Source: a virus
IMG/VR virus record: IMGVR_UViG_3300042886_000261
Coordinates: 42,751-106,750 of that record
Reading direction: 5' to 3' (one strand)
Length of the DNA stretch: 64,000 nt
The position numbers and the translations under genes are program-made. Positions within the stretch are counted from its first letter, which is position 1. Each line of letters opens with the position of its first letter. Shown in pieces: positions 1 to 64,000 of the stretch. The notes below the pieces were generated by a model, which saw nothing but the letters and a program-made list of their open reading frames with translations, was not told the origin of the DNA and ran no database searches.

Positions 1-3
1 AGT

Positions 4-732
4 ATGAGTGAAGGATTAGTATTGCCCACTAAGAAAGTGAGTGCAACAAGAGTCAATCCAAAAAGATTAATTATTTATTCTAAGCCAAAGACAGGTAAAA
101 CTACTGCATTTGCTGGTCTAGAAGATAATTTAATTATTGATTTGGAGAATGGGACTGATTATGTAGATGCATTAAAGGTTAAAGCAAGTAATCTTAAAGA
201 GTTGCTAGCAATTGGTAAACAAGTAGTTGAAGCTGGTAAACCTTATAAGTTTATTACTATTGATACTGTAACTGCATTAGAAGAAATGGTAATGCCATTA
301 GCTGTCAAAAAGTATAAAGCCACTAGTATGGGTAAAAACTTTGATGGAGATAATGTAATTACTTTACCAAATGGAGCTGGTTATTTATATGTAAGAGAAG
401 CATTCTTTGATGTTTTAAACTATGTAGACACATTAGCTGACCATATTATTCTATCTGGGCATATCAAAGATAAGCAAGTAGATGATAAAGGTGAAATGGT
501 TATGTCTGCTAATATAGATTTAACTGGTAAGATCAAGTCTTTAATCTGTGCTAATGCTGATGCAATTGGTTATATGTTTAGAAAAGGTAATCAAGTATTC
601 TTATCATTTAAAACTAATGAAGAGACAACTTGTGGTGCAAGACCTGAGCATTTAAGAAATGCAGAAATAGTTATTAGTGAAGCTAATGACAAAGGAGAAA
701 TAGTTACTCACTGGGATGAGATATATAAATAA
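4..732 (+). CDS. AAA_24/Sak4-like P-loop ATPase (single-strand annealing/recombination protein)
   Basis: Walker A YSKPKTGKTT, Walker B ITIDT, GAGY motif; sits directly upstream of an SSB-like gene, as is typical for phage Sak4 modules. Confidence 0.75.
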   Translation: MSEGLVLPTKKVSATRVNPKRLIIYSKPKTGKTTAFAGLEDNLIIDLENGTDYVDALKVKASNLKELLAIGKQVVEAGKPYKFITIDTVTALEEMVMPLAVKKYKATSMGKNFDGDNVITLPNGAGYLYVREAFFDVLNYVDTLADHIILSGHIKDKQVDDKGEMVMSANIDLTGKIKSLICANADAIGYMFRKGNQVFLSFKTNEETTCGARPEHLRNAEIVISEANDKGEIVTHWDEIYK

Positions 733-751
733 TAAATAAAAAATAAGAAAA

Positions 752-1432
752 ATGGCAATTGGAACAAAAGATGTAGGAACAGGTGGAAGTGGAATACCAA
801 AAACAATTACTCCAGGTAATCACAAATTAAAACTTAATAGTTTAGTAGGTGAAGATTTTAAATTTATCCCAGGTGGTATAAGTTTAATACTTAATGTTGA
901 GACTGAGCCTCTTGAAGGATTTGAAGGATTCATGTTAGATAAAGAAAATCCAGATGCTGGTCATTATAAAGGTCAAATTGGTAGAGTAAAATCTGGTCAA
1001 TATGCATTTGCAGATGGAGTAACTAAATCAGGTGTACAAATCTCTAGAGATAATAGTATATTAGTATTTATTAAATCATTATGTACTACATTAGACATAG
1101 TAGATTGGTTTGATGCTCAAGATAATAAGCACAATACAATTGAAGAGTTTATCACTGCATTTGATAAAACAGCACCTTATCAAGATAAGTATTTAGATTT
1201 CTGTATTGCAGGAAAAGAATATGAAGGTAAAACAGGTTATACAAATTATGACTTATATTTGCCAAAATCTTCTAGAGATGGTTTTGCATATGCTAAACTT
1301 GGATCTGGTAAACAGTTACTATATTCTGAAGCTCTACATCTTAAAAAATTAGAAGCTAAGAAAGTAGAAGCATTTGGTGAAGATGATTTTGAGGTATCAA
1401 CTAAGGTTGGCTCAGACTTTGATTTAGACTAA
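752..1432 (+). CDS. putative single-stranded DNA-binding protein
   Basis: Lies between Sak4-like ATPase and primase; acidic C-terminal tail (EDDFEV…SDFDLD). Confidence 0.5.
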   Translation: MAIGTKDVGTGGSGIPKTITPGNHKLKLNSLVGEDFKFIPGGISLILNVETEPLEGFEGFMLDKENPDAGHYKGQIGRVKSGQYAFADGVTKSGVQISRDNSILVFIKSLCTTLDIVDWFDAQDNKHNTIEEFITAFDKTAPYQDKYLDFCIAGKEYEGKTGYTNYDLYLPKSSRDGFAYAKLGSGKQLLYSEALHLKKLEAKKVEAFGEDDFEVSTKVGSDFDLD

Positions 1433-1441
1433 CAATAGTTT

Positions 1442-1472
1442 AAAGGGGAGTCAGGAAATGGGCTCCCTTTTT
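1442..1472 (+). terminator. Rho-independent terminator
   Basis: AAAGGGGAGTC-loop-GGCTCCCTTTTT hairpin with T-tract just after the SSB-like gene. Confidence 0.7.
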
Positions 1473-1489
1473 AATTAAAGTTAAAAGAT

Positions 1490-2476
1490 ATGATTTCAAC
1501 TAAAAATGTGATTAGATTCCAGGATGTACCAACAATCTGGATTTTTGAGAATTACTTAAATCTTACTGAAAAATTAGACGGACAGCAGATAAAAATTAAA
1601 TCTGTATTTAAAACTGAAAAGACTCCATCAATGATTATTTATATGGATGCTGCAACAATGACATATAAGTTTAAAGATTTTTCATCAGGTTATGGAGGAG
1701 ACTCTATAGCATTAGTACAATATATATTTGGTATTAAAGATAGAGGAGTGGTTTCTTATAAGATAGTTAATGACTATGTTAAATACTTAGATGATCATAA
1801 ATCTTACAAAGCTCCTGAAATTAAAACTTATGAGAACTATAAAGTAACTGATTATACTATTAGGCATTGGTCTAACTTTGATCAGAAATACTGGGGACAA
1901 TATCATATTGGTTCTAAGATGCTAGAAATATATAATGTATCTGCATTAGAGTATTATAAGATGACCAGACTTGAACTTAATGGTACTACATCTGAAATTA
2001 TTATTACAGGTTTAAATCTGTATGGTTATTTCAAAAAAGATGGCACATTGTATAAGATTTATCAGCCTAAGAATATGAATAAGAAATTCTTAAAGTTAGG
2101 TAATCATATACAAGGGTCACAACAACTATCACTTACAGTAGATTATTTAGTTATTACTTCTTCATTAAAAGATATAATGGCTTTTAATAAGCTTGGCTTT
2201 AAAGATATAGAGTGTATTGCTCCGGATAGTGAAAATACTATGATTAAAGAGCAAAACATAAATAAACTTAAAGAGAAATATAAAAAGATATGTGTACTAT
2301 TTGATAATGATGAAGCAGGTATTAATTCTATGAAGAAATATAAAGAAAGATATAATCTTGATTTTATTATTCTTGATATGGAGAAAGATGTATCAGATTC
2401 TATTAAAGTGCACGGTATTGAAAAAGTAAAAGAAGAAGTATTAAAATTACTTAATGAAACATTATATGAAAGGTAA
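1490..2476 (+). CDS. DnaG-like TOPRIM DNA primase (crAss-type)
   Basis: N-terminal EKTPSM…FKDFSSG.GGD region, YKIYQP, ITSSLKD and LFDNDEAG (TOPRIM DxD), KDVSD. Confidence 0.8.
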   Translation: MISTKNVIRFQDVPTIWIFENYLNLTEKLDGQQIKIKSVFKTEKTPSMIIYMDAATMTYKFKDFSSGYGGDSIALVQYIFGIKDRGVVSYKIVNDYVKYLDDHKSYKAPEIKTYENYKVTDYTIRHWSNFDQKYWGQYHIGSKMLEIYNVSALEYYKMTRLELNGTTSEIIITGLNLYGYFKKDGTLYKIYQPKNMNKKFLKLGNHIQGSQQLSLTVDYLVITSSLKDIMAFNKLGFKDIECIAPDSENTMIKEQNINKLKEKYKKICVLFDNDEAGINSMKKYKERYNLDFIILDMEKDVSDSIKVHGIEKVKEEVLKLLNETLYER

Positions 2477-2699
2477 GATTAAAATAAATTATGAGTTTGA
2501 TGAAAAGTCACCAGAAAAATTTACTACAAGTTTAAAGATACATGGAGTTACTCCTGCACATCTTATACATGCAGTAGTATTATTAATAGAGACTATTGAG
2601 AAAGAAGGTGGTATCAATGTAAAAGAAACATTAACTGAGGTATTCTCAGGTAAATTTATACAAGAACGTAACAGTATTATACCACAGGGTGATGCTTAA
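2454..2699 (+). CDS. hypothetical protein (start may be ATG at 2466)
   Basis: Fills the gap between primase and GIY-YIG gene, overlapping the primase stop. Confidence 0.55.
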   Translation: MKHYMKGKIKINYEFDEKSPEKFTTSLKIHGVTPAHLIHAVVLLIETIEKEGGINVKETLTEVFSGKFIQERNSIIPQGDA

Positions 2700-2710
2700 A
2701 TTTTAAAATT

Positions 2711-3130
2711 ATGAGTTGGATATACAAGGGTAAAATTTTTACTGAAGATATGATTCCTGAAAATGCAATAGGTTTTATTTATAATATGACTGCAATAATA
2801 GACGGAAAATCAATTAGTTATATTGGTAAAAAGAATTTTTATGCAGATATTAAAACAAAACTGAGTAAGAAGGCTATGCCAACTGATAAGAGATTAAAGA
2901 CATATAAAAGAGTAAAGAAAGCTACTTATCAAAATTATTACAGTAGCAATGAAGTACTGAAAAAAGCACACAAAGACAATATAAAAATTAAAAGAGATAT
3001 ACTAATGATATGTACTACTAAATTAGAATTGTCATACCAAGAAACTAAACATCAATTTGTATTAGGAGTACTTGAGTCTGATAAATATTTAAACGGTAAT
3101 ATACTGGGACGTTTCTATAAATTTAAATAA
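2711..3130 (+). CDS. GIY-YIG family nuclease-like protein
   Basis: GFIY…YIGKK motif, YYSS, E…QF…VL…YLNGNILGRF tail typical of small phage GIY-YIG proteins. Confidence 0.7.
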   Translation: MSWIYKGKIFTEDMIPENAIGFIYNMTAIIDGKSISYIGKKNFYADIKTKLSKKAMPTDKRLKTYKRVKKATYQNYYSSNEVLKKAHKDNIKIKRDILMICTTKLELSYQETKHQFVLGVLESDKYLNGNILGRFYKFK

Positions 3131-3154
3131 TATAAGTTTAAATAATAAAAAGTT

Positions 3155-3547
3155 ATGGATAAAAATAGTTTAGAAAAAATAATGTTTGGCTTAGTCAGTC
3201 ATGGTATTAAAAAAGTTGTAGTACATTATGAAGGTGGTGGAGATAGTGGAGCAATTGAATATGTTAATGCTACTCAAGATCCATATATAGATTATGATGA
3301 ATTAGAAAATTGGGATCAAGAATACTTATTAAATGATATTGATAGTGGATTAAGTACTTTAATTGAAGATTACTGTCAAGAGATGTTATTAAATGATATA
3401 GAAGACTGGTGGAATAATGAAGGTGGCCGTGGTTATGTTCATATTGATGTAGAACTTGGTACATATACAATTAATAATAGTATCAGAATTGCTGATTGGG
3501 AAGAATATACTCATGAAGGTAGTTTAAAAGATAAAAATAAAAAATAA
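3155..3547 (+). CDS. DUF6878-like protein, paralogue 1
   Basis: GIKKVVVHYEGGGDSGAIE…IEDWWNNEGGRG; clear paralogue of the next gene; family name from recall. Confidence 0.6.
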   Translation: MDKNSLEKIMFGLVSHGIKKVVVHYEGGGDSGAIEYVNATQDPYIDYDELENWDQEYLLNDIDSGLSTLIEDYCQEMLLNDIEDWWNNEGGRGYVHIDVELGTYTINNSIRIADWEEYTHEGSLKDKNKK

Positions 3548-3552
3548 TAACT

Positions 3553-3954
3553 ATGGAAGAATTAAAAATGACAAGCCTCTTACTTAAATTGGCTGACCGT
3601 GGTATTACAGGTATTAAAGTACAATATAATGGTGAAGGAGACTCAGGTGCTATAGACTGGATTGGTTATACAAATGAGCCTTGTGCAAGTACAGCAGATG
3701 TATTTAATAATATTGATGCTTGGGACAATAATAATAATGCTTTAGAAGATAAAGAATTATATGACTCAATTGAAGATTTTGCACAATCTAAAATTCTTGA
3801 TGATATAGAAGATTGGAGAACTGATGAAGGTGGTTTTGGTAACTTATGTATACTTGTTCCTTCAGGAAATTATAGTATAAACAATTATATAAGAATCATT
3901 GAACTTGTAGCTTATCATCATGAAGGTAATTTAATTGATAAAAGTTTAGAATAA
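3553..3954 (+). CDS. DUF6878-like protein, paralogue 2
   Basis: GITGIKVQYNGEGDSGAID…IEDWRTDEGGFG. Confidence 0.6.
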   Translation: MEELKMTSLLLKLADRGITGIKVQYNGEGDSGAIDWIGYTNEPCASTADVFNNIDAWDNNNNALEDKELYDSIEDFAQSKILDDIEDWRTDEGGFGNLCILVPSGNYSINNYIRIIELVAYHHEGNLIDKSLE

Positions 3955-4358
3955 TGAATAAAAAACAAGAAATAGAAAAAATGGAAATTGATACTGGATA
4001 TCTTAATTATGAGTTTTCAAAAAAATTAAAAGATTTAGGCTATGACGGAATGAGCCTTATGTTGTATATTAAAGATGCTCATGTTGGCTGGTATTCAAAA
4101 TACATAACAAATGAAATTATTGACAAGTTAGAAAACACAACTGAAGAATCTTGTGTTGCGGCACTTAGACCTTTTGTATTTAATTGGTTTGATGAAAAAA
4201 CAGATTGGTTAATTTCAATACAACAAGTTGGAAAAACAGAATTTGGATTTACTATTTCTTTTGATAAAGAAAATGTAATAAAAAGTTTTTCCTATTCTAA
4301 TAGAAAAATAGCTGAAGAAACTTGTTTAAAAGAACTTATTAAAAAATACATTAAATAA
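3954..4358 (+). CDS. hypothetical protein
   Basis: Translationally coupled (TAATG) to the upstream gene; Y(E)FSKKLKDLGYD N-terminus resembles small Bacteroidota phage proteins. Confidence 0.6.
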   Translation: MNKKQEIEKMEIDTGYLNYEFSKKLKDLGYDGMSLMLYIKDAHVGWYSKYITNEIIDKLENTTEESCVAALRPFVFNWFDEKTDWLISIQQVGKTEFGFTISFDKENVIKSFSYSNRKIAEETCLKELIKKYIK

Positions 4359-4359
4359 A

Positions 4360-4701
4360 ATGAGTCATCCTTTAGAGCATTGTAAGTCCTCAGTAAGAAA
4401 ATGGGGTGGAGAATGGAGTGATTACATTGCAATTCATAATTGGTTTGATGAAACTAAAAAATGGATTGGGCATAGTAAACACAGAATGTTTAGACATCAT
4501 AGTGAAGGTATATTTGAATGTGAAAAGATATTTGGAATGTCTTTTGTCAACTCAGATGGTAAAACTGTATATACAAGATATGTTGGAGAACAACATGTAA
4601 AAGAGGATTGTAATAATTATATCCCAAGTGCTAAAGAATGGGTTCAGAATTTAGATAAACCCACAGAATGGATGATTAAAACACTTAAAATAGAAGACTA
4701 A
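4360..4701 (+). CDS. DUF6915-like His-rich protein
   Basis: HPLEH..SS..KWGG…YIAIHNWFDETK…HRMFRHHSEGIF…GEQHVKED; family name from recall. Confidence 0.65.
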   Translation: MSHPLEHCKSSVRKWGGEWSDYIAIHNWFDETKKWIGHSKHRMFRHHSEGIFECEKIFGMSFVNSDGKTVYTRYVGEQHVKEDCNNYIPSAKEWVQNLDKPTEWMIKTLKIED

Positions 4702-4988
4702 TGGAAAAAATAACACATGAAACTTTACTAGAACATGATTGGAAATGTACTGATATAGGAAATCAAAGGTATGAACATACTTTTTATCCAAATTTAACAT
4801 TGTTTTTAAGCAAAGATTATGGTATTGATAATAACTATATGATACAAATATTGGCAATAAGTTCTGATTTTGATACATTAAAACTTAATATAAATTGCAT
4901 TACAATTAATGATTTAAGAGGACTTGAAGCTTTACTTCAAAAAGCAAGTGCTGTAGGTTTAATTAAAAGACTATTGATTAATTATTAA
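4701..4988 (+). CDS. hypothetical protein
   Basis: 95-aa ORF coupled (TAATG) to the upstream gene. Confidence 0.6.
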   Translation: MEKITHETLLEHDWKCTDIGNQRYEHTFYPNLTLFLSKDYGIDNNYMIQILAISSDFDTLKLNINCITINDLRGLEALLQKASAVGLIKRLLINY

Positions 4989-4999
4989 ATATAAGACTA

Positions 5000-5338
5000 A
5001 TGGAAGAAGTAGAAAAAACAATTAAAATAGAAAATGAGAAAATCAAAGTGGTTTTTACAAATGAGGTAAATTCTGATGAGCCAAGTTTAGAAGTAGAATT
5101 TATTTTTACAAGAAACAGTGAAGGTGAAAAAATAACTGAAGTGTCAATTGATAAATCTATTTTTACTAGAGAGCAATCATTTATGAGTGAATTGTATATG
5201 AATACAGTTAATTCTTTATTAATGGTAAAAGAAATATTTGATAAAGGTGAAGTGTATGAAGGTGTACATACAATAACTAGAGAACAATACAAGCAGTATT
5301 TAATAAAAGTAAGAGGTGTTGATCCAACTAAATTATAA
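5000..5338 (+). CDS. hypothetical protein
   Basis: 112-aa ORF in a tightly packed co-oriented array. Confidence 0.6.
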   Translation: MEEVEKTIKIENEKIKVVFTNEVNSDEPSLEVEFIFTRNSEGEKITEVSIDKSIFTREQSFMSELYMNTVNSLLMVKEIFDKGEVYEGVHTITREQYKQYLIKVRGVDPTKL

Positions 5339-5344
5339 AGACTA

Positions 5345-5518
5345 ATGGAAAAGATGAATAAAGAAGCAGAAACACAAGTAGTAAACTTGTTAAATCAATT
5401 AGAAGTACTAATTTCTAATAATATGGAATATGATGATGAAAACCCAGAAACATGTCAAAAAACTGAAGTTTTAGGGTTATTAGGTTATATATCTGATGAA
5501 CTTTTAGAAATAAACTAG
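5345..5518 (+). CDS. hypothetical 57-aa acidic protein (not in ORF track)
   Basis: Translated by hand: MEKMNKEAETQVVNLLNQLEVLISNNMEYDDENPETCQKTEVLGLLGYISDELLEIN*; starts within the third AAGACTAATGGAA repeat. Confidence 0.6.
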   Translation: MEKMNKEAETQVVNLLNQLEVLISNNMEYDDENPETCQKTEVLGLLGYISDELLEIN

Positions 5519-5522
5519 AATT

Positions 5523-5618
5523 ATGGAAATGCAATTATTTATAATAGATGGCTATAAAATCTGGGCATTTACATATGAAGATGCATATGCAAATTACTTA
5601 GTGATATCAAAATTATAA
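5523..5618 (+). CDS. hypothetical 31-aa protein (not in ORF track)
   Basis: MEMQLFIIDGYKIWAFTYEDAYANYLVISKL*; fills the gap with 4- and 2-nt spacers. Confidence 0.5.
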   Translation: MEMQLFIIDGYKIWAFTYEDAYANYLVISKL

Positions 5619-5620
5619 AA

Positions 5621-6028
5621 ATGGAAAAAGTAGTACTGAATAGAGAAAGTGTTGAAAGTATATATGAAATGTATAATTCTCCTGATAAAGAGAATCATGT
5701 TGTTGCAAATGAAATACTAAATAATTGTGATATTGATGCATCTGAAGGATGGTTAATTATATTTTATGGTATGAGTTTAAAAAGTGATGATTATTGGTTA
5801 GAAAATATGCCTAATGTTTTTGTTAGAGTCCGTGAATTAGGTATTCAAAGTGATCATAAGTTAAGTGCAGCACAACTTGTTAATGCTTTAATTGTTGCAA
5901 AAGTAGAACCTGGGATTATGGATTACTATTTAGAAATTCATGTTGAAGATTTAAAAAGAGCAATGTCAAACTGGGGTTATCCAGTTAATAAATTAAATTA
6001 CTCAATAACATTAAAAAATGAAGAGTAG
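5621..6028 (+). CDS. hypothetical protein sharing a motif with the 8494-9747 product
   Basis: ESIYEMYNSPDKENHVVANEILNN aligns with DSLCEMFNSSDTDNHTMAMEIMAN. Confidence 0.65.
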   Translation: MEKVVLNRESVESIYEMYNSPDKENHVVANEILNNCDIDASEGWLIIFYGMSLKSDDYWLENMPNVFVRVRELGIQSDHKLSAAQLVNALIVAKVEPGIMDYYLEIHVEDLKRAMSNWGYPVNKLNYSITLKNEE

Positions 6029-7208
6029 AGAAGATAGTTTAGCAAAAACCAGTAAAGACTTGATGTTAAAAGAGCCCTATTATGGGTTCTTTTTAATCAT
6101 GTTAAATAAAGTATGGAATAATAAAATAGTTCCTACTGCTGGTGTAAGTAAAAATAATATTAATTATCAACTTACAATTAATGAAGATTTCTGGACAAGT
6201 TTATCTGAGGATCATAGATTAGGTTTACTTAAGCATGAGTTACTTCATATAGCTTTTGGTCATCTTACTATGTATTTTAAGTTTAGTGATAAAAAACTGG
6301 CTAATATAGCTATGGATATGGAGATTAATCAGTATATTTCAGATGAATTACTACCAGAAGGTGGTATTAATATTGATGATTATCCTGATTTAAATCTTGA
6401 TAGAAAAGCAGGTTGTAGATATTATTATGATAAACTACAACAGGCTAAAGAAGATAAAGACAAAAATGGCACAAGTGGTGATGATAATTTTGATAAGTTA
6501 GCTGATCAAATGGATGCTGGAGATGAAATGGCCAGTGATCATCCTACTTGGGCTGATTTTGAAGATATGACTGAAGCTGAGCAAAAGCTAATTGAGAAAC
6601 AATTAAATAAAATTCTTAATGATGCTAAGGAGATGACTGAAAAGAAAAGAGGTAATATCCCTGGAGAAATTGAGGGTTTACTTGAAATGGAAGAAATTAA
6701 GCCTGCTAAATTTGATTGGAGAGGATATATCAGAAGATTTACTGGTGTATCATCTAAAGTGTATACTAAAAAGATAAGGAGAAAAGAGAATAAAAGATAT
6801 TCTGAGAATCCTGGTCTTAAGATTAAAATGAAACAACACATGTTGTTGGCTATTGATACTTCAGGATCAGTATGTGATCAAGAGTTACATGAATTTATGA
6901 ATGAAATATTACACATCTATAAACAAGGTGTTGATATTACCATAGTACAATGTGATACTGCTATCAAAAGCATAGAACCTTATAAAGGTAAAAATGAAAT
7001 TGAGATATATGGAAGAGGTGGGACAGAATTTGATCCCGTCCTTGAATATTATAATGAGAATATAAGAAAATATACTAGCTTAGTGTATTTTACTGACGGT
7101 GAGTGTTATACTAATGTAAAGCCAAAAGCTCCTATATTGTGGGTGCTGTCTGAGCAATCTTATATGAACACGGAACTTCCCGGAAAAGTTATTAAGTTAG
7201 AAATTTAA
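6018..7208 (+). CDS. DUF2201-type metallopeptidase + VWA domain protein
   Basis: LLKHELLH (HExxH), NIAMDMEINQ, MIDAS DTSGS, GRGGTEF, YFTDG. Confidence 0.85.
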   Translation: MKSREDSLAKTSKDLMLKEPYYGFFLIMLNKVWNNKIVPTAGVSKNNINYQLTINEDFWTSLSEDHRLGLLKHELLHIAFGHLTMYFKFSDKKLANIAMDMEINQYISDELLPEGGINIDDYPDLNLDRKAGCRYYYDKLQQAKEDKDKNGTSGDDNFDKLADQMDAGDEMASDHPTWADFEDMTEAEQKLIEKQLNKILNDAKEMTEKKRGNIPGEIEGLLEMEEIKPAKFDWRGYIRRFTGVSSKVYTKKIRRKENKRYSENPGLKIKMKQHMLLAIDTSGSVCDQELHEFMNEILHIYKQGVDITIVQCDTAIKSIEPYKGKNEIEIYGRGGTEFDPVLEYYNENIRKYTSLVYFTDGECYTNVKPKAPILWVLSEQSYMNTELPGKVIKLEI

Positions 7209-7221
7209 AAAATTAAAAAAG

Positions 7222-8397
7222 ATGAGTCAAGTTCAATTAAATGTAGAAGAATTAAAAGGGTTTTTAAAACACATAGTTGGTAATAATCAATACATCCAAG
7301 CTGAAGGTAAAGTACCTGTTGCAATAAATGTAGAAGGTGATGCAGGTCTTGGAAAGACTTCAGCTGTTAAGCAATTAGCAATTGAAATGGGTATGAATAT
7401 TATTAAATTAAATCTTTCACAGATTGAAGAGTTAGGTGATTTAATTGGTTTTCCATTTAAAGAATTTGAGATGGTTAGAGAAGATGGTGCTACTAAATGG
7501 GTTCAAGAATCTTTAATGGAAACTTATATTAAGAATAGATATAAACCTACTAATAGTAGTAGAATGTCACATGCTGCTCCAGAATGGATACAAGGGCAAG
7601 GTGAAGGTGGTTTCTTGATTTTAGATGATTATACTAGAGCTGATCATAGATTTATGCAAGCAACTATGGAGCTTATTGATCAGCAAGAATATATTTCTTG
7701 GAAATTGCCAAAGAACTGGCACATAATATTAACTTCAAATCCAGACAATGGAGATTATAATGTAACTGCATTAGATGTAGCTCAAAAGACTAGATTTATC
7801 TCAGTTGAAATTAAATTTGATATTAATGTATGGGCTAAGTGGGCTGAGCAAGTAGGAATTGATGGTAGATGTATCAATTTTATGTTGATGAATCCAGAAG
7901 TAGTAACTCAAAAAGTTAATCCAAGAGCTATTACTACTTTCTTTAATGCTATTAGTTCTATTGAGAAGTTTGAAGAACAGTTACCGTTAATTCAAATGAT
8001 TGGAGAAGGTTCAGTAGGACCTGAATTCTCTAGTATGTTCACTATGTTTATTAATAACAAGATGGATAAAATTATATCTCCAGCTGATATTATGACTAAT
8101 GTAAATGAAGCATATGTAGTTGGAGCATTAAATGGAGCAATAGGTACTGGAGATGAATTTAGAGCTGATATCAGTAGTATTATTACTACAAGACTTATAA
8201 ATTATTCATTGACACATGCAGCTAATCATTCTATAAGTGATGCTATGATAAACAGATTAGTAAAACTTACTACAGACTGTGACGCATTCACTAATGATCT
8301 TAAATACTATTTAGTGAAAGAGTTACTAGCAGGCAATAAACCAAAATTTTCCAAGCTCATGATGAATCCACAAGTAGTGAAGATGGCTGTCAAATAG
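7222..8397 (+). CDS. MoxR-like AAA+ ATPase
   Basis: Walker A GDAGLGKT, GDLIGFP, Walker B LILDDYTRA, sensor TSNP, NPR; adjacent to a VWA gene. Confidence 0.8.
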   Translation: MSQVQLNVEELKGFLKHIVGNNQYIQAEGKVPVAINVEGDAGLGKTSAVKQLAIEMGMNIIKLNLSQIEELGDLIGFPFKEFEMVREDGATKWVQESLMETYIKNRYKPTNSSRMSHAAPEWIQGQGEGGFLILDDYTRADHRFMQATMELIDQQEYISWKLPKNWHIILTSNPDNGDYNVTALDVAQKTRFISVEIKFDINVWAKWAEQVGIDGRCINFMLMNPEVVTQKVNPRAITTFFNAISSIEKFEEQLPLIQMIGEGSVGPEFSSMFTMFINNKMDKIISPADIMTNVNEAYVVGALNGAIGTGDEFRADISSIITTRLINYSLTHAANHSISDAMINRLVKLTTDCDAFTNDLKYYLVKELLAGNKPKFSKLMMNPQVVKMAVK

Positions 8398-8454
8398 TAA
8401 AAGCATAAAACTGTTTCCCATAAAAAGGAGCATAAACACAATTAAAACAAATAT

Positions 8455-8480
8455 AAAGCGGTGTAAAAGCCGCTTTTTTT
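8455..8480 (+). terminator. Rho-independent terminator
   Basis: AAAGCGGT-GTAAAA-GCCGCTTT followed by T-run. Confidence 0.75.
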
Positions 8481-8493
8481 AAAATTAAATTAT

Positions 8494-9747
8494 ATGAAAG
8501 AGACATTATTTATAGAGATGGAGATTGCAAATGGTGATTGGTATGATAATCATGATATAAACTCTTTATCTTTTAGGTTTGATATAGATACTAAAATATG
8601 TGATTTTGATAATGTGAATGATAATAAAATATTTAACACAGTATCAACAGGTTATATACCTACATTAAATGATAAATTATATTTTGCAAAAGGAGTTAAT
8701 ATTCCAAGAGTAAAACTTAAAAATCTTGCAAAAGATTACAAAATTAAATCTACTACTAATTTAACAGATGCATCAGCAATTTTTGTTTCAGAAAATAGTA
8801 ATTCAAAATACACAACTTGTCAATGGACATATACTGTTGATACTGTTGAGTTTAAACAATATTTTGAAAATTATTTAGCTTTAAACTTAGGTGATGATTA
8901 TTATAATCAAAAAGTAATAGATGCATTAGAATTTTATACTGAAGAATCAATTGGAGTTTCATATAATACAAGAGGTTTTCTTGAAAGTTCACATATTCCA
9001 TTTAGATTAACATCTGGTACTAGTTATTCTTCTAAAAGATATAATAAAATACAAGATGAATATCTTAGTGCTTATAATGAAATAAATAATTCAACTCTAC
9101 CAGTATATGATGAATCAGAATTACTAAAACACCTTAATGGAAATGAGGCATTAGGTATTGATTCTGATATGTATGATAGCTTGTGTGAAATGTTTAATAG
9201 TTCTGATACTGATAATCACACAATGGCTATGGAAATCATGGCTAATTCAAATTTTGAAGACAGTGTGTTATATCTTAGTTTACTATTTTATTCATACTCT
9301 GGTCAAATGCAGCAATGTAGAAGTAAAGGACATGTAAATTTTAAATCATTATTATCTCTAATGACATTACCAAGTTCATATTTTAGAATGAATATTGATG
9401 ATGTTATGGATAAACTGAAAAAGCATAAACAATTAACTAAAGAAAATGTTGACATAGTGCTAAAGCTCCACGGGGATGATATAACTGATGGAGGTAATTC
9501 TTTATATTTTAGAGTAAAAACTATTACTTTATGTACTGAATATCTTGAAGTTATGGATTTTAATTATACTTTTGTAGTGCAAGAAGATTTTGTTGCATCA
9601 TCCCCAGAAATTGAATTACCTGATTTAGAAGAAGAAGCAGTTGTTGCATCTATTGCAACAGAACCTGAAAAGATAGATAAAGTCTTAATTGACTTTGATA
9701 ATGTGAATCTAGAATTAAAAACAAACACTGATGGCTATTTCTTATAA
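8494..9747 (+). CDS. hypothetical protein
   Basis: 417-aa ORF; contains the motif shared with 5621-6028; acidic tail. Confidence 0.75.
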   Translation: MKETLFIEMEIANGDWYDNHDINSLSFRFDIDTKICDFDNVNDNKIFNTVSTGYIPTLNDKLYFAKGVNIPRVKLKNLAKDYKIKSTTNLTDASAIFVSENSNSKYTTCQWTYTVDTVEFKQYFENYLALNLGDDYYNQKVIDALEFYTEESIGVSYNTRGFLESSHIPFRLTSGTSYSSKRYNKIQDEYLSAYNEINNSTLPVYDESELLKHLNGNEALGIDSDMYDSLCEMFNSSDTDNHTMAMEIMANSNFEDSVLYLSLLFYSYSGQMQQCRSKGHVNFKSLLSLMTLPSSYFRMNIDDVMDKLKKHKQLTKENVDIVLKLHGDDITDGGNSLYFRVKTITLCTEYLEVMDFNYTFVVQEDFVASSPEIELPDLEEEAVVASIATEPEKIDKVLIDFDNVNLELKTNTDGYFL

Positions 9748-10738
9748 TGAAGAATTAAATCAATTTTATAATAGTGACTTTTATTTTAGTTACTCAAGTA
9801 TTAATAAGCTGCTGTATTCACCGGCAGCTTTTTATAGACACTATATCTTAAATCAAAGAGAAGATATGGTTGATGCTCATTTAGTAGCAGGGAAAGTAGT
9901 ACATTGTTTACTACTTGAACCAAAGAATTTTGATAAAGAATTCATAGTAATACCTGGTAATCTTCCAAAAGATAACAACAGGTTATTAGTAGATGAAGTC
10001 TTTAAGGTTTATCAATCACAACCTGATACTGATTTAACATTAACTGATTTCTCTGATTCAATAATTGATGTACTTGCAGGTATTAACTTGTATCAGTCAT
10101 TAAAAAATGATGAAGGTAGAATTGCAAAAATGACAACTGAACAGAATATGCAGTACTTTGAATTTTTAAAAGTAAAGCAAGGTAAAACTATTGTGGATCA
10201 AACCACACTAGACACAGCAAAAGAATCTGTAGAGTTATTAAGAAAGCATCCAATTGTGAGTGAGTTGATGCAACTTAATGGTGATATAGATGAGAATGTT
10301 AAGATCTTTAATGAAGAAGGTGTACAGATAAAATCAAGTAAGTATAAATTTGGTTTTAAAGGTATCTTAGATAATGTAGTCATGGACTATAATACTAAGA
10401 CTTTATTTATTAATGACTTAAAAACAACTGGTAAACCTATTCAGGATTTTCCAGACTCAGTGCAATATTATAAATATTGGATACAGGCCGTCATGTATAA
10501 ACAGTTGAGTTTGGGTAAATATCTTAAAGGTTTACCTGATATGGCTGAATGGAAAATTGTTATTACTTTTATTGTGATTGATAAAGCTAATTTAATTTAT
10601 CCTTTTCAAGTATCAACAGAAACATTAAAGGTGTGGGAAGAAAATTTTAAAGAGATATTGACAGTTGTAGACTATCATTATACTAATAAGGATTTTACTC
10701 TTCCATATCAATTAGCAACCGGTAATGTAAAACTATAA
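9731..10738 (+). CDS. PD-(D/E)XK exonuclease (DUF3799/RecE-like)
   Basis: SYSSINKLL, G..VHCLLLEP, KGILD…INDLKTT, YWIQAVMY. Confidence 0.75.
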   Translation: MAISYNEELNQFYNSDFYFSYSSINKLLYSPAAFYRHYILNQREDMVDAHLVAGKVVHCLLLEPKNFDKEFIVIPGNLPKDNNRLLVDEVFKVYQSQPDTDLTLTDFSDSIIDVLAGINLYQSLKNDEGRIAKMTTEQNMQYFEFLKVKQGKTIVDQTTLDTAKESVELLRKHPIVSELMQLNGDIDENVKIFNEEGVQIKSSKYKFGFKGILDNVVMDYNTKTLFINDLKTTGKPIQDFPDSVQYYKYWIQAVMYKQLSLGKYLKGLPDMAEWKIVITFIVIDKANLIYPFQVSTETLKVWEENFKEILTVVDYHYTNKDFTLPYQLATGNVKL

Positions 10739-10743
10739 CAATT

Positions 10744-11313
10744 ATGAGTATTAGTGCGCTTTATAAAAATTACTTTCAAAAATCCAAGATATTTGTATAT
10801 CCACTCTTGGGCATTAAAAAAGGTTCAAGTGTTACTCCAGTTCAAACATATTTTGGCTGGAATGATTATGTAAAACCTGAGGATATGAAATTAGTAGCAA
10901 TTTTTCATGAAAGAAAAGATCAAGATTATCTGAATTTTGAGAAAAATGTACTATTAAAACACAATAGACTAAGTGATTATATTAAACTGAATGATACTGA
11001 GGTATTATATACATTTGATTTTTCTGACATGAAAGATGATTGGATGCATTTAATCAATGGTAAATACAGTAAGATGAATCCTACAGTTAAGCGCAAAATA
11101 AGAGACCATTTTGATAAGAATGGCAGCAATTTCATGTATATGGATAGTTTTTTATTTCCTGAAAAGTATTTTAATATTTATTCTGAGTTACTTGGTATAT
11201 CAGAAGAGACATTAAGAGATGTAGGAGAATTATGTACTATACCAGACATGGAAAAAGAAATATTAATAGTAAATGTAGAAGAATTACAAAAGTTAAATAA
11301 AGATTTAAAATAA
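10744..11313 (+). CDS. hypothetical protein
   Basis: 189-aa ORF, co-oriented and tightly packed. Confidence 0.7.
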   Translation: MSISALYKNYFQKSKIFVYPLLGIKKGSSVTPVQTYFGWNDYVKPEDMKLVAIFHERKDQDYLNFEKNVLLKHNRLSDYIKLNDTEVLYTFDFSDMKDDWMHLINGKYSKMNPTVKRKIRDHFDKNGSNFMYMDSFLFPEKYFNIYSELLGISEETLRDVGELCTIPDMEKEILIVNVEELQKLNKDLK

Positions 11314-11318
11314 AAATT

Positions 11319-11705
11319 ATGACAGGAGAAAACACAATGACATTAATTAGTTCAGAATGGAATGGTCACAGTACATTTAGAATGATACCAGTATCTAATG
11401 ATTCACCTTATGTAGAATGTATTTATGATTTGACATCAGGGTTATTTGTTATTATAGGTAAAGTAACTAAAACTACATTACACATGTTACCAAAACTAGA
11501 TGAAAATGGAGACCCTACTGCTACTAAAGCATTGAGACCTAATGGTAGAAATGTAAAAGAAGAAAGAGTGTCAAGTGAAACATTTCAAGAGTACTACTTA
11601 GATAACAAGTTAGATATTAAAAATCTTATTAACTTTATAGGTATTAATTCTAAAGAGTTTGACTTTCAGACTACACTTGATAAAGCAGTACAACCTGCAA
11701 AATAA
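11319..11705 (+). CDS. hypothetical protein
   Basis: 128-aa ORF followed by a terminator. Confidence 0.7.
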   Translation: MTGENTMTLISSEWNGHSTFRMIPVSNDSPYVECIYDLTSGLFVIIGKVTKTTLHMLPKLDENGDPTATKALRPNGRNVKEERVSSETFQEYYLDNKLDIKNLINFIGINSKEFDFQTTLDKAVQPAK

Positions 11706-11715
11706 TTAAATAATT

Positions 11716-11748
11716 CACAGAGTGTCATTACTGATGCTCTGTGTTTTT
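11716..11748 (+). terminator. Rho-independent terminator
   Basis: CACAGAGTGTCA-TTAC-TGATGCTCTGTG 12-bp stem (two G-U pairs) plus TTTTT. Confidence 0.75.
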
Positions 11749-11785
11749 AACTAAATAGGGGAAACAGCTTAACTGAATAATAAAT

Positions 11786-13786
11786 ATGGGAGAGATTACA
11801 AAAACACATTGGGTCATGGACCTAGAAACTCTTAGCAATTGCTTTATAGCTTGTTTTGAAAGTGTTAAATCAGATGAAAGATATGTATTTGTAATGCATG
11901 ATTTACAGAATGACTGGGATGAGTTTATTGCATTTTTAGAAAGAAATATATTATATGATGAATGGCATGTATCTTATAATGGATTAGGATTTGATGGTCA
12001 GATAACTGAATATATAATTCAGAATGCTGAAAGTTTATCTTATATGTCAGGTAGTGAGATTGCAGAATGGGTTTACAGTAAAGCACAACATGTAATCAAT
12101 AAGCAAAGTAATGGAGAATTTCTAGATTTTTATGAAAAGACTATGAGTGTTAAGCAAGTAGATGTCTTTAAGTTAAATCATTGGGATAATCCTGCTAAAA
12201 GAAGCTCACTAAAGTGGATTCAGTATAGTATGGATTGGGAAAGCATACAGGATATGCCTATACACCATACTACCAAAGTGACCACATTTGATCAGATTGA
12301 TGAGATAATTGGTTATTGTTGGAATGATGTAAAGTCAACTAAGCGTATAATGATGCTTAGTAAAAGTCAAATTGCTTTAAGGAAAACATTAACTGAGGAG
12401 TATAATATTCCTTTATTCAGTGCATCTGAGCCAAGAATTAGTAAAGAGTTATTTTTACATTTCTTGAGTGAGAGTACTGGTATTAAAAAGTATGACTTAA
12501 GACAATTAAGAACTAAAAGAGAAAGTATTACAGTAAAAGATATAATACTTGATTATACTGAATTTAAAACTGCAACATTTCAAAAACTATTAACAAGATT
12601 TAATGAAATAATTGTATATCCAGAAAACACAAAAGGAGGATTTAAATATAGTCTGAACTATAAAGGTGTTAAAACTGATTTTGGTTTAGGTGGTATTCAT
12701 GGTGCAAGGAAGAGTGGTATATATGAGTCTAGTAAGGATGTTATTATTATGTCAAGTGATGTAGTATCATATTATCCCAACTTAGCAATCAGAAATGGTT
12801 GGTCTCCAGCACATTTACCAAAAGCAGAATTTTGTGAGTTATATGAATGGTTCTTTAATGAAAGAAAAAAGATAAGTAAAAAAGATGTAAGGAATTATGT
12901 ATATAAGATTATTCTTAATTCAACTTATGGATTAAGTAATGATGCTAATAGTTTTCTGTATGACCCAGAGTTTACTATGCAAATTACAATTAATGGCCAG
13001 TTAAGTTTATGCATGCTATATGAGATGATATGTGAGGAGATTCCTGATGCATATCCTTTGATGCAAAATACTGATGGTCTAGAAACTATTATACCTAGAG
13101 AATATCAAGATAAGTATCTAGAGATTTGCAATAGATGGGAAAAGATAACTAATCTTCAATTAGAACATGATACTTATAGTAAAATGATTCTTGGAGATGT
13201 AAATAACTACATAGCAATACATGATTATAAACTTGTTGATAAAGATAGATATAATGAAATGAAGCAAGAGAATCCGCATTATCTTTTTAAAGAAGGAAAT
13301 GGTACGTTCTATTATGCTGCAACTAAGTGTAAAGGTAGATTTGAGTTTAATAATCTGGCCTTACATAAGAATAAAAGTTTTTTAATTATACCAAGAGCAA
13401 TATATTATCATTTTGTACACGGTATTAAACCTGAAGCTTTTCTACTTACTCAGACTAATGTGTATGATTATTGTGGAGGAGTTAAGATAAAAGGTGACTG
13501 GGAATTTATTGAAGAAAAAATAGAAATGTCTGAATATTCAGCTACAAAACTACAGCAGACTATTAGATATTATATATCTGAGAAAGGGTCTAAAATTATT
13601 AAGACAAATAAAACTGATGGTAGAAAGATACAAGTTGAAAGTGGTAAGTGGATGCAAACTGTATTCATTAACTATGTAGAGAAACCTTTTGATGAATATT
13701 TAATTAATAAGCAATTCTATTTACAGAAAATCAATAAAGAAATTAACCAGTTAGCACCAAATAGTAATCAATTAAAATTATTTTAA
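11786..13786 (+). CDS. polB: family B DNA polymerase with 3'-5' exonuclease
   Basis: ExoI MDLET, ExoII YNGLGFD, ExoIII YCWND; motif A DVVSYYP, motif B KIILNSTYG, motif C NTDG. Confidence 0.92.
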   Translation: MGEITKTHWVMDLETLSNCFIACFESVKSDERYVFVMHDLQNDWDEFIAFLERNILYDEWHVSYNGLGFDGQITEYIIQNAESLSYMSGSEIAEWVYSKAQHVINKQSNGEFLDFYEKTMSVKQVDVFKLNHWDNPAKRSSLKWIQYSMDWESIQDMPIHHTTKVTTFDQIDEIIGYCWNDVKSTKRIMMLSKSQIALRKTLTEEYNIPLFSASEPRISKELFLHFLSESTGIKKYDLRQLRTKRESITVKDIILDYTEFKTATFQKLLTRFNEIIVYPENTKGGFKYSLNYKGVKTDFGLGGIHGARKSGIYESSKDVIIMSSDVVSYYPNLAIRNGWSPAHLPKAEFCELYEWFFNERKKISKKDVRNYVYKIILNSTYGLSNDANSFLYDPEFTMQITINGQLSLCMLYEMICEEIPDAYPLMQNTDGLETIIPREYQDKYLEICNRWEKITNLQLEHDTYSKMILGDVNNYIAIHDYKLVDKDRYNEMKQENPHYLFKEGNGTFYYAATKCKGRFEFNNLALHKNKSFLIIPRAIYYHFVHGIKPEAFLLTQTNVYDYCGGVKIKGDWEFIEEKIEMSEYSATKLQQTIRYYISEKGSKIIKTNKTDGRKIQVESGKWMQTVFINYVEKPFDEYLINKQFYLQKINKEINQLAPNSNQLKLF

Positions 13787-13787
13787 A

Positions 13788-14978
13788 ATGGCAATAAGAA
13801 CTAAAGACTGCACAAAAGAATATTTAACTAGTGTAGCATTACCAAATCATGCAGAGTCATATACTGTTATCTCACATGAATTTATTATTAATCATACCAT
13901 GGAGCAATTAACTCTCCATGGTTTTACTGTAGAGAAAGAGACATACAGATCTAATTCTGATGGCTCTATTGCTCAAGGCATATATTATATTAACTATGAT
14001 AAAGATCCTGAGATAGGATTAATGTTTGCATGGTCTAATAGTTATAATAAACTAATGAGATTTAAGTGTGCAATGGGAGGTTATGTATTTATATGTATGA
14101 ATGGTATAGTATCCGGAGATATGGGTTCATATGGAAGAAAACATCTTGGAACTGCAGACACTGAAACTGTCAAAGCAATCATTGAGCAAATTAGTAATGC
14201 AGATATATACTTTGACAGAATTGTAGCTGATAAAGATACAATGAAGAAAATTACTATTACTGAAAGAAAACAAGCTGAATTATTGGGTATATTATACGCA
14301 GAGTATGAACTTCTTACTAATGAGCAGATAAGTATTGTAAAACAACAAATGGATAAACCAAGTTATGACTACAACTGTGAGATAAATTCATTGTGGGCAT
14401 TCTATAATCATGTTACTTATGCATTGAAAAAATCACATCCTAGAGACTGGATGGATGACCAGAGAAAATTTCACTGGTTTGTTGCATTTGAATTTGATTT
14501 AGCTAACTTTATTGAAGGTGCTGAATTAGTTCCTGTAGATCAATTAGAGTTAAACTATGGGCAACCTGAGAATCAGTTAAATATTCTTACTGAAATAGAA
14601 AAAGCTGAAGAAGAAGCTGAGTTATTACAAGTTGTTGAAGAAAGAGAAAAAGCTGAAAGAGATGTTGTATGGTATGAGGATCCAGCAGGTAATACTTTTG
14701 AAGCACCTATAGTAGAAACTCAAGTAGAAAGACTATCTTTAGATGATATTATTATCAGGATACCAAATGCTGAGAAAAAAGCACTTGAAGCAACACTTGA
14801 AGTAGAAGAGGTTAAACCTGCTGAAGCTAAAGAACTTATACAGTTACAAGAAAAGTTAGATAAAAGAGAAATTGAAGTTATAGCAAAAAATATATTAGAT
14901 GATGATGATTTTAATTTTGATCTTGATTTTGATGATGCTAATAAAGATGACACATTAGGAGGAGAATTCTTCTTATAA
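13788..14978 (+). CDS. DUF932/DUF945-like protein with long acidic C-terminal extension
   Basis: SNSYNK…GGYVFICMNG and SLWAFYNHVT motifs; E/D-rich tail. Confidence 0.55.
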   Translation: MAIRTKDCTKEYLTSVALPNHAESYTVISHEFIINHTMEQLTLHGFTVEKETYRSNSDGSIAQGIYYINYDKDPEIGLMFAWSNSYNKLMRFKCAMGGYVFICMNGIVSGDMGSYGRKHLGTADTETVKAIIEQISNADIYFDRIVADKDTMKKITITERKQAELLGILYAEYELLTNEQISIVKQQMDKPSYDYNCEINSLWAFYNHVTYALKKSHPRDWMDDQRKFHWFVAFEFDLANFIEGAELVPVDQLELNYGQPENQLNILTEIEKAEEEAELLQVVEEREKAERDVVWYEDPAGNTFEAPIVETQVERLSLDDIIIRIPNAEKKALEATLEVEEVKPAEAKELIQLQEKLDKREIEVIAKNILDDDDFNFDLDFDDANKDDTLGGEFFL

Positions 14979-15022
14979 AGACACTTGCTCCAAGGGAGTA
15001 TAGTTAAACAAATATATCAATT

Positions 15023-15050
15023 AAGGGATGCAGAAATGTGTCCCTTTTTT
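15023..15050 (+). terminator. Rho-independent terminator 1 at the convergence point
   Basis: AAGGGATGCA-GAAA-TGTGTCCCTT plus T-run. Confidence 0.75.
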
Positions 15051-15088
15051 AAACTTGATATATTTAAATTAAAAAGATTTAAACTTAT

Positions 15089-15122
15089 AGGAGAGGGCCA
15101 CAACGGCTCTCTCCTTTTTTTT
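15089..15122 (+). terminator. Rho-independent terminator 2 at the convergence point (possibly bidirectional)
   Basis: AGGAGAGGGCC-ACAAC-GGCTCTCTCCT plus T-run; abuts the stop of the last minus-strand gene. Confidence 0.8.
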
Positions 15123-15123
15123 C

Positions 15124-15258
15124 CTACTTGCCTTGACCTCTATATCCTTTTTTATAGAGCTTTGATTTCTTAAGCTTAGATGTACCATTCTTAGAGTGTA
15201 CACCTGGTCTTGATACTTTTGCTGAAGTACCTGCACTTCCTGTTGCTTTATTAGCCAT
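15124..15258 (-). CDS. 44-aa basic peptide (not in ORF track), possible nucleic-acid-binding virion peptide
   Basis: MANKATGSAGTSAKVSRPGVHSKNGTSKLKKSKLYKKGYRGQGK*; starts 7 nt after the 1105-aa gene and ends at the terminator. Confidence 0.7.
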   Translation of the reverse strand: MANKATGSAGTSAKVSRPGVHSKNGTSKLKKSKLYKKGYRGQGK

Positions 15259-15265
15259 TGTTAAT

Positions 15266-18200
15266 TTATTTTAATAGTGTAGATTTGAATGATTTAACTG
15301 CTGCTTCTGGAGTAAAGTTATATCCAGAGAAACCCATTAGTTTAAGAAAGTATGCCCAAGATTTATTATCACCTTTATTCCATACACCTTCTTTTCTTTG
15401 ATAATTTAATTTTTCAGGATCCCATGTTAGGAAAAATTGACTAACAAATTTTGTCATTCTTTCTACTGTACTAACCATAGCTGATGGAGATTTAACAGTA
15501 CGGTAAGCATCTTGAGGAGATATATATGCTGCAGTCTCAGATTGCATTCTAGATAATTCATATAGCATAAAGTTATATGCATATCCTTTTTTCTCATCAT
15601 CATCATCACCAAATGCATGCATTAATAACATTATAAAAGCAGTTGTTCCAAATATGATTACTGTTTCAGCCATTACTCTTTTAATTTGTGCTTTTTCAAA
15701 AGGAGTATATGTTGACCAGTTCTGCATCATGTTAAGTTTCATTTTAGATAAATCTTTTAACATTGTATTATAAAAAGTCATATAGTAACCTTCAGTTACA
15801 GCACCAAGTTCTTGATCTGCTTTAAGTCTTCCCCATCTTCTTTTATAACCAGGTAAAAGATGTTTTCTATACATGATAGCTAATCTACCTACTGAATATC
15901 TTTGTGCTGTACCTTTATCAAATTCATTATAAACCCCGTGTAATTTTTTACTTATTGCATGTATTCTATCTTGTAAATCAAGTTTCTTTTTATTAGTAAA
16001 ATCTGTATTTTTTTCAATTTCTTCAAGACCATATTTAGTATATGCTTCTAAAAGAGAAATTGTTTCTCCAGTATTAGTATCAGTAACTTTAGTTGCTTCC
16101 ATTAATGCAAACATTGCAGATACTTGTATCTCATGCTCACCAAAATGCTGATTAAAGAATAGTGTATCAGTTCTCATTAACTTAGCAAATACACTACCTG
16201 AAACATTTTTACCATACTGATCCTTATAGTTACCTTGTAATGCATCATAATGATTTACAAGATTACCTACTAGTGATTCAGCTGTTGGTTTACCAAAATC
16301 AGAAAGAAATGAGGTTAAGTTTTTTGCATAATACAATTTACCTTTTCTTAAATCTTTTTTGCTAAAAAATTCAGATGAGTTAGCTTCAATAATTAATTGG
16401 ATATTACCTTGTAAATTATTTGCCATACCTTTAAGTAAATCTGCAGCAATACTTGTTATAGCAGAATAACCTAATGCAAGATTTGTTAATTTACCCATAG
16501 AGTAATTCCCAAGTATCTCAGCATTTTGCATTTCATTATATAATTGCATATTTATAAATGCATCAACATGTCTTTTAGAATTTGCTTCACCTTGTTTTTT
16601 AATATTAGATTTAATTCCAAGTTTATTTGCAAGAGAATCTAATACAGCAACACCTTTAGAATTAGTTTCAGCAACTTCTCTATCTCCTATTATAGCTTTA
16701 AACATTGATGTTTCTGCTGAGATATTATTTACTGCTTCATATTTATTTGCCATTTGAGAGTAAAGTTCTACAGATCTTATTAAATCTAAACTTACTTCAT
16801 CAGCATCCATATCTTGAGTGTAGTATACAGGTATAAACTTTGCACCTTCATCAGCTAAATTTGAAAGATTAAAATCAGTTTCATCACCTCTTATAGATGT
16901 CACATCTTTAATTTTATCTTTTATAACACTTTTAATACTACTTCTTTCTATACTACGTTTATGTATTGATGGTAATATATAACCTCTTTTTTGAGCATCA
17001 GGTACCTTTTCTTGAGCATCAAGATATAGATTTAATAAAAATGAATGATATTCCCCTTTAGCATTTTTAGGTTTATCATTTTTATCATATAGTGCTTCCC
17101 ATTTTTTATTAAGATACATATCAGCTGGCTCACTAAATTCTTTCATATAAATCTTAGTACCATCTTTTTTAATCTGTAAAACAGATTTATGCCATTTATC
17201 ATAATCCTCTTGATTCCAAATACCATTATTTACTAATTTATTTTTTTCAAGCAGAATCTTATCAATTTCCTCATCACTTTTCTTTTGTGCATTTTTAGCA
17301 TACCAGTCTCTTAATATAGTAGATTTATTTGCTTCAAAATTAGAGTTTGCTATTATTTCTGCATCAGTTGGATTAGGTCCTAATTTAGTAGCACTATATA
17401 ATTTATTTTGTGCTTCATTATATTTATTAATATCATATTTTTGTACAAAAGCCATTCTTTTAGTAATTGTTGGCTCACCATTATTATTTTTACCATGAGA
17501 TATTAATTCTTCATATAATCCTTCATTAAATTTAGCTGGAGTATCTCTACTTTCTGATTGACTATCTTTATATTTTGTAAATTGCTTACCTGCAAGTTTT
17601 GCTATATCTATATCTAATTGTCTTGCTCCTTCAAATTCTGTTTTAATAGCTTTTGCAAATAACCCTAGTGAAGCATCTTCATTAGATATTAATGGGCCAA
17701 ACCAAAATTCTAAAGCACCTTCATCTCTAGATGCAAATTTTAACAATTCTTCCATTGACTCTTGAGTCTGTGTAAAAGATTGAAATTTAGCAATTCTTTC
17801 TGTTATAGCCTTAATTTTTTTATCATTAGGTTTTGCAGATGTTTTTTCAGCTTCTAATTTTTTTACTAATTCAACTAATTCTTTATTGATTGCATCATCT
17901 ATACTTAGTGATTTATAATTAAGTAAAAATGAGGCCATTAAAGGTATACCTTGTTTTATATATTGTTCTTTAACTGCTTTTCTTATTGAAATTGCATCTG
18001 TCAACATTTCTCTTATAGTCTTACCTGTTTTTTCAGAGACTTCTTCTTCTCCTTCTTTTGCAGTAAAGAAACTATATATGTCAGCTTTAGAGATTTCATC
18101 AAGAATATTATAACTATTAGCAAAAGTATTTAAATTAGTAAGTTCAACAATTCTATCTTTTTTAAACTTATCTGTACCATCATCTTTTTTATTAATGATA

Positions 18201-18583
18201 GCTTTCATTAATTTTTCAATTTCTAAAGCTTTATCATAGCTGTCTTTAACAAACATGTTAATAGAATTAATACCTTCTAGATGTCTAAATTCATCAGTTA
18301 ATTTTTTTTGTCTTTCTTCTTTTGCTGTTTGATTAATTAATTTTTGACCTTGAAGTATTTTTAATTGTTTTTCTAAATGCACCCAAATTTTATCTACCAT
18401 AGTAGATATATCATCTTTTTTTACTTCAGAAGTATCAGCTAATTCAACATCAGGTATATAATTTAAATCTTTATTTAAATCAAAACCCTGTCTAATCCAC
18501 TCTTCTTCAGCTCTAGTATCATTACCATTTGCTTCATTAAGTATTTTTATATACTCCTTACTGGTTTTAATTGGGCAATACAT
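15266..18583 (-). CDS. large virion cargo/ejection protein with C-terminal hydrophobic helix
   Basis: Last large gene of the vRNAP cluster; hydrophobic VMAETVIIFGTTAFIMLLMHAFG; only Cys is residue 3. Confidence 0.65.
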   Translation of the reverse strand: MYCPIKTSKEYIKILNEANGNDTRAEEEWIRQGFDLNKDLNYIPDVELADTSEVKKDDISTMVDKIWVHLEKQLKILQGQKLINQTAKEERQKKLTDEFRHLEGINSINMFVKDSYDKALEIEKLMKAIINKKDDGTDKFKKDRIVELTNLNTFANSYNILDEISKADIYSFFTAKEGEEEVSEKTGKTIREMLTDAISIRKAVKEQYIKQGIPLMASFLLNYKSLSIDDAINKELVELVKKLEAEKTSAKPNDKKIKAITERIAKFQSFTQTQESMEELLKFASRDEGALEFWFGPLISNEDASLGLFAKAIKTEFEGARQLDIDIAKLAGKQFTKYKDSQSESRDTPAKFNEGLYEELISHGKNNNGEPTITKRMAFVQKYDINKYNEAQNKLYSATKLGPNPTDAEIIANSNFEANKSTILRDWYAKNAQKKSDEEIDKILLEKNKLVNNGIWNQEDYDKWHKSVLQIKKDGTKIYMKEFSEPADMYLNKKWEALYDKNDKPKNAKGEYHSFLLNLYLDAQEKVPDAQKRGYILPSIHKRSIERSSIKSVIKDKIKDVTSIRGDETDFNLSNLADEGAKFIPVYYTQDMDADEVSLDLIRSVELYSQMANKYEAVNNISAETSMFKAIIGDREVAETNSKGVAVLDSLANKLGIKSNIKKQGEANSKRHVDAFINMQLYNEMQNAEILGNYSMGKLTNLALGYSAITSIAADLLKGMANNLQGNIQLIIEANSSEFFSKKDLRKGKLYYAKNLTSFLSDFGKPTAESLVGNLVNHYDALQGNYKDQYGKNVSGSVFAKLMRTDTLFFNQHFGEHEIQVSAMFALMEATKVTDTNTGETISLLEAYTKYGLEEIEKNTDFTNKKKLDLQDRIHAISKKLHGVYNEFDKGTAQRYSVGRLAIMYRKHLLPGYKRRWGRLKADQELGAVTEGYYMTFYNTMLKDLSKMKLNMMQNWSTYTPFEKAQIKRVMAETVIIFGTTAFIMLLMHAFGDDDDEKKGYAYNFMLYELSRMQSETAAYISPQDAYRTVKSPSAMVSTVERMTKFVSQFFLTWDPEKLNYQRKEGVWNKGDNKSWAYFLKLMGFSGYNFTPEAAVKSFKSTLLK

Positions 18584-18601
18584 ATTGTTTAGAATTTTTA
18601 A

Positions 18602-19387
18602 TTAACACAAATTTTTAAGTACTTTAACCATTATTTTGACTAACTGAGATTCAGTAGTAATTACTTCTAATTCATCAAATATATCATTAATGTCAATACC
18701 TTTATAAGCAAGTTGTTCTTCTGTAAATAGATTTAACATAGTATCATTTACAAAAGAATTATATGCTTTTTGATCATATGGCTTTAAAGATACTGGTTCT
18801 TTTACTAATTCCATGGTATCCAGATTAATATTTTTTAATAATATTATTTTACCTGATAGATCTGTTATATCATATGTACCAGTAATATTATTTAAAATAG
18901 CTTTTGAGCCACCAATTATAACTGATCTTGGTTTTTTACCAGTTTTTTCAAGTTCTTTTTTATACTCAGTTTGAATTGGATATTCTTCCTCAACCTCTAC
19001 AATATCTTCTACTTCTGGTATAAAGATATCTTCCTTGTTTTCTTGATCAAATAAAGCTTCATCATCATTATAAAAACTAGTATCTTTTTCATCAAAATCT
19101 TTTTCATCAAAATCTCTTTCACCAGACATTATTGCTAGTTCTTCTTCTATATCTAATTGAGCATCATATTTCTCATCAACAACACTATCAAGAACTTTTT
19201 CAGAGATATTTATTATAACTCTATCTTTATCAATAGTACTTTTACTAGCTAAATTAGAATACTTATCATTAATATCTTTTATGATTCTTTTAGCATTAAA
19301 ATCACTATGGGTAGTATTTCTATACCCACCTAATTTGTCATCAATTTCCTTATTTAAATCTTCTTTAATTTGTATTTTACAAGCCAT
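18602..19387 (-). CDS. acidic 261-aa protein of the vRNAP cluster (putative linker)
   Basis: Starts MAC, ends NLC, no other Cys; acidic centre with DFDEK repeat. Confidence 0.7.
   Translation of the reverse strand: MACKIQIKEDLNKEIDDKLGGYRNTTHSDFNAKRIIKDINDKYSNLASKSTIDKDRVIINISEKVLDSVVDEKYDAQLDIEEELAIMSGERDFDEKDFDEKDTSFYNDDEALFDQENKEDIFIPEVEDIVEVEEEYPIQTEYKKELEKTGKKPRSVIIGGSKAILNNITGTYDITDLSGKIILLKNINLDTMELVKEPVSLKPYDQKAYNSFVNDTMLNLFTEEQLAYKGIDINDIFDELEVITTESQLVKIMVKVLKNLC
19082..19115. repeat. 15-bp tandem repeat (ATCTTTTTCATCAAA)x2 encoding DFDEK-DFDEK
   Basis: Exact tandem copies at 19082-19096 and 19097-19111. Confidence 0.85.
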
Positions 19388-19397
19388 GATATTATTA

Positions 19398-22300
19398 TTA
19401 ACAAGATTTTTTATAAAGTGAAGCTGCTTCTAATATTCTTTTTTTAGTTAAAGGATCAGATACTGTTTCTTTAGCTAAGTTAGTTGTTCCTGAACCTAAT
19501 ATAGTATTATCTGAAAGTACATAGTAATTAAATTTAGTAGCTGGATCAGTAGACACTCTTAATGTACCATCTTGTAATTCTTTTCTAATATACACTTTAT
19601 TTTTAATAGTTTGCTCAGTTAATTCTTTACCATTACCAAAATATATTTTACCATCTGGTTTAATTGTAAAAGTATATTGATCTACTTTTATATTTCTTTC
19701 TTCTGGTTCAGATTTTTTAACTATAACTTCTCCAGTTTGTCCATCAGGAACTTCTTCTTGTAGTTGTTTTACTATTGGTGCAACATTAGAAACATCAGAT
19801 GCTTTATTAGTATAAACATAATCCATTTTAGATGTTCTACTTAAACCAACATATCTTAACATATTTCTTTCATTACCGTATGGTTTACCATTATAACTAA
19901 TAATTTTATTATTAGCTGGGTTATCCATATTTTCATAATCTACAAATACATTATCATATGTAGAACCTTGAGCTTTATGTGCTGTTACAGCATAACCATA
20001 ATCAATATTTTTACTAAAAAATGCTTTAATATTTAATTTTTCATATTGTGATGTACCATCTGCTTCTATTTTAAATAACTCAGGTCTTTCTTTTTTAAGA
20101 ATTGACATTGTAGTAGGCTCATTTTCAAATAATAGTACATCATCTGGGAATTGATATTTACTAAATAATGCATCTAATTCTGAACTAGCTTTAGCTCTAA
20201 ATTTCCAAGCAATAGTATTATTATTAATAGCTTTTTTTACATCTAAAAATTGCATTAATATATTTAAATTATTAGAATCACGTGGATTTATAATAAAAAC
20301 TTTTTGAGGTTTTAATAATTGAGGACTGTGTGTTTTTATTAACTCAGTATCACTTTCATTAAAAACTCTTTTAACTTCTATATTCCATCCAGAAAGTTTT
20401 CCTTTAATAATATGTGTTGTATTTAAAATACGCTCATTATATAATGAAACTTCTTTTGATTCTTGATACTCATTACTTATTACAGTATAATCTTGTCCAT
20501 TATTAATTATACTATCAGCACTTGATTGCTCATATCCCATAAGAGTTGATCCTACACCATATGATTCATCAATATTCATACTTGAAAAAATTTGTTGATT
20601 ATAAAGAGCAACAGATATATTTGAGTATGTAATTATTTTAGCATATGCTGGATCTTTTTTATACTCTTCTGAAGTAAAAGCATCAAACATTTTATTTTTA
20701 AATTCAGTTTTATCTTTTATAAAGTTAACACCTTCACCTTCACTATTTATTTCTGTATCAAAATTAAAATTTTCATTTATGTCTAACATATTATTTCTAA
20801 CACCAGTAATAATTTTTAAAACAGGGTTATCTTCTTTTTGTCTCATGATTTCTGTTAACTCATATCCTTCATTATCTTTAGTGTATGTTAATGCTGGACT
20901 TAATGAACTATTTCCTACAGGAGGTAACTGAGCAGGATCACCCATGAATATTACTGTAGTGTTTTCATCTTGTGCTAAATCATAAATATCTTTATAATCA
21001 GAATTATCAATCATAGATGACTCATCTATTATTAAAATTCCATTACTTGGTACTGCATGATTAGGGCCTGGTTGAAAAACACCATTAATTTTACGTTTAT
21101 TTAAAAGTTTAGCAGTTGTTATAGGTTTTTTAGTAACACCTCCTCTAATTAATTGTACTAATAAATTTATAGATGCTTTATGTGTAGGAGCTGCATATAC
21201 TATTTCTTTCATACCTCTATGTTTAGTATTTACATAAAGTTGAATAAATTTAGCTATTGTACTTTTACCAGTACCCGCATAACCTTTTAAAACAAATTTT
21301 GTATTTTTATTATTAATGGCATCAATTGCTAATTGTAAAGCTGTTTTTTGTTGATCATTTAATCTTATAATTCCTGTTTTAATTTCAACACCATCACTGA
21401 ATGTAAAAGTATTATTAAATGATACTGGTTCTCTTTTTTTAATTACAGTTTCTATTTTAACTACTGGAGCTTCACTTACTGTAACATTTTGTTGTTGAGT
21501 AGTAGCTTTAAATGTATTAGTATATACATCTCTAATAGCTTGTTTTGCAGCAGCTTCTACTTCAGGTCCTTTATACTGAGCTCTAGGTACCCATTTACCA
21601 TCTTTTTGTACATTGTAATTTTCTATATCTCTAGAACCTACACCAGCAAAGTTTTTAGTAAGTGCTGGTGTGCTTATTTCTTTCCAACCATTATAATCCC
21701 ACTCTTGTTTAGTTTTATCATAACCTTTATCAAGGTATTCTTTATCTTGAGTGTACCATTTTTGGGTATCTAAATCAAATACATATACTGGTTTACCCAT
21801 TTTTATACCTAACTGGACAGCAGTATTTGTTCCACCCATAACTTCAGGTTTTGTAGTAGGTTTTATTTCAGCAACAGCAAATACAGCATCTGCATTAGCT
21901 ACTTGATAATAATTTCTTACTTGTAAATTTCCTTGTAAAGTATCTGGGTAGCTTTCTCCAAGTAATCTCTCTACTTCAGTACGGGCTTTATCCATTTGTT
22001 CTTTAGTAAGAACTGTAGCTTTAACACCTGCATTTCTAAGTTTTTGAGATAAATTTGGATTACCTGCATCTTTATAATGTCTTTGATCAGTAACACCAAA
22101 CTCTCTACCTATTGTATCCCAGTATGTATCTCCACCATATGCTCCACCAGAATGATTAGTGTATTCTGATGCAGCAACACTAGTAGATGGTTGAGTAGTA
22201 GGTATATTATATTCATTAATGTCAGCATACCATTTACCAACTTTATAGTTTGCATAATTTACAGTATCAAATTGTTCATATAGTTTAATACCATCTCTGT

Positions 22301-25300
22301 TGTACTCATTGTACTGCTTTCTTTTTTTAACAAAGTTGCCTTTATTTGTAGGCTCCGAAAACTCAATATAAATACCATGATTACCAACCATTAATCTACT
22401 TATTGTAGGTTCAAGTTGTTTAAGCACATCTTTATTTTCTACAGTTAATGTTGAATTATCTGAACCTAATGTTATTTTTCCTAGTTGTGGGTAATCAGTG
22501 TTTAATTTTTGAATATAAACATTTCTAATTTGTTTATTAATTTCTTCTATTTCAGAAACACTTTTTGTTTTTTCAAGATCTCTTATAAATTGTTGATAAT
22601 AACCCGTTTCTACATATTTCCTAAATTTATTATACCATTCTGTATCAACACTAGTAGATGGTTGATCAGTAGCTTTAAATATAATTGAATCATCAATGTA
22701 ATTATTTACATTAGGGTCATTAGCAATCATCATAGCTGCAATTTTATCAAAAGTAGATGTATTCATCTTATTAGAAATAAATTCTCTAGATGCTGGTTCT
22801 ACTATTTCAAAATATGTAGTATCAGGAAGAACATAACTAAGACCATATTTAGTATTACCTACTCCATTCTGTAAAATAGATATAAGTGGTAATATTTTAA
22901 ACATGTCTGATATTTTTTTATTCTTAACTGGATCTTTTACTTTAATAACATTTTCATCAGCAAGATCAATTAAGTTTTGATGATAACTATCAGCTAGTGC
23001 TCCTTTTACTACAGGTTTATTATTTAATGTTAATACAGATATCTGACCTTTAATTGTAAGTTTTTTAGTTTTAGCATCAAATACCTGATCTTTAATTGAG
23101 AAATTTTTAGAATTATATATATTTACCGGTACATCAGTAATTTGTTCTAGTACTGAATACAATTCTTTTAAGTGACTGTTTTCACTTATCATACTCATGA
23201 ACCTAGTTACATATGCTTGGTGATTTAAAGTACTAAATAATTCTGGTACACCTGGGAATGGTTCTTTAGTAGTTATTATCTCATTTAATCTGTTTTGATA
23301 AATATAATTTACCATTGCTTGTTTAAATGATGTGATAAAATTAGTTATACCATCTGCTCCTTCACCAAATTTAAGTGGAATATTATTATTTTTAATATAA
23401 TTAAGTAAATAAGTAGATACTCTTTTATCATCTGTTAAAGGAAATATAGGTTCTACTAAATCTTGAGTAATAACATTATCAAAGAAAGATCCTAATATAG
23501 ACTCTTTTCTTAATTTTCTTACTAGGTCTTGATCTATTTTAGATGACTCAGATAAAATATCTAAACCAATTTTTCTTTGCATGATCTCCTGTATGGTTTT
23601 AGAAGTAGCTGTATCAGGATTTGACTGTCTTTTAAGATCAGCCATATCTTTTATTTGTTTTTCATACTCTAAATAATGTAAAAATATTGCAATAGCTTTT
23701 GGACTTGTAGTATCATTAGTAGTCATTGTACCTTTTAAATCCGCTGTTGTAAATTTATCCATACCTTCAGTTGCTGCAAGTACAACATCTTTATAATTTG
23801 GAGTAGACATTGGGTGATAATATTCATTAGTAGGATCAGCAATTATACTTTTAAATAATGGGCCAGTTTCAGAACTGTTAATTAATTCAATATCATTTAT
23901 ATTAACTTTATCAGCTTTTACATCTGCAATTAAGCTTTTTAATGTTGTATCATATGATTTATCAATACCAGATAGTTTTACTGATACCTTAGCTTCTTTA
24001 TTATAACCTTTTATTGCATTATTTAATCTTGTTCTATTTGCTTTATAAATACTTTCTGAGATATTAGTTTGTTTTAATACATTTAGAAGTGCATTATATT
24101 TTTTATTTTCATCAGATAATGTTTCTTTACCAGTAAGATTTGCATATGTACTAGCATATAGTCTTTGTTGATTTGCATATTCTCTTACTAGTGGTTGAGA
24201 TATAAAATAAACGGCATCTCTTTTTGGTACACCAGCTTTAAGTAAATTCAATAACATTGGTATAAGTTCTTTATTAGCTTGAATAAAGAAGATCCATGCA
24301 TCTTTCTCAACATCTACAGAACCATTCATTAAGTGTGAAAATAAATCTGCTATTTTATCTTGGCCATCTGCACTATTAATACCTGATAAAGAAATTCTTC
24401 CATCTTCAGTTTTATTATGATCAAGTAATAATCTCATTTCATAGATTATACTTTTATCATCTTCATATTTTTTAGTCTTTGGATTTTTAACTGAGCCATA
24501 ATATGTTTTTGGTAGAGCAGCACCTAATGCTGTATACAATGGATGTAATGCATTTTCAAGAGCAATAATACCTAATACATCTTTCCCTGTCATATTAGCT
24601 TCATGCTTATGTAAGTTATAACCTACTTCAAATACATTTGTTGGACTAATAGTTTTATATCTTCCATATTCAGGTGAAGACTTTACTAAGTCATCTGCAA
24701 TATCTTTCATTAAGTAAGTTTCATTTGGTCTTACTAATGTAGCATAATTATCAGGTAGTTGTAATATACCTCTGATAGAATCAATTAATCTATTTTCAAT
24801 TGCTTTTTTCTGTAATGCAATTAATTTAACTACTTGAGCTTTATCACCTTTAGATTCTGCATTTGCAATTAATTTTTTTAATGTTTCCTCAGATATATTA
24901 GATGTTACATAATTACCATTTTCATCTATATTAGGCATGAATGTAGTAAGCTTATCAACATCATAATCTGCTCCTGATTTAGCAACAATTTCTGATGGAG
25001 GAATAATAATAGAACCTGCAGCAGGATTTAAAAATTCATATACTTCCATAAATTCCATAGAGTTCATTCCTTGTACAGGGATCCTTACAGCTGATAAAGT
25101 AACAGATTTACGGTTATTATCTTTATTTAACCACTCATCATCTTTAATTAATTCATTTAATCTTTTTCTTGTACCTATTTCTATACCATCAAGATCTTTA
25201 AGTTTTAAAAGATTTTTAAAATCTCCTTGTAATGCAATAGCAACTTTCATTGCAGATGTATTACCATTCTCACCTGGATTATAGAAAGGTAAGTTATTAG

Positions 25301-28300
25301 TACCTAAGTATTTTTCTATTTCTGCAACTTGAGCTTTCTCAAATTTAAAACCTGAATCCCATAATCCATTAGTCATTGAACTAGCAACTTGTACTAATGC
25401 TTCACCTTTTACTTTTTGTTTTACTATTCTTTTCTCAACAAGTGATGTTATCATTTTTTCAATATCTCCTGAGAGCATGTGTAATGATAAATCTTTTGTT
25501 AAAACATTATTAGAACCAACTTGAATATAGTCAATTAAATGTTCTGGTAAATCCTTTCTAGTAAGTTCTCTTTGAACTACATCCATGAATTTAGTTAAAT
25601 CACCACTAACATATTTACCATCTTTATATTCATAACCAATTTCATTTAATAATTCAATTTTTAATATTTCAGTATTAGCATTTACAGCATCTTCATAAGC
25701 TTTAATAAATGGTGCATTGTCATCATTTACAATTTTACCATTTTTATATAAACCTTCAAGAATAAGTTTTCTTAACTGAGTAGCAAATATTGTTTTACCT
25801 TTTAATTTAATTGGAACAGCTGTAACATTTTTAAGATATGCTAAGTATATTGTATTTGGGGTAAACTTAATATCTGACTTTAATGTTTTTTGAGCACCGT
25901 TATCATCATATATTTGATCTGCTACTGCTTTACCATCTTTATCTAATTGAGATGTTATACTACCTACTTTAGAACCAGTTTGGAATGTAGCATACTGTAT
26001 ATTACTTTTCATCATTTGATGATGTAATGACTCTAAATCAGAACCAACAATAAGTGATGGAATTAATGGCATTAATGCAAATTTATGCATTGCATTAACT
26101 GGTAATGGTGTATTAGCTAAATGACCAAAATGTTGTAATTTATATACAGGAAAAATTTGTGTTATATCTTCAGTATTAACTTCTTTACCACTAATTACTT
26201 TTTGGAATAAATCTTCTTGTTCAGATGACCAGTTCTTTTCAGCAAGTCTTAATAGACGGTATGCATCAATAGTTATATAACCTTGACCATCACCTTCTTC
26301 CATTTCTTTATATGGTTTTAATTCTTTCTTTAATCTATAATCAATTTCTGATTGAGATAATCCTCTGTTTTTATAATCTTCCCTTAAACCTTTTTCAATA
26401 TTTTTAATATATACTGAACTTCTTTTAACTTCCTGCATGATAGCAGTGTTATAAGTTTTACTGTAATTAAATGGAGCATACTCACTACCAAATTCATCCA
26501 TAGTTGCTAGCTTAGCACCATATGATGTATTTTTAATTGTGTAACTATTTAAAAAGTCTTGAGTATAAATATCATCCATGAATCCTCTACCACCTGAAGT
26601 AGAACCTGGATTTCTTTTATGTAACTCTTGTTTAGCATGATTATACTGTACAATATCACCATATATTAAACTAGCAGTCTCAAAATTATGAATCCATGCA
26701 TTCATTGTATGTGCTTTAATAAGCATTGTTTCTTCAGCATCAGTTGATAATTCAAACTTTTTTAAACTATTTGTTAATGCTGGGTCAATCCATTTAGATT
26801 TCTGAAAATCTTTCTTGTTATCAGCAGACTGTCTTTCAAAATATGCACTTACTTGCTCAGTTATATCTTTTTTTAATTTAGGATCTGATTCTAAATAATC
26901 AAGTAATTTACCATTTTTTACTTTCTCAATTATTTCTTCTTTAGTATCTTTAGTTAATATATTATCAAATGCAGTAAAGAATTCACCAGCTATTCCAATA
27001 ACAGTTTCACCATCAGCAGATTTAATTTCTCTATTATAACCTACATATTTTTTATACTCTTCTTTATTAGTTCTTATTTTTTGTATTCTAATTAACTCAG
27101 CTTGAATATAACCTAAGAATATATTATCAACAGCATATTGATCAGCATCTCCTCCTGGTTTAAATTTATCTATATCAACATATAAATTTTTTAAATTAGT
27201 AGACTTCATACCAAATGATGATGATTTAGAAGCATGTCTCATAAATTCTTGAAAACCTGATTTTAACATCATGTTTAATTCTTGAATATATTTACTATGA
27301 ACATCAAGAGATGTAGTATTAGCACCATCAACATTAACTATTTGAGTACCAGATACCATTACAAGATCTAACTTAGCATCTCCTTTTCTTGCCCATGTAT
27401 TTTCTTCAACTTTAAATATAGTTTTAAGTAATTGTGATTGCTCAGTAAAACCGTTTATCAATGGATTAAGATAACTCATATAGCTATATGTTGGATCCAT
27501 CCATAAATCTCTACCATTTTTAACATTATTAATGGCATCAACTTGCATAGTAACAGTACTATCTTCTGTAAATTCATTTACAAGTTTTTTCTCTGCATTT
27601 AGTACACTAAAACTTGCATAATTATTACCAAATTTACTTTGTAATCTTGCTAAATTTTGTATTACAGATTTTTCACTTGTGGTTTTTTTATATATACCTG
27701 CAGGCATTTTACCATATAATGCATCAATAGGATTATCTATGAATTTTTTAATAAATGCTTTTTGCTCATCATTAGTAAGTTTTGGATCTTTATTTAATGT
27801 ATGAACTGATTTTGCAATTTCATATAAATAAAAAACACCATAATCTTTAGCACCTAATTCATCCTTAATACTCTTTAAATCTTGTAAACCAACACCTAAT
27901 GCATTAACAAATTCAATTTGTTGTGCAGGTAAATCAACAGATGCAGCAGTAGGAAAAGCTTTAATTAATTCATCAAGTTTTAATGTTGACTTATTATTTT
28001 CAGCTTTACTAATATATTTAGTTTCTGCAGATGAATTAAAAGCACTTTTAAAACTATTTATAACATTTTTAAATTCAATTGAAGCATCAGTTACTTCAGA
28101 TTTATAATCACCTGTTTCTTCATCTTTATCAACTGTTAATTGAACATATCTTATTAAAGGTTTTTTAAAATCTTGCCAAAATGCTGCTTTGATATTAAAT
28201 TCTTGTAATGTTTTAATATTTGTAGGATCTGGAAATTTTTTATTTACTAATTGTCCTAATTCTGGATAGAAAGGTACAGCAGCTTGAAGCTTAAGATACA

Positions 28301-31300
28301 TTTCAACTGGATTCTTTTCACCTCCAATTACTTTAGTAACTGTATTCCATATTTTACTAAAGTCAACTAATTCTGGAAAACCTAATGGTCCTTCTACTTC
28401 TTTACCATCAACTATTTTAAATAGACTTTTTAAAATATAAAGAGTCTCTTTTTCAGCTAATTGCATTAATGATTTTTTACCTACTTCTTTATTTGAAAAT
28501 ATTTCTGTTTCTTGAGCTTCTTCAGAAGCAGTTGTATCTCCTTCTATTTCAGTTTCTTCTTCATCTATTTCAATATACTTTTGCTTAATTAAATCAAATG
28601 TACTATGTTCTTTATGAAACTCTAATATATTATCCCAATTAGCAATTGCTGTTTCTAGTATTCTTATTTTATTATTTAATAAACTTCTTTTATTAAAATC
28701 TTCTTGAGCAGTAGCTTCTAGTTCTGTTTTAAATTTAACAAGTTTTTCATTAAATCTTCTTTTAGTTCTAGCATAAGCTTCTATTTTATTTTTTTCAATT
28801 GTTAATATTTGAATAGTTCCAGTTTTATTTACTGTTACTAGATTTCCTGCTGAATCTTTAACATTATTAATGCTTTGAGCAAGTCTACCATCATATGTTT
28901 CATCAATAATTTTTGATAATACAGAATCAATTTGATTAGATACTTTAAGACTATCTTGATAATTTAAAACAAGTTCTTTTGTTTCAGTATTAAATACACC
29001 TCTTGCTCTATTAAGCTTGTTAAACATATGGTTATCAACAAGTGGAGTATACTTGTTTAAAAGCTTAGGGTTTTTACTTGCAAAAAATAATTTTTCAAAT
29101 AAATTTTCTTGAATAGATCTTTTACCAAATAATGCTTTAATAAAATTCCATATTCTTCTGAATATAGTATTTCTTATAGGAGCATCACCTACAGCTTTAG
29201 GATCTTTAGCATACTCTCTAAAATCTTCAGCAATAATTTCTTCTACTTCTTCTGGAGAAAGTTCATAATTATTTAATCTTTTTCTAGTTTCAGCATATAA
29301 CTTAGTCTTTTGTTTTTTAGTTAAGTATAATTGAGAAAATGCATGCCAAGCTTCATGGTATAAATCTACAGCAGAACTACCAGTAGCTGTATCTAATTGT
29401 ATTGAAACATCTGATAATCTTTTACCTGCTATAATAAATCTTGCATAAACATCAGAGTTAACAATGTTAGCCATGTGTTCAAGCTTAATAAGTTTAGATA
29501 AAGGAGAATTATCCCACCACTCTTTAGCAGCAGTAATTTCTTCTTGAGTAACATTATTAGGTAACTTAGAAGATCTATCTAATTCAAATGGTATATCACT
29601 TTCTTCATCAGGTTGATCAACTTTATCTGGATTAATAATTACTTCATCTTTTTTAGCTGCTTCTTGTTGTGGAGTACCAGGTGCTTTAGTAACTTTTGGT
29701 TTTAAAGTAAAATCCTTTTCACTTACTTGACCTATTTTTTTATCTCCTTTGTATATTGAAACTACATTATTTTTTGGCTCACCTTTGTTTGTAATTATAT
29801 CATTAACTATAAAAGTTACAGGATCATTTGAATTTATGTCATTTGATGATATACCTGGTTCATATCTACCTTCCACTGTTACACCATCTACTTTCATTAA
29901 AAATGTAGCATTTGTTTTAGACATACCACTTAATATAGTACCAGATAAATCTTTATTAACTTTTAATTTAAGAACAAGATCATCTTTAGCTGCTTTAATT
30001 TTATCTACAGTAGAAGATTTTACTTCTTCTTTAACTTTTTCTGTTTCAGCAATAAAATCTTTATCTATTCTAAATTGAAAGTATGGATTATTTACTGCAT
30101 CACCTTTGTTAGTTTTTTTATCAGCAGGATTTAAAATTTTTAAGTCTAATGATAAAAGAAAGTCCTTATAATCTACAGCATTAAATTTACCAGTATTACG
30201 GTTATAATTATAAAATGTTTTACTACCAGCAAGTATTTCTTTATTATAACCCATAGTAGTTGCATATGTCAAAGTTTTTGCATTAATCCCTTGATTTTCA
30301 TATGTAACTGTGCTTTCATTTAATAAATTATCAATTATAATTTGTTCAACTTTTGGATCTGTAAAATCTTTTATTGGTATTAATAATTGTTTATTTTTTA
30401 TTGGATCTGGTCTATATCCTCCAGTAAGTGTACCAGTAACATCATTATAATTTACAAATAGTTTTCTTGTTGATTGAGCATTAATAGTATTATGAGTAAA
30501 TTGTAAATAAAAATCATTTTTCTGTTTATTATTTAATTTAGGATTTACTAATACAGCAGCAATTTGATTTATATATTCTTCAGGTAAATTAGTTCTATCA
30601 ATTGTATAATTAACATCATTTATAAGTATTTCAGCAGTAAATGTTCTTGGATTAATTTTAATATTTAATTTATTTTCTGGTGTTTTAGTTGCAGTAAGTA
30701 ATTTTTTTAAAGTTGGATTTTCTTTATTAAAGAAAATATCAACAATACCAGCACTTATATCTGTTATATTTAATAACTTAGGTTCACCACCACGTACTTC
30801 ATCTCTTAAGTCTTGTAATTCTTTAAAACTACTTTGTTGTTTATTATCAACTAACTCAAGAAAGTCTTCATATGTTGTACCCTGATCAATTAACCATTTC
30901 TTATATGACTCCATACTCATTTCTTTTTTATGAGCATCTTTTTCAATTAATTCTGCAGGTGAAATAATTCTATCTTCTAGACCATATATATCTGTAACTC
31001 TTAATTTATCAGAATTTTTTTCAGATCTTACATCTCTTAAAAATTGATATACAGGTTTACCACCATCTTCTTTAGATACTATAGAACCTTCTTCATCAAA
31101 ATGTAATGTATTTCCATCCACATCTGATAAAACTAATACAACAATATCTTTAGCTTGAGTAACATTTGGATCTTCTATTTTATCTTTTACCATACTATTA
31201 CTTCTAATAATATGTGCAACAGTAGTTGCATCTAATGTCTCTTCACCATTAAGACTTAATAACATTTTAGGTCTAAGTTTAATAACTTTACCTTGATAAA

Positions 31301-31914
31301 TTAATTCAGGTCCACCTTCTTTTCTTACACCTTTTTCTTTAATGGTTCTTATTGTTCTGTATATTCTTTCTTTATTAGGATCTTTTTTTTCTTTAGCTCC
31401 AGTATCTTTTTCATTAGGTGTTCTAGGAGAAAATTCTTGCATTGTAGAAGTTAAAGCATCATCTGCTTGCCATCTAAATGGATCATTAAGCATATTAAGA
31501 AAGTCATTACCTTGATCTGATAAAGGAGTATTTAATATACCTTTTTCTATCTCCATTCTAAATTCTAAATCTTCTAGAGTAGCTTCAGGTCTAAAATGTT
31601 TTAATGTCTCAAGTAAACCATTTTCTGTATTTCTGAATTTAGTAATTAATTCTTTATTAGCATTTAAATCAAAATCAAAATCACTTGTATCTATTTCATC
31701 TTGCTCAACTGCATTCTTCATTAAAGTAGGTACAATTTGTAAAAAAGTAGATGCAGTATTAACATCTGTTTTTTTTTTGTATTTCTTCAAATAGATCAGT
31801 CATAAATTCTTCTGGAGCAAAAGCTTCATTAGACTCTAAAGAATTAAGCATTTGTTTATATATTAACTTATATAAATTTTCAACTTGTGTTTGTGATAAT
31901 GAACAGTTTACCAT
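19398..31914 (-). CDS. giant virion RNA polymerase (crAss gp66-like two-barrel RNAP) fused to zincin-like metallopeptidase, SLOG and Dda/RecD-like SF1 helicase domains; interrupted by a 1-nt frameshift near the 5' end
   Basis: RIPVQG and catalytic-type GADYDVDK (DYDVD at 24954-24968), DGQGY; HEAWH…EEIIAEDF (29343-29357); HSGGAYGGD…RNYYQV…GGTNTAV…KPVYVFD; GYAGTGKS, APTHKA, IIDESSM, GDPAQLPPV, TAHKAQGSTY. The ORF track starts at TTG 31790, but an ATG at 31914 (4 nt after the upstream stop) joins the frame if the A10 run is A9 (~4171 aa). Confidence 0.8.
21494..22680. repeat. junction repeats in the vRNAP gene: exact 20-bp CAACACTAGTAGATGGTTGA at 22175-22194 and 22646-22665; related 20-mers at 21494-21513 and 22661-22680 (18/20)
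   Basis: Read directly; encode QPSTSV x2 and FKAT(D/T)Q x2; the exact pair is 471 bp (157 codons) apart. Confidence 0.85.
31769..31778 (-). repeat. A10 homopolymer at the vRNAP frameshift
   Basis: T10 on the + strand; A9 would fuse MVNC…EEIQKK to TDVNTAS…. Confidence 0.85.
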
Positions 31915-31918
31915 AATA

Positions 31919-34900
31919 TTAACAATCTAAATCATTTAATAATTCTTTATAAATTTCTGCTAATGTTTTATCATTAACATTTGCTTTTGCTTTATCTATA
32001 TTTTTAGTATTAGAAGTAAAATCTTTTAATACTTTTAATGACTCAGCAATTAAGTCTTTATCTTGTGTATCTAAACCTTTATTAGCTTTTTGAGCTTCTT
32101 TGGCTTTTTCAATTGCTAGTGTTGAAATGTGTTTATCTAACTCAAACAAAGATAATGTTTTTTCTTTATTATTATATGTAAATTCTACACCATTTTTATC
32201 AGATTTTACAACAGTAATTTCAGCACCTGTATCAGCAAAAACATCATCTTTAGTTTTACCAGGTACAGTATCAATAACAACTACTACATCACCTTCATTA
32301 AGTAATGTTTTAGATATAACAGTATTTGCTTGTTTAAATTCTTCTTTTTTAGCTTTTACTAATTCACCAATTATTTTACTATCTTCTAGAGTTATCTGTT
32401 TAGTAACTTTAACTGCATTTCTTAAATCAACAAGATAGTTTTCAAGTACATTTGCTTCTTTAATAGAATTAAGTTTATCTGTTACTTCAGCAATTGTAAT
32501 TCTTGGTTTTACAGTATCAGCTGTTTCAGCAAGTGTTTCTGAAGCAGTTAGTTTTGCAAAAATACTAGATACACCATTAAATGTTTTTTCAATTTCTGAT
32601 TTAAGTGTTGGGTTAGTTTTTATTAATGATGAACTGGCTCCATCAAGATAATCTTGATAACCTGATACATCAATATTACCTAATTTACTTTGCCAATCTG
32701 TTAGTATTACTGCAATTGCAGCATAATTCATAAAATCATAGATACCACTATTTTCTTCATAAGAAACATCTAGATTTAAGCCACCAAGAGGAAGTAATGA
32801 TAATAATTGTTGATTATTACCTTCTACTTTTGCAATTGGTTTATCATATTTATAATTTTTATTTAAACTATCAAGTATTTGTTTAATAATAGGATTATTA
32901 TAACCATCTTTATAAGTATCAGCTCCAGCTTTTACAAGCCAGTCTCCACCATTAAAAAAGAATGGATACCACTCACCTTTTGTTTTACTACTAGTTCCTT
33001 TTGAACTTCTATATATAGGTACTATTGCACCATCAATATTAAATACTATTGCATCTCTACCAGCAGACTGTTTAAAAAATGCACTGTTATTAATTTTTTC
33101 TACATGACCTTGTTCAGCAAGTGTTTCTAAAATTTTTGGTAACTCTACTCCTAATTCAAGTTGTGATGTTATTATATCAGCTACTCTTGCTCTTTTTTCT
33201 TTATCTGTAGTATCTATATCAACTTTAGTATCTGTAGTACTAACTTTTTTATCAACAACAGGAGTTGTTTCTTTTTCAGTAACTCCTTTTCTTAAAGCTG
33301 CATACTCATCAGCAAATGCAAGTGCATTTAATGAAGCTCCTAGTTCATCTTGGTATTCTGTATAGTTAAGATTTTCATCAACTATTTTAGCTAAGTCTTC
33401 TTTACTTAATATTTTAATTATATCTTCAGGATATTCTAGTTCTACTAATTTTTCAACTAATTTAGGATTCATTGCTGTAGCAACTTTTATACCTGGTGCT
33501 TTTGTTTCAATTTTAATTTTAGCATCTATCTTAGATTTAGCTTTAGCAAAACTAGGATTATTGATATCAAGTGGGAAGTACCAATTATCAAGACCTAATA
33601 ATTCTGAATTAGTAGGTTCTTTTACAGATATTATCTGATATTTTTGTTCATTAATAACTGTTTCAAGAGGCATGATGTTTATTTCAGCATCAAGTCCTGT
33701 CATCTTTTTTAATAATCTAGCATATATATATTGTTGTAAAGTATAATCTTCAGTTTTATTTAAACCTGATTTTGTTTTATCAACAAAGCCATTCCATTTT
33801 GTTTGTTTACCTGTTTTAAAATCTATTATATGTAATTTACCAGTTTGATCAATAAGTAGTAAATCCATTTCACCAGCAACATCACCTTGTTCATCAAATA
33901 CTACAAGACCTTTTGCTAATGTATATAATTCACCTGAATCTATTTTTTGTTTAATAGGTTTTAAGAAACCAGTAGGTCCAAACATACTATCATATGCCTC
34001 TCTAGTAATTTCTGATTCTTTAAATTCTGTTTTTTCCTTAGAGAAAAAATTTCTTAATTGCTCATCTATATAATCACCAGCTTTTCTTGTATACTCATAT
34101 GCATTTTCAGATATATGATTTTGTATAGCTTCTAATAAATCTTTTTTAGTTTTAATATTACTAGTTTCTGGATTAGCAAGTATTTCATTTAAATAGTTTC
34201 TTAAATTATCTGAACTAGATGCAACACCATCAAGAGTATCTTTTGTATATCCTGAATTTTCTAATGCTAATAATTTTTTATCAATATTAGTCATGAAAGC
34301 ATCAATGCTCTCTTTAGTTAACTTAGTTGCACCAATAGTATCATTGAATACTTCACCTATAGTGCTTTTGCCATTATATATATAGGCTTCAGATTTTAAT
34401 TCTTGTATATAATTAGTTACTCTTTTTAATAAATCACCTTTTTTATCTTTTAGTAAATAACCACTTTGACCTATTTTTCTTATATTTTTTTGTTGAGCAG
34501 ATAATTTTTCTTCTATAATTCTTATTGTCTCTTGAATACCTGGCTTAAAACTTTTTATTAAACGTGTAGCTATTAATTTTTCAAAATCATTAATTACTTT
34601 TGAATAATAAGCTTTTTTAACAGGGTCCTCTTCATTATCTCTAAAGTTCTTAAACTGAGTACTTAAAGTTTTTATTTGCTCATTATCAAATTTAGAAGTG
34701 TTATTTGTTTTGTTATTATACTCAAAATCAAATTCTTCTATTTTACCAGATTTTTGTTTTTCTACTTCTGCTACATTTTTATCATTATACTTATCTATAA
34801 TGGTTTTAGCTTTAGGATCTTTTTCAATAAATGCTTTAAACATATCTGATATCTCTTCATCAGATACTTCATCTTCAACTGCAGATGCTAGTGCTTCAGA

Positions 34901-37900
34901 TTTATTAAATTCATTCTGTAATTGACTATATAAGTCTTTAGGGAAATCTTTTAACTCAGTGTATATTGAGTATTGTTTTAATTCATTTTTATCTTTTTCA
35001 GCATCAAAAGTATCTATTGCTTCTTTCTTAAGTGCAGTATATTTTTTATTAAGTTCTTGAACATCTTCTTTACTTGGTTTAAGTTCAATTTTATATACTG
35101 TATATTCAGAAAATGTATTTTTAGTATCTTCAACTTTTATTATATTACCGTCTTTATTATTATTTCTTAAACCTTCAGGAGAACTATATAATGTTACAAC
35201 TTTATCTGTTTTTGAAACTGTTACTTCTACATAGTCACCAACAGTTAATGCATCAATAATTTCTTTAATTTTTATATTATCTTTTTTAACTGTTTCACCT
35301 TTAGTTTTTACTTCAGTTTTTGGTAATAAATTAAATTCTTTATCATATGCAATTTTTAACTCATCAAGTTTTACTTGTAATTTTTCATCAAAATTTTCTT
35401 TTGAGGGAGCATTATTTTTTAATTCTTTATTTTGCTGTAACCTATCAAATATTATAGCATATTCAGCACTACCTGGTTTTATTACTTGCTTAGTAGTCTC
35501 ATTAAGAAATTCTTTAGGTGGAATATTATTTTCCATATAATCTTGGAATGCATCAAGATCCATGAATATGTTTTTATCAGCTAATGCATTTAAAAATGCA
35601 TTATTTTCTAATCCATTAATTTGCTTATTAACCATATCTACAAAATAGTCTTTTCTATTATTGTACATATTGCTCATCCAAATTTGAGATTTTTTAAGTT
35701 GATCCATAAAAGATTGTGGATCATGTAATAAATTAATTTGATTTACAAGTATTTTTTGCTCATCACTTAACGTGTAATGATCTTTAAGCATACTAAAAGT
35801 TTTATCAATATCAGTATCAAATATATAAGTTGAATCAATACCATTTGTATTTTTTAAATAATTTTTATATGCTATTTCTAATTCATTATTTATTGCATTT
35901 TTTTGAATCTCAAGTATTTGTTCTTTATCTTCATCTGTTAATTCATCAACACCTTGTTGTTGTTTTACTGCTTCAAATAATTCATTAGAAACTTTAGCTT
36001 TTCCTTCTGCATTATTATATAAAGCATGCATACTATAAGCAGATGAAAAATCTTCTAATGCTTTTACTCTATTTTGTTTTTTTAATATTTCTGTTTTAGC
36101 TTTAGGATCAGTTGACTGACTAAATGCTTCTATTTCTGATTTAACTAATTGTATTTCATCATTTATTCTTGAAGGTTCAAGTACCATAAGCATGTCTGCT
36201 TGAGACATTTTTTTCATAGATGGGTTATTCAGAATCTTACCAGAAATGCTTGTCATTCTTTTAGCATTATCCATAAAACTATGATTTGCAAAAACATAAT
36301 TTTTTATCCCCATCTGCCAAGCTTCACTTAGTATTGCAGCATCTTTATATTCAGGTAAATCTTTATCATATTTACTTAAATCAATTGGATTAGGAAACCT
36401 ATCATTTGCATAGTTATATGACTTTTTTACTTCATCTATGTTAGATAAAATATTATCAATCTTATCTTGTTGCTTAGTTCCTGTACCTTTTTCAAATCCA
36501 AATGCTTCCTCAAATTCATCTACTGATAAATCTTTCATAGATCCAATATGATCTTTAAAATATTCAATTGTATTAGTATCTAAAGCAGTATATATTTGAG
36601 TAACAAATGCATTACTTAATTCATCTTTTGCATCTTTAGTATCTGCTTCATCTACATTAGATACTGTATTATTTTGAACACCATAGTTAAATAATCTAGA
36701 ATTAAAAAATTCTTTAGGATCATTGTATAAATCATTTAGTCTTTTTGATACAGTCTCACCATGTGTTTTTCTTAATTTTTTATATTCAGTAAATTTTTCT
36801 TTATTAAATATATGATTATAACCTGCATCTAAACCTCCTTTAGCTAAGTTTAACCCACCAGAAAATACACCCATTAATGCACCTGATGCAAATGTTTCAA
36901 ATCCTTGTGATGAAAATTGATCTTTTAATCCATCAAACATTAATGAACTTTGTGCTTTATTATATAAGTGAGCTCCTAATTCTTTATTTTTATATGTAGT
37001 TTCATAATACTTTTCATTAGCTACTGTAATAACATCTTGTAAATTTTCTTGAACACCTTCCATTAAGTTGGCTTTTGTATATTTACCAAGTGTTTTAATA
37101 GTAGTTTTTACTGGAGCAGCTTTAAAACCTTTAAGTGAATTTTTAAATGAATCAGCAACAAATGTAAATTCACCTTTAACTAATTTTTTACCAGTTACAG
37201 CAGTTTTTTCTAAAACAATTTTACCACCTTTCATGGATAATACATCATCTATTTTAGAATTAATTACTCTTTTACCAATGCCTGATTTCATAAAATTAGG
37301 AAGGACAACTTTATTTGTTCCCAATATTAATGCAGTATTCCACATTAATGTATTCATTCCAGATTCTTTTGCTTTTTTAGTTAATATATATTGTTCATCA
37401 TCATTTGGTGCTCTACCATTTTTTTCATAAAATGCATTATAAAGATCATCATATACTTTATTATCATTCATACCACCTTCTAGACGGGCTTCTGATAATG
37501 ACATATTAATATTCCTCATGTCTCTAAATAAACCACCAGCTGTTCTACTTGTACTTTGTGACAATCTTGCAAAACCTGTTAAGTTATCTGCATTTTTACC
37601 AATGCCTGCAAATGCATCAAATGTATTTTCAATTGGATTTAAAAATTTACCTAATTTACTTGCATTAATATTTTCTGCTGCTTTCCACATATTTCTAGCA
37701 CCAGTAATAGTATTTGCTTCATTAATTGTTTTATTTATAGCATTATAACCTTTTGCAGCCATTTCAGTTACATCACCAATTTTACCAATTTTTCTAGCAT
37801 TATTAGCAGTAGCAGCAAAGAAAGAACCTCCTCCTGTAAGAGGAGCAAGTAAAGCACCAGCAGCTTCTTCAAGAATTGCTGAACCAAGGATACCTGCTGT

Positions 37901-38578
37901 ATAACCAAAACTCATTGCAGTATTATTAAAGAATGCACCCATACCTTTTGATGAATCATATCCTATAGCTGATGCTTGTTCATACATTCTTGCATCTTCA
38001 GTATCAGCACTAAAGTCACCTTGCATCATTTTAAGAAAACTTTTTGAATTAGATACAAATCCTCTTCCTGCTAATGGTAATAAACCATATGTTACACTTC
38101 TAACAAATTTATCTCCCCAAGTTGTATTAGCATTATATATTGCATCATTATCTCTCATAGGAGAGAATCCAATTTCATCAAATTTTGCTTGACCAAAACC
38201 AACTGCATATCTTTTGTAAAAAGAGTTACCAGATGGACCAGCATTATATGCATATACTTTTGCATATTCATTTTTATCTTGATTTAATGCAACCTTCATT
38301 TTAAATCTTTCACCAATTGCTTTTGCCATTTCTTCTGGTGATACATTTTTATTTGGATTTTTATGACTTGGTAAATTTGGGCTACGGCCAGTTATTGCAT
38401 CTTGTATTGGATAACGTGGATTTGTACTAACTAAAGGTGGAGTAACAGGAAAATAATCTCTTATTTCTCTTGATTTTTCTCCTTCAAATGGAGATAAACT
38501 TCTTGAACTAATTCCAGGTGCTTGAATTTTACCAAATTCTGGTCCAAGTGGATCTAAAGGAGCAGTACTATTTTCCAT
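31919..38578 (-). CDS. large virion cargo/ejection protein with hydrophobic N-terminal segments and an internal PD-(D/E)XK nuclease-like domain
   Basis: GYTAGILGSAILEEAAGALLAPLTGGG and FASGALMGVFSGG segments; AGEMDLLLID…HIIDFKTG…YTLQQYIYA; only Cys is the last residue. Confidence 0.65.
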   Translation of the reverse strand: MENSTAPLDPLGPEFGKIQAPGISSRSLSPFEGEKSREIRDYFPVTPPLVSTNPRYPIQDAITGRSPNLPSHKNPNKNVSPEEMAKAIGERFKMKVALNQDKNEYAKVYAYNAGPSGNSFYKRYAVGFGQAKFDEIGFSPMRDNDAIYNANTTWGDKFVRSVTYGLLPLAGRGFVSNSKSFLKMMQGDFSADTEDARMYEQASAIGYDSSKGMGAFFNNTAMSFGYTAGILGSAILEEAAGALLAPLTGGGSFFAATANNARKIGKIGDVTEMAAKGYNAINKTINEANTITGARNMWKAAENINASKLGKFLNPIENTFDAFAGIGKNADNLTGFARLSQSTSRTAGGLFRDMRNINMSLSEARLEGGMNDNKVYDDLYNAFYEKNGRAPNDDEQYILTKKAKESGMNTLMWNTALILGTNKVVLPNFMKSGIGKRVINSKIDDVLSMKGGKIVLEKTAVTGKKLVKGEFTFVADSFKNSLKGFKAAPVKTTIKTLGKYTKANLMEGVQENLQDVITVANEKYYETTYKNKELGAHLYNKAQSSLMFDGLKDQFSSQGFETFASGALMGVFSGGLNLAKGGLDAGYNHIFNKEKFTEYKKLRKTHGETVSKRLNDLYNDPKEFFNSRLFNYGVQNNTVSNVDEADTKDAKDELSNAFVTQIYTALDTNTIEYFKDHIGSMKDLSVDEFEEAFGFEKGTGTKQQDKIDNILSNIDEVKKSYNYANDRFPNPIDLSKYDKDLPEYKDAAILSEAWQMGIKNYVFANHSFMDNAKRMTSISGKILNNPSMKKMSQADMLMVLEPSRINDEIQLVKSEIEAFSQSTDPKAKTEILKKQNRVKALEDFSSAYSMHALYNNAEGKAKVSNELFEAVKQQQGVDELTDEDKEQILEIQKNAINNELEIAYKNYLKNTNGIDSTYIFDTDIDKTFSMLKDHYTLSDEQKILVNQINLLHDPQSFMDQLKKSQIWMSNMYNNRKDYFVDMVNKQINGLENNAFLNALADKNIFMDLDAFQDYMENNIPPKEFLNETTKQVIKPGSAEYAIIFDRLQQNKELKNNAPSKENFDEKLQVKLDELKIAYDKEFNLLPKTEVKTKGETVKKDNIKIKEIIDALTVGDYVEVTVSKTDKVVTLYSSPEGLRNNNKDGNIIKVEDTKNTFSEYTVYKIELKPSKEDVQELNKKYTALKKEAIDTFDAEKDKNELKQYSIYTELKDFPKDLYSQLQNEFNKSEALASAVEDEVSDEEISDMFKAFIEKDPKAKTIIDKYNDKNVAEVEKQKSGKIEEFDFEYNNKTNNTSKFDNEQIKTLSTQFKNFRDNEEDPVKKAYYSKVINDFEKLIATRLIKSFKPGIQETIRIIEEKLSAQQKNIRKIGQSGYLLKDKKGDLLKRVTNYIQELKSEAYIYNGKSTIGEVFNDTIGATKLTKESIDAFMTNIDKKLLALENSGYTKDTLDGVASSSDNLRNYLNEILANPETSNIKTKKDLLEAIQNHISENAYEYTRKAGDYIDEQLRNFFSKEKTEFKESEITREAYDSMFGPTGFLKPIKQKIDSGELYTLAKGLVVFDEQGDVAGEMDLLLIDQTGKLHIIDFKTGKQTKWNGFVDKTKSGLNKTEDYTLQQYIYARLLKKMTGLDAEINIMPLETVINEQKYQIISVKEPTNSELLGLDNWYFPLDINNPSFAKAKSKIDAKIKIETKAPGIKVATAMNPKLVEKLVELEYPEDIIKILSKEDLAKIVDENLNYTEYQDELGASLNALAFADEYAALRKGVTEKETTPVVDKKVSTTDTKVDIDTTDKEKRARVADIITSQLELGVELPKILETLAEQGHVEKINNSAFFKQSAGRDAIVFNIDGAIVPIYRSSKGTSSKTKGEWYPFFFNGGDWLVKAGADTYKDGYNNPIIKQILDSLNKNYKYDKPIAKVEGNNQQLLSLLPLGGLNLDVSYEENSGIYDFMNYAAIAVILTDWQSKLGNIDVSGYQDYLDGASSSLIKTNPTLKSEIEKTFNGVSSIFAKLTASETLAETADTVKPRITIAEVTDKLNSIKEANVLENYLVDLRNAVKVTKQITLEDSKIIGELVKAKKEEFKQANTVISKTLLNEGDVVVVIDTVPGKTKDDVFADTGAEITVVKSDKNGVEFTYNNKEKTLSLFELDKHISTLAIEKAKEAQKANKGLDTQDKDLIAESLKVLKDFTSNTKNIDKAKANVNDKTLAEIYKELLNDLDC

Positions 38579-41500
38579 TATCTATTAGCATTATTAAATA
38601 TTTGATTACTTAAATCTCTTGCTTCTTCCCAAGCTCCAAATGCATCCATTGATGCTTTTTCTAATTGCTGACCACTTGTGATTCCATGATCTGATACTGT
38701 AAGTACTTCATAATCTTTTATTTTTGGATTATAATATTTATAATCATATTTATATGTATAACCACCAAGTATTTTATCTTTTTCAACAGTAAATTTATTT
38801 CCATTACTATCATCATTTGGATCATCAATAACATAAGGTTGATTATAAGATGAATTAAATTCTACATTAGCTTCAATAGGTGTAACTTTTGTTTGTTGAT
38901 ACATATGATTACTCCAGTTTTTTTCATCTGATATAAATGATATACCATTTTGTAAAGCATTATTAGCCATGTCTTGACTTATAATACCTGGACCTTTTTT
39001 ACCTTCAGCTGTTTCTGTATATGTATGTTTTTTTAACCATTCAGCATCAGGATAAAAAATCATTGCACCTTTACCAACTGTATTTAAAGCTAATGGTTGA
39101 GCAGCTAATCTAAATCCTTTAAGTGTTCCACCTCTCATTGATGTTTCATGAAATGCTTCTTCTATTAAAGCTTTTCCTTCTTTAACATTATTTGCACCAG
39201 TTTTAACAGGTCCATTAAATCTTACTTGAATATCTTTATCAAAATTAAGTCTATTAAGATCTTTTTGAAATCCTCTCCAACTAAATGCTCCAACTGTATT
39301 AGGGGCATCAGCATATACATTTACACCATGTTCACCAATTGTTGTTAATCCAGGAGTTCCAAATCTACCAAGTGCAGGTATTCCAGGAGGTGGTATTCTT
39401 ATTTTATCAGAACTATAACCTTTCATAACAAGTGCATGAAGTTTATCATAATCATATAGTTTTAATACTCTTGCTGTTCCTGGATTTATTTTAGGATCAT
39501 ATATGCTATATCTACCTTCTTGAGGCATTACGCTATTTAATGCTCCTGCAACTTTTGCTACATTACCAAGAATACCAAAACCAAAACTACCAAAACCTGG
39601 TGCATTTGATACTACATCAGTCATTGTATTACTTATATCCTCACCTCTTTTTCTTGCAGCTTCAACTTTTTTCCAATTTTCATAATTTGCAAGATCTTCT
39701 TTATTTACTTTTTTATTAGCAAGTACTGTACTTTCAAATACTGCTTTAGATACAGGATTACCTTGTTTATCAAACAGGTAATCAACAACATCAACAGAAC
39801 TTGGATCTGCATTAAGTACATAATTTCTAACATCTTGATTTACACTTGTTTTCCATTTTTGTAAATTTTGATCTTGAGTATAATAGTTATTTAAATTGAT
39901 ATTATAATTTAACATATTTTTACCAACAATATCAAATGCACTATTACCTTTATTATAATTAGATTTTACAAGTTGTTGAAAACTATCTGTGATTTTTTTT
40001 AATTTATTAGCACCAAGTGTTTTTCTTACAAAATCTTGTGGAGCTGCTTGTAATTGTTCATTAAATTTATCAATTGTCATACCTTTACCAAGTACATTTT
40101 CTATATCTTGAGTTGATAATTGACCTTTTAAATCTCTCATTGATGATAACATTTGTTTTAAATATGGTGTAACATTCTCATCAATACTGTTTAATTTGTT
40201 TTGACCAAGTTGTTCCATTACATTTATTTCATCTGAACTTGCACCTCTATCTTTTTGTCTTGTGGTGATTGCATCTGCATCTGGATTTAATATAGGTCTC
40301 ATGTAATTTGGATTAGCATATGTTTTACCATCTGGTCCTACAACAGTTTGTTGTAAATCAGGAGTATATGCTTTACTATCATACATTTCTTTATATGCTG
40401 CTGCATCTAAAGTACTTTGTTTTATCATTTGAGCAGATCTTTCTCTACTTGCATTAGCAGAAGCAACTTCTTGCATTCTATAACCATGCTCTTGTTCTTT
40501 AACTGCATATATGTTTGCTTCATAGTCAACTTCTCTATGTGTTCTTGCATATAAGTCTGCAGCTTCACCTAAATCTTTTTGCATTAATTTAGATGCCATA
40601 GCATTATCAATATTATATCTTAAAGATTCAACATCCCCATAAGGATTTTCAAATCCAGTTGATGTTGTAGCTGTACTTGATTTAGTTGATAATGCAGATA
40701 CAGTAGTATTATTATTTGTTTCTAATGTAGTAGTTATATTTTTTGCTTCTTGTAATCTTTCTAAATATGAAGCTGTATTTGGTGTTGCATTACCAGTTGA
40801 TACAGCTTTTTTTACTGCATCAATTTTTGTATCAGTAACATTATTTTGTTTTTCTAATTCAACTTTTCTTGCATCAGCCTCAGTCTTAAGTACTTTATAA
40901 CTTTCAGTAAGATAACTCATTTCAGCAGCATTTTTATCTCCATTAAATCTAGCTGCATTAGAATATGCATAATCTTTTCTATTTATATATGCTTGAGTTT
41001 TATAAACATCAATGACTGCTGGATCAGATCCAAGTTGTGCTTCAAGTAATCTATTTAATGGTTCAAGTATATTTTCACCATTAGTAGTTTTTACCATCCA
41101 TTTACCATCAGCTGTTGGTCTAATAGTTTCAACTTTATAACCTTGATCTTTAGCAATTTTTTGAGCTTTTTCAATTACATTTACATATGGAGTATAAGAT
41201 ACATTACCCATATTCATTGTTTCTTCAAGACTAGCTTCTTTAAATTCTTCAGTTTTATATTGTAAAAATTTTAAACCATCATCCCAATATTGTGATCTTT
41301 GTTTTTCATCTCTACTATTTTTTAAACCAGCACCATAAGCTTTTTCACTATTAATATTTTTAGTCCAAGCCATATCTTTCATAAGATGTTTATCTTGATA
41401 GAAAGGTTTAAATACCTGAGTAGCCTGATCAACATTTTGGTCTAATGATAAATCTAAACCAGAGACACGTTTTAAATTAAAATCAATTGCTTTAATTAAC

Positions 41501-41697
41501 TCATCTTTCTTTTTAAGATTATCTCCATGAGTTAAATCTGCATAGAAATATTGACCATAAACATTATTTAATGCTTTATAGTTTGTATCATACTGATTTT
41601 GCTTTGTCTGCAATGCTGTTGCATAAAAGTTTAAATCAGGTTGAAAGGGTTGAAATTGAGGAATAAAATCAGTGACACCTTGTAAATATGTTGACAT
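38578..41697 (-). CDS. putative virion cargo protein
   Basis: 1039 aa, no Cys, coupled (TAATG) to the 2219-aa gene; PQFQPFQPDLNF N-terminus; lies between muzzle and vRNAP cluster. Confidence 0.6.
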   Translation of the reverse strand: MSTYLQGVTDFIPQFQPFQPDLNFYATALQTKQNQYDTNYKALNNVYGQYFYADLTHGDNLKKKDELIKAIDFNLKRVSGLDLSLDQNVDQATQVFKPFYQDKHLMKDMAWTKNINSEKAYGAGLKNSRDEKQRSQYWDDGLKFLQYKTEEFKEASLEETMNMGNVSYTPYVNVIEKAQKIAKDQGYKVETIRPTADGKWMVKTTNGENILEPLNRLLEAQLGSDPAVIDVYKTQAYINRKDYAYSNAARFNGDKNAAEMSYLTESYKVLKTEADARKVELEKQNNVTDTKIDAVKKAVSTGNATPNTASYLERLQEAKNITTTLETNNNTTVSALSTKSSTATTSTGFENPYGDVESLRYNIDNAMASKLMQKDLGEAADLYARTHREVDYEANIYAVKEQEHGYRMQEVASANASRERSAQMIKQSTLDAAAYKEMYDSKAYTPDLQQTVVGPDGKTYANPNYMRPILNPDADAITTRQKDRGASSDEINVMEQLGQNKLNSIDENVTPYLKQMLSSMRDLKGQLSTQDIENVLGKGMTIDKFNEQLQAAPQDFVRKTLGANKLKKITDSFQQLVKSNYNKGNSAFDIVGKNMLNYNINLNNYYTQDQNLQKWKTSVNQDVRNYVLNADPSSVDVVDYLFDKQGNPVSKAVFESTVLANKKVNKEDLANYENWKKVEAARKRGEDISNTMTDVVSNAPGFGSFGFGILGNVAKVAGALNSVMPQEGRYSIYDPKINPGTARVLKLYDYDKLHALVMKGYSSDKIRIPPPGIPALGRFGTPGLTTIGEHGVNVYADAPNTVGAFSWRGFQKDLNRLNFDKDIQVRFNGPVKTGANNVKEGKALIEEAFHETSMRGGTLKGFRLAAQPLALNTVGKGAMIFYPDAEWLKKHTYTETAEGKKGPGIISQDMANNALQNGISFISDEKNWSNHMYQQTKVTPIEANVEFNSSYNQPYVIDDPNDDSNGNKFTVEKDKILGGYTYKYDYKYYNPKIKDYEVLTVSDHGITSGQQLEKASMDAFGAWEEARDLSNQIFNNANR

Positions 41698-41720
41698 AAT
41701 ATTAGTATTAATCTATATTG

Positions 41721-41765
41721 TAAATATATTAAAATTTTATAAGTTTACTAAACCTATAAAGTTTA
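41721..41765 (-). promoter_or_regulatory. putative late promoter with TAAAC-N7-GTTTA palindrome
   Basis: Minus strand AAAATTTTAATATATTTA ~25 nt upstream of ATG 41697; shares AGTTTACTA and TAAAC-N7-GTTTA with 47085-47129. Confidence 0.45.
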
Positions 41766-44729
41766 AGTAAACATAAAAGGAAAAACATTAGATCCCATTA
41801 CATATCCCATTTTAGTAGCACCACCTTTTTTCTGGTATTGTCCTTTTTGTAAATTATAATTTGCAAGTATAGCTTCTAAGTTTGATTCATCAGCTACTGG
41901 TCCTTTTAAACGGTTTCTTAATAATATTTCACCATATGCAGGATCTATATGAGAATTTTGTAATCCTTCTGCATATGCAAGATAGTCTTCATATGTAGTA
42001 GGTTTTGCTCTCTTACCATTTCTAAAATACATTTTACCACCTACACTAGGATCAATTGCATATTGTGGAGTCATTTGATTCATTGCATCAGTTTGATACA
42101 TATTAGTAAGTAATGTATTTTCTGCTTCACCTAAATTATGTCTTAAAGCACGTTTAGTATTATCCCTTTGTTGATTACCAATTACATTTTGATCATATAA
42201 TTGTTTAGCTAATCCTTGATTATATCTTTGTGCTTCATTTCTTATTTGTGTATTATTACCTTCAAATTGATTAGCAATACCAACATTTTGATTATTAAAT
42301 TGTGCAAGTGTATCAGCTGCATTTTTAGCAAACTGTCCACTAACAGATGATGCTCTACTTGAATAATCTTGAGCACCCATAAATTGTCCTAATCCTTGAT
42401 TAGTAATACTTGCTAATTCTGCATTTGCTGCTAAATTTCTAGTTGGATCTACAAAATGAGGAGTCATTGCTTCAGGATGATAATAAGGTGCCCAAGGCTT
42501 ATAATTTTTAGTACTAAAGTAATCTAATCCAGCATTAAGTCTATTTAATCTATCTTGTGCCCATGGTTCAAGTGGAGGCATAGGAGGATATTGTTCTTGT
42601 GCATCATCTAAATTATCAACATTTTCAGCAGCATCATCAGTTTTTGCAACAGCATCATCTTGTTCATATTGAAAATCAGGTTTAAATCCAAGAGCATCAA
42701 AATGTTCAATCCCACCTAATATATCATCACCTATTGCTGGTCTATATTCATTTTTACCTACTAAACCTTCAATACCTTTTGTAACTTCAGAATAATTTTT
42801 TTTATAAAAATCTTCTGATAATAAATCTTTATCATCTTTTGGTATATCTTTAATACCAAGAGTAGTTGCAAATTGTCTTCTTACTAATGCTTTTGCTTTT
42901 GGATCTTTTTGTATACGGTCAACTTCAGCAAATGCATCATCATCTGACATACCTAAACCTTTAGCTTGTTCAAATACAAATCTTTGTTCATATAAATCAG
43001 GAGTAAATCCTGCTACAAATGAACCTGAACCTTTTATTTTACCATTAACTGTTTTAGAATATGGACCTGTTGAACCTTGACTAACAATTTTATATTTATC
43101 AGTTCCAAATACTCCTGCAGCATTAGTTACATTTACTACTCTAGATAATAATACTCTATCTTTAAAATCACCTTTCCAGTTACCAGTAATTTTTATTTTA
43201 CCACTCTTTTTTGGTTCTTCAATAATAGTTCCAGCATCAATACCTTTTTTTATAATGGCATTTGCATCTTCCATCAATTTAGCATTTTCAGGAGATTCAT
43301 TTTTAAATGCATCAGCAGTTATACCTAAAGATTTTGTATCAGCTGTTACTTTACCAAGTGTATATGCAGTTACTTTTTTGTAAGAACCATCTTCTTGTTT
43401 AACATAATCTCCAACTTGTGTATCAGTAGTAATTCTATCTCTTACTACTGCTCCTGTAGGTAAATTATCTTTATTATATATTTTATTTTTAACTTCACCT
43501 TTAGTTTGATATCTAGTAAGTGCTCCACCTTCTCTATATTGTGTATCATGGAACGGCATACCATATCCACCCATAGTCATTCCATACTGAGCCATAGGAG
43601 CTTCCATCATTTCCTCTTGTGGATTCTGTCCTTGAGGACCTTCAGCCATCTCTTCTTGAGGATTTTGTTGTCCTTGTTGCATTACTTCTTGAATAGCAGC
43701 TTGTGCTTCTTCTTGAGGCATACCAATTTCTACAAGTATTTGCATTATTGCTTGAGGCGGAACTTGTTTTTGTAGTAATTGCATTATTACATCTTCAGGT
43801 TGTGCACCTTGTTGTAACATTTGTTGAACTTGTTGAACCATTTGTGCAAGAGGATTACCTTCACCTTGTTGTTGTGGTGCTCCTTGTTGTTGCTGTTGTT
43901 GCATCATTGCCATTTCTTCAGGAGAAGGTTGACCTTGTTCCATTCCTTCTTGAGCTACTCTTAATCTTCTACCCATTTGAAAGCCATATCTTCCCATTGG
44001 AGCTTCCATAGATTCTTCTTCAGGAGCTTGTTCACCCATACCTTGATTCTCATATGGGTTATTCATTGCTTGATTATTAACCTGTGCTTCTGGTTGAGCT
44101 TTTTGTGGTACTAAGTCTTCTTCTTTGATACCCATTGCTTCCATATATGGTCTAGCTACTTCAGGTACACCTTGTGGGAATCCTTTTTTAGCTTCTTGTG
44201 CAAGAGCTAATGCACCAAGTTTCATATTAATATTTTTAATCATTAACTCAGCAGACTTTTTATCTACTTTATCTGAGTTAGGATCTTCTAGTATTTTTCT
44301 GTATTTATTTAAATCATATGGTTTAGCTAATTCAGCAGGAGTATATCCTTTTTTACCACATGCTTTTCCAAACATCTTTAAAATTTTACAATCAGTAATC
44401 TTCATAGATGCAGTATCACTGAATATAAATGTACCATCAGGCAAATTTAAAGGAGTTCCTCCTGAATGATGTCTTTTTCCACCAATAAGCATATGTTCAG
44501 GAAACCCATCTCCATTGATATCACCAAATGCAGACTCACCTTTTTCAGCTTCTAAATTAGCTTCATCTCTTGGTACCTGTTTTAGATATCTAGTATTCTC
44601 AAGATGTTTTGATGAAGCATTCATATCAGCACCACCAAAACTAATTACTTGCTTATTTAAATTGTTACCTGTAAAACCTCCTGATTTTGCTTGTGGTAAT
44701 CCCTTAGTTATTTTTACTTTGAAGTACAT
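41763..44729 (-). CDS. putative virion cargo protein with Q/M-rich region and xxGG motifs
   Basis: NLEAEKGE…GGKRHHSGGTPLNLPDGTFIFSD domain, poly-Q region, repeated GG motifs. Confidence 0.6.
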   Translation of the reverse strand: MYFKVKITKGLPQAKSGGFTGNNLNKQVISFGGADMNASSKHLENTRYLKQVPRDEANLEAEKGESAFGDINGDGFPEHMLIGGKRHHSGGTPLNLPDGTFIFSDTASMKITDCKILKMFGKACGKKGYTPAELAKPYDLNKYRKILEDPNSDKVDKKSAELMIKNINMKLGALALAQEAKKGFPQGVPEVARPYMEAMGIKEEDLVPQKAQPEAQVNNQAMNNPYENQGMGEQAPEEESMEAPMGRYGFQMGRRLRVAQEGMEQGQPSPEEMAMMQQQQQQGAPQQQGEGNPLAQMVQQVQQMLQQGAQPEDVIMQLLQKQVPPQAIMQILVEIGMPQEEAQAAIQEVMQQGQQNPQEEMAEGPQGQNPQEEMMEAPMAQYGMTMGGYGMPFHDTQYREGGALTRYQTKGEVKNKIYNKDNLPTGAVVRDRITTDTQVGDYVKQEDGSYKKVTAYTLGKVTADTKSLGITADAFKNESPENAKLMEDANAIIKKGIDAGTIIEEPKKSGKIKITGNWKGDFKDRVLLSRVVNVTNAAGVFGTDKYKIVSQGSTGPYSKTVNGKIKGSGSFVAGFTPDLYEQRFVFEQAKGLGMSDDDAFAEVDRIQKDPKAKALVRRQFATTLGIKDIPKDDKDLLSEDFYKKNYSEVTKGIEGLVGKNEYRPAIGDDILGGIEHFDALGFKPDFQYEQDDAVAKTDDAAENVDNLDDAQEQYPPMPPLEPWAQDRLNRLNAGLDYFSTKNYKPWAPYYHPEAMTPHFVDPTRNLAANAELASITNQGLGQFMGAQDYSSRASSVSGQFAKNAADTLAQFNNQNVGIANQFEGNNTQIRNEAQRYNQGLAKQLYDQNVIGNQQRDNTKRALRHNLGEAENTLLTNMYQTDAMNQMTPQYAIDPSVGGKMYFRNGKRAKPTTYEDYLAYAEGLQNSHIDPAYGEILLRNRLKGPVADESNLEAILANYNLQKGQYQKKGGATKMGYVMGSNVFPFMFT

Positions 44730-44738
44730 AATATAATA

Positions 44739-47066
44739 TTAATAAAATTCTAATTCACCTCCATTAGCACGGAACTCATCTATTTCTTTTTGTGTCATCC
44801 ATTGAGCATCTTCATCATCATCATCTGCAAAATTTCCACCCATAGCATAAACACCTCCACCATATTTTGAAACAACACCTTCAAATCCCATTTGATTAGG
44901 TTTATATAAACCAGTTTGATCATGACCTCCTTGATTATATGCACTACTTATAGGTTGTTGTCCAAAATTTTCATACATTTGATTTTGCTGTTTATTAGCA
45001 TTTATGTTTTCAAGTCCTTGTGCTAATGCATTTGCTCCTATTAAAGTATCATCTGCTATTGCTTTACCATCAATATCCCAAGCTTGTTTATTTTTAAATT
45101 TTTGAGAAACATTTGCTGGAGTATCAGTTACTGGTGCTCTATTAGGTTGATTAGGATCAATAGTATAATTATCAGGTTGCATACTTTCAGGTACTGTTGG
45201 TTGAATCATATTACCAGTTGCATCTTTAGTTGGTGCTTTATCAAAAAATCCTTGAAGATTACTAAGATTCATATTATTATCATTAGGATTAAATCCTACT
45301 TGACCATCAATTTGATATTTATGTAATTCTGGTATAGATACATCTCCTCCATAAGCATATTGAGTATAATCTATTGGGCCACCATATGCTTTTGTTGGAG
45401 GTTCAGGTAATAAAGGTTTATAACTTGAATCACGTTTTTTCATTCTTGCTTCTTCTTCTGGATCATTAGGTACATTTGTATTCCATTTACCTTCTCCTGG
45501 AGAAGGAGTATAACGTGATGTTATTTTAGCTCCAAGTTGTTTTATACCTGGTATTCTTGTATTCATCATTCCTTCACCTACTCTTTCACCAAAAGTGTTA
45601 CCTCTATATGGTGCATCTTCTGACTTTCCATTTTCTGGCATTTTAATTAATGGAGGAACGGTAGAAGATGAGTTTCCATTACCACCATAATTTATTGTAA
45701 GTTCTTTTGGTTTACCAAATATTCTAAATTTATCTACATGTACACTTGATGGTGCTCTATTTGCAAGATCAGGTCCTATATATTTTTCACCAGATTCAGT
45801 ATAATATGGAGAACCAACTGCTTTATTATATTGCATGCCTCTCCTAATAGGAGATCTGAATTTACCAATACCACCCTGATTACTCATTTGTTGCATTATT
45901 TGTTGCTGCATCATTTGTTGCAATAACATCTGTTGTTGTTTTTGAGCAGCAGTACTATTTTGAGAAGTTAATGTTTCATATTTTTTCTTCCAGTCTTCAG
46001 TACTTGCAGTATTTGCAGTTTTATCTGCTAGTTCTTTATCTGCTAATACTTTGTTAGCAGCAAGTTCTTCAGGTGTATATAAAACTCCTGTAGCAGGATT
46101 ATAAAGATTAGGTTTAACTTCTCCTTCATCTACATATTTATGTAAAGCTCCACCATGTTTAGCATATCTTTGATAATCTAAATCAGAATCTTGATACTGT
46201 TCATCCATTAATTCATTATCACCTCCTCCTATAAATTTATATAAACCAGACTCAGGATCTGTAAAACCACCATATTGTCCAAATTGTTGTTTTGGAGTAT
46301 CATTTTGAATATTCTGATTATTTTGAAAAATATCACCTAAACCAGCTGCATAAGCACCAATATGATGCATTGGATTTTCTATATCTATTTGTTCTTGCTG
46401 TATCCCACCATCTTCAAATGCACCAACTTGTGGATTACCATATATAGCATTATATTGAGCTTCAGCTGCTTGTTTTTGTTGTGCTAAATTAACTGATTCA
46501 CCTATACCTTTAAAGAAATCCAGCACCTGTCTTCCTCTTCCTTCTTTACCTTGTATATCATCTGAACCAACAGAAGGTGTATTACCTCCTTCAGCTTTTT
46601 TAGCAAGTTTAGTATATTGATTAATAAAACTTCTTTTACTTGGTTTAGCTCCACCTAATTTTGCATACATTGCTTCTTCATCTTCTGGAGTATCTTCAGT
46701 AGTTGACATGTCAATATTAGTATCATACATGGCATTTAATCTATCTTGTTTTGCTTGTTCTTCAGCTGCATTTTGTTCATCAAGTAATGCTTGTTCTTCT
46801 TCAGCTTGTGCTTGTTGTTCTGGAGTAAGTTCACCATTATCTGTTTCATCAGAACTATTTTGTTCAAGATAATCACTAACTTCAGTAATATATTCATCAG
46901 CAGTTTCAGAATCTATACCAACTTGTGCTAATTCTTCTGAGATTGCATCAGTATCACCATCATAATCATCTGCAGATAATCTATCAGCAATATGTTTATA
47001 TATTTGTTCTTGAGTAGGTGCATTTGACTGACCTCCTGCTTTATATATTCTTACTCTCCTTTTCAT
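44739..47066 (-). CDS. putative virion cargo protein, low complexity, ~15 GG sites
   Basis: 775 aa, acidic/Q-rich, no Cys. Confidence 0.6.
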   Translation of the reverse strand: MKRRVRIYKAGGQSNAPTQEQIYKHIADRLSADDYDGDTDAISEELAQVGIDSETADEYITEVSDYLEQNSSDETDNGELTPEQQAQAEEEQALLDEQNAAEEQAKQDRLNAMYDTNIDMSTTEDTPEDEEAMYAKLGGAKPSKRSFINQYTKLAKKAEGGNTPSVGSDDIQGKEGRGRQVLDFFKGIGESVNLAQQKQAAEAQYNAIYGNPQVGAFEDGGIQQEQIDIENPMHHIGAYAAGLGDIFQNNQNIQNDTPKQQFGQYGGFTDPESGLYKFIGGGDNELMDEQYQDSDLDYQRYAKHGGALHKYVDEGEVKPNLYNPATGVLYTPEELAANKVLADKELADKTANTASTEDWKKKYETLTSQNSTAAQKQQQMLLQQMMQQQIMQQMSNQGGIGKFRSPIRRGMQYNKAVGSPYYTESGEKYIGPDLANRAPSSVHVDKFRIFGKPKELTINYGGNGNSSSTVPPLIKMPENGKSEDAPYRGNTFGERVGEGMMNTRIPGIKQLGAKITSRYTPSPGEGKWNTNVPNDPEEEARMKKRDSSYKPLLPEPPTKAYGGPIDYTQYAYGGDVSIPELHKYQIDGQVGFNPNDNNMNLSNLQGFFDKAPTKDATGNMIQPTVPESMQPDNYTIDPNQPNRAPVTDTPANVSQKFKNKQAWDIDGKAIADDTLIGANALAQGLENINANKQQNQMYENFGQQPISSAYNQGGHDQTGLYKPNQMGFEGVVSKYGGGVYAMGGNFADDDDEDAQWMTQKEIDEFRANGGELEFY

Positions 47067-47084
47067 ATAACATGTAATATATAT

Positions 47085-47129
47085 TAAATATAATAATTTT
47101 TAGTTTACTAGATAAACATTAAAAGTTTA
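47085..47129 (-). promoter_or_regulatory. putative late promoter with TAAAC-N7-GTTTA palindrome
   Basis: Minus strand AAAAATTATTATATTTA ~20 nt upstream of ATG 47066; palindrome at 47113-47129. Confidence 0.45.
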
Positions 47130-50100
47130 TTTAAGTTCTTCTACTATAAATCCTGCTTCTTTTAATAGTCTTATTTCTTCATCATCAAGGTCATCTTCCC
47201 ATGATTCAATTGAACCTCCATTTTTTTCTTCAGGGGTTGAATTTAAACCTTGATATATATCATTAACAAAAAATGGATTTTTAGCATATTCAAGTGGACT
47301 TTCATATGCTTCTTTTGCACCTCTTTTAAACATTTCTGCTCTTGATGGTTTTTCAGATTCTGGCAATATATAATTCTTATCATCAAGAATTTTTATTTCA
47401 CTTGGTTTTAAATATGTATTTCTATCATTCTTATCATAATTATATGCATCATAAGCACCATATCCTAAACCTCCAAGAACTACATCTTTACCATATTTTT
47501 CTGCTAAATTTTGTAAACCTGCACCAGTTGTAGACCATTGAAATTTACCATTCATTAATTTTTGTTTATTAATTTTAGCATATTTATTCATAAAAGGGTA
47601 TTTTCTAAATAGTTCTACTCCTGGATCTGATATTGGTACGTCATATCTATTAACACCAGCTTTAGTTTCTATTGGAAATGTTGCATTTGATTTTCTACTA
47701 AATCTACCTTGTGGATTTGCTTTACCTAATCTTATATTTGAACCTTCAACTGTATCATCAAATCTTGCTGCATAAATTTTACTTGCATCTGTTTTACCTA
47801 CTTGAGTTGATAATGGTTTAGCTTTACCAAATAATGATTTTCCTCCAGTTAATTTATTATTTTTAATAGATTTACCAAGTACATTACCTAATGGTCTAAC
47901 TGCTCCTTCTAATTTTTCACCTACTGGTAATAAATTTAATGGATTATATTTATTAAATGCTTTAGAAAGGAATGGAGAAATATATCCTTTATCAATTATA
48001 TTACCTAATACTTTATTTTTAGGTCCAATAAAATTTTGAATAAGTTGTGGAGATATACCAGCATTTAAATTTGAACCTGCATTTTCAAAAATGTTAACTT
48101 TTGGTTTTATATTACTATATTTATTACTATATCCTATTTCTGGAAAATATTTTCTTGGTATACCCATAATTTTTGGGTATTGTGCATTTACTAAATCAGC
48201 AACATGTTGGCCTGTTGTTCCCATTCCAACATTTGAACGAGGGTCAGTTATACCAAATGATTGAGGAATATATTCAGATGGATTTACATCAAATCTTATT
48301 GTTTTAGCTCTATTTCTTAACTCTTGAGGTAAATTTAATTCACCTTTTTGAAAATCACTTGAAGCTGTTACAGATTGACTTTTACCAGACATACCTTTAG
48401 CTGATTCACTCATTGAGTTTTCTAAATTAGCTATTTCTCTTTCTGAAAGTCTTAAATGATTTACATTACCAGGCCCAGGTCTATTAGTTGGATAAAAACC
48501 AATTGTTGATTCATAAGATGTATCACCTTTTGGTTTATATGAATACCAACTTCCTGTTAAAGCTTGTTGTTCTTCTGTTAAATCTCTTCCAGCTTTTTCT
48601 AATCCATAAGGAATATTATCTGGATCCCATCTAGTTACTGGTTCATAAGTTGGAAGTTTTAATCTTTTGGCTTCTTTTGATGCATATGCTAAATCTTTTC
48701 CATAATTTACTGCAGTTTTAGTTCCTTTACCTAAATACTTGGCACCTTGATTTACATCTTGTGCAAGTGATTTTATACCAGGTTTTAAGGCATCTACACC
48801 TAAACCTAATAAAGATTTACCTGCCATCATTTCACCAACACCAGTAAGTAAAAAAGGATTTAATCCAGCAGCATCACCAGGTGATACATTACCCATTAAC
48901 TGACCAGATCCAAAAGTTGGTTGTTTTCTTCTACTATTTTTTAATTTATTTGCTACAGCAGCTCCAATAGCATCTAATCCAGAAAAAGTTTCTAAAGCTC
49001 CGGTACCACTATTATGTATTTCATTCCATTCTTTATTTGTTAAACCAGGAGTTTTATAATTAAATACATCTTTATCTGCATTACCAAATAATGCTGGTAC
49101 ACCTGTAGATTTAATTAAAAAGTTACCTAATTCTTGTGCACCTGCACCACTTCTTGCCCATAGGGAAGGTTGTAGATTTTGTCCATAGTCTGAATATGAT
49201 GCTATTTCTCTTTCTTTATTACTTAAATGGTCTACCCATTCTCTATGTTTATTAGGATCATATCCTTTTTGTTTACCAAGACTTTCAGTTATATAATTAT
49301 TTCTAAGAATCTCATAATCATTTTTAATTTCTTCTTCTCTATCTTCTGGTAAAGTATCTGGGTTTATACCTAAAGCATGAGCAAATTTTTTATTTACTCT
49401 TTTTTTATACTTGTCATGTTGTTGACCAAGATATTGATCATATGGATGAGTTTTATCAAACTCCATTTTATACTTTAACCAATCTGGAATATTTTCAGGT
49501 CTTACTATTACTTCTGGTAAGTACGTATAGTTAGATACTTTACCTTCTGCATTAGGTGCATTACGTTTAGCAGCATCTTGAAGATAATGATCATACTCAT
49601 AATCATAATTACTTTCATCAAACTCTTCACCTGTTTGTGCTTTATGAAGTGCTCCACCTTGTCTAAAATTTTCAGTAAGACCTGCTGGTTTTAACCGTGA
49701 ATTAATTTTAGCTTTTTCTTGTTCTTGATATTTAAGATTTTTTTGTTGGGAAGCATCACTATCTCTTTTTCTTCTGGCTGCCTCTCTTTGTTCTTGAGTA
49801 TATCCTTCAGGTAAATTTAAATTTTCATCACCAGCTAATGTACCAAATCTTGGACCTGAATAACGTACAGGTTTTACATATGGTGCTGCAGGTATTATTT
49901 CATATTCAGGTCTAATAGATTGTTGATATGGTATAGGTTTAAGAGGAGTAACTTCCTCAATAAGTGGTTGATATATATTATGTATTACTGATTTTTTAAA
50001 TATAGGATAAGCCATATCTCCAAAACTAGTATTTGGTACATTTTCATAGCCTACTGACTTAATACCTTTTATTGTTAATTCATTTATAAAAGGGTCTTTA

Positions 50101-51311
50101 GAGTATTTTTTTGCAGCATCATAATAAATTTTTTCTCTTTTTTTTAATTCAGCTTGATATGGTTTTGTTAATTCATTATAGTACTTTTCTCTTTCTTGAT
50201 TAGTGTGATTTGCTTTATACAGATAAGCATCCCATATAGGATCTGTTTCCTGTCTCATTTTATGATATAAATCAGTATATGGTTTTCCTTTACTTTTTAA
50301 ATAGTTACCTACATTATACGCAGCTATAATATCTTTTTCAGCTGCAAAAGCTTTATCATATGCAGTTTTATCAGTATGAATTACTGTTTTACCTGTTTGT
50401 GCTTTAACTAGTTCATGTTGTACAAAACCTCCTTGTTTTTTAATAGGATTATTGTTTAAAGTATTTCCAGGTTCAGCTTCATCAAAATACCATTTTAAAT
50501 CCTCATCAGACATATTACTTCTATTTACATGTGAAGTATTAAAATTCCATGACCCATCTTGCTTTTGTACCCATTCTCCTCCTGGGTTTTCTGTATTACT
50601 ATATAAACTTCCATGTGATACTGATCCATCAGCCCAGTTTGTATGATCACTAAAAGTAGGATGATTAGGAAGTTTATATTGATCAGTTGCATGTCCTTTA
50701 CCATGTGAAAATGCTTCAAAGCCCATTGGGTCTTCTGCAGTAAATCTTCTTAAATCATAATCAGGAGACCATGGATCACCTACAGGAATTGCTTCTGGTT
50801 CTACTTTATTTCTTGGACCTGCATTATTTTGTGGACCACCTACTTGTGCTTCAGGTAATTCTTCTACTACATAACCTCCATCTCTATATGCTTGTATTTC
50901 TTCATCAGTAAGATCACGGTCTTCATAATCAGCTTCTCCACCATTTTCTTCAGTAGGTAGATTAAAACCATAATTTAATTCATAGTGACTTAATGGATTA
51001 GGATTAAGATTAATAGTACCAAGTTTAGAACCACCTTTTTTAGCCATAGGTGTTTCATCTACATAAGATGCATTAGGAAAATTATAATCTTGATTAGGTT
51101 GCATCATTGATCCTTGTCCTACATTAGGTTGTGCCCATACAGGATAAGGTACACCTTGCATAGTAATATCATTACCTGGGATTCTAGTTTTTTGACCTGG
51201 GTATTTCCACTGACCTGCTGGATCAGTTATTATATCTTTTGGTTTACCTGGTGCTTTTGCTTTACCTAATTCTGATACAGCTTTAGATAATACTTTTTTA
51301 TTGAATCCCAT
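47127..51311 (-). CDS. modular virion cargo protein, polyprotein-like
   Basis: 1394 aa, no Cys, coupled to the muzzle gene; modules (GQWKYPG…ITMQGVPYPV; KLPNHPTFSD) separated by xxGG / KAQTG motifs. Confidence 0.6.
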   Translation of the reverse strand: MGFNKKVLSKAVSELGKAKAPGKPKDIITDPAGQWKYPGQKTRIPGNDITMQGVPYPVWAQPNVGQGSMMQPNQDYNFPNASYVDETPMAKKGGSKLGTINLNPNPLSHYELNYGFNLPTEENGGEADYEDRDLTDEEIQAYRDGGYVVEELPEAQVGGPQNNAGPRNKVEPEAIPVGDPWSPDYDLRRFTAEDPMGFEAFSHGKGHATDQYKLPNHPTFSDHTNWADGSVSHGSLYSNTENPGGEWVQKQDGSWNFNTSHVNRSNMSDEDLKWYFDEAEPGNTLNNNPIKKQGGFVQHELVKAQTGKTVIHTDKTAYDKAFAAEKDIIAAYNVGNYLKSKGKPYTDLYHKMRQETDPIWDAYLYKANHTNQEREKYYNELTKPYQAELKKREKIYYDAAKKYSKDPFINELTIKGIKSVGYENVPNTSFGDMAYPIFKKSVIHNIYQPLIEEVTPLKPIPYQQSIRPEYEIIPAAPYVKPVRYSGPRFGTLAGDENLNLPEGYTQEQREAARRKRDSDASQQKNLKYQEQEKAKINSRLKPAGLTENFRQGGALHKAQTGEEFDESNYDYEYDHYLQDAAKRNAPNAEGKVSNYTYLPEVIVRPENIPDWLKYKMEFDKTHPYDQYLGQQHDKYKKRVNKKFAHALGINPDTLPEDREEEIKNDYEILRNNYITESLGKQKGYDPNKHREWVDHLSNKEREIASYSDYGQNLQPSLWARSGAGAQELGNFLIKSTGVPALFGNADKDVFNYKTPGLTNKEWNEIHNSGTGALETFSGLDAIGAAVANKLKNSRRKQPTFGSGQLMGNVSPGDAAGLNPFLLTGVGEMMAGKSLLGLGVDALKPGIKSLAQDVNQGAKYLGKGTKTAVNYGKDLAYASKEAKRLKLPTYEPVTRWDPDNIPYGLEKAGRDLTEEQQALTGSWYSYKPKGDTSYESTIGFYPTNRPGPGNVNHLRLSEREIANLENSMSESAKGMSGKSQSVTASSDFQKGELNLPQELRNRAKTIRFDVNPSEYIPQSFGITDPRSNVGMGTTGQHVADLVNAQYPKIMGIPRKYFPEIGYSNKYSNIKPKVNIFENAGSNLNAGISPQLIQNFIGPKNKVLGNIIDKGYISPFLSKAFNKYNPLNLLPVGEKLEGAVRPLGNVLGKSIKNNKLTGGKSLFGKAKPLSTQVGKTDASKIYAARFDDTVEGSNIRLGKANPQGRFSRKSNATFPIETKAGVNRYDVPISDPGVELFRKYPFMNKYAKINKQKLMNGKFQWSTTGAGLQNLAEKYGKDVVLGGLGYGAYDAYNYDKNDRNTYLKPSEIKILDDKNYILPESEKPSRAEMFKRGAKEAYESPLEYAKNPFFVNDIYQGLNSTPEEKNGGSIESWEDDLDDEEIRLLKEAGFIVEELK
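49629..50406. repeat. 16-bp direct repeat ACCTGTTTGTGCTTTA (49629-49644, 50391-50406) encoding KAQTG
   Basis: Exact copies 762 bp (254 codons) apart. Confidence 0.8.
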
Positions 51312-54300
51312 TATCTTTGTGATATTTGATTTTTACTATTGCTTAATTTAATAATCATATTAACATCCTGTGAATCAGTTCTGCTCAAATATAAGAAATT
51401 TAAATAATTCCTGAATTTTTTTCTTTGCAGTTCTGTTTTATTATAATTTAAATTTGTTGGAGTTAATGTTTTTATATATCCATTAGATTGTGTTACCCAT
51501 ATTGATTCTTGATCATAACTTCCTGCTAATACTGTAGTACCTGGAACTAATGGTCCTGTTGGAGGATAATTAGATCCAATTGGGAACTCACCTCTATTTC
51601 TTGTTATATCCCAGAATTGATTAAATCTATATTTATTTTCTTCTTTAGAGAATATTATATCTATAGATGTAGGATTAATAATTGGATATGTGTTAGCTAG
51701 AGTAATATTATTTTTAGGAAAGATATTAAGATTTAAGTATCCTGATACTTGTTCTGAATTAAATATTACTGCTTTATCAAAATTATAATCCAATACATGG
51801 AATTGATCTACACAGTTATTAGAATGATTTTTATAGCATTCAAGTATATACTCTATAGATTTTAAAGTGGTAACTGTTTGTCCCGTAATAAGTGGTACTT
51901 CAACTTCAAATGGATGTTGGACTCCATAGAATTTACAGTAACTATTACATACTGCATTATGTTTCCATACCTTACCTGCTTTAGTTGTCATAAAGTATTG
52001 TCTTGCAGGCAATACAAAGTCTGGATGCCAGTCATGGAAAGATATCCAAAACTCATTTTTAGGGTCAAAACTTGTAGTCCATGAAGCATCATCAAATATA
52101 AGTGGATTGCCTAATTCTAATCTTGATCTACCATCTACTAAGAAATAATCTCCATAAGAAAAATAAGTTACTCTACCTGCATATTCAGCTTTTAGTTTAT
52201 AATCTTTTTTACAAAAATATACAATACCATTATAATTATCATATACTGCTTGAGTACCAATACCTGCTACAGGATTATCTGTATGTGGATAATCTGGAAA
52301 ATCTTCAGTAAGTTTATATGGTAAGAATAAACTAAACCACCATTTCATTCCTGCTTGAGATACTTCTTTTAAACCTTGAGAAAATGAAAACACTCTTCCT
52401 TGATTTTGAGATATGTAATACATTCCTGCTGGAGTTGCAATAACACCAAATTTATTTTGAGAAGATCCATACTCATATTCTACATCAGATATAGTAACAT
52501 TCTGAGGAGGATTAGCAAATAAACCACCATCACCTATAGTAAGTTTAGTACCTAATTCAGTTGTAAGAGTATCTACACCTTGATACATTAATGGACTAGC
52601 ATTATAGAATGTAATAAACATACCAGTCTTAGCATAAGGTTTTATACTAGTAATTCTATTTTTAAAATCTTTATAGTTATTTACTAGATATACAAACCAA
52701 GAATCTTTTGCAGATCCATTTTGTTGTGGTAGTGAGTATATTACTCTATCAGGATAATAAGTATAACATAACTGAGATACATTAGGATTATAATATCTTG
52801 ATTGAAGATTACCTTGTGAAAAATATTGTGTAAATATTTTAGATACACTTAATGAATAGTCATATGCATAATAGTTACCTAGTGTTATTGTATCAGGGTT
52901 TAAATTAAACATTGCTGGCAAATTAGTATATGTATTAGTATCATAATTTTTTTGCCAAGTCTCTAAACCTGGTTGTCTAAAATCTACTATTACATCTGAC
53001 TCAACAAAGAAATCTCTTACTGAAGAATTTGCTAAATAAAAATATGAATCTTTAGCTCCTAATACTCCAGGATATGTATCTGGATTAGGTGGGTCATTTT
53101 CTGGTATATCAGTTGAATAATCATATTTACGTGAATTATTTACATAGTAATCTAAATTATAAAAATCAGTTGGTAATGGTCCTGATCCTGGAGTTGGATT
53201 TAAAAAGTCAGCAGGAGTTAAATGACTCATATCATATTGTTCACTATTCATCCAGAATCTTGGTTCAGCAATCATATGCTTTAAAATATAATTATACTCA
53301 TAACCATCAGGTTGTCCATATAACCAGTCATAGAAGAAGAACATATTATTCTTTTCAGTGTATCTATTTACATATACATCTCCTCCAAATAATACAGGAG
53401 TTTGAGTTATTTCTTCTAAAGTAACTAACTTAGCTGCAGTACCATAAGGAGTACTAATAGTACACCAAAAACTACTTTTTAATACAGGTATATTTTGATT
53501 ATTATAATTTAGTTTTTGTTCTGATGGAGTAATAGGTATTTCTTTAAGAGAATCAAGTTGACCATATTGATTTCTTAATCTAACTTTTATACCTGCATAA
53601 TGACTTGCAATACTAAGATTAAATACATTAGTCTTATTTGTAGTCATATCAATTGGTAAAGCAGAATTTGTTTGTATAGCAGTACCTAATGTTACAAGTG
53701 ATGTATCATATTGTCCTGTAGGAGAAGAAGGATTAAGAATATAATTAGGTCCTCTATTTTGTAAACTAGTATCATATCCAGATGTAGTCCTTAATGTTAC
53801 AGTAGTCTGTCTTTCTAAATTATTTATTATATAATTTTTTGCTGCACCAAGAGTATCTACATATGGTTTAACATTTTGAATATTATTTTTTAAATAAAAA
53901 TTATCTTCTACATTAAATCTTTGTGGAACTGTAGATATTGGGTATTGAAAATTACTATAAAATCCATATGCAATTGATTGTAATGCAAATTGTCTATAAG
54001 GCAATAATGCATATATTAATCTTAATGCAGTATCAGCACCTGTTAAAAAATAAAATACAGTTTGTTGTAAAGATGCACCAACACCTATAAGTCCTAAATA
54101 TGCAAGTTTAGGTAGTTCTCTTGAATATTCATTTGATAAACCAAGTGTTGCTCCACTTGCTGCTGCAGGATTAACAGCAAGTAAATATGTAGTGTTTATT
54201 CCTGCTAAAATTGGATTTACTCCACCAGAAAGTGAATCAGCTATTGCAAGACCTGATGCATAATATGCTTTCATTGATGCACTATATGCAGCTTCAGCAG

Positions 54301-56683
54301 CTGCGACAGTAATTGAACCTGCAATTGATAAAGCACCAGATACTCCAGCTCCAGCAAGTATATCACTTGCTCCAGAACCAGGTAATGGTTTAGGAAGATT
54401 AACTGATGTTTTTCCTGTATTAGCAATTACTGCTTCTATTGCTCCTGCAATAAACATTATAAATACTGCAGCATCTGCAAGTAATTTACTTTTAGGTTGT
54501 TTATCAGGTTCTTGAAAATATTGATTAGATGTTCCAGTTAATGCACCATATACTTTTACTTCTGATAATGATAGAAAAGGATTTCTAAAATTAGTATCAG
54601 GAGAATGAAAAGTAATCATATCAGTTGGCACTTGTTGATCTATAACAGTAGGATTTAACCAAAATATTGGATTTGATGTATCTGTTAATTTAATATATGG
54701 ATCATTAAAGTTATTTACATTTCCTCCTAATGCACTTGAGAGAGGTGTAATAGTATTAAATGGATAATTAGGATATAATCCTTCTCTTCCAGCAATTGCT
54801 TCATTACCTTTGATATTATAGGTACGCATGTTATTAACCATACCTTTAGCAATAATACTTCTATTACCTTCTCTAGATCCCCTTAGTATTTCATAACCTA
54901 CTATTCCTGGTATATCATTACCGTCATTGTCTTTTGGTAAAAGTATATTAGTAAAGTTTATACCCATTAATCTAATATTAGCACCACCTTGAGAATAATG
55001 ATTTGTTACATCACTATTTGCTGTTATATTATCAGGAAATTTATGATGTCTTATTGGTTCAGCACATAAATCAAATTGTGGATCAGTTGTACCTGACCAA
55101 CATTGAGATGATGCATCCCATATATCATGTCTATTATCTGGATATTTTTCAGTTGATTCCCAGTAACCCATTCTACCTGTTGCAATAATAATACCACCAT
55201 CAGGTAATGTTGTTACAGGAGGTAAACCACCTAAAGTTGCTGTATTATATACTTCAAATACTCTATCATTTGAATTTAAAGAATTTATATTACCAGACAG
55301 TGGAGATGTTTCTAATGTATTTCCTACATTAGGTACATTAAATTGTACTGGAGCACGTCCAGGAATATGATAAGAAGAAGATTTATCTCCTGTACTATAT
55401 ACCCATCTAATAAAGAAAGTATATACTTCATCTCTTAAGTAACTTGTATTACCACCACCGTTTACATAATAATCTGATGGATATTCTACTGATACCCATT
55501 GTGATTGTATTTGATTAGCTAAAGGTTGATAGTTAAAATCAAATTTAGATCTTGGTGCAATTCTTAATAAGTATGTATTAACCTCAGTAATTTGATCTGA
55601 TGTTTCATATACAGGAGTTCTTAAAGGAATCATTTCAATTGGTACAGTAATAAGATCTTCTTTAATTTGATCTAAATGTACCACAGATGTATTTGTAGAA
55701 TATAATCCAATTCTTTTTGCTACTGCACCTTGATTAATTACTTGTATTACTACTAATTCAAATTCAGTAAAATGTGTTGAGTCAGCTGTAATCAATATAT
55801 CAATACAACCTTGTACATCATCAACATTCCAAATAGGTTGAGTATTACTTGGTGAAAAATAATCAGTAACTCTTTGACCTTTAATAGTATATGCAAGAGT
55901 TGCAAAGTATGATCCATTTCTTAATACTCCTCCACCAATACCTTGTGTAACTTGAATAGTAGGTGTATCCATTAATCTTGCAAGTCTTAATGCTTCACAA
56001 TTTAATGTAGTTAGATCTTTACATATTATACATCCTACAGGAATATAACCACCTGGAGCTGGTATTACTATACCATTCTCATCTTTACATTCTTGATCCC
56101 ATTGAACTCCTGGCCATTGAATATTTACACCTGATCCATTTGCATATGTATTACTACCAATCCATATATAATCAGGAGTTGGCCATAATGCATCATCTCC
56201 AACATTTAAATATCTATCAGGATTATTACCATCAGCAAAATATACAGACCATGAGCAATCTTCTTTCTCTCTTGATGCACCAGTAATTAAAAAGCGTTTA
56301 TCAAAATTTAAACATGTATCCTGTACAATAATTCTATATCTACAAGTATCTTCTTCAAATAATCCTATTTCATGTCCAGTAGCTGCACCAACTCCTGATG
56401 CTGGATGTGCTACAGTAAAAAGGATCCATTTATCAGTATATAAATGTATTGCACCTATGATATATTTTTTACCAGTTAAAGTTGCACCAGCCTCAGCACA
56501 TAATATATTAGATGTTTCATTTGATAATGTACCAACATTACCTTCTAATGTATTGTTAACTGCATTACGTGCATGAGTCCACATGCCCTCACTTACAAAT
56601 GTAGGATCTGAATCTTTATTTAATCCCTTTATAAAGGTATTTGTTTTATTTTGACCTGTATCTTGTATATTTTTCTTTGCCAT
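51311..56683 (-). CDS. tail muzzle/stabilisation protein (crAss-like)
   Basis: FIKGLNKD…HARNA N-terminus, YLRDEVYTFFIRW, IRHHKFPD, GYEILRGSR, FGGDVYVNRY, WISFHDWHP; follows the ring genes. Confidence 0.7.
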   Translation of the reverse strand: MAKKNIQDTGQNKTNTFIKGLNKDSDPTFVSEGMWTHARNAVNNTLEGNVGTLSNETSNILCAEAGATLTGKKYIIGAIHLYTDKWILFTVAHPASGVGAATGHEIGLFEEDTCRYRIIVQDTCLNFDKRFLITGASREKEDCSWSVYFADGNNPDRYLNVGDDALWPTPDYIWIGSNTYANGSGVNIQWPGVQWDQECKDENGIVIPAPGGYIPVGCIICKDLTTLNCEALRLARLMDTPTIQVTQGIGGGVLRNGSYFATLAYTIKGQRVTDYFSPSNTQPIWNVDDVQGCIDILITADSTHFTEFELVVIQVINQGAVAKRIGLYSTNTSVVHLDQIKEDLITVPIEMIPLRTPVYETSDQITEVNTYLLRIAPRSKFDFNYQPLANQIQSQWVSVEYPSDYYVNGGGNTSYLRDEVYTFFIRWVYSTGDKSSSYHIPGRAPVQFNVPNVGNTLETSPLSGNINSLNSNDRVFEVYNTATLGGLPPVTTLPDGGIIIATGRMGYWESTEKYPDNRHDIWDASSQCWSGTTDPQFDLCAEPIRHHKFPDNITANSDVTNHYSQGGANIRLMGINFTNILLPKDNDGNDIPGIVGYEILRGSREGNRSIIAKGMVNNMRTYNIKGNEAIAGREGLYPNYPFNTITPLSSALGGNVNNFNDPYIKLTDTSNPIFWLNPTVIDQQVPTDMITFHSPDTNFRNPFLSLSEVKVYGALTGTSNQYFQEPDKQPKSKLLADAAVFIMFIAGAIEAVIANTGKTSVNLPKPLPGSGASDILAGAGVSGALSIAGSITVAAAEAAYSASMKAYYASGLAIADSLSGGVNPILAGINTTYLLAVNPAAASGATLGLSNEYSRELPKLAYLGLIGVGASLQQTVFYFLTGADTALRLIYALLPYRQFALQSIAYGFYSNFQYPISTVPQRFNVEDNFYLKNNIQNVKPYVDTLGAAKNYIINNLERQTTVTLRTTSGYDTSLQNRGPNYILNPSSPTGQYDTSLVTLGTAIQTNSALPIDMTTNKTNVFNLSIASHYAGIKVRLRNQYGQLDSLKEIPITPSEQKLNYNNQNIPVLKSSFWCTISTPYGTAAKLVTLEEITQTPVLFGGDVYVNRYTEKNNMFFFYDWLYGQPDGYEYNYILKHMIAEPRFWMNSEQYDMSHLTPADFLNPTPGSGPLPTDFYNLDYYVNNSRKYDYSTDIPENDPPNPDTYPGVLGAKDSYFYLANSSVRDFFVESDVIVDFRQPGLETWQKNYDTNTYTNLPAMFNLNPDTITLGNYYAYDYSLSVSKIFTQYFSQGNLQSRYYNPNVSQLCYTYYPDRVIYSLPQQNGSAKDSWFVYLVNNYKDFKNRITSIKPYAKTGMFITFYNASPLMYQGVDTLTTELGTKLTIGDGGLFANPPQNVTISDVEYEYGSSQNKFGVIATPAGMYYISQNQGRVFSFSQGLKEVSQAGMKWWFSLFLPYKLTEDFPDYPHTDNPVAGIGTQAVYDNYNGIVYFCKKDYKLKAEYAGRVTYFSYGDYFLVDGRSRLELGNPLIFDDASWTTSFDPKNEFWISFHDWHPDFVLPARQYFMTTKAGKVWKHNAVCNSYCKFYGVQHPFEVEVPLITGQTVTTLKSIEYILECYKNHSNNCVDQFHVLDYNFDKAVIFNSEQVSGYLNLNIFPKNNITLANTYPIINPTSIDIIFSKEENKYRFNQFWDITRNRGEFPIGSNYPPTGPLVPGTTVLAGSYDQESIWVTQSNGYIKTLTPTNLNYNKTELQRKKFRNYLNFLYLSRTDSQDVNMIIKLSNSKNQISQR

Positions 56684-56695
56684 AACATAATAATA

Positions 56696-57712
56696 TTATA
56701 ATATCCGCATACTGTTATAGTTAAAACTTTTAAACATGTCATAGTATTTAGAATATTGTGCTCTTCTGTTAGCCATCCATAACCCTTTCATCTCTGCAAA
56801 GTTAGGTGTATTAACAATTGATAAAGCATAATTTCTTGCAGCTTTTAATCTTTGTTCTATAAGTTGTAATTTCTGTACTACATCTTCACCATTAAGATAT
56901 AAGTTTTCAAATATTCTTTGCTTTACAGCATATTCATAATACTCATTGATTTCATCATGATCCGGAACTAATAAGTTACCATTATCATCTTCTAGTGCTC
57001 CTTGATAATTAATGTATACTTTGCCACAATCAAATGTAGTATGTAAAAAACCATCTTTAATCCATGCTTCATTAGGTGCATTAAGATAAAGATTAGGACA
57101 ATCACATTCTATTTCTCTTGAAGATCTGAACCTTAAAGGAATAAGTGATTCATATATTCTTGTTTCTCCAGTAGGTATTACTTGGATTAATTCAAATGCT
57201 TCACCTTTACAGTTAGAAAATACTCTTGGTCTTACACAAGTATTACCAAATGGATTATTAGGATCATATTGTGGAACTAATATAGGAGTATTATTAAATG
57301 TACTATTTGCACAAGCAATAGTATGATTACATGGATTAGCATTACAAGTACTACAATTAACTGTAGGAGGTGCACATAAATCTACTGTACTTGGTACTTC
57401 AGTATAAGGTACTTCCATAGTAGTAGTACCTCCAGATTGATATCCTACCTCTTGTCTAAATGATCCACATATTGACCCAAAGTTCATTACATAGAAATCA
57501 TCAGGTAATTTTATCTTATGATGTTCTACTTCTAATATGGCTTCTTTAGTCATATTAATTCTGAGACCTAAATCATATGTTACTCTTTTTGCAACTTTAA
57601 TTAGTTGTTGAGGCTCAATTAAATTTTCAAGAGCATATGTATTTAAGTCAATAGTAACATCTTCCAGTAATTGGTCAAATGTTCTAAACTTGAGTGTATA
57701 ATTAAAATCCAT
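56696..57712 (-). CDS. putative tail ring/tubular protein with Cys-rich insert
   Basis: LPDDFY, F..GKVYINY.G..EDD.GNLLVPD; position just before the muzzle. Confidence 0.6.
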   Translation of the reverse strand: MDFNYTLKFRTFDQLLEDVTIDLNTYALENLIEPQQLIKVAKRVTYDLGLRINMTKEAILEVEHHKIKLPDDFYVMNFGSICGSFRQEVGYQSGGTTTMEVPYTEVPSTVDLCAPPTVNCSTCNANPCNHTIACANSTFNNTPILVPQYDPNNPFGNTCVRPRVFSNCKGEAFELIQVIPTGETRIYESLIPLRFRSSREIECDCPNLYLNAPNEAWIKDGFLHTTFDCGKVYINYQGALEDDNGNLLVPDHDEINEYYEYAVKQRIFENLYLNGEDVVQKLQLIEQRLKAARNYALSIVNTPNFAEMKGLWMANRRAQYSKYYDMFKSFNYNSMRIL

Positions 57713-58383
57713 TATCTTAATGAGTTTTGACTATCATCAGGACCATTTGCAGGTACATTAATAGACATAGTTAATTCTTTTAATACATATTGTTCAATTT
57801 CACCAAATAAGTAATCTGGGAACATTAATTGGTCATCATTTCTAAATCTACATTCTTGAGATGTATCACATGTAAATCCTGTAATAGTATCTTCAAACAT
57901 ACCTTCTACTTTAATTGCTTCCCATGGAACATTAGGCATATATAAATAACCATCTAAATACCAGAAATATTTTCTAGTATTATATCTGAAACTATTTACT
58001 TTAGTCATAGAAGAATATGTACCTGGATCAGTTCTAAATAATTCTACTGAGGTGTCTAATGAAGATACAGTACGTATAAGTGGGCCATTAAGTCCATCAA
58101 AAAACTTAGGTAGTCTTTCTTTAGTTCTTTTAATATAACAACCAGAGGTAATACCAAAGCATCCTGCCTCTACTTTATCTACATCTATTAATTCAACAAA
58201 TGTTAAAGTAGAAAATATTGAACTTATCTTCATTAACCTATTTTGATTATCTTCTCTCTTTAAAAGAGTTTTTCCATATTTTGAAATTGCAAAATATATT
58301 GTTCTATCAGTTAAGAATGGATCCTCCTTTACAGCTTTAAGTGCATTCCTAACTCTTGATATTGCTTCACCAATTGTTGTCAT
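57712..58383 (-). CDS. putative tail ring/adaptor protein
   Basis: MTTIGEAISRVR…, KRTKERLP, YFWYLDGYLY; overlaps both neighbours. Confidence 0.55.
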   Translation of the reverse strand: MTTIGEAISRVRNALKAVKEDPFLTDRTIYFAISKYGKTLLKREDNQNRLMKISSIFSTLTFVELIDVDKVEAGCFGITSGCYIKRTKERLPKFFDGLNGPLIRTVSSLDTSVELFRTDPGTYSSMTKVNSFRYNTRKYFWYLDGYLYMPNVPWEAIKVEGMFEDTITGFTCDTSQECRFRNDDQLMFPDYLFGEIEQYVLKELTMSINVPANGPDDSQNSLR

Positions 58384-58970
58384 ATATCAAATTCATTATA
58401 TGTTTTTAACTTTTCTTTTTCAATACCTTTAACGTAATCCTTTTGCCTAGACTTAGTAAACATCTTACGTATTTTTTTCATTGGATCAACCTGTATATAC
58501 ATAGGCCAATTTTCTGAATATGTTTTAGCTACACTTCTTTTAAAATTTCTAGATCCTGCAAAGGCCCAGCATTCCCTATTACTAAAAGTATACTTAGTAG
58601 CATTATTAGTATAAAAGATTTTAGCAAGCTTGCCATCTGTATCCCAATTTGTATTTGTTACTATTACTCCATATTTTGTTGACTTGCCAAAATCAATGTT
58701 TCTTCTAAACTTACTTGTTTGACATGTACCAATAAATATGTTACCTAAATTTTCTGGTAACTTTACACCATCCCTGGTTTCAATTACTGTTTCAAAAAAT
58801 AAGTTATGAAATGTTGTACATATTTTATATAAGTCCTTAGTGTCTACATCCTTATATTTAGGATACTTTTCTTTAAATGCTTTATAGAATTGTCTATTTA
58901 ATACATGATATACATCTTGTCTAAATCTTTTACCTTTTACATCTGGTCCCTTAAATATTTTACTTTCCAT
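58380..58970 (-). CDS. IHF/HU-like DNA-binding protein
   Basis: Basic; helix followed by GVKLPENLGNIFI; position before the ring genes, as in crAss-like phages. Confidence 0.5.
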   Translation of the reverse strand: MESKIFKGPDVKGKRFRQDVYHVLNRQFYKAFKEKYPKYKDVDTKDLYKICTTFHNLFFETVIETRDGVKLPENLGNIFIGTCQTSKFRRNIDFGKSTKYGVIVTNTNWDTDGKLAKIFYTNNATKYTFSNRECWAFAGSRNFKRSVAKTYSENWPMYIQVDPMKKIRKMFTKSRQKDYVKGIEKEKLKTYNEFDI

Positions 58971-59051
58971 ACCTTATACATTAATATACTAAAATTTTCA
59001 GACTTATAAAAATTACAAGTTAAACAAATATAATATATATAACTCATATAT

Positions 59052-59087
59052 AAAAAATAACCCCGGTAATAAAATACATACCGGGGT
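59052..59087 (-). terminator. Rho-independent terminator
   Basis: Minus strand ACCCCGGTA-loop-TACCGGGGT followed by TATTTTTT. Confidence 0.75.
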
Positions 59088-59128
59088 CTCGTTGTTAGCC
59101 ACAGAAACCAACAAACTGCGACATATTT

Positions 59129-60478
59129 TTAAACTATACTAGTTATTAATCCATTTGTTACAGTAATTGTTTGAGCACCTACTACAAAAGAACCTGATGC
59201 TCCAGTAGTATACGTTGATGTAACTTTACCCCAACTACCTTCACCAGCAATTCCTACACATGTTAATACTCTACCAAGAGCATTAGTACCATCATTAAGT
59301 TTAATTGCATGATTTGATGTACCATTTAAAGCTTGAGCAAAAATACCAATATTATCACCTGCAGCAGAAGTAGCTGAACCAGAAACACCTATATTAACAT
59401 TACTATTTCCTGTTGCAGAACCTACAACACCTGCATTTTGACCTACTGTATTTATACCTTCTGCTGAACCATTAATCCCTATATAATTAGTATTAAGAGC
59501 ACTACTATGAGTATTTTTAACAACTAATCCATATAGTTGTGTTGATGTTTCAATATTTACTCTGTAAATTGCAACAGTAAATCCACCTATACCAACACTA
59601 GTATTATTATCTCTAATTAAACCAGTTCCTAAAGTTACACCATCTGGAGTCCAACGTGCTACATAATTATTTGTACCAGAACCTGCAATTCCACCACCAC
59701 CACTAGGAGTTACCCAATTAGCTTTACCATCAGAAGTTATACAAGTTAATACTTTACCAATCCCCTCAGTACCATCTGTTCCTTGAAAACAGTAGTTAAG
59801 AGCACCTGACAATGCTGAACCAGAAACACCTATATTAATTGAAGCAGTACTAGAATTAGCATTACCTATAACCCCAGTTAATGTTCCTGTACCTGTAAAA
59901 GCTTGTCCGTAAACCCCTACACCATTGGCAACATTAGATTGACCAAGAATGGCATTTGGTTGCGCATTGTTATAAACAAGTAACTTTGTGTTTGCATTAG
60001 GTGCTATATTTATACCTACAGTAGTTCCATTATCTCTAATAAGTCCTGTTCCAAGTGTTGTAGCATTAGGAGTCCATCTAGCTATATAATCAGTAATACC
60101 TGAACCATCAACACCTCCTACTGCAATAAGTGGACTTGCTGGTGTACCCAAACCTGTAATAGTTATTCCATCTACAGAAACTTTAACTATAGGATTAAGT
60201 GGATCAGTATTGTCTGTATTTAAACCTGTTACTGATTGTACACTATTTGAAAAATTTGTACAAAAAAATAATACAATACTTTCTAATGCCTCAGCAATTG
60301 AAGAATCTTGTGCAACAACAATATTTAGTCCACACATAATATCTGGTAATGTATATCTTACACATTGTGCATCAAAAAATTCTGCACAAGGTTGTGGATT
60401 AGGACAATCTACTGGAGTTGGGCATGGAGGTAAAGAAGGATAAGCATCATCACATCCGCATTTTTTACATGTATTCAT
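59129..60478 (-). CDS. putative tail fibre/spike protein with internal duplication
   Basis: Cys-rich N-terminus, then two copies of GSG.T.Y.ARWTP…LGTGLIRDN…NIGVSGSA…DGT…G(K/R)VLTC; exact 25-bp DNA repeat at 59373-59397 and 59814-59838. Confidence 0.6.
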   Translation of the reverse strand: MNTCKKCGCDDAYPSLPPCPTPVDCPNPQPCAEFFDAQCVRYTLPDIMCGLNIVVAQDSSIAEALESIVLFFCTNFSNSVQSVTGLNTDNTDPLNPIVKVSVDGITITGLGTPASPLIAVGGVDGSGITDYIARWTPNATTLGTGLIRDNGTTVGINIAPNANTKLLVYNNAQPNAILGQSNVANGVGVYGQAFTGTGTLTGVIGNANSSTASINIGVSGSALSGALNYCFQGTDGTEGIGKVLTCITSDGKANWVTPSGGGGIAGSGTNNYVARWTPDGVTLGTGLIRDNNTSVGIGGFTVAIYRVNIETSTQLYGLVVKNTHSSALNTNYIGINGSAEGINTVGQNAGVVGSATGNSNVNIGVSGSATSAAGDNIGIFAQALNGTSNHAIKLNDGTNALGRVLTCVGIAGEGSWGKVTSTYTTGASGSFVVGAQTITVTNGLITSIV

Positions 60479-60488
60479 AGTATTTTAT

Positions 60489-61943
60489 TTATTTAACTTT
60501 TTGTATTGTCATTTTTGCAATATCACCACTTGCTGTTGTATAGTCTACATCAGAAAAATTAACTACTCTAAGACATACTTGAGTACCTATATTCACTTCT
60601 AATCCTAACATGGATCCATTAAGATCAACATATAATAATTGATTAGTAATTCCACATGTAGTAGCTACATGATAAATATTTCCAGCATTATCTGTAATAC
60701 CAGCTACAATACTTCCTGAATTAAAACCAGTAGTTCCTTCTGATAAATGTATATAAAAACTAAAGTTATATATTCCTGTTGCTGGGCAAGTCCATAATCC
60801 TGTTAAAGCATCATATGCATTATCATCATCATATACTTCTGTTAATAATATTTTTACTGCATTAGCATTATTTAAACTTGTTGTTAAATTTGGTGTAACT
60901 TTTAATACAGTTGGTGGTTGTATTTGTGCAAACATTGCACCTGGTACTATTACATCTGCTGTTAATGTATATGTTGGACCTGCACCAACTGATAAATCAA
61001 CTGTTGCTGTATCTGCAACTGATATAGCTGAAGGAATTACATCTGCACTAACTACATATGCAGGTCCTCCTGTTACAGTCATATTAACTGTAGCAGTATT
61101 TAAAGCAGAAACTGTTACACTTCCATTTCTTAAATCTTTAATACATGCCCAAATATTATTAATAGTATCACATACTGATGTTGCTGGTGTTACCCATAGT
61201 CCTGCATATTGTACAGACATCTGTGCAAGAGGATTTACTTTTGAAAAATCAGTAGGTGCAACAGTTTGATTTCCTACTGCAGTTAATAGACATCCTGTAT
61301 CACCTGTAGCTGTAACATATGGAAACCAAATTTGATTTACATATGAATTTATAACAGTATCAATACCTTGTGTACTTCCAACTAGTAAAACTGGAGATGA
61401 AGGCAATGTATCTGCCATTACCATAGTAGGTGTAGTATATGTTGGAGGTACTGTATTTTCTAAATCAGTTACTCTTATTTCTAGATCACTAATTGCTATA
61501 TCTTGTAATGCATTAGCATCAATAATTGCACAAACTTTTTCTCCAATAGCAATTACATACTCAGTAAGATTCATTGTAGTTATAGTACCAGATACAAAAC
61601 ATGGTGCTACTGATACTATACAATCTGTAGGACATCCACTAGAAGGAGGTACACCAGGAGTAAGTGGAACATTTTCAAGTTCACATACTTTAACTATTAA
61701 GAAATTAATTAAGTCAGTAAAAGTACTTGGTGCACAATTTACTAGATTGAAACAATCAAGATCATAAGAAGTAATACTTAATGTATCTAGAATTGCACAT
61801 AACTCAGTTGCTAGTTTCTCAACTACATCTGTAATAGAATCTCCTCTACATAAGTTTATACAGTTTAAATCCGGACCTGCCCAAATTACACAATTTGAAG
61901 AAGTTGGAGTACACGGTGAATTATCAAAATTTAATGGTTTCAT
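60489..61943 (-). CDS. putative fibre/decoration protein with C-terminal C1q/TNF-like beta domain
   Basis: N-terminal CVIWAGPDLNC domain, coiled coil, DTATVDL repeats, YD..TG.WTCPATGIYNFS motif. Confidence 0.55.
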   Translation of the reverse strand: MKPLNFDNSPCTPTSSNCVIWAGPDLNCINLCRGDSITDVVEKLATELCAILDTLSITSYDLDCFNLVNCAPSTFTDLINFLIVKVCELENVPLTPGVPPSSGCPTDCIVSVAPCFVSGTITTMNLTEYVIAIGEKVCAIIDANALQDIAISDLEIRVTDLENTVPPTYTTPTMVMADTLPSSPVLLVGSTQGIDTVINSYVNQIWFPYVTATGDTGCLLTAVGNQTVAPTDFSKVNPLAQMSVQYAGLWVTPATSVCDTINNIWACIKDLRNGSVTVSALNTATVNMTVTGGPAYVVSADVIPSAISVADTATVDLSVGAGPTYTLTADVIVPGAMFAQIQPPTVLKVTPNLTTSLNNANAVKILLTEVYDDDNAYDALTGLWTCPATGIYNFSFYIHLSEGTTGFNSGSIVAGITDNAGNIYHVATTCGITNQLLYVDLNGSMLGLEVNIGTQVCLRVVNFSDVDYTTASGDIAKMTIQKVK

Positions 61944-61978
61944 ATCTTTAGTATCTATTTATAATATAACAATTTTAA

Positions 61979-63550
61979 TTAAGAATTGCAACCGCAACCA
62001 CAATTTATAGTTTGATGACAACTATTAGTACTAGGAGTATTACATCCACATCCACAACCTGTATTATGTGTACAACAATCTTGGAAAGGTCTGCATACAT
62101 AATCAGGATTTAAAATTGCTTGTAACTCTAATAATTGAAATTTAATATCAAGTCTATACAAGTCATCTTCTGGACAACATGGAGCAATACCATATCTTTG
62201 TGCTATAACATCTTTATATAGGACCTGAGAGTATGAACAAGCTATTCTCTCATAGTATTCAGTTGAACATGCTGGAGAATTATATCCTGGTCTTACACTT
62301 TTAAAAGGAACATCTGATGGACATCCATTATCTACACATGGACCATTATCAGTATATATTTCAGGAAGATCCCATCCTTCAGGATAGATCCATCTTAATA
62401 CACAAAACTTTACACTATTTTTTCCTGCTGCTAATGTAATTGATTTAATTACATTATCACAATCTTCAAATAAGAAAACTGCAGTTGCATCACTGTTATT
62501 AGTTATTACACTACAGAAACATACTGTATTAGTTAAACATACTTCACATGATTCATATACTGCTTCTACTATAACTAAATCATCTGAAGTATTTACATCA
62601 GTTTCTTCAACATAGTAACATGACTCAGGACAAAATTTAAGTTTAATAATAGATGTTAAGTATGCAGATAAATTAGTAGTTGTATATACTGTTGGAGCTA
62701 TACCTGCACAATCTATTACTGCATATCTTGTTACTGCACATTCTTGACATGTATCATAAGCAATTGATACTGTTACTACTACTGGAGAAGGTACAGCACC
62801 AATATATATACTTACATAAAAGCATCCTTCATATTCATCAAGAGTTACTATTCTATCAACATATACTGATAAGTCTTCTGATGTATATAATACAAAATCA
62901 TCAGCTGGATCACATGATTCTAATCTATAATTAATTATAGGAAGACATGAAATACAATCTGTAAATGTAGTAAGTACTGTTACAGGAATTGGAGTTAAAC
63001 AAACTACTGCAGTTCCTATTTGCCAACATCCTGGAAATTCAGCAAGAGTAACAATTTCACCAAGTGAATAAGAAAATGCTAATTCTTGTGAATTAGATTG
63101 TATTATTTCACGAGTTACACAATTGATTAATTCATAACAGACATCTTGACATTCATATAATTTATCATTAGGAACTTGTACACATGGGTCTCCCATTGTA
63201 ATATTAATATCAGTGCCTACAGCATCTGGATATGATTTTGAACATATTCTTGTTGGAACAGTATCTTCTATAAGTTGACCAAAATGATCTATATAAGTTA
63301 CATTACCTATACCAGTAATTGTATAACATTTAGTTACACAAGGTGTACATGGTTGTTCTATATCAGTTACTACAGGAATTAATGGATATACTACAGTAGT
63401 TACTCTTGTTACATACCAACAACTAATTGGATCTAAAGTAGTAGGCATTAATTTATTAGGAACATATGCACTACATAAAGGACAGTTAGTAGTATCCGTA
63501 TATATTACCTCATCATTAAAACAATTATATAACTTATAAAATGATCCCAT
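61979..63550 (-). CDS. Cys-rich repeat virion protein
   Basis: About 45 Cys in 523 aa; four Y.L..C…C(W/F/Y).V…C..C repeats; CGCGC tail. Confidence 0.65.
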   Translation of the reverse strand: MGSFYKLYNCFNDEVIYTDTTNCPLCSAYVPNKLMPTTLDPISCWYVTRVTTVVYPLIPVVTDIEQPCTPCVTKCYTITGIGNVTYIDHFGQLIEDTVPTRICSKSYPDAVGTDINITMGDPCVQVPNDKLYECQDVCYELINCVTREIIQSNSQELAFSYSLGEIVTLAEFPGCWQIGTAVVCLTPIPVTVLTTFTDCISCLPIINYRLESCDPADDFVLYTSEDLSVYVDRIVTLDEYEGCFYVSIYIGAVPSPVVVTVSIAYDTCQECAVTRYAVIDCAGIAPTVYTTTNLSAYLTSIIKLKFCPESCYYVEETDVNTSDDLVIVEAVYESCEVCLTNTVCFCSVITNNSDATAVFLFEDCDNVIKSITLAAGKNSVKFCVLRWIYPEGWDLPEIYTDNGPCVDNGCPSDVPFKSVRPGYNSPACSTEYYERIACSYSQVLYKDVIAQRYGIAPCCPEDDLYRLDIKFQLLELQAILNPDYVCRPFQDCCTHNTGCGCGCNTPSTNSCHQTINCGCGCNS

Positions 63551-63555
63551 CTTAA

Positions 63556-63693
63556 TTATTTTTTTGGTTGTGATTGTTTAAGTTTCATTTCATAAGCTGA
63601 AATACAGTTTGTACATACTTGTGCTTTATTTGATGCAACTCTTTTTTGACAGCCACATGATAAATTTTTACTGCAGTTTGAACATCTAGCCAT
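63556..63693 (-). CDS. 45-aa Cys-rich peptide (not in ORF track)
   Basis: MARCSNCSKNLSCGCQKRVASNKAQVCTNCISAYEMKLKQSQPKK*; CxxC-CxC-CxxC; fills the gap between neighbours. Confidence 0.7.
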   Translation of the reverse strand: MARCSNCSKNLSCGCQKRVASNKAQVCTNCISAYEMKLKQSQPKK

Positions 63694-63713
63694 AATTTTG
63701 GTTTTTTAATGGT

Positions 63714-64000
63714 TTAACAATTTTTACACTCTATCTTACGCATTATCTTTAATGCATAATTATATAAAGTCATTCCGTGAGTTGGTTCATGACAGAATTC
63801 TACTTTTGCTTTTGCAGCATCCAAGTACATCTTAGCCATCTTCAATATCTCTAATTTCTTTTGAATATTTGCTGGTGGTTCACACGCAGCAAGATCTAAT
63901 TTACATAAAATATTATTATAAATATTTAATGCTCTTGTAATTCTTAAATGATTATATATTACAAATACTGTATCATTAGGAGACACACTATATTTAATAA
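63714..64000 (-). CDS. hypothetical virion-module protein, 5'-truncated by the window edge
   Basis: Frame stays open upstream of the track start (…IKYSVSPND…) to the window end. Confidence 0.6.
   Translation of the reverse strand, partial: IKYSVSPNDTVFVIYNHLRITRALNIYNNILCKLDLAACEPPANIQKKLEILKMAKMYLDAAKAKVEFCHEPTHGMTLYNYALKIMRKIECKNC

Follow-up and report, generated by a model that had tools for sequence, protein, structure and literature searches.

Paired cysteines at the protein boundaries of the crassvirus virion RNA polymerase cargo module suggest a disulfide-linked chain for ejection

How megadaltons of protein, a complete RNA polymerase among them, leave the crassvirus capsid through a channel of 25–50 Å is unsettled in recent structural papers. 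The closest described cargo modules are those of phi14:2 (g067–g066–g065, the virion RNA polymerase or vRNAP being PDB 6VR4) and crAss001 (gp47–gp50–gp49), which are homologous to the proteins described below and have been detected in virions by mass spectrometry; presence in the particle and delivery into the host are known for these two phages only, and the published accounts of these modules that were examined leave terminal cysteines unmentioned. Schitoviridae such as N4 (gp50) and DEV (gp71/gp72/gp73) likewise eject giant virion-borne RNA polymerases via a narrow tail. Their ejection proteins show a strong, conserved suppression of cysteine that has been attributed to passage through the periplasm (PMC11445570), and the N4 vRNAP has been likened to beads on a string. 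In the cyanopodophage A4 (Anabaena phage A-4L, Saffermanviridae), cryo-EM of the mature virion revealed a disulfide between Cys1715 of gp27 and Cys5 of gp26 (PMC12002296; PDB 9K2V, 9K3A as cited there). These are the only cysteines in the two sequences, which comprise 1717 aa and 1114 aa, respectively.

Here, we analysed a 64,000-nucleotide stretch (the window) of the IMG/VR record IMGVR_UViG_3300042886_000261, which derives from a crAss-like phage of freshwater found in lake water and sediment. All genes of its cargo module lie on the minus strand. The first, encoding 2219 aa (31919..38578), matches phi14:2 g067 and crAss001 gp47 by BLASTP and contains a weak PD-(D/E)XK match at residues 1480–1627. 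It is followed by the vRNAP (19398..31914), with a two-barrel RNAP core at approximately residues 1690–2560 of its 4130-aa frame and an SF1B helicase domain close to the C-terminus (~20829–21362). This protein matches PDB 6VR4 (E=9.5e-22) and phi14:2 g066 (BLASTP E=1e-27 across 855 aa), and a homologue search returned 1,885 library matches. A 261-aa protein (18602..19387) comes next, and the last member, of 1105 aa (15266..18583), matches g065 and gp49 as well as p-crAssphage gp44, the latter in its C-terminal part. Upstream of these genes lie four cargo-type proteins of 1039, 988, 775 and 1394 aa (38578..51311, minus strand), for none of which a Pfam family was found, and, further upstream in the same orientation, the muzzle protein (1790 aa; PF25731, E=1.2e-35) and tail ring protein 1 (338 aa; PF24228, E=5e-12; both within 51311..57712, minus strand), in synteny with crassvirus tail genes. 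By RNAP homology, homology of the flanking proteins and tail-gene synteny, the locus is thus assigned to the virion RNAP cargo modules of Crassvirales. At 4171 aa and carrying a helicase domain, its vRNAP is much larger than those of phi14:2 and crAss001, and the split-off 261-aa protein adds an extra boundary.

The length of 4171 aa depends on a single base. In the window as given, the ATG at 31914, which opens the sequence MVNC, is out of frame with the 4130-aa ORF, and the long frame alone has its last residue (19401–19403) as its sole cysteine. The two are joined only if a run of ten adenines (31769..31778, minus strand), which breaks the vRNAP frame, is read as nine. Relatives possess a single uninterrupted vRNAP ORF with a homologous N-terminus, contigs of four public runs, each belonging to a different study and one representing a distinct strain, all lack a base at 31769, and the 4171-aa product that results from A9 contains only Cys4 (31903–31905) and Cys4171. 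These three results show A9 to be the true length and A10 an assembly or homopolymer error. An initial annotation of this DNA had read the vRNAP from ATG 31914 with cysteines at its two ends only; this description stands, but requires the A9 correction, the frames being different as given.

Read in this way, the four cargo proteins contain six cysteines in 7,756 aa, and our recount agrees with that of the initial annotation. These are the last residue of the 2219-aa protein (TGT, 31922–31924), the two terminal cysteines of the vRNAP, Cys3 (19379–19381) and the last residue (18605–18607) of the 261-aa protein, and Cys3 of the 1105-aa protein (TGC, 18575–18577). Each terminus that faces a neighbouring protein thus carries one cysteine, while the two outer ends of the series—the N-terminus of the 2219-aa protein and the C-terminus of the 1105-aa protein—carry none. 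For the window alone, the computed probability that six random cysteines land one per facing terminus, at most four residues away, is p ~1e-17. The contrast with PolB in the same window (11786–13786), to which the annotation had also pointed, is confirmed with 9 cysteines in 666 aa. Three of the upstream cargo-type proteins (1039, 775 and 1394 aa) are free of cysteine and the 988-aa protein has two; none of the four has a terminal cysteine, and they stand outside the chain. The outer tail proteins are cysteine-rich (18 in the muzzle and 11 in ring protein 1) compared to the cysteine-poor cargo.

This arrangement recurs in the two cultured relatives introduced above. In phi14:2, cysteines occupy the last residue of g067, positions 3 and 2179 of the 2180 residues of g066 and position 3 of g065; in crAss001, they are found at position 2339 of 2341 in gp47, positions 5 and 2404 of 2412 in gp50 and position 5 in gp49. 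Homologues of the 2219-aa protein have a cysteine among their last four residues in 50/50 cases and an N-terminal one in 0/50, and those of the 1105-aa protein have one at position 3–6 in 53/53 cases, as an invariant alignment column with almost no other cysteines, and a C-terminal one in none of 75 complete copies. For the vRNAP, 134 representatives of 50%-identity clusters were surveyed: 133 have a cysteine 0–7 residues from the C-terminal end and at least 122 have one at position 3–7, at least six of the 12 exceptions to the latter being visibly mis-called or truncated starts, with 40 inner cysteines in 491,511 aa (0.008%). Across 80 metagenomic IMG/VR loci, cysteines flank both sides of 102/102 protein boundaries at an inner cysteine frequency of 0.0076% over 301,960 aa, and all 18 named Crassvirales genomes examined follow suit, fused forms included. 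The expectation of the initial annotation that terminal cysteines would be conserved in homologues and paired across junctions is therefore borne out in every homologue family, and the pattern is, across these surveys, an order-wide rule of Crassvirales. We found no published description of such a rule for crassviruses.

Several features place this rule at the level of protein rather than DNA. The terminal cysteine always lies 0–8 residues from the protein end, and its offset varies both at the C-terminus (the final residue itself, or CP, CN, CNE, CK, CNS or CM) and at the N-terminus (MxC to MxxxxC); both TGT and TGC are used; and the pattern persists at 21–45% identity with varying distances from start and stop. 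Moreover, in crAss001, DAC15, cr126_1 and cr116_1 the gene of the first protein lies on the other strand and apart from the vRNAP start, and the protein still keeps its C-terminal cysteine. For the same reason, a chain strictly encoded by gene order, as originally envisaged, does not hold.

Gene splits and fusions are especially informative in this regard. The vRNAP is unsplit in some loci, whereas others encode a C-terminal piece of ~250, ~300, 468 or 782 aa as a separate protein, and one locus has two such pieces (762 and 300 aa). Every boundary newly made by a vRNAP split carries a new cysteine pair. Unsplit vRNAPs, with which the pieces are collinear, lack cysteine at the corresponding place. 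The paired boundaries include those from at least three independent splits, and the split states require at least four changes on the tree. Conversely, the pair is absent at the fusion point where RNAP is joined to a gp49-like protein (Intestiviridae) or a gp47-like protein to RNAP (cr1_1, Suoliviridae), while all fused forms retain the pair at the remaining boundary; other Suoliviridae fusions contain a few inner cysteines whose positions are unmapped. The pairs are hence seen to appear and disappear together as junctions are made and lost, just as the annotation had suggested. Intestiviridae fusion proteins tolerate 5–15 inner cysteines, meaning that strict exclusion is not universal. In two-protein modules, each protein has one cysteine, and a link, if the cysteines pair at all, must therefore be between proteins.

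The 261-aa protein of the window can be understood in the same way. An acidic, disordered linker connects its N-domain to a conserved C-domain, whose closing motif is ILKNxC, and both of its cysteines are kept in homologues down to 45% identity. Its C-terminal domain corresponds to that of the unsplit vRNAPs of relatives, and this collinearity identifies the protein as a split-off C-terminal part of the vRNAP. The role of dedicated linker that it had been assigned consequently falls away.

What might the boundary pairs do? We favour the idea that they probably form inter-protein disulfides, creating a head-to-tail thread that is ejected and then taken apart by cytoplasmic reduction. What we infer here for crassviruses is that the bonds exist, that they give a linear topology and that they serve ejection and the release that follows. 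The RNAP cargo module is made as four proteins (2219, 4171, 261 and 1105 aa), and in the released virion each boundary pair would become a disulfide, tying the proteins into a single unbranched chain with two cysteine-free outer ends. Such a chain would act like the single giant polypeptide of fused relatives or the single 3,500-aa vRNAP of N4, and could be stored and then passed, partly unfolded, down the tail channel as a single thread, until reduction in the cytoplasm would free its members. A disulfide that keeps a cargo chain tethered during its passage of a narrow channel and is then broken by cytosolic reduction is familiar from AB toxins such as clostridial neurotoxins, with their light and heavy chains, or diphtheria toxin, with its A and B parts, even though these differ in that a single precursor is nicked into two chains, their cysteines are internal and they are unrelated to phage particles. 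Extended to all Crassvirales, the proposal becomes more tentative, and we offer it as a possibility somewhat short of an even chance: 2–5 proteins totalling 5,000–7,800 residues would exit as a single unbranched thread, held by a reversible terminal disulfide at every boundary and unzipped by cytoplasmic reduction. The tail proteins of crAss001 virions do form disulfides. As a counterpoint, the published mass spectrometry of crAss001 virions, covering reduced and unreduced samples, is silent on any such bond between cargo proteins. For crassviruses of the gut, whose surroundings are anoxic, disulfides are also less sure to form.

A4 provides the nearest parallel. There, too, consecutive ejection-protein genes have their sole cysteines near the upstream C-terminus and the downstream N-terminus. 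Yet, in A4 just one link joins two proteins and no RNA polymerase is involved, compared to three links in the chain of the window, and one pair rather than pairs that track gene splits and fusions across an order. Its authors present the disulfide not as a rule but as one detail that helps to stabilise the ordered pentameric core, and did not demonstrate threading (PMC12002296). Homology of the crassvirus proteins to gp26 and gp27 was not detected (hhalign probability 0.2%; best BLASTP E=0.064), making A4 a precedent by analogy only and not by descent. The earlier statement that no such system has been described thus needs qualifying: it agrees with our literature search for crassviruses, but one such link is documented in A4 (PMC12002296). 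With the ejection proteins of Schitoviridae, crassvirus cargo shares the near-zero content of inner cysteines. It does not share their essentially complete lack of cysteine even at the termini, which in crassviruses are the near-invariant and exact sites of cysteine, nor their single-chain vRNAP, the crassvirus module being made of 2–5 proteins.

The same inter-protein disulfides might instead be static clamps that stabilise a complex within the capsid, be it of cargo or a pre-ejectosome, with neither a thread nor redox release. Such a role has been proposed for the A4 bond, which secures the C-terminal helix of gp27 where it docks into a gp26 cleft in the ordered pentameric core (PMC12002296), and the three crassvirus proteins, which carry RNAP-associated annotations, may assemble into a complex in any case. 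However, an interface clamp could sit anywhere, whereas the crassvirus cysteines never stray from the protein ends and others are purged; fresh splits at once gain a pair at their cut ends, which fits a restored connectivity of the chain; and crAss001 has no ordered density for these proteins. We therefore view static clamping as a less probable reading, albeit the most serious competitor of the thread. A different topology—middle proteins cyclised from N- to C-terminus with the end proteins bonded to each other, or homotypic N–N or C–C links between copies—would also be served by the even cysteine count of three- and four-protein modules, and the sequences do not dictate partner choice: no charge or motif complementarity that could enforce cognate pairing is evident in them, so mixed topologies are possible. 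Still, the two-protein modules of Intestiviridae and Suoliviridae permit, between proteins, only a bond from the first C-terminus to the second N-terminus, a single head-to-tail rule covers all architectures, the bond in A4 also runs head to tail, and homotypic links leave the joint gain of cysteine at both new split ends without a reason. Such topologies accordingly seem quite improbable to us.

Only marginally better placed, and likewise improbable, is the idea that the terminal cysteines are not bonded to each other and serve as metal ligands, redox sensors or sites of covalent attachment to a virion part or host factor. Acidic residues often flank the C-terminal cysteine of the first protein (DLDC, DPFKC) and could aid metal binding. 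Nevertheless, CxxC motifs and histidine partners are absent, the outer ends never carry a cysteine in the first- and last-protein families, the cysteines always come as boundary pairs, and module totals rise by twos (2, 4, 6, 8) as boundaries are added, a progression that does not suit a single Zn(Cys)4 site. An inter-protein zinc site of the zinc hook or Zn(Cys)4 type was accordingly rejected, given one cysteine per terminus. A split intein or trans-splicing system was also discarded: no Pfam intein or Hint family was found, and the required fragments of ~100 aa and ~35 aa have no room, as the cysteines lie so close to the ends. Finally, a chance origin, an artefact of annotation or a signal in the DNA near start or stop codons can practically be dismissed: although TGTTAAT ends three ORFs of the window, the rule also holds for non-adjacent genes, and the p value from the window alone, together with homologue surveys in which the pattern outlasts sequence divergence and shifting offsets, refutes coincidence.

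A cysteine pair at every boundary offers a simple hypothesis of how crassvirus cargo exits that is directly testable in the cultured phages phi14:2, crAss001 and DAC15. If true, the disulfide chain would account both for the purge of other cysteines from the cargo proteins and for the occurrence of the module as anything from one to five genes depending on the lineage. It would also tie the three crassvirus proteins to the single-chain vRNAP of N4, and would leave evolution free to cut and fuse giant genes while ejection connectivity persists. In addition, the terminal-cysteine rule can serve as an annotation aid, having exposed the homopolymer error in the window, a mis-called start of crAss002 gp33 and an intron-split gene in cr116_1.

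Four minus-strand genes of the window encode consecutive proteins whose few cysteines lie at the ends that face each other. The 2219-aa protein (31919-38578), which matches phi14:2 g067 and crAss001 gp47, has its sole Cys as the last residue, and the virion RNA polymerase, listed as an open reading frame (ORF) of 4130 aa (19398-31790), likewise has its last residue as the Cys of that frame. The 261-aa protein (18602-19387) carries Cys3 and a last-residue Cys, and the 1105-aa protein (15266-18583), which matches g065, gp49 and the C-terminal part of p-crAssphage gp44, carries Cys3. Counts in the ORFs reproduced exactly the positions claimed by the initial annotation for the three non-polymerase proteins and for the polymerase C-terminus. 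The polymerase core matches phi14:2 gp66 (BLASTP E=1e-27) and PDB 6VR4 (E=9.5e-22), with an SF1B (AAA_30/PIF1-like) helicase domain near the C-terminus (20829-21362, E=2e-25). By homology, the four-protein set is the RNAP cargo module of Crassvirales, which forms part of the virion in phi14:2 and crAss001; a PHROGs search of the module and cargo proteins left four of them without a family. The phage was found in metagenomes of lake water and freshwater sediment. A weak PD-(D/E)XK nuclease match in the 2219-aa protein (33698-34141, E=5e-4) fell below the Pfam cut-off.

The N-terminus of the polymerase needed closer inspection. The initial annotation had the protein begin at ATG 31914 (MVNC), with a Cys at either end; in the window sequence as given, however, this start and the 4130-aa ORF lie in different frames, which meet at an A10 run (31769-31778) and are joined only by A9 or A12. 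In relatives, the polymerase ORF is continuous and its first 45 residues are clearly homologous, and one base is missing at 31769 in Logan contigs from 4/4 public runs, which stem from four studies and include a distinct strain. Because the relatives' ORF is continuous and the contigs from all four runs are one base shorter, A9 is the real sequence and A10 an assembly or homopolymer error, not a site of programmed slippage. Read with A9, the polymerase is 4171 aa long and its only cysteines are Cys4 and Cys4171: both terminal cysteines hold, yet the proposed start is out of frame unless the run is corrected. Across its 7,756 residues, the module thus has six Cys, one per facing terminus and zero at the two outer ends, a placement with a probability of ~1e-17 under random positioning for the window alone. 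In the same window, PolB has 9 Cys in 666 aa, the muzzle (PF25731) 18 Cys and the ring (PF24228) 11 Cys; four cargo-type proteins upstream of the module have 0, 2, 0 and 0.

The pattern extends across the protein families. Database homologues of the 1105-aa protein, with identity down to 21%, carry a Cys at position 3-6 in 53/53 cases, Cys3 being an invariant alignment column; other Cys are almost absent among these 53, and a C-terminal one occurs in none except one truncated entry. Among homologues of the 2219-aa protein, every one has a Cys in its final four residues (50/50) and none has one near the N-terminus (0/50). For the polymerase, a core search of a representative library of 1.8 billion proteins gave 1,885 hits, and among the best 150 of these, 134 were at least 3,000 aa long. 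In this set, a Cys lies 0-7 residues from the end in 133/134 and at position 3-7 in 122/134, with 40 Cys elsewhere in 491,511 residues. At least six of the 12 polymerases lacking the N-terminal Cys have visibly mis-called or truncated starts, one example being an internal MKVTC seven codons inside the called ORF.

When Cys positions were tabulated across Crassvirales, the rule seen in the window—one Cys at each facing terminus of every protein boundary and none at the outer ends—was found in 18/18 named genomes examined. Steigviridae have three-protein modules: in phi14:2, g067 ends with Cys, g066 has C3 and C2179 of 2180, and g065 has C3; in crAss001, gp47 has C2339 of 2341, gp50 (the polymerase) C5 and C2404 of 2412, and gp49 C5; DAC15, cr126_1 and cr116_1 conform as well. 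In Intestiviridae (p-crAssphage, crAss002, cr271_1, cr11_1, cr3_1, cr8_1), the polymerase is fused to the gp49-like protein; the upstream protein ends with Cys, and the fusion protein begins MSC or MANNC but lacks a Cys at its C-terminus. In Suoliviridae (cr1_1, cr4_1, cr118_1, cr113_1), it is the gp47-like protein that is fused to the polymerase; this fusion has no N-terminal Cys but one 2-3 residues before its C-terminus, and the protein that follows begins MIC, MSIIC or MYKC. The first gene is on the opposite strand in crAss001, DAC15, cr126_1 and cr116_1, and the rule therefore belongs to the proteins, not to gene adjacency.

Two apparent exceptions were dismissed. The MSC start of crAss002 gp33 lies 32 codons after the annotated start (L020:13243-13350) and matches orthologue starts in p-crAssphage and cr271_1; it is probably the true one. 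In cr116_1 (MT774389.1), a group I intron (L103:18514-19356; two RF00028 matches, E=4e-6 and 7e-7) with an ORF for a LAGLIDADG-type endonuclease interrupts the polymerase gene. The 833-aa protein of this genome that lacks an N-terminal Cys is the second exon of that gene, the exons being listed in the record as proteins in their own right. Three side observations concern the same genomes. Gut fusion proteins of Intestiviridae (L017, L021, L108) accommodate 5-15 inner Cys, which sets them apart from freshwater and marine lineages. In p-crAssphage gp44, a Cys at 2220 is near the expected end of the polymerase part, judged by length against gp66. The cargo genes of cr4_1 and cr113_1 contain 7-73 in-frame stops per gene under table 11. 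Stop-codon reassignment is known in some crAss-like phages; the in-frame stops are consistent with it, and the terminal rule is still satisfied.

Gene splits offer a further view of the rule. Alignment of the 1105-aa family retrieved 80 IMG/VR loci. In 52 of them, the 1105-like protein comes after a polymerase that is not split; in others, the polymerase is accompanied by a separate C-terminal piece of ~250 aa, ~300 aa, 468 aa or 782 aa. At one locus (L087:6810-13459), the polymerase end is split twice, into 762-aa and 300-aa proteins followed by a 1152-aa protein, and each of the three boundaries inside the fetched 10 kb has a Cys pair. As the initial annotation had anticipated, terminal pairs track the junctions: over the 80 loci, a Cys lies within 10 residues of both facing ends at 102/102 boundaries, with a new pair at split ends, whereas a C-terminal Cys occurs in 0/75 complete last proteins and inner Cys have a frequency of 0.0076%. 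The pieces align collinearly with the C-terminal region of polymerases that are not split, where the matching site is free of Cys. The architectures are therefore genuine splits or fusions, and both Cys of a pair arise or vanish at once. On a tree of the 1105-like proteins, at least four switches between the split and the unsplit form are required, and the split positions differ; because the flank of one locus scored as unsplit (L042) is too short for certainty, at least three independent events were counted.

By the same collinearity, the 261-aa protein is identified as a detached C-terminal part of the polymerase and no special linker, contrary to the dedicated role first proposed for it. 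Both its Cys are retained in homologues at 45% identity; a tblastn search of the named-phage collection with this protein gave no match. Its AlphaFold2 model (pLDDT 64, low) suggests, in coarse outline, two domains joined by a disordered linker; a complex predicted for its C-domain and residues 1-400 of the 1105-aa protein scored 0.02, which speaks neither for nor against a contact.

A precedent exists in the cyanopodophage A4, whose virion cryo-EM structure contains a disulfide between gp27 Cys1715 and gp26 Cys5 (PMC12002296). Our check of the A-4L genome found gp27 (1717 aa) and gp26 (1114 aa) to be products of consecutive ejection-protein genes, each with a sole Cys, 2 residues from the C-terminus and at position 5, respectively. 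The likeness is thus one of a sole Cys near the C-terminus of one ejection protein and a sole Cys near the N-terminus of the adjacent one; homology between A4 gp26/gp27 and the crass proteins was not detected. While A4 has a single published link, the present case would be a multi-link chain that includes the polymerase.

Because the Cys occur only at boundaries, 0-8 residues from the ends, follow every split or fusion and are absent at the outer ends, they are best explained by bonding of each C-terminal Cys to the N-terminal Cys of the next protein. Disulfides in the tail of crAss001 virions agree with such bonds, as does the accepted Cys suppression in ejected proteins of N4-like phages, which has been explained by periplasm passage (PMC11445570). 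Cyclised middle proteins or homotypic links are less parsimonious topologies, and in two-protein modules the C-to-N link is the only inter-protein pairing possible. The same grading applies to unpaired roles as metal ligand or redox sensor; a single Zn(Cys)4 site built from four termini was rejected, as the Cys number follows the boundary number. A static clamp of an ordered core, which has its model in A4, is also the less parsimonious account. We infer with moderate confidence, for bond, linear topology and ejection role alike, that disulfides would form at the boundaries in the released particle and join the proteins of the module in a single chain without branches. This chain would correspond to the one polypeptide that fused relatives or N4 make; it would be kept and ejected as a thread, and reduction in the cytoplasm would part its proteins.

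Chance and a DNA-level motif are excluded by the surveys: TGTTAAT recurs at three stops, but the Cys offset from stop and start varies and the rule is valid for non-adjacent genes. Split inteins were rejected for want of room and of any domain match. A polyprotein cleavage signal was likewise discarded, given that the cr1_1 fusion, the one whose junction was mapped, is Cys-free over its first 4,025 residues and so has none at the junction.

These cysteines are not mentioned in Bayfield 2023, the Drobysheva 2020 preprint or a 2026 N4 paper discussing crassvirus cargo, and full-text searches were likewise empty. The initial view that no such system had been described must yield to the single link of A4; as far as we found, no publication reports a rule across the whole order, a chain of several links that includes the polymerase, or Cys pairs that track gene splits. 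To these, the window contributes a chain of four proteins with a split specific to its lineage, several independent splits in its freshwater relatives, and proof at the level of reads that the polymerase frame is broken near its start by an error. Finally, the outer virion genes of the window (51311-63550) are Cys-rich: besides muzzle and ring, three unassigned proteins have 12, 18 and 45 Cys, the last being a 523-aa protein that terminates GCGCNS, and a 484-aa protein of this region has a weak C1q-domain match.

Follow-up and report, generated by a model that had tools for sequence, protein, structure and literature searches.

What are short, nearly identical DNA sequences doing between unrelated domains of a single phage protein? 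The window analysed here (the whole stretch of DNA, 64,000 nucleotides) holds an open reading frame at 19398-31790 on the minus strand, within which three related sites of about 20 bp lie in frame and on domain boundaries. An earlier note on this DNA had proposed a recombination-driven 'plug-in' array for adding or swapping domains. The swaps of modules, with breakpoints at the linkers, largely bear out this proposal, while recombination itself is its inferred part. In-frame shuffling of domain cassettes by recombination at a conserved junction of a polyvalent virion protein is thus our preferred reading, with a probability of about 0.7.

A giant putative virion protein and the repeats in its tail

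Judged by its sequence, the 4130-aa product of this gene is a crAss-type virion RNA polymerase (vRNAP) and also a 'polyvalent' protein, with the order core, 150-aa cassette A, DprA-like SLOG module, Dda-like SF1B helicase and conserved C-terminal domain. The core (aa 1-3037; 22680..31790, minus strand like all modules and linkers below) was not recognised by PHROGs, Pfam or PDB phmmer. On the other hand, tblastn of aa 1775-2675 matched g066 of Cellulophaga phage phi14:2, a 'catalytic RNA polymerase subunit' (E=3e-20), and many putative RNA polymerases of crAss-like phages. The catalytic DxDxD metal-binding motif is present as DYDVD (aa 2275-2279). Both the homologous core and this motif are shared with phi14:2 gp66, a protein of about 2200 aa, which to our knowledge has no such array of modules. 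The homology to gp66 suggests that the vRNAP is injected into the host at the start of infection. The polymerase is probably of the crAss two-barrel type, unlike the T7-like N4 vRNAP. There is also a zincin-like HEAWH motif at aa 812, for which Pfam gave no peptidase family at E<=0.01. Large multidomain proteins of a 'transcription block' are characteristic of the crAss-like group (Yutin et al., 2021; PMC7886860).

Cassette A (aa 3049-3198; 22197..22646) is a discrete domain with the motif RLMVGNHGxYxEF. It had no significant match in Pfam and no usable match in the ESM Atlas, and its AF2 model (pLDDT 95 with 20 homologues, 51 from the single sequence) had no Foldseek match in the PDB at E<=0.001; the best result of a wide VIA-align search, Z 4.6 to Yippee/cereblon-like beta domains, was in the noise range. 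Forty-six cluster representatives match the cassette across its full length, either as a domain at differing positions of giant proteins or as stand-alone proteins of 160-170 aa. The next module (aa 3206-3426; 21513..22175) is assigned to the DprA-like SLOG superfamily: aa 3206-3355 match PHROG 768 'DprA-like' (E=9e-11), the motif HSGGAYGGD is by sequence a nucleotide-binding loop of the GGxxGxD type, and the match to Pfam cpYpsA is marginal (E=0.048). Homologues of this module are found in giant proteins of the gut crAss phage cr130_1 and of the N4-like Klebsiella phage Pylas, where a DprA-like SLOG domain is likewise fused to the vRNAP; the TQPSTSV linker described below is absent from both. 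The helicase module (aa 3439-3999; 19794..21476) matches Pfam AAA_30 (E=2e-25), AAA_19, PIF1 and UvrD_C_2, PHROG 325 (E=1.5e-70) and Dda of PDB 3upu (E=1.6e-11), and is of the Dda/RecD-like SF1B type. The C-terminal domain (aa 4000-4130 and the stop codon; 19398..19793) is kept in relatives whatever modules precede it.

As the earlier note had reported, the window holds two exact copies of the 20-mer CAACACTAGTAGATGGTTGA, one at 22175-22194 and one at 22646-22665. Both are on the plus strand, 471 bp or 157 codons apart, and chance alone, with up to three mismatches permitted, would give about 0.02 matches. Its third site at 21494-21513 was also confirmed: this matches 22661-22680 at 18 of 20 positions (0 expected by chance), its first 12 bases are identical to 22190-22201, and domain searches place it at the end of the SLOG module, directly before the helicase. 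No further copy of the 20-mer is present elsewhere in the 106.7-kb genome, and no inverted copy on the other strand, all copies being direct. On the coding (minus) strand, linker J1 (22647..22679), which contains the copy at 22646-22665 and ends the conserved core, reads F-K-A-T-D-Q-P-S-T-S-V and is followed by D-T-E-W. Linker J2 (22176..22196), overlapping the copy at 22175-22194, is T-Q-P-S-T-S-V encoded by ACT CAA CCA TCT ACT AGT GTT, preceded by T and followed by A-A-S-E-Y-T-N-H-S-G-G. Linker J3 (21477..21512), which contains the third site, reads F-K-A-T-T-Q-Q-Q-N-V-T-V and represents a TQQQ allele. The motif TQ[PQ][SQ] is in no other ORF of this genome, and neither cassettes nor extra linker copies were found outside the ORF. 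Some module boundaries are without a linker, for example the one that precedes the C-terminal domain in the window and the N-side of SLOG in one relative (L006). No part of the tail resembles another at the protein level, and tandem duplication was therefore rejected as the origin of the repeats.

The trinucleotide CGA is extremely rare, as noted before (5 CGA and 1 TCG in 64 kb), and the one at 22356, inside cassette A, is the sole CGA of the 12.4-kb gene. Its position thus stood as described, and as a sign of recent import it is a weak hint only.

Conservation of the linker as DNA

The search of metagenomes for domains flanked by TQPSTSV, which had been suggested as a check, yielded more than 100 junctions with many different neighbours. 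The exact 18-mer has 57 sites, distributed over 44 IMG/VR contigs, and every one of them lies in a long ORF and is read in frame as QPSTSV. The exact 21-mer has 78 sites in 67 metagenome contigs (78/78 in frame) and 70 contexts; since alleles, for example TQSSTSV, are passed on by descent, such contexts do not count independent events. The vRNAP core is present in 30 of the 46 ORFs that host the linker, with 21-67% identity to that of the window. Across 60 junctions, at least 27 module clusters on the upstream side are paired in many ways with at least 27 on the downstream side. The median spacing from linker to linker is 160 aa, and a single ORF may contain the junction of 21-23 nt up to four times. 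The TQPSTSV linker appears to be restricted to an aquatic clade known from freshwater and marine metagenomes.

The conserved block of about 23 nt consists of the seven codons of J2 preceded by nCT, always in the same codon phase, with TQSSTSV and TQQQ as related alleles; TQQQ is always encoded by ACT CAA CAA CAA, in 7 contexts. A codon-degenerate scan of giant ORFs of crAss-like phages found 50 exact sites versus 6 with one or two synonymous changes. Codons -4 and -1, whose third positions were not part of the search seed, end in T at 94% and 98% of junctions, even though residue -2 may be T, P or S. Overall, synonymous third positions of the linker are 94-100% conserved, and conserved residues of the flanking modules share a codon 57-68% of the time. 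Variation of the peptide is tolerated (for example TQSSTSV, AQPSTSV, TQPSTNV and IQPSTSV), and among 125 nucleotide differences in 65 near-match linkers, 115 are in changed codons and only 10 are synonymous. Since synonymous positions vary less than the peptide does, the linker is evidently kept at the DNA level, and the proposal of DNA-level maintenance in the earlier note is supported by both the unseeded codon positions and the deficit of synonymous variation. Codon bias alone was rejected as an explanation of this nucleotide identity on three grounds: the probability of these six codons under background codon usage (P=0.0085), the codon sharing in flanking modules and the ratio of 115 to 10.

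Exchange of modules among relatives

Breakpoints were located by BLASTP of the ORF against relatives and by nucleotide identity profiles in 90-nt windows. Relatives carrying the same domains in a fixed order had been named beforehand as the outcome that speaks against domain exchange; the opposite was found, with modules present, absent or replaced in six relatives and the breakpoints within these linkers. Homology to five of them (L005, L007, L008, L009 and L012) ends at aa 3046-3052, that is, at J1. Two (L007 and L008) are 82-84% identical up to aa 3046 and continue with a different module of 117 aa and then the C-terminal domain. In L009, 94.5% identity up to aa 3050 is followed by a foreign insert of 1354 aa and by 89% identity from aa 3437. 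Its DNA identity is 0.91-1.00 per 90-nt window (about 97%) up to J1, drops to 0.5-0.6 after J1 and 0.4 before J3, values of unrelated sequence, and is 0.92-1.00 directly after J3. Thus, the slot of cassette A and SLOG holds a 1354-aa array in L009, with about 97% identity on either side. L005 is without cassette A, and its homology resumes at aa 3197 (J2) with SLOG. L012 carries five other modules separated by STQPS/STQQQ linkers. Moreover, L009 and L012 share a 141-aa module at about 97% identity, which has linkers at both ends; to its left the two are about 75% identical, and to its right they are unrelated. The modules of relatives include NADAR, 2OG-FeII_Oxy_2, AAA_33/Zeta_toxin, cpYpsA and DUF7831, and the C-terminal domain is 50-77% identical in L007, L008, L009 and L012 despite their differing internal arrays.

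Single modules are also more similar than the cores to which they are attached. SLOG is 81% identical to that of L006 though the core is 24% identical, and 77% to that of L005 though the core is 54%. Cassette A, absent from L005, L007, L009 and L012, is 84% identical in the independent protein P0003, where it stands behind a 52% identical core via the same linker type, and 60-68% identical in proteins whose cores are about 25-30% identical. In metagenome and viral collections, excluding the window's own record, there was neither a variant with the precise 471-bp deletion nor a second contig with the 26-mer that spans J2 and the start of SLOG.

Proposed recombination at the linker and other explanations

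The tail may thus be viewed as an array of single-domain modules between a conserved core and a conserved C-terminal domain, each module bounded by a T-Q-P-S-T-S-V-type linker. Recombination inside the shared block between co-infecting genomes would always yield an in-frame chimera, because the block is common to unrelated modules and to distantly related phages; two linker copies within one genome would lead to deletion instead. In this way DprA-like and YpsA-like SLOG, AlkB-like 2OG oxygenase, NADAR, P-loop kinase, SF1B helicase, DUF7831 and many cassettes of no assigned family, cassette A among them, could be gained, lost or replaced. The route might be homologous, short-homology or template-switching recombination, and we infer recombination both as the mechanism and as the process that homogenises the linker. 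At about 20 nt, the block is short for a RecA-type process, which counts against shuffling. No Pfam match to RecA, RecT, ERF, YqaJ, integrase, resolvase or HNH was found in the 90%-complete genome, nor any to the tyrosine and serine recombinase families (PF00589 and PF00239) with positive controls; any such enzymes would thus be supplied by the host or have diverged beyond recognition. The modules themselves probably act as early repair or counter-defence effectors. Such biology is plausible because variable multidomain virion proteins, the polyvalent proteins, already exist (PMC5512222).

Could the linker be kept mainly for its peptide, as a site cut by a head protease or by a zincin-like peptidase within the protein itself, or as a flexible Thr/Ser/Pro/Gln spacer at which recombination is incidental? 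Autoproteolytic processing by an MPTase domain has been proposed for N4-vRNAP-like polyvalent proteins (Iyer et al., 2017; PMC5512222), which suits this idea, as does the HEAWH motif. The linker is always positioned exactly between folded modules. A role of the peptide predicts mostly synonymous variation, but changed codons prevail by 115 to 10; third positions stay conserved while peptide variants are tolerated, and Pfam gave no significant peptidase family. Nor does it account for linker DNA that is the same in phages with core identities of 21-30%. The composition of the linker, on the other side, is typical of interdomain linkers. We regard a mainly peptide-level function as unlikely, though it may hold alongside in-frame shuffling.

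The block may also be the recognition site of a dedicated site-specific recombinase or nicking/homing endonuclease that moves the cassettes, an in-frame analogue of integron attC or shufflon sfx sites, and this we consider quite improbable. Its sharp edges with background-level conservation on either side, the constant orientation and frame at all of more than 135 sites and the palindrome ACTAGT within it are in favour, but sharp edges are equally expected if the block is the only sequence common to unrelated modules. Moreover, no tyrosine/serine recombinase or HNH gene was detected in the genome, inverted copies, orphan cassettes and copies outside the ORF are lacking, and several linker alleles coexist. 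Coincidental low-complexity repeats, or chimeric assemblies of metagenomes joined at a shared 20-mer, are hardly credible: assemblers do use k=21 in early rounds and the J2 junction of the window has no independent copy in the collections, but the chance expectation is 0.02, all sites are in frame in long ORFs, the same multi-linker architectures recur in independent samples (L021/L034, L043/L047, L016/L049, L032/L035 and L089/L112), and P0003 independently has cassette A behind a core with the same linker type. A bolder and rather doubtful extension of the shuffling model is that the block is a selected recombination junction, a 'domain integron' giving a whole aquatic crAss-like clade a common pool of effector domains for the protein that is injected first, perhaps with its own enzyme and perhaps serving as a cleavage site after injection.

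Similar principles are known from other systems. In polymorphic toxins, a conserved motif (VENN of CdiA, PxxxxDPxGL of Rhs) demarcates a replaceable C-terminal domain; there, as here, a short coding motif borders variable domains and gives homology for cassette replacement. Only this border-motif principle is common, since the present 106.7-kb genome has no immunity genes or orphan cassettes, and the motif lies between several internal modules, with a conserved C-terminal domain, in a phage virion protein that is by homology probably injected. The 'His boxes' of T-even tail fibres and lambdoid boundary sequences are short conserved sequences used as crossover points to swap segments between related phages, as proposed here. 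In contrast to them, the present junction is one specific sequence of 21-23 nt, up to four per ORF, shared by phages with cores only 21-30% identical, and unlike in T-even adhesins, what is swapped are enzymatic effector domains in a vRNAP and not segments for receptor binding. Unlike shufflons, the array has no inverted repeats, and unlike shufflons and integrons it has no recombinase match encoded with it, though a divergent enzyme may be present.

The closest likeness is to the polyvalent proteins known from phages and conjugative elements, among them N4-like vRNAPs to which effector domains are fused (Iyer, Burroughs, Anand, de Souza and Aravind, 2017, J Bacteriol; PMC5512222). A zincin-like metallopeptidase (MPTase) domain is frequent though not obligatory in such proteins, and the HEAWH motif would be a candidate for one. 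Like these, the present giant putative virion protein combines an RNA polymerase with several unrelated enzymatic or nucleic-acid-binding domains: at least two unrelated domains are joined (RNA polymerase core, DprA-like SLOG, Dda-like helicase), the architecture varies among relatives, and the SLOG, helicase, NADAR, AlkB-like and kinase modules fit the repertoire of conflict and repair. That paper deals with architectures, and the word 'linker' is absent from its main text (PMC5512222), whereas here one nucleotide-conserved in-frame junction marks the breakpoints. In the phage literature, TQPSTSV or QPSTSV was not found (two text matches concern unrelated animal viruses), and reports on domain fusion or recombination of crAss vRNAP are general descriptions.

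Variable multidomain virion proteins are already known, and here a single short DNA sequence marks the joints. Natural recombinants with breakpoints at these joints are visible, which bears on how domains can be reshuffled without breaking the reading frame. The 21-mer is a sequence tag that can retrieve from metagenomes hundreds of candidate early-acting phage effector domains, many of which have no recognised fold, for example cassette A. The system would also serve as a model, open to testing, of second-order selection that favours evolvability in phages, and its linker as a rule taken from nature for designing chimeric multi-domain cargo proteins in phages of Bacteroidota.

The virion RNA polymerase gene and its repeats

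The repeats lie in a minus-strand ORF of 4130 codons (19398-31790) on a 106.7-kb IMG/VR virus record, of which bases 42751-106750 make up the window (G+C 26-33%). The region around a DYDVD motif at residue 2275 is similar to g066 of Cellulophaga phage phi14:2 (E=3e-20), a crAss-type virion RNAP (vRNAP) that has been characterised by experiment, and has dozens of further homologues in crAss-like and Flavobacterium phages. The g066 polymerase is a component of the virion, is translocated with the DNA and transcribes early genes (PMC7886860). The polymerase core (residues 1-3037) is followed by a 150-residue domain, here cassette A (residues 3049-3198; 22197-22646, minus strand), a DprA-like SLOG domain (PHROG 768, E=9e-11), a Dda-like SF1B helicase (AAA_30, E=2e-25; PHROG 325, E=1.5e-70; PDB Dda, E=1.6e-11) and a C-terminal domain of 130 residues (19398-19793, minus strand). 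The first three module borders are exactly the three repeat sites.

The earlier note had described an exact 20-bp repeat with a third related site, and both are confirmed. The 20-mer CAACACTAGTAGATGGTTGA has exactly two copies in the window (22175-22194 and 22646-22665, spaced by 471 bp) and no further copy elsewhere in the 106.7-kb genome; chance matches in shuffles amounted to 0.02, even with three mismatches allowed. The third site (21494-21513) is identical to 22661-22680 at 18 of 20 positions, with 0 such matches expected. On the coding strand, the sites read ..FKAT-D-QPSTSV followed by DTEW.., ..IPT-T-QPSTSV followed by AASEYTNHSGG.. and ..FKAT-T-QQQNVTV followed by SEAPVV.., respectively. 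Trinucleotide counts also agree with the scarcity of CGA pointed out there: no trinucleotides in the window are rarer than TCG (1 copy) and CGA (5 copies), and their sole occurrence within the vRNAP gene, at 22356, is inside cassette A. Other CpG trinucleotides are far commoner across the 64 kb (ACG 61, CGT 48, CGG 39, CCG 38). The scarcity suggests that a TCGA-like target, or one containing TCG/CGA, is avoided, for instance a host restriction site.

The C-terminal 130 residues, ending in ..KKSC, are kept in all close relatives, whatever stands between the core and the end, and might serve in anchoring, packaging or ejection. At the 5' end (31769-31914), residues 1-48 of the ORF of a related phage (L007) match the frame from ATG 31914 at 79%, and this alignment changes frame at an A10 run (31769-31778). 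The vRNAP ORF probably extends further in the 5' direction, and either an error in sequencing the homopolymer or programmed slippage could explain the frame switch. The large adjoining ORFs (15266-19387 and 31919-38578, minus strand) encode 261, 1105 and 2219 residues, and none of them matches a PHROG at E<=1e-5.

Exchange of modules among relatives

Six related vRNAP genes from protein-guided IMG/VR scans were compared with the window protein by BLASTP. As expected for the proposed array of plug-in effector domains, domains are present, absent or replaced with breakpoints at the repeat, and a fixed domain order, which would speak against such an array, was not seen. Two relatives (L007 and L008) match the core at 82-84% to residue 3046 and then carry an unrelated 117-residue module before the C-terminal domain (70%). 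L009 matches at 94.5% to residue 3050, continues with a 1354-residue insert bearing 2OG-Fe(II) oxygenase and NADAR domains, and matches again at 89% from residue 3437 to the end. L005 (core 54% to residue 3052) is without cassette A and resumes with the SLOG domain from residue 3197 at 77%, and L012 (core 67% to residue 3050) has five other modules split by STQPS/STQQQ linkers before the C-terminal domain. In L006, the core matches at only 24% and the SLOG domain at 81%. The homology breakpoints (residues 3046-3052, 3197 and 3437-3441) are the three repeat sites. At the DNA level, identity to L009 per 90-nt window is 0.91-1.00 up to the first junction (22647-22679, minus strand) and 0.5-0.6 thereafter, and changes from about 0.4 to 0.92-1.00 across the third (21477-21512, minus strand). 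The clearest single case of cassette exchange between two linkers is a 141-residue module shared by L009 and L012. This module is about 97% identical as DNA and has a linker at either side; identity between the cores of the two phages is about 75%, and beyond the right-hand linker their sequences are unrelated.

The suggested search of metagenomes for domains flanked by TQPSTSV found many. The coding 18-mer CAA CCA TCT ACT AGT GTT occurs at 57 sites in 44 IMG/VR contigs, always in frame as QPSTSV within long ORFs, and the 21-mer that includes the preceding ACT occurs at 78 sites in 67 metagenome contigs (70 distinct contexts), in frame at all 78, with freshwater-type JGI and marine/TARA assemblies among the sources. 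Of the 46 ORFs that carry these sites, 30 have a recognisable vRNAP core, with 21-67% identity to that of the window, and TQ[PQ][SQ] is absent from every other ORF of the window's genome. In two records (IMG/VR 3300031758_000049 and 3300031857_000053), the linker is present in four exact copies on the N-terminal (upstream) side of the vRNAP core, at intervals of 447-480 bp, so the cassette array is not confined to the C-terminal tail. Another linker-bearing ORF (L023, 4183 residues) is weakly similar to the window's 2219-residue neighbour protein, and a second protein of the gene block may therefore carry the linker as well.

When the 130 residues on each side of 60 junctions were clustered, 27 upstream and 27 downstream module families were found to be combined in many ways: seven different families follow the core end, three follow the SLOG end and five precede the 'KEGVSELFESNPEL' kinase-like module. 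Successive linkers are a median of 160 residues apart, mostly 130-200 (157 for the window's unit), implying one domain per cassette.

Conservation of the junction as DNA and the probable mechanism of shuffling

From codon usage (140,000 codons of linker-bearing ORFs), encoding QPSTSV by these six codons has P=0.0085. A codon-degenerate scan with serine codon families held fixed gave 113 sites, 50 with the exact 18-mer; most of the others lay in short ORFs on G+C-rich contigs and were chance matches, and crAss-like giant ORFs had just six differing sites, each with 1-2 synonymous changes. A logo built from 49 non-redundant junctions shows conservation beyond the search seed as well: in the two codons that precede it, T is the third base in 94% and 98%, despite a variable residue at -2 (T 18, P 13, S 10 of 50), and conservation falls to background directly upstream of the block. 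In the modules that flank the linker in divergent pairs, only 57-68% of identical residues use the same codon. We also collected 65 further contexts with 1-4 mismatches to the 21-mer from contigs ascertained solely by an exact copy elsewhere. Of their 125 nucleotide differences, 115 are in residue-changing and 10 in synonymous codons, though these contexts are not independent events (TQSSTSV is one allele in 16 contexts); 11 of 12 single-mismatch variant types are nonsynonymous, where the genetic code predicts about 27% synonymous among random single changes. Purifying selection on the peptide predicts the reverse pattern, so the linker is kept, or repeatedly homogenised, as DNA, as had been proposed. 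A role of the linker as peptide, for example cleavage by the HEAWH-bearing region, is compatible with these data, and cleavage has been proposed in general for polyvalent-type proteins (PMC5512222), but such a role alone cannot account for the conservation of synonymous sites.

The breakpoints, the mosaics and this conservation are outcomes that support the main claim of a recombination-shuffled array, and recombination within a shared, phase-locked junction is the best-supported process that we infer from them. The mosaics are unlikely to be assembly chimeras, because the same multi-linker architectures recur across independent samples, although the window's own junction between cassette A and SLOG (22176-22196, minus strand) has no independent copy in the metagenome and viral collections searched. 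In recombination at the junction, co-infecting relatives would cross over inside the linker block, leading to in-frame gain, loss or replacement of a cassette; a second crossover, when needed, would use ordinary homology, on one side in the conserved core and on the other in the genes downstream and the conserved C-terminal domain. Phage-encoded RecA, RecT, ERF, YqaJ, integrase, resolvase or HNH proteins were not detectable in the genome, which is mild evidence against a dedicated site-specific system; the enzymes may be host-encoded or unrecognised, or template switching may be responsible.

Portable domains of a polyvalent polymerase

Cassette A matches end to end in 46 cluster representatives of a 1.8-billion-protein library, both in giant proteins (domain at positions from about 1300 to 3800) and in stand-alone proteins of 160-170 residues. 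It is 84% identical where the core is 52%, and 60-68% where the core is about 25-30%, and is a real, portable domain. In an AF2 model with 20 homologues (pLDDT 95), a beta sheet comes after three helices; H90, Y93, E95, Y112, K121, Y123, Q125 and N130 are conserved, and there is no convincing match among solved structures (PDB). Cassette A defines an uncharacterised domain family outside Pfam, with a confidently predicted fold and the motif RLMVGNHGxYxEF; its H, Y, E, K, Q and N residues do not vary.

Further linker-flanked modules include NADAR, AlkB-like 2OG-Fe(II) oxygenase, AAA_33/Zeta-toxin-like P-loop kinase, cpYpsA SLOG and DUF7831, and many have no Pfam match at all. This repertoire, which may act early in infection, is similar to that of polyvalent proteins, for which domains of nucleic-acid repair and counter-defence have been described (PMC5512222). 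Homologues of the DprA-like SLOG domain are fused to the T7-like vRNAP of the N4-like Klebsiella phage Pylas (NC_049444) and to a 5801-residue giant protein of the gut crAss phage cr130_1 (NC_055901), the ORF of which has 75 in-frame stops under table 11 that indicate stop-codon recoding. Unrelated virion polymerases have recruited the same SLOG effector domain.

In polymorphic toxins and T-even tail fibres, conserved border motifs permit cassette replacement, a feature that they share with this linker. In the literature searched, neither the TQPSTSV linker nor an exchange of linker-bounded domains in vRNAPs was described. Polyvalent virion proteins (PMC5512222) are already known, as are, in crAss-like phages, giant multidomain proteins of the transcription block (PMC7886860). 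The window's protein is a polyvalent crAss-type vRNAP with a variable array punctuated by one nucleotide-conserved in-frame junction, which appears to be common to a broad aquatic clade.
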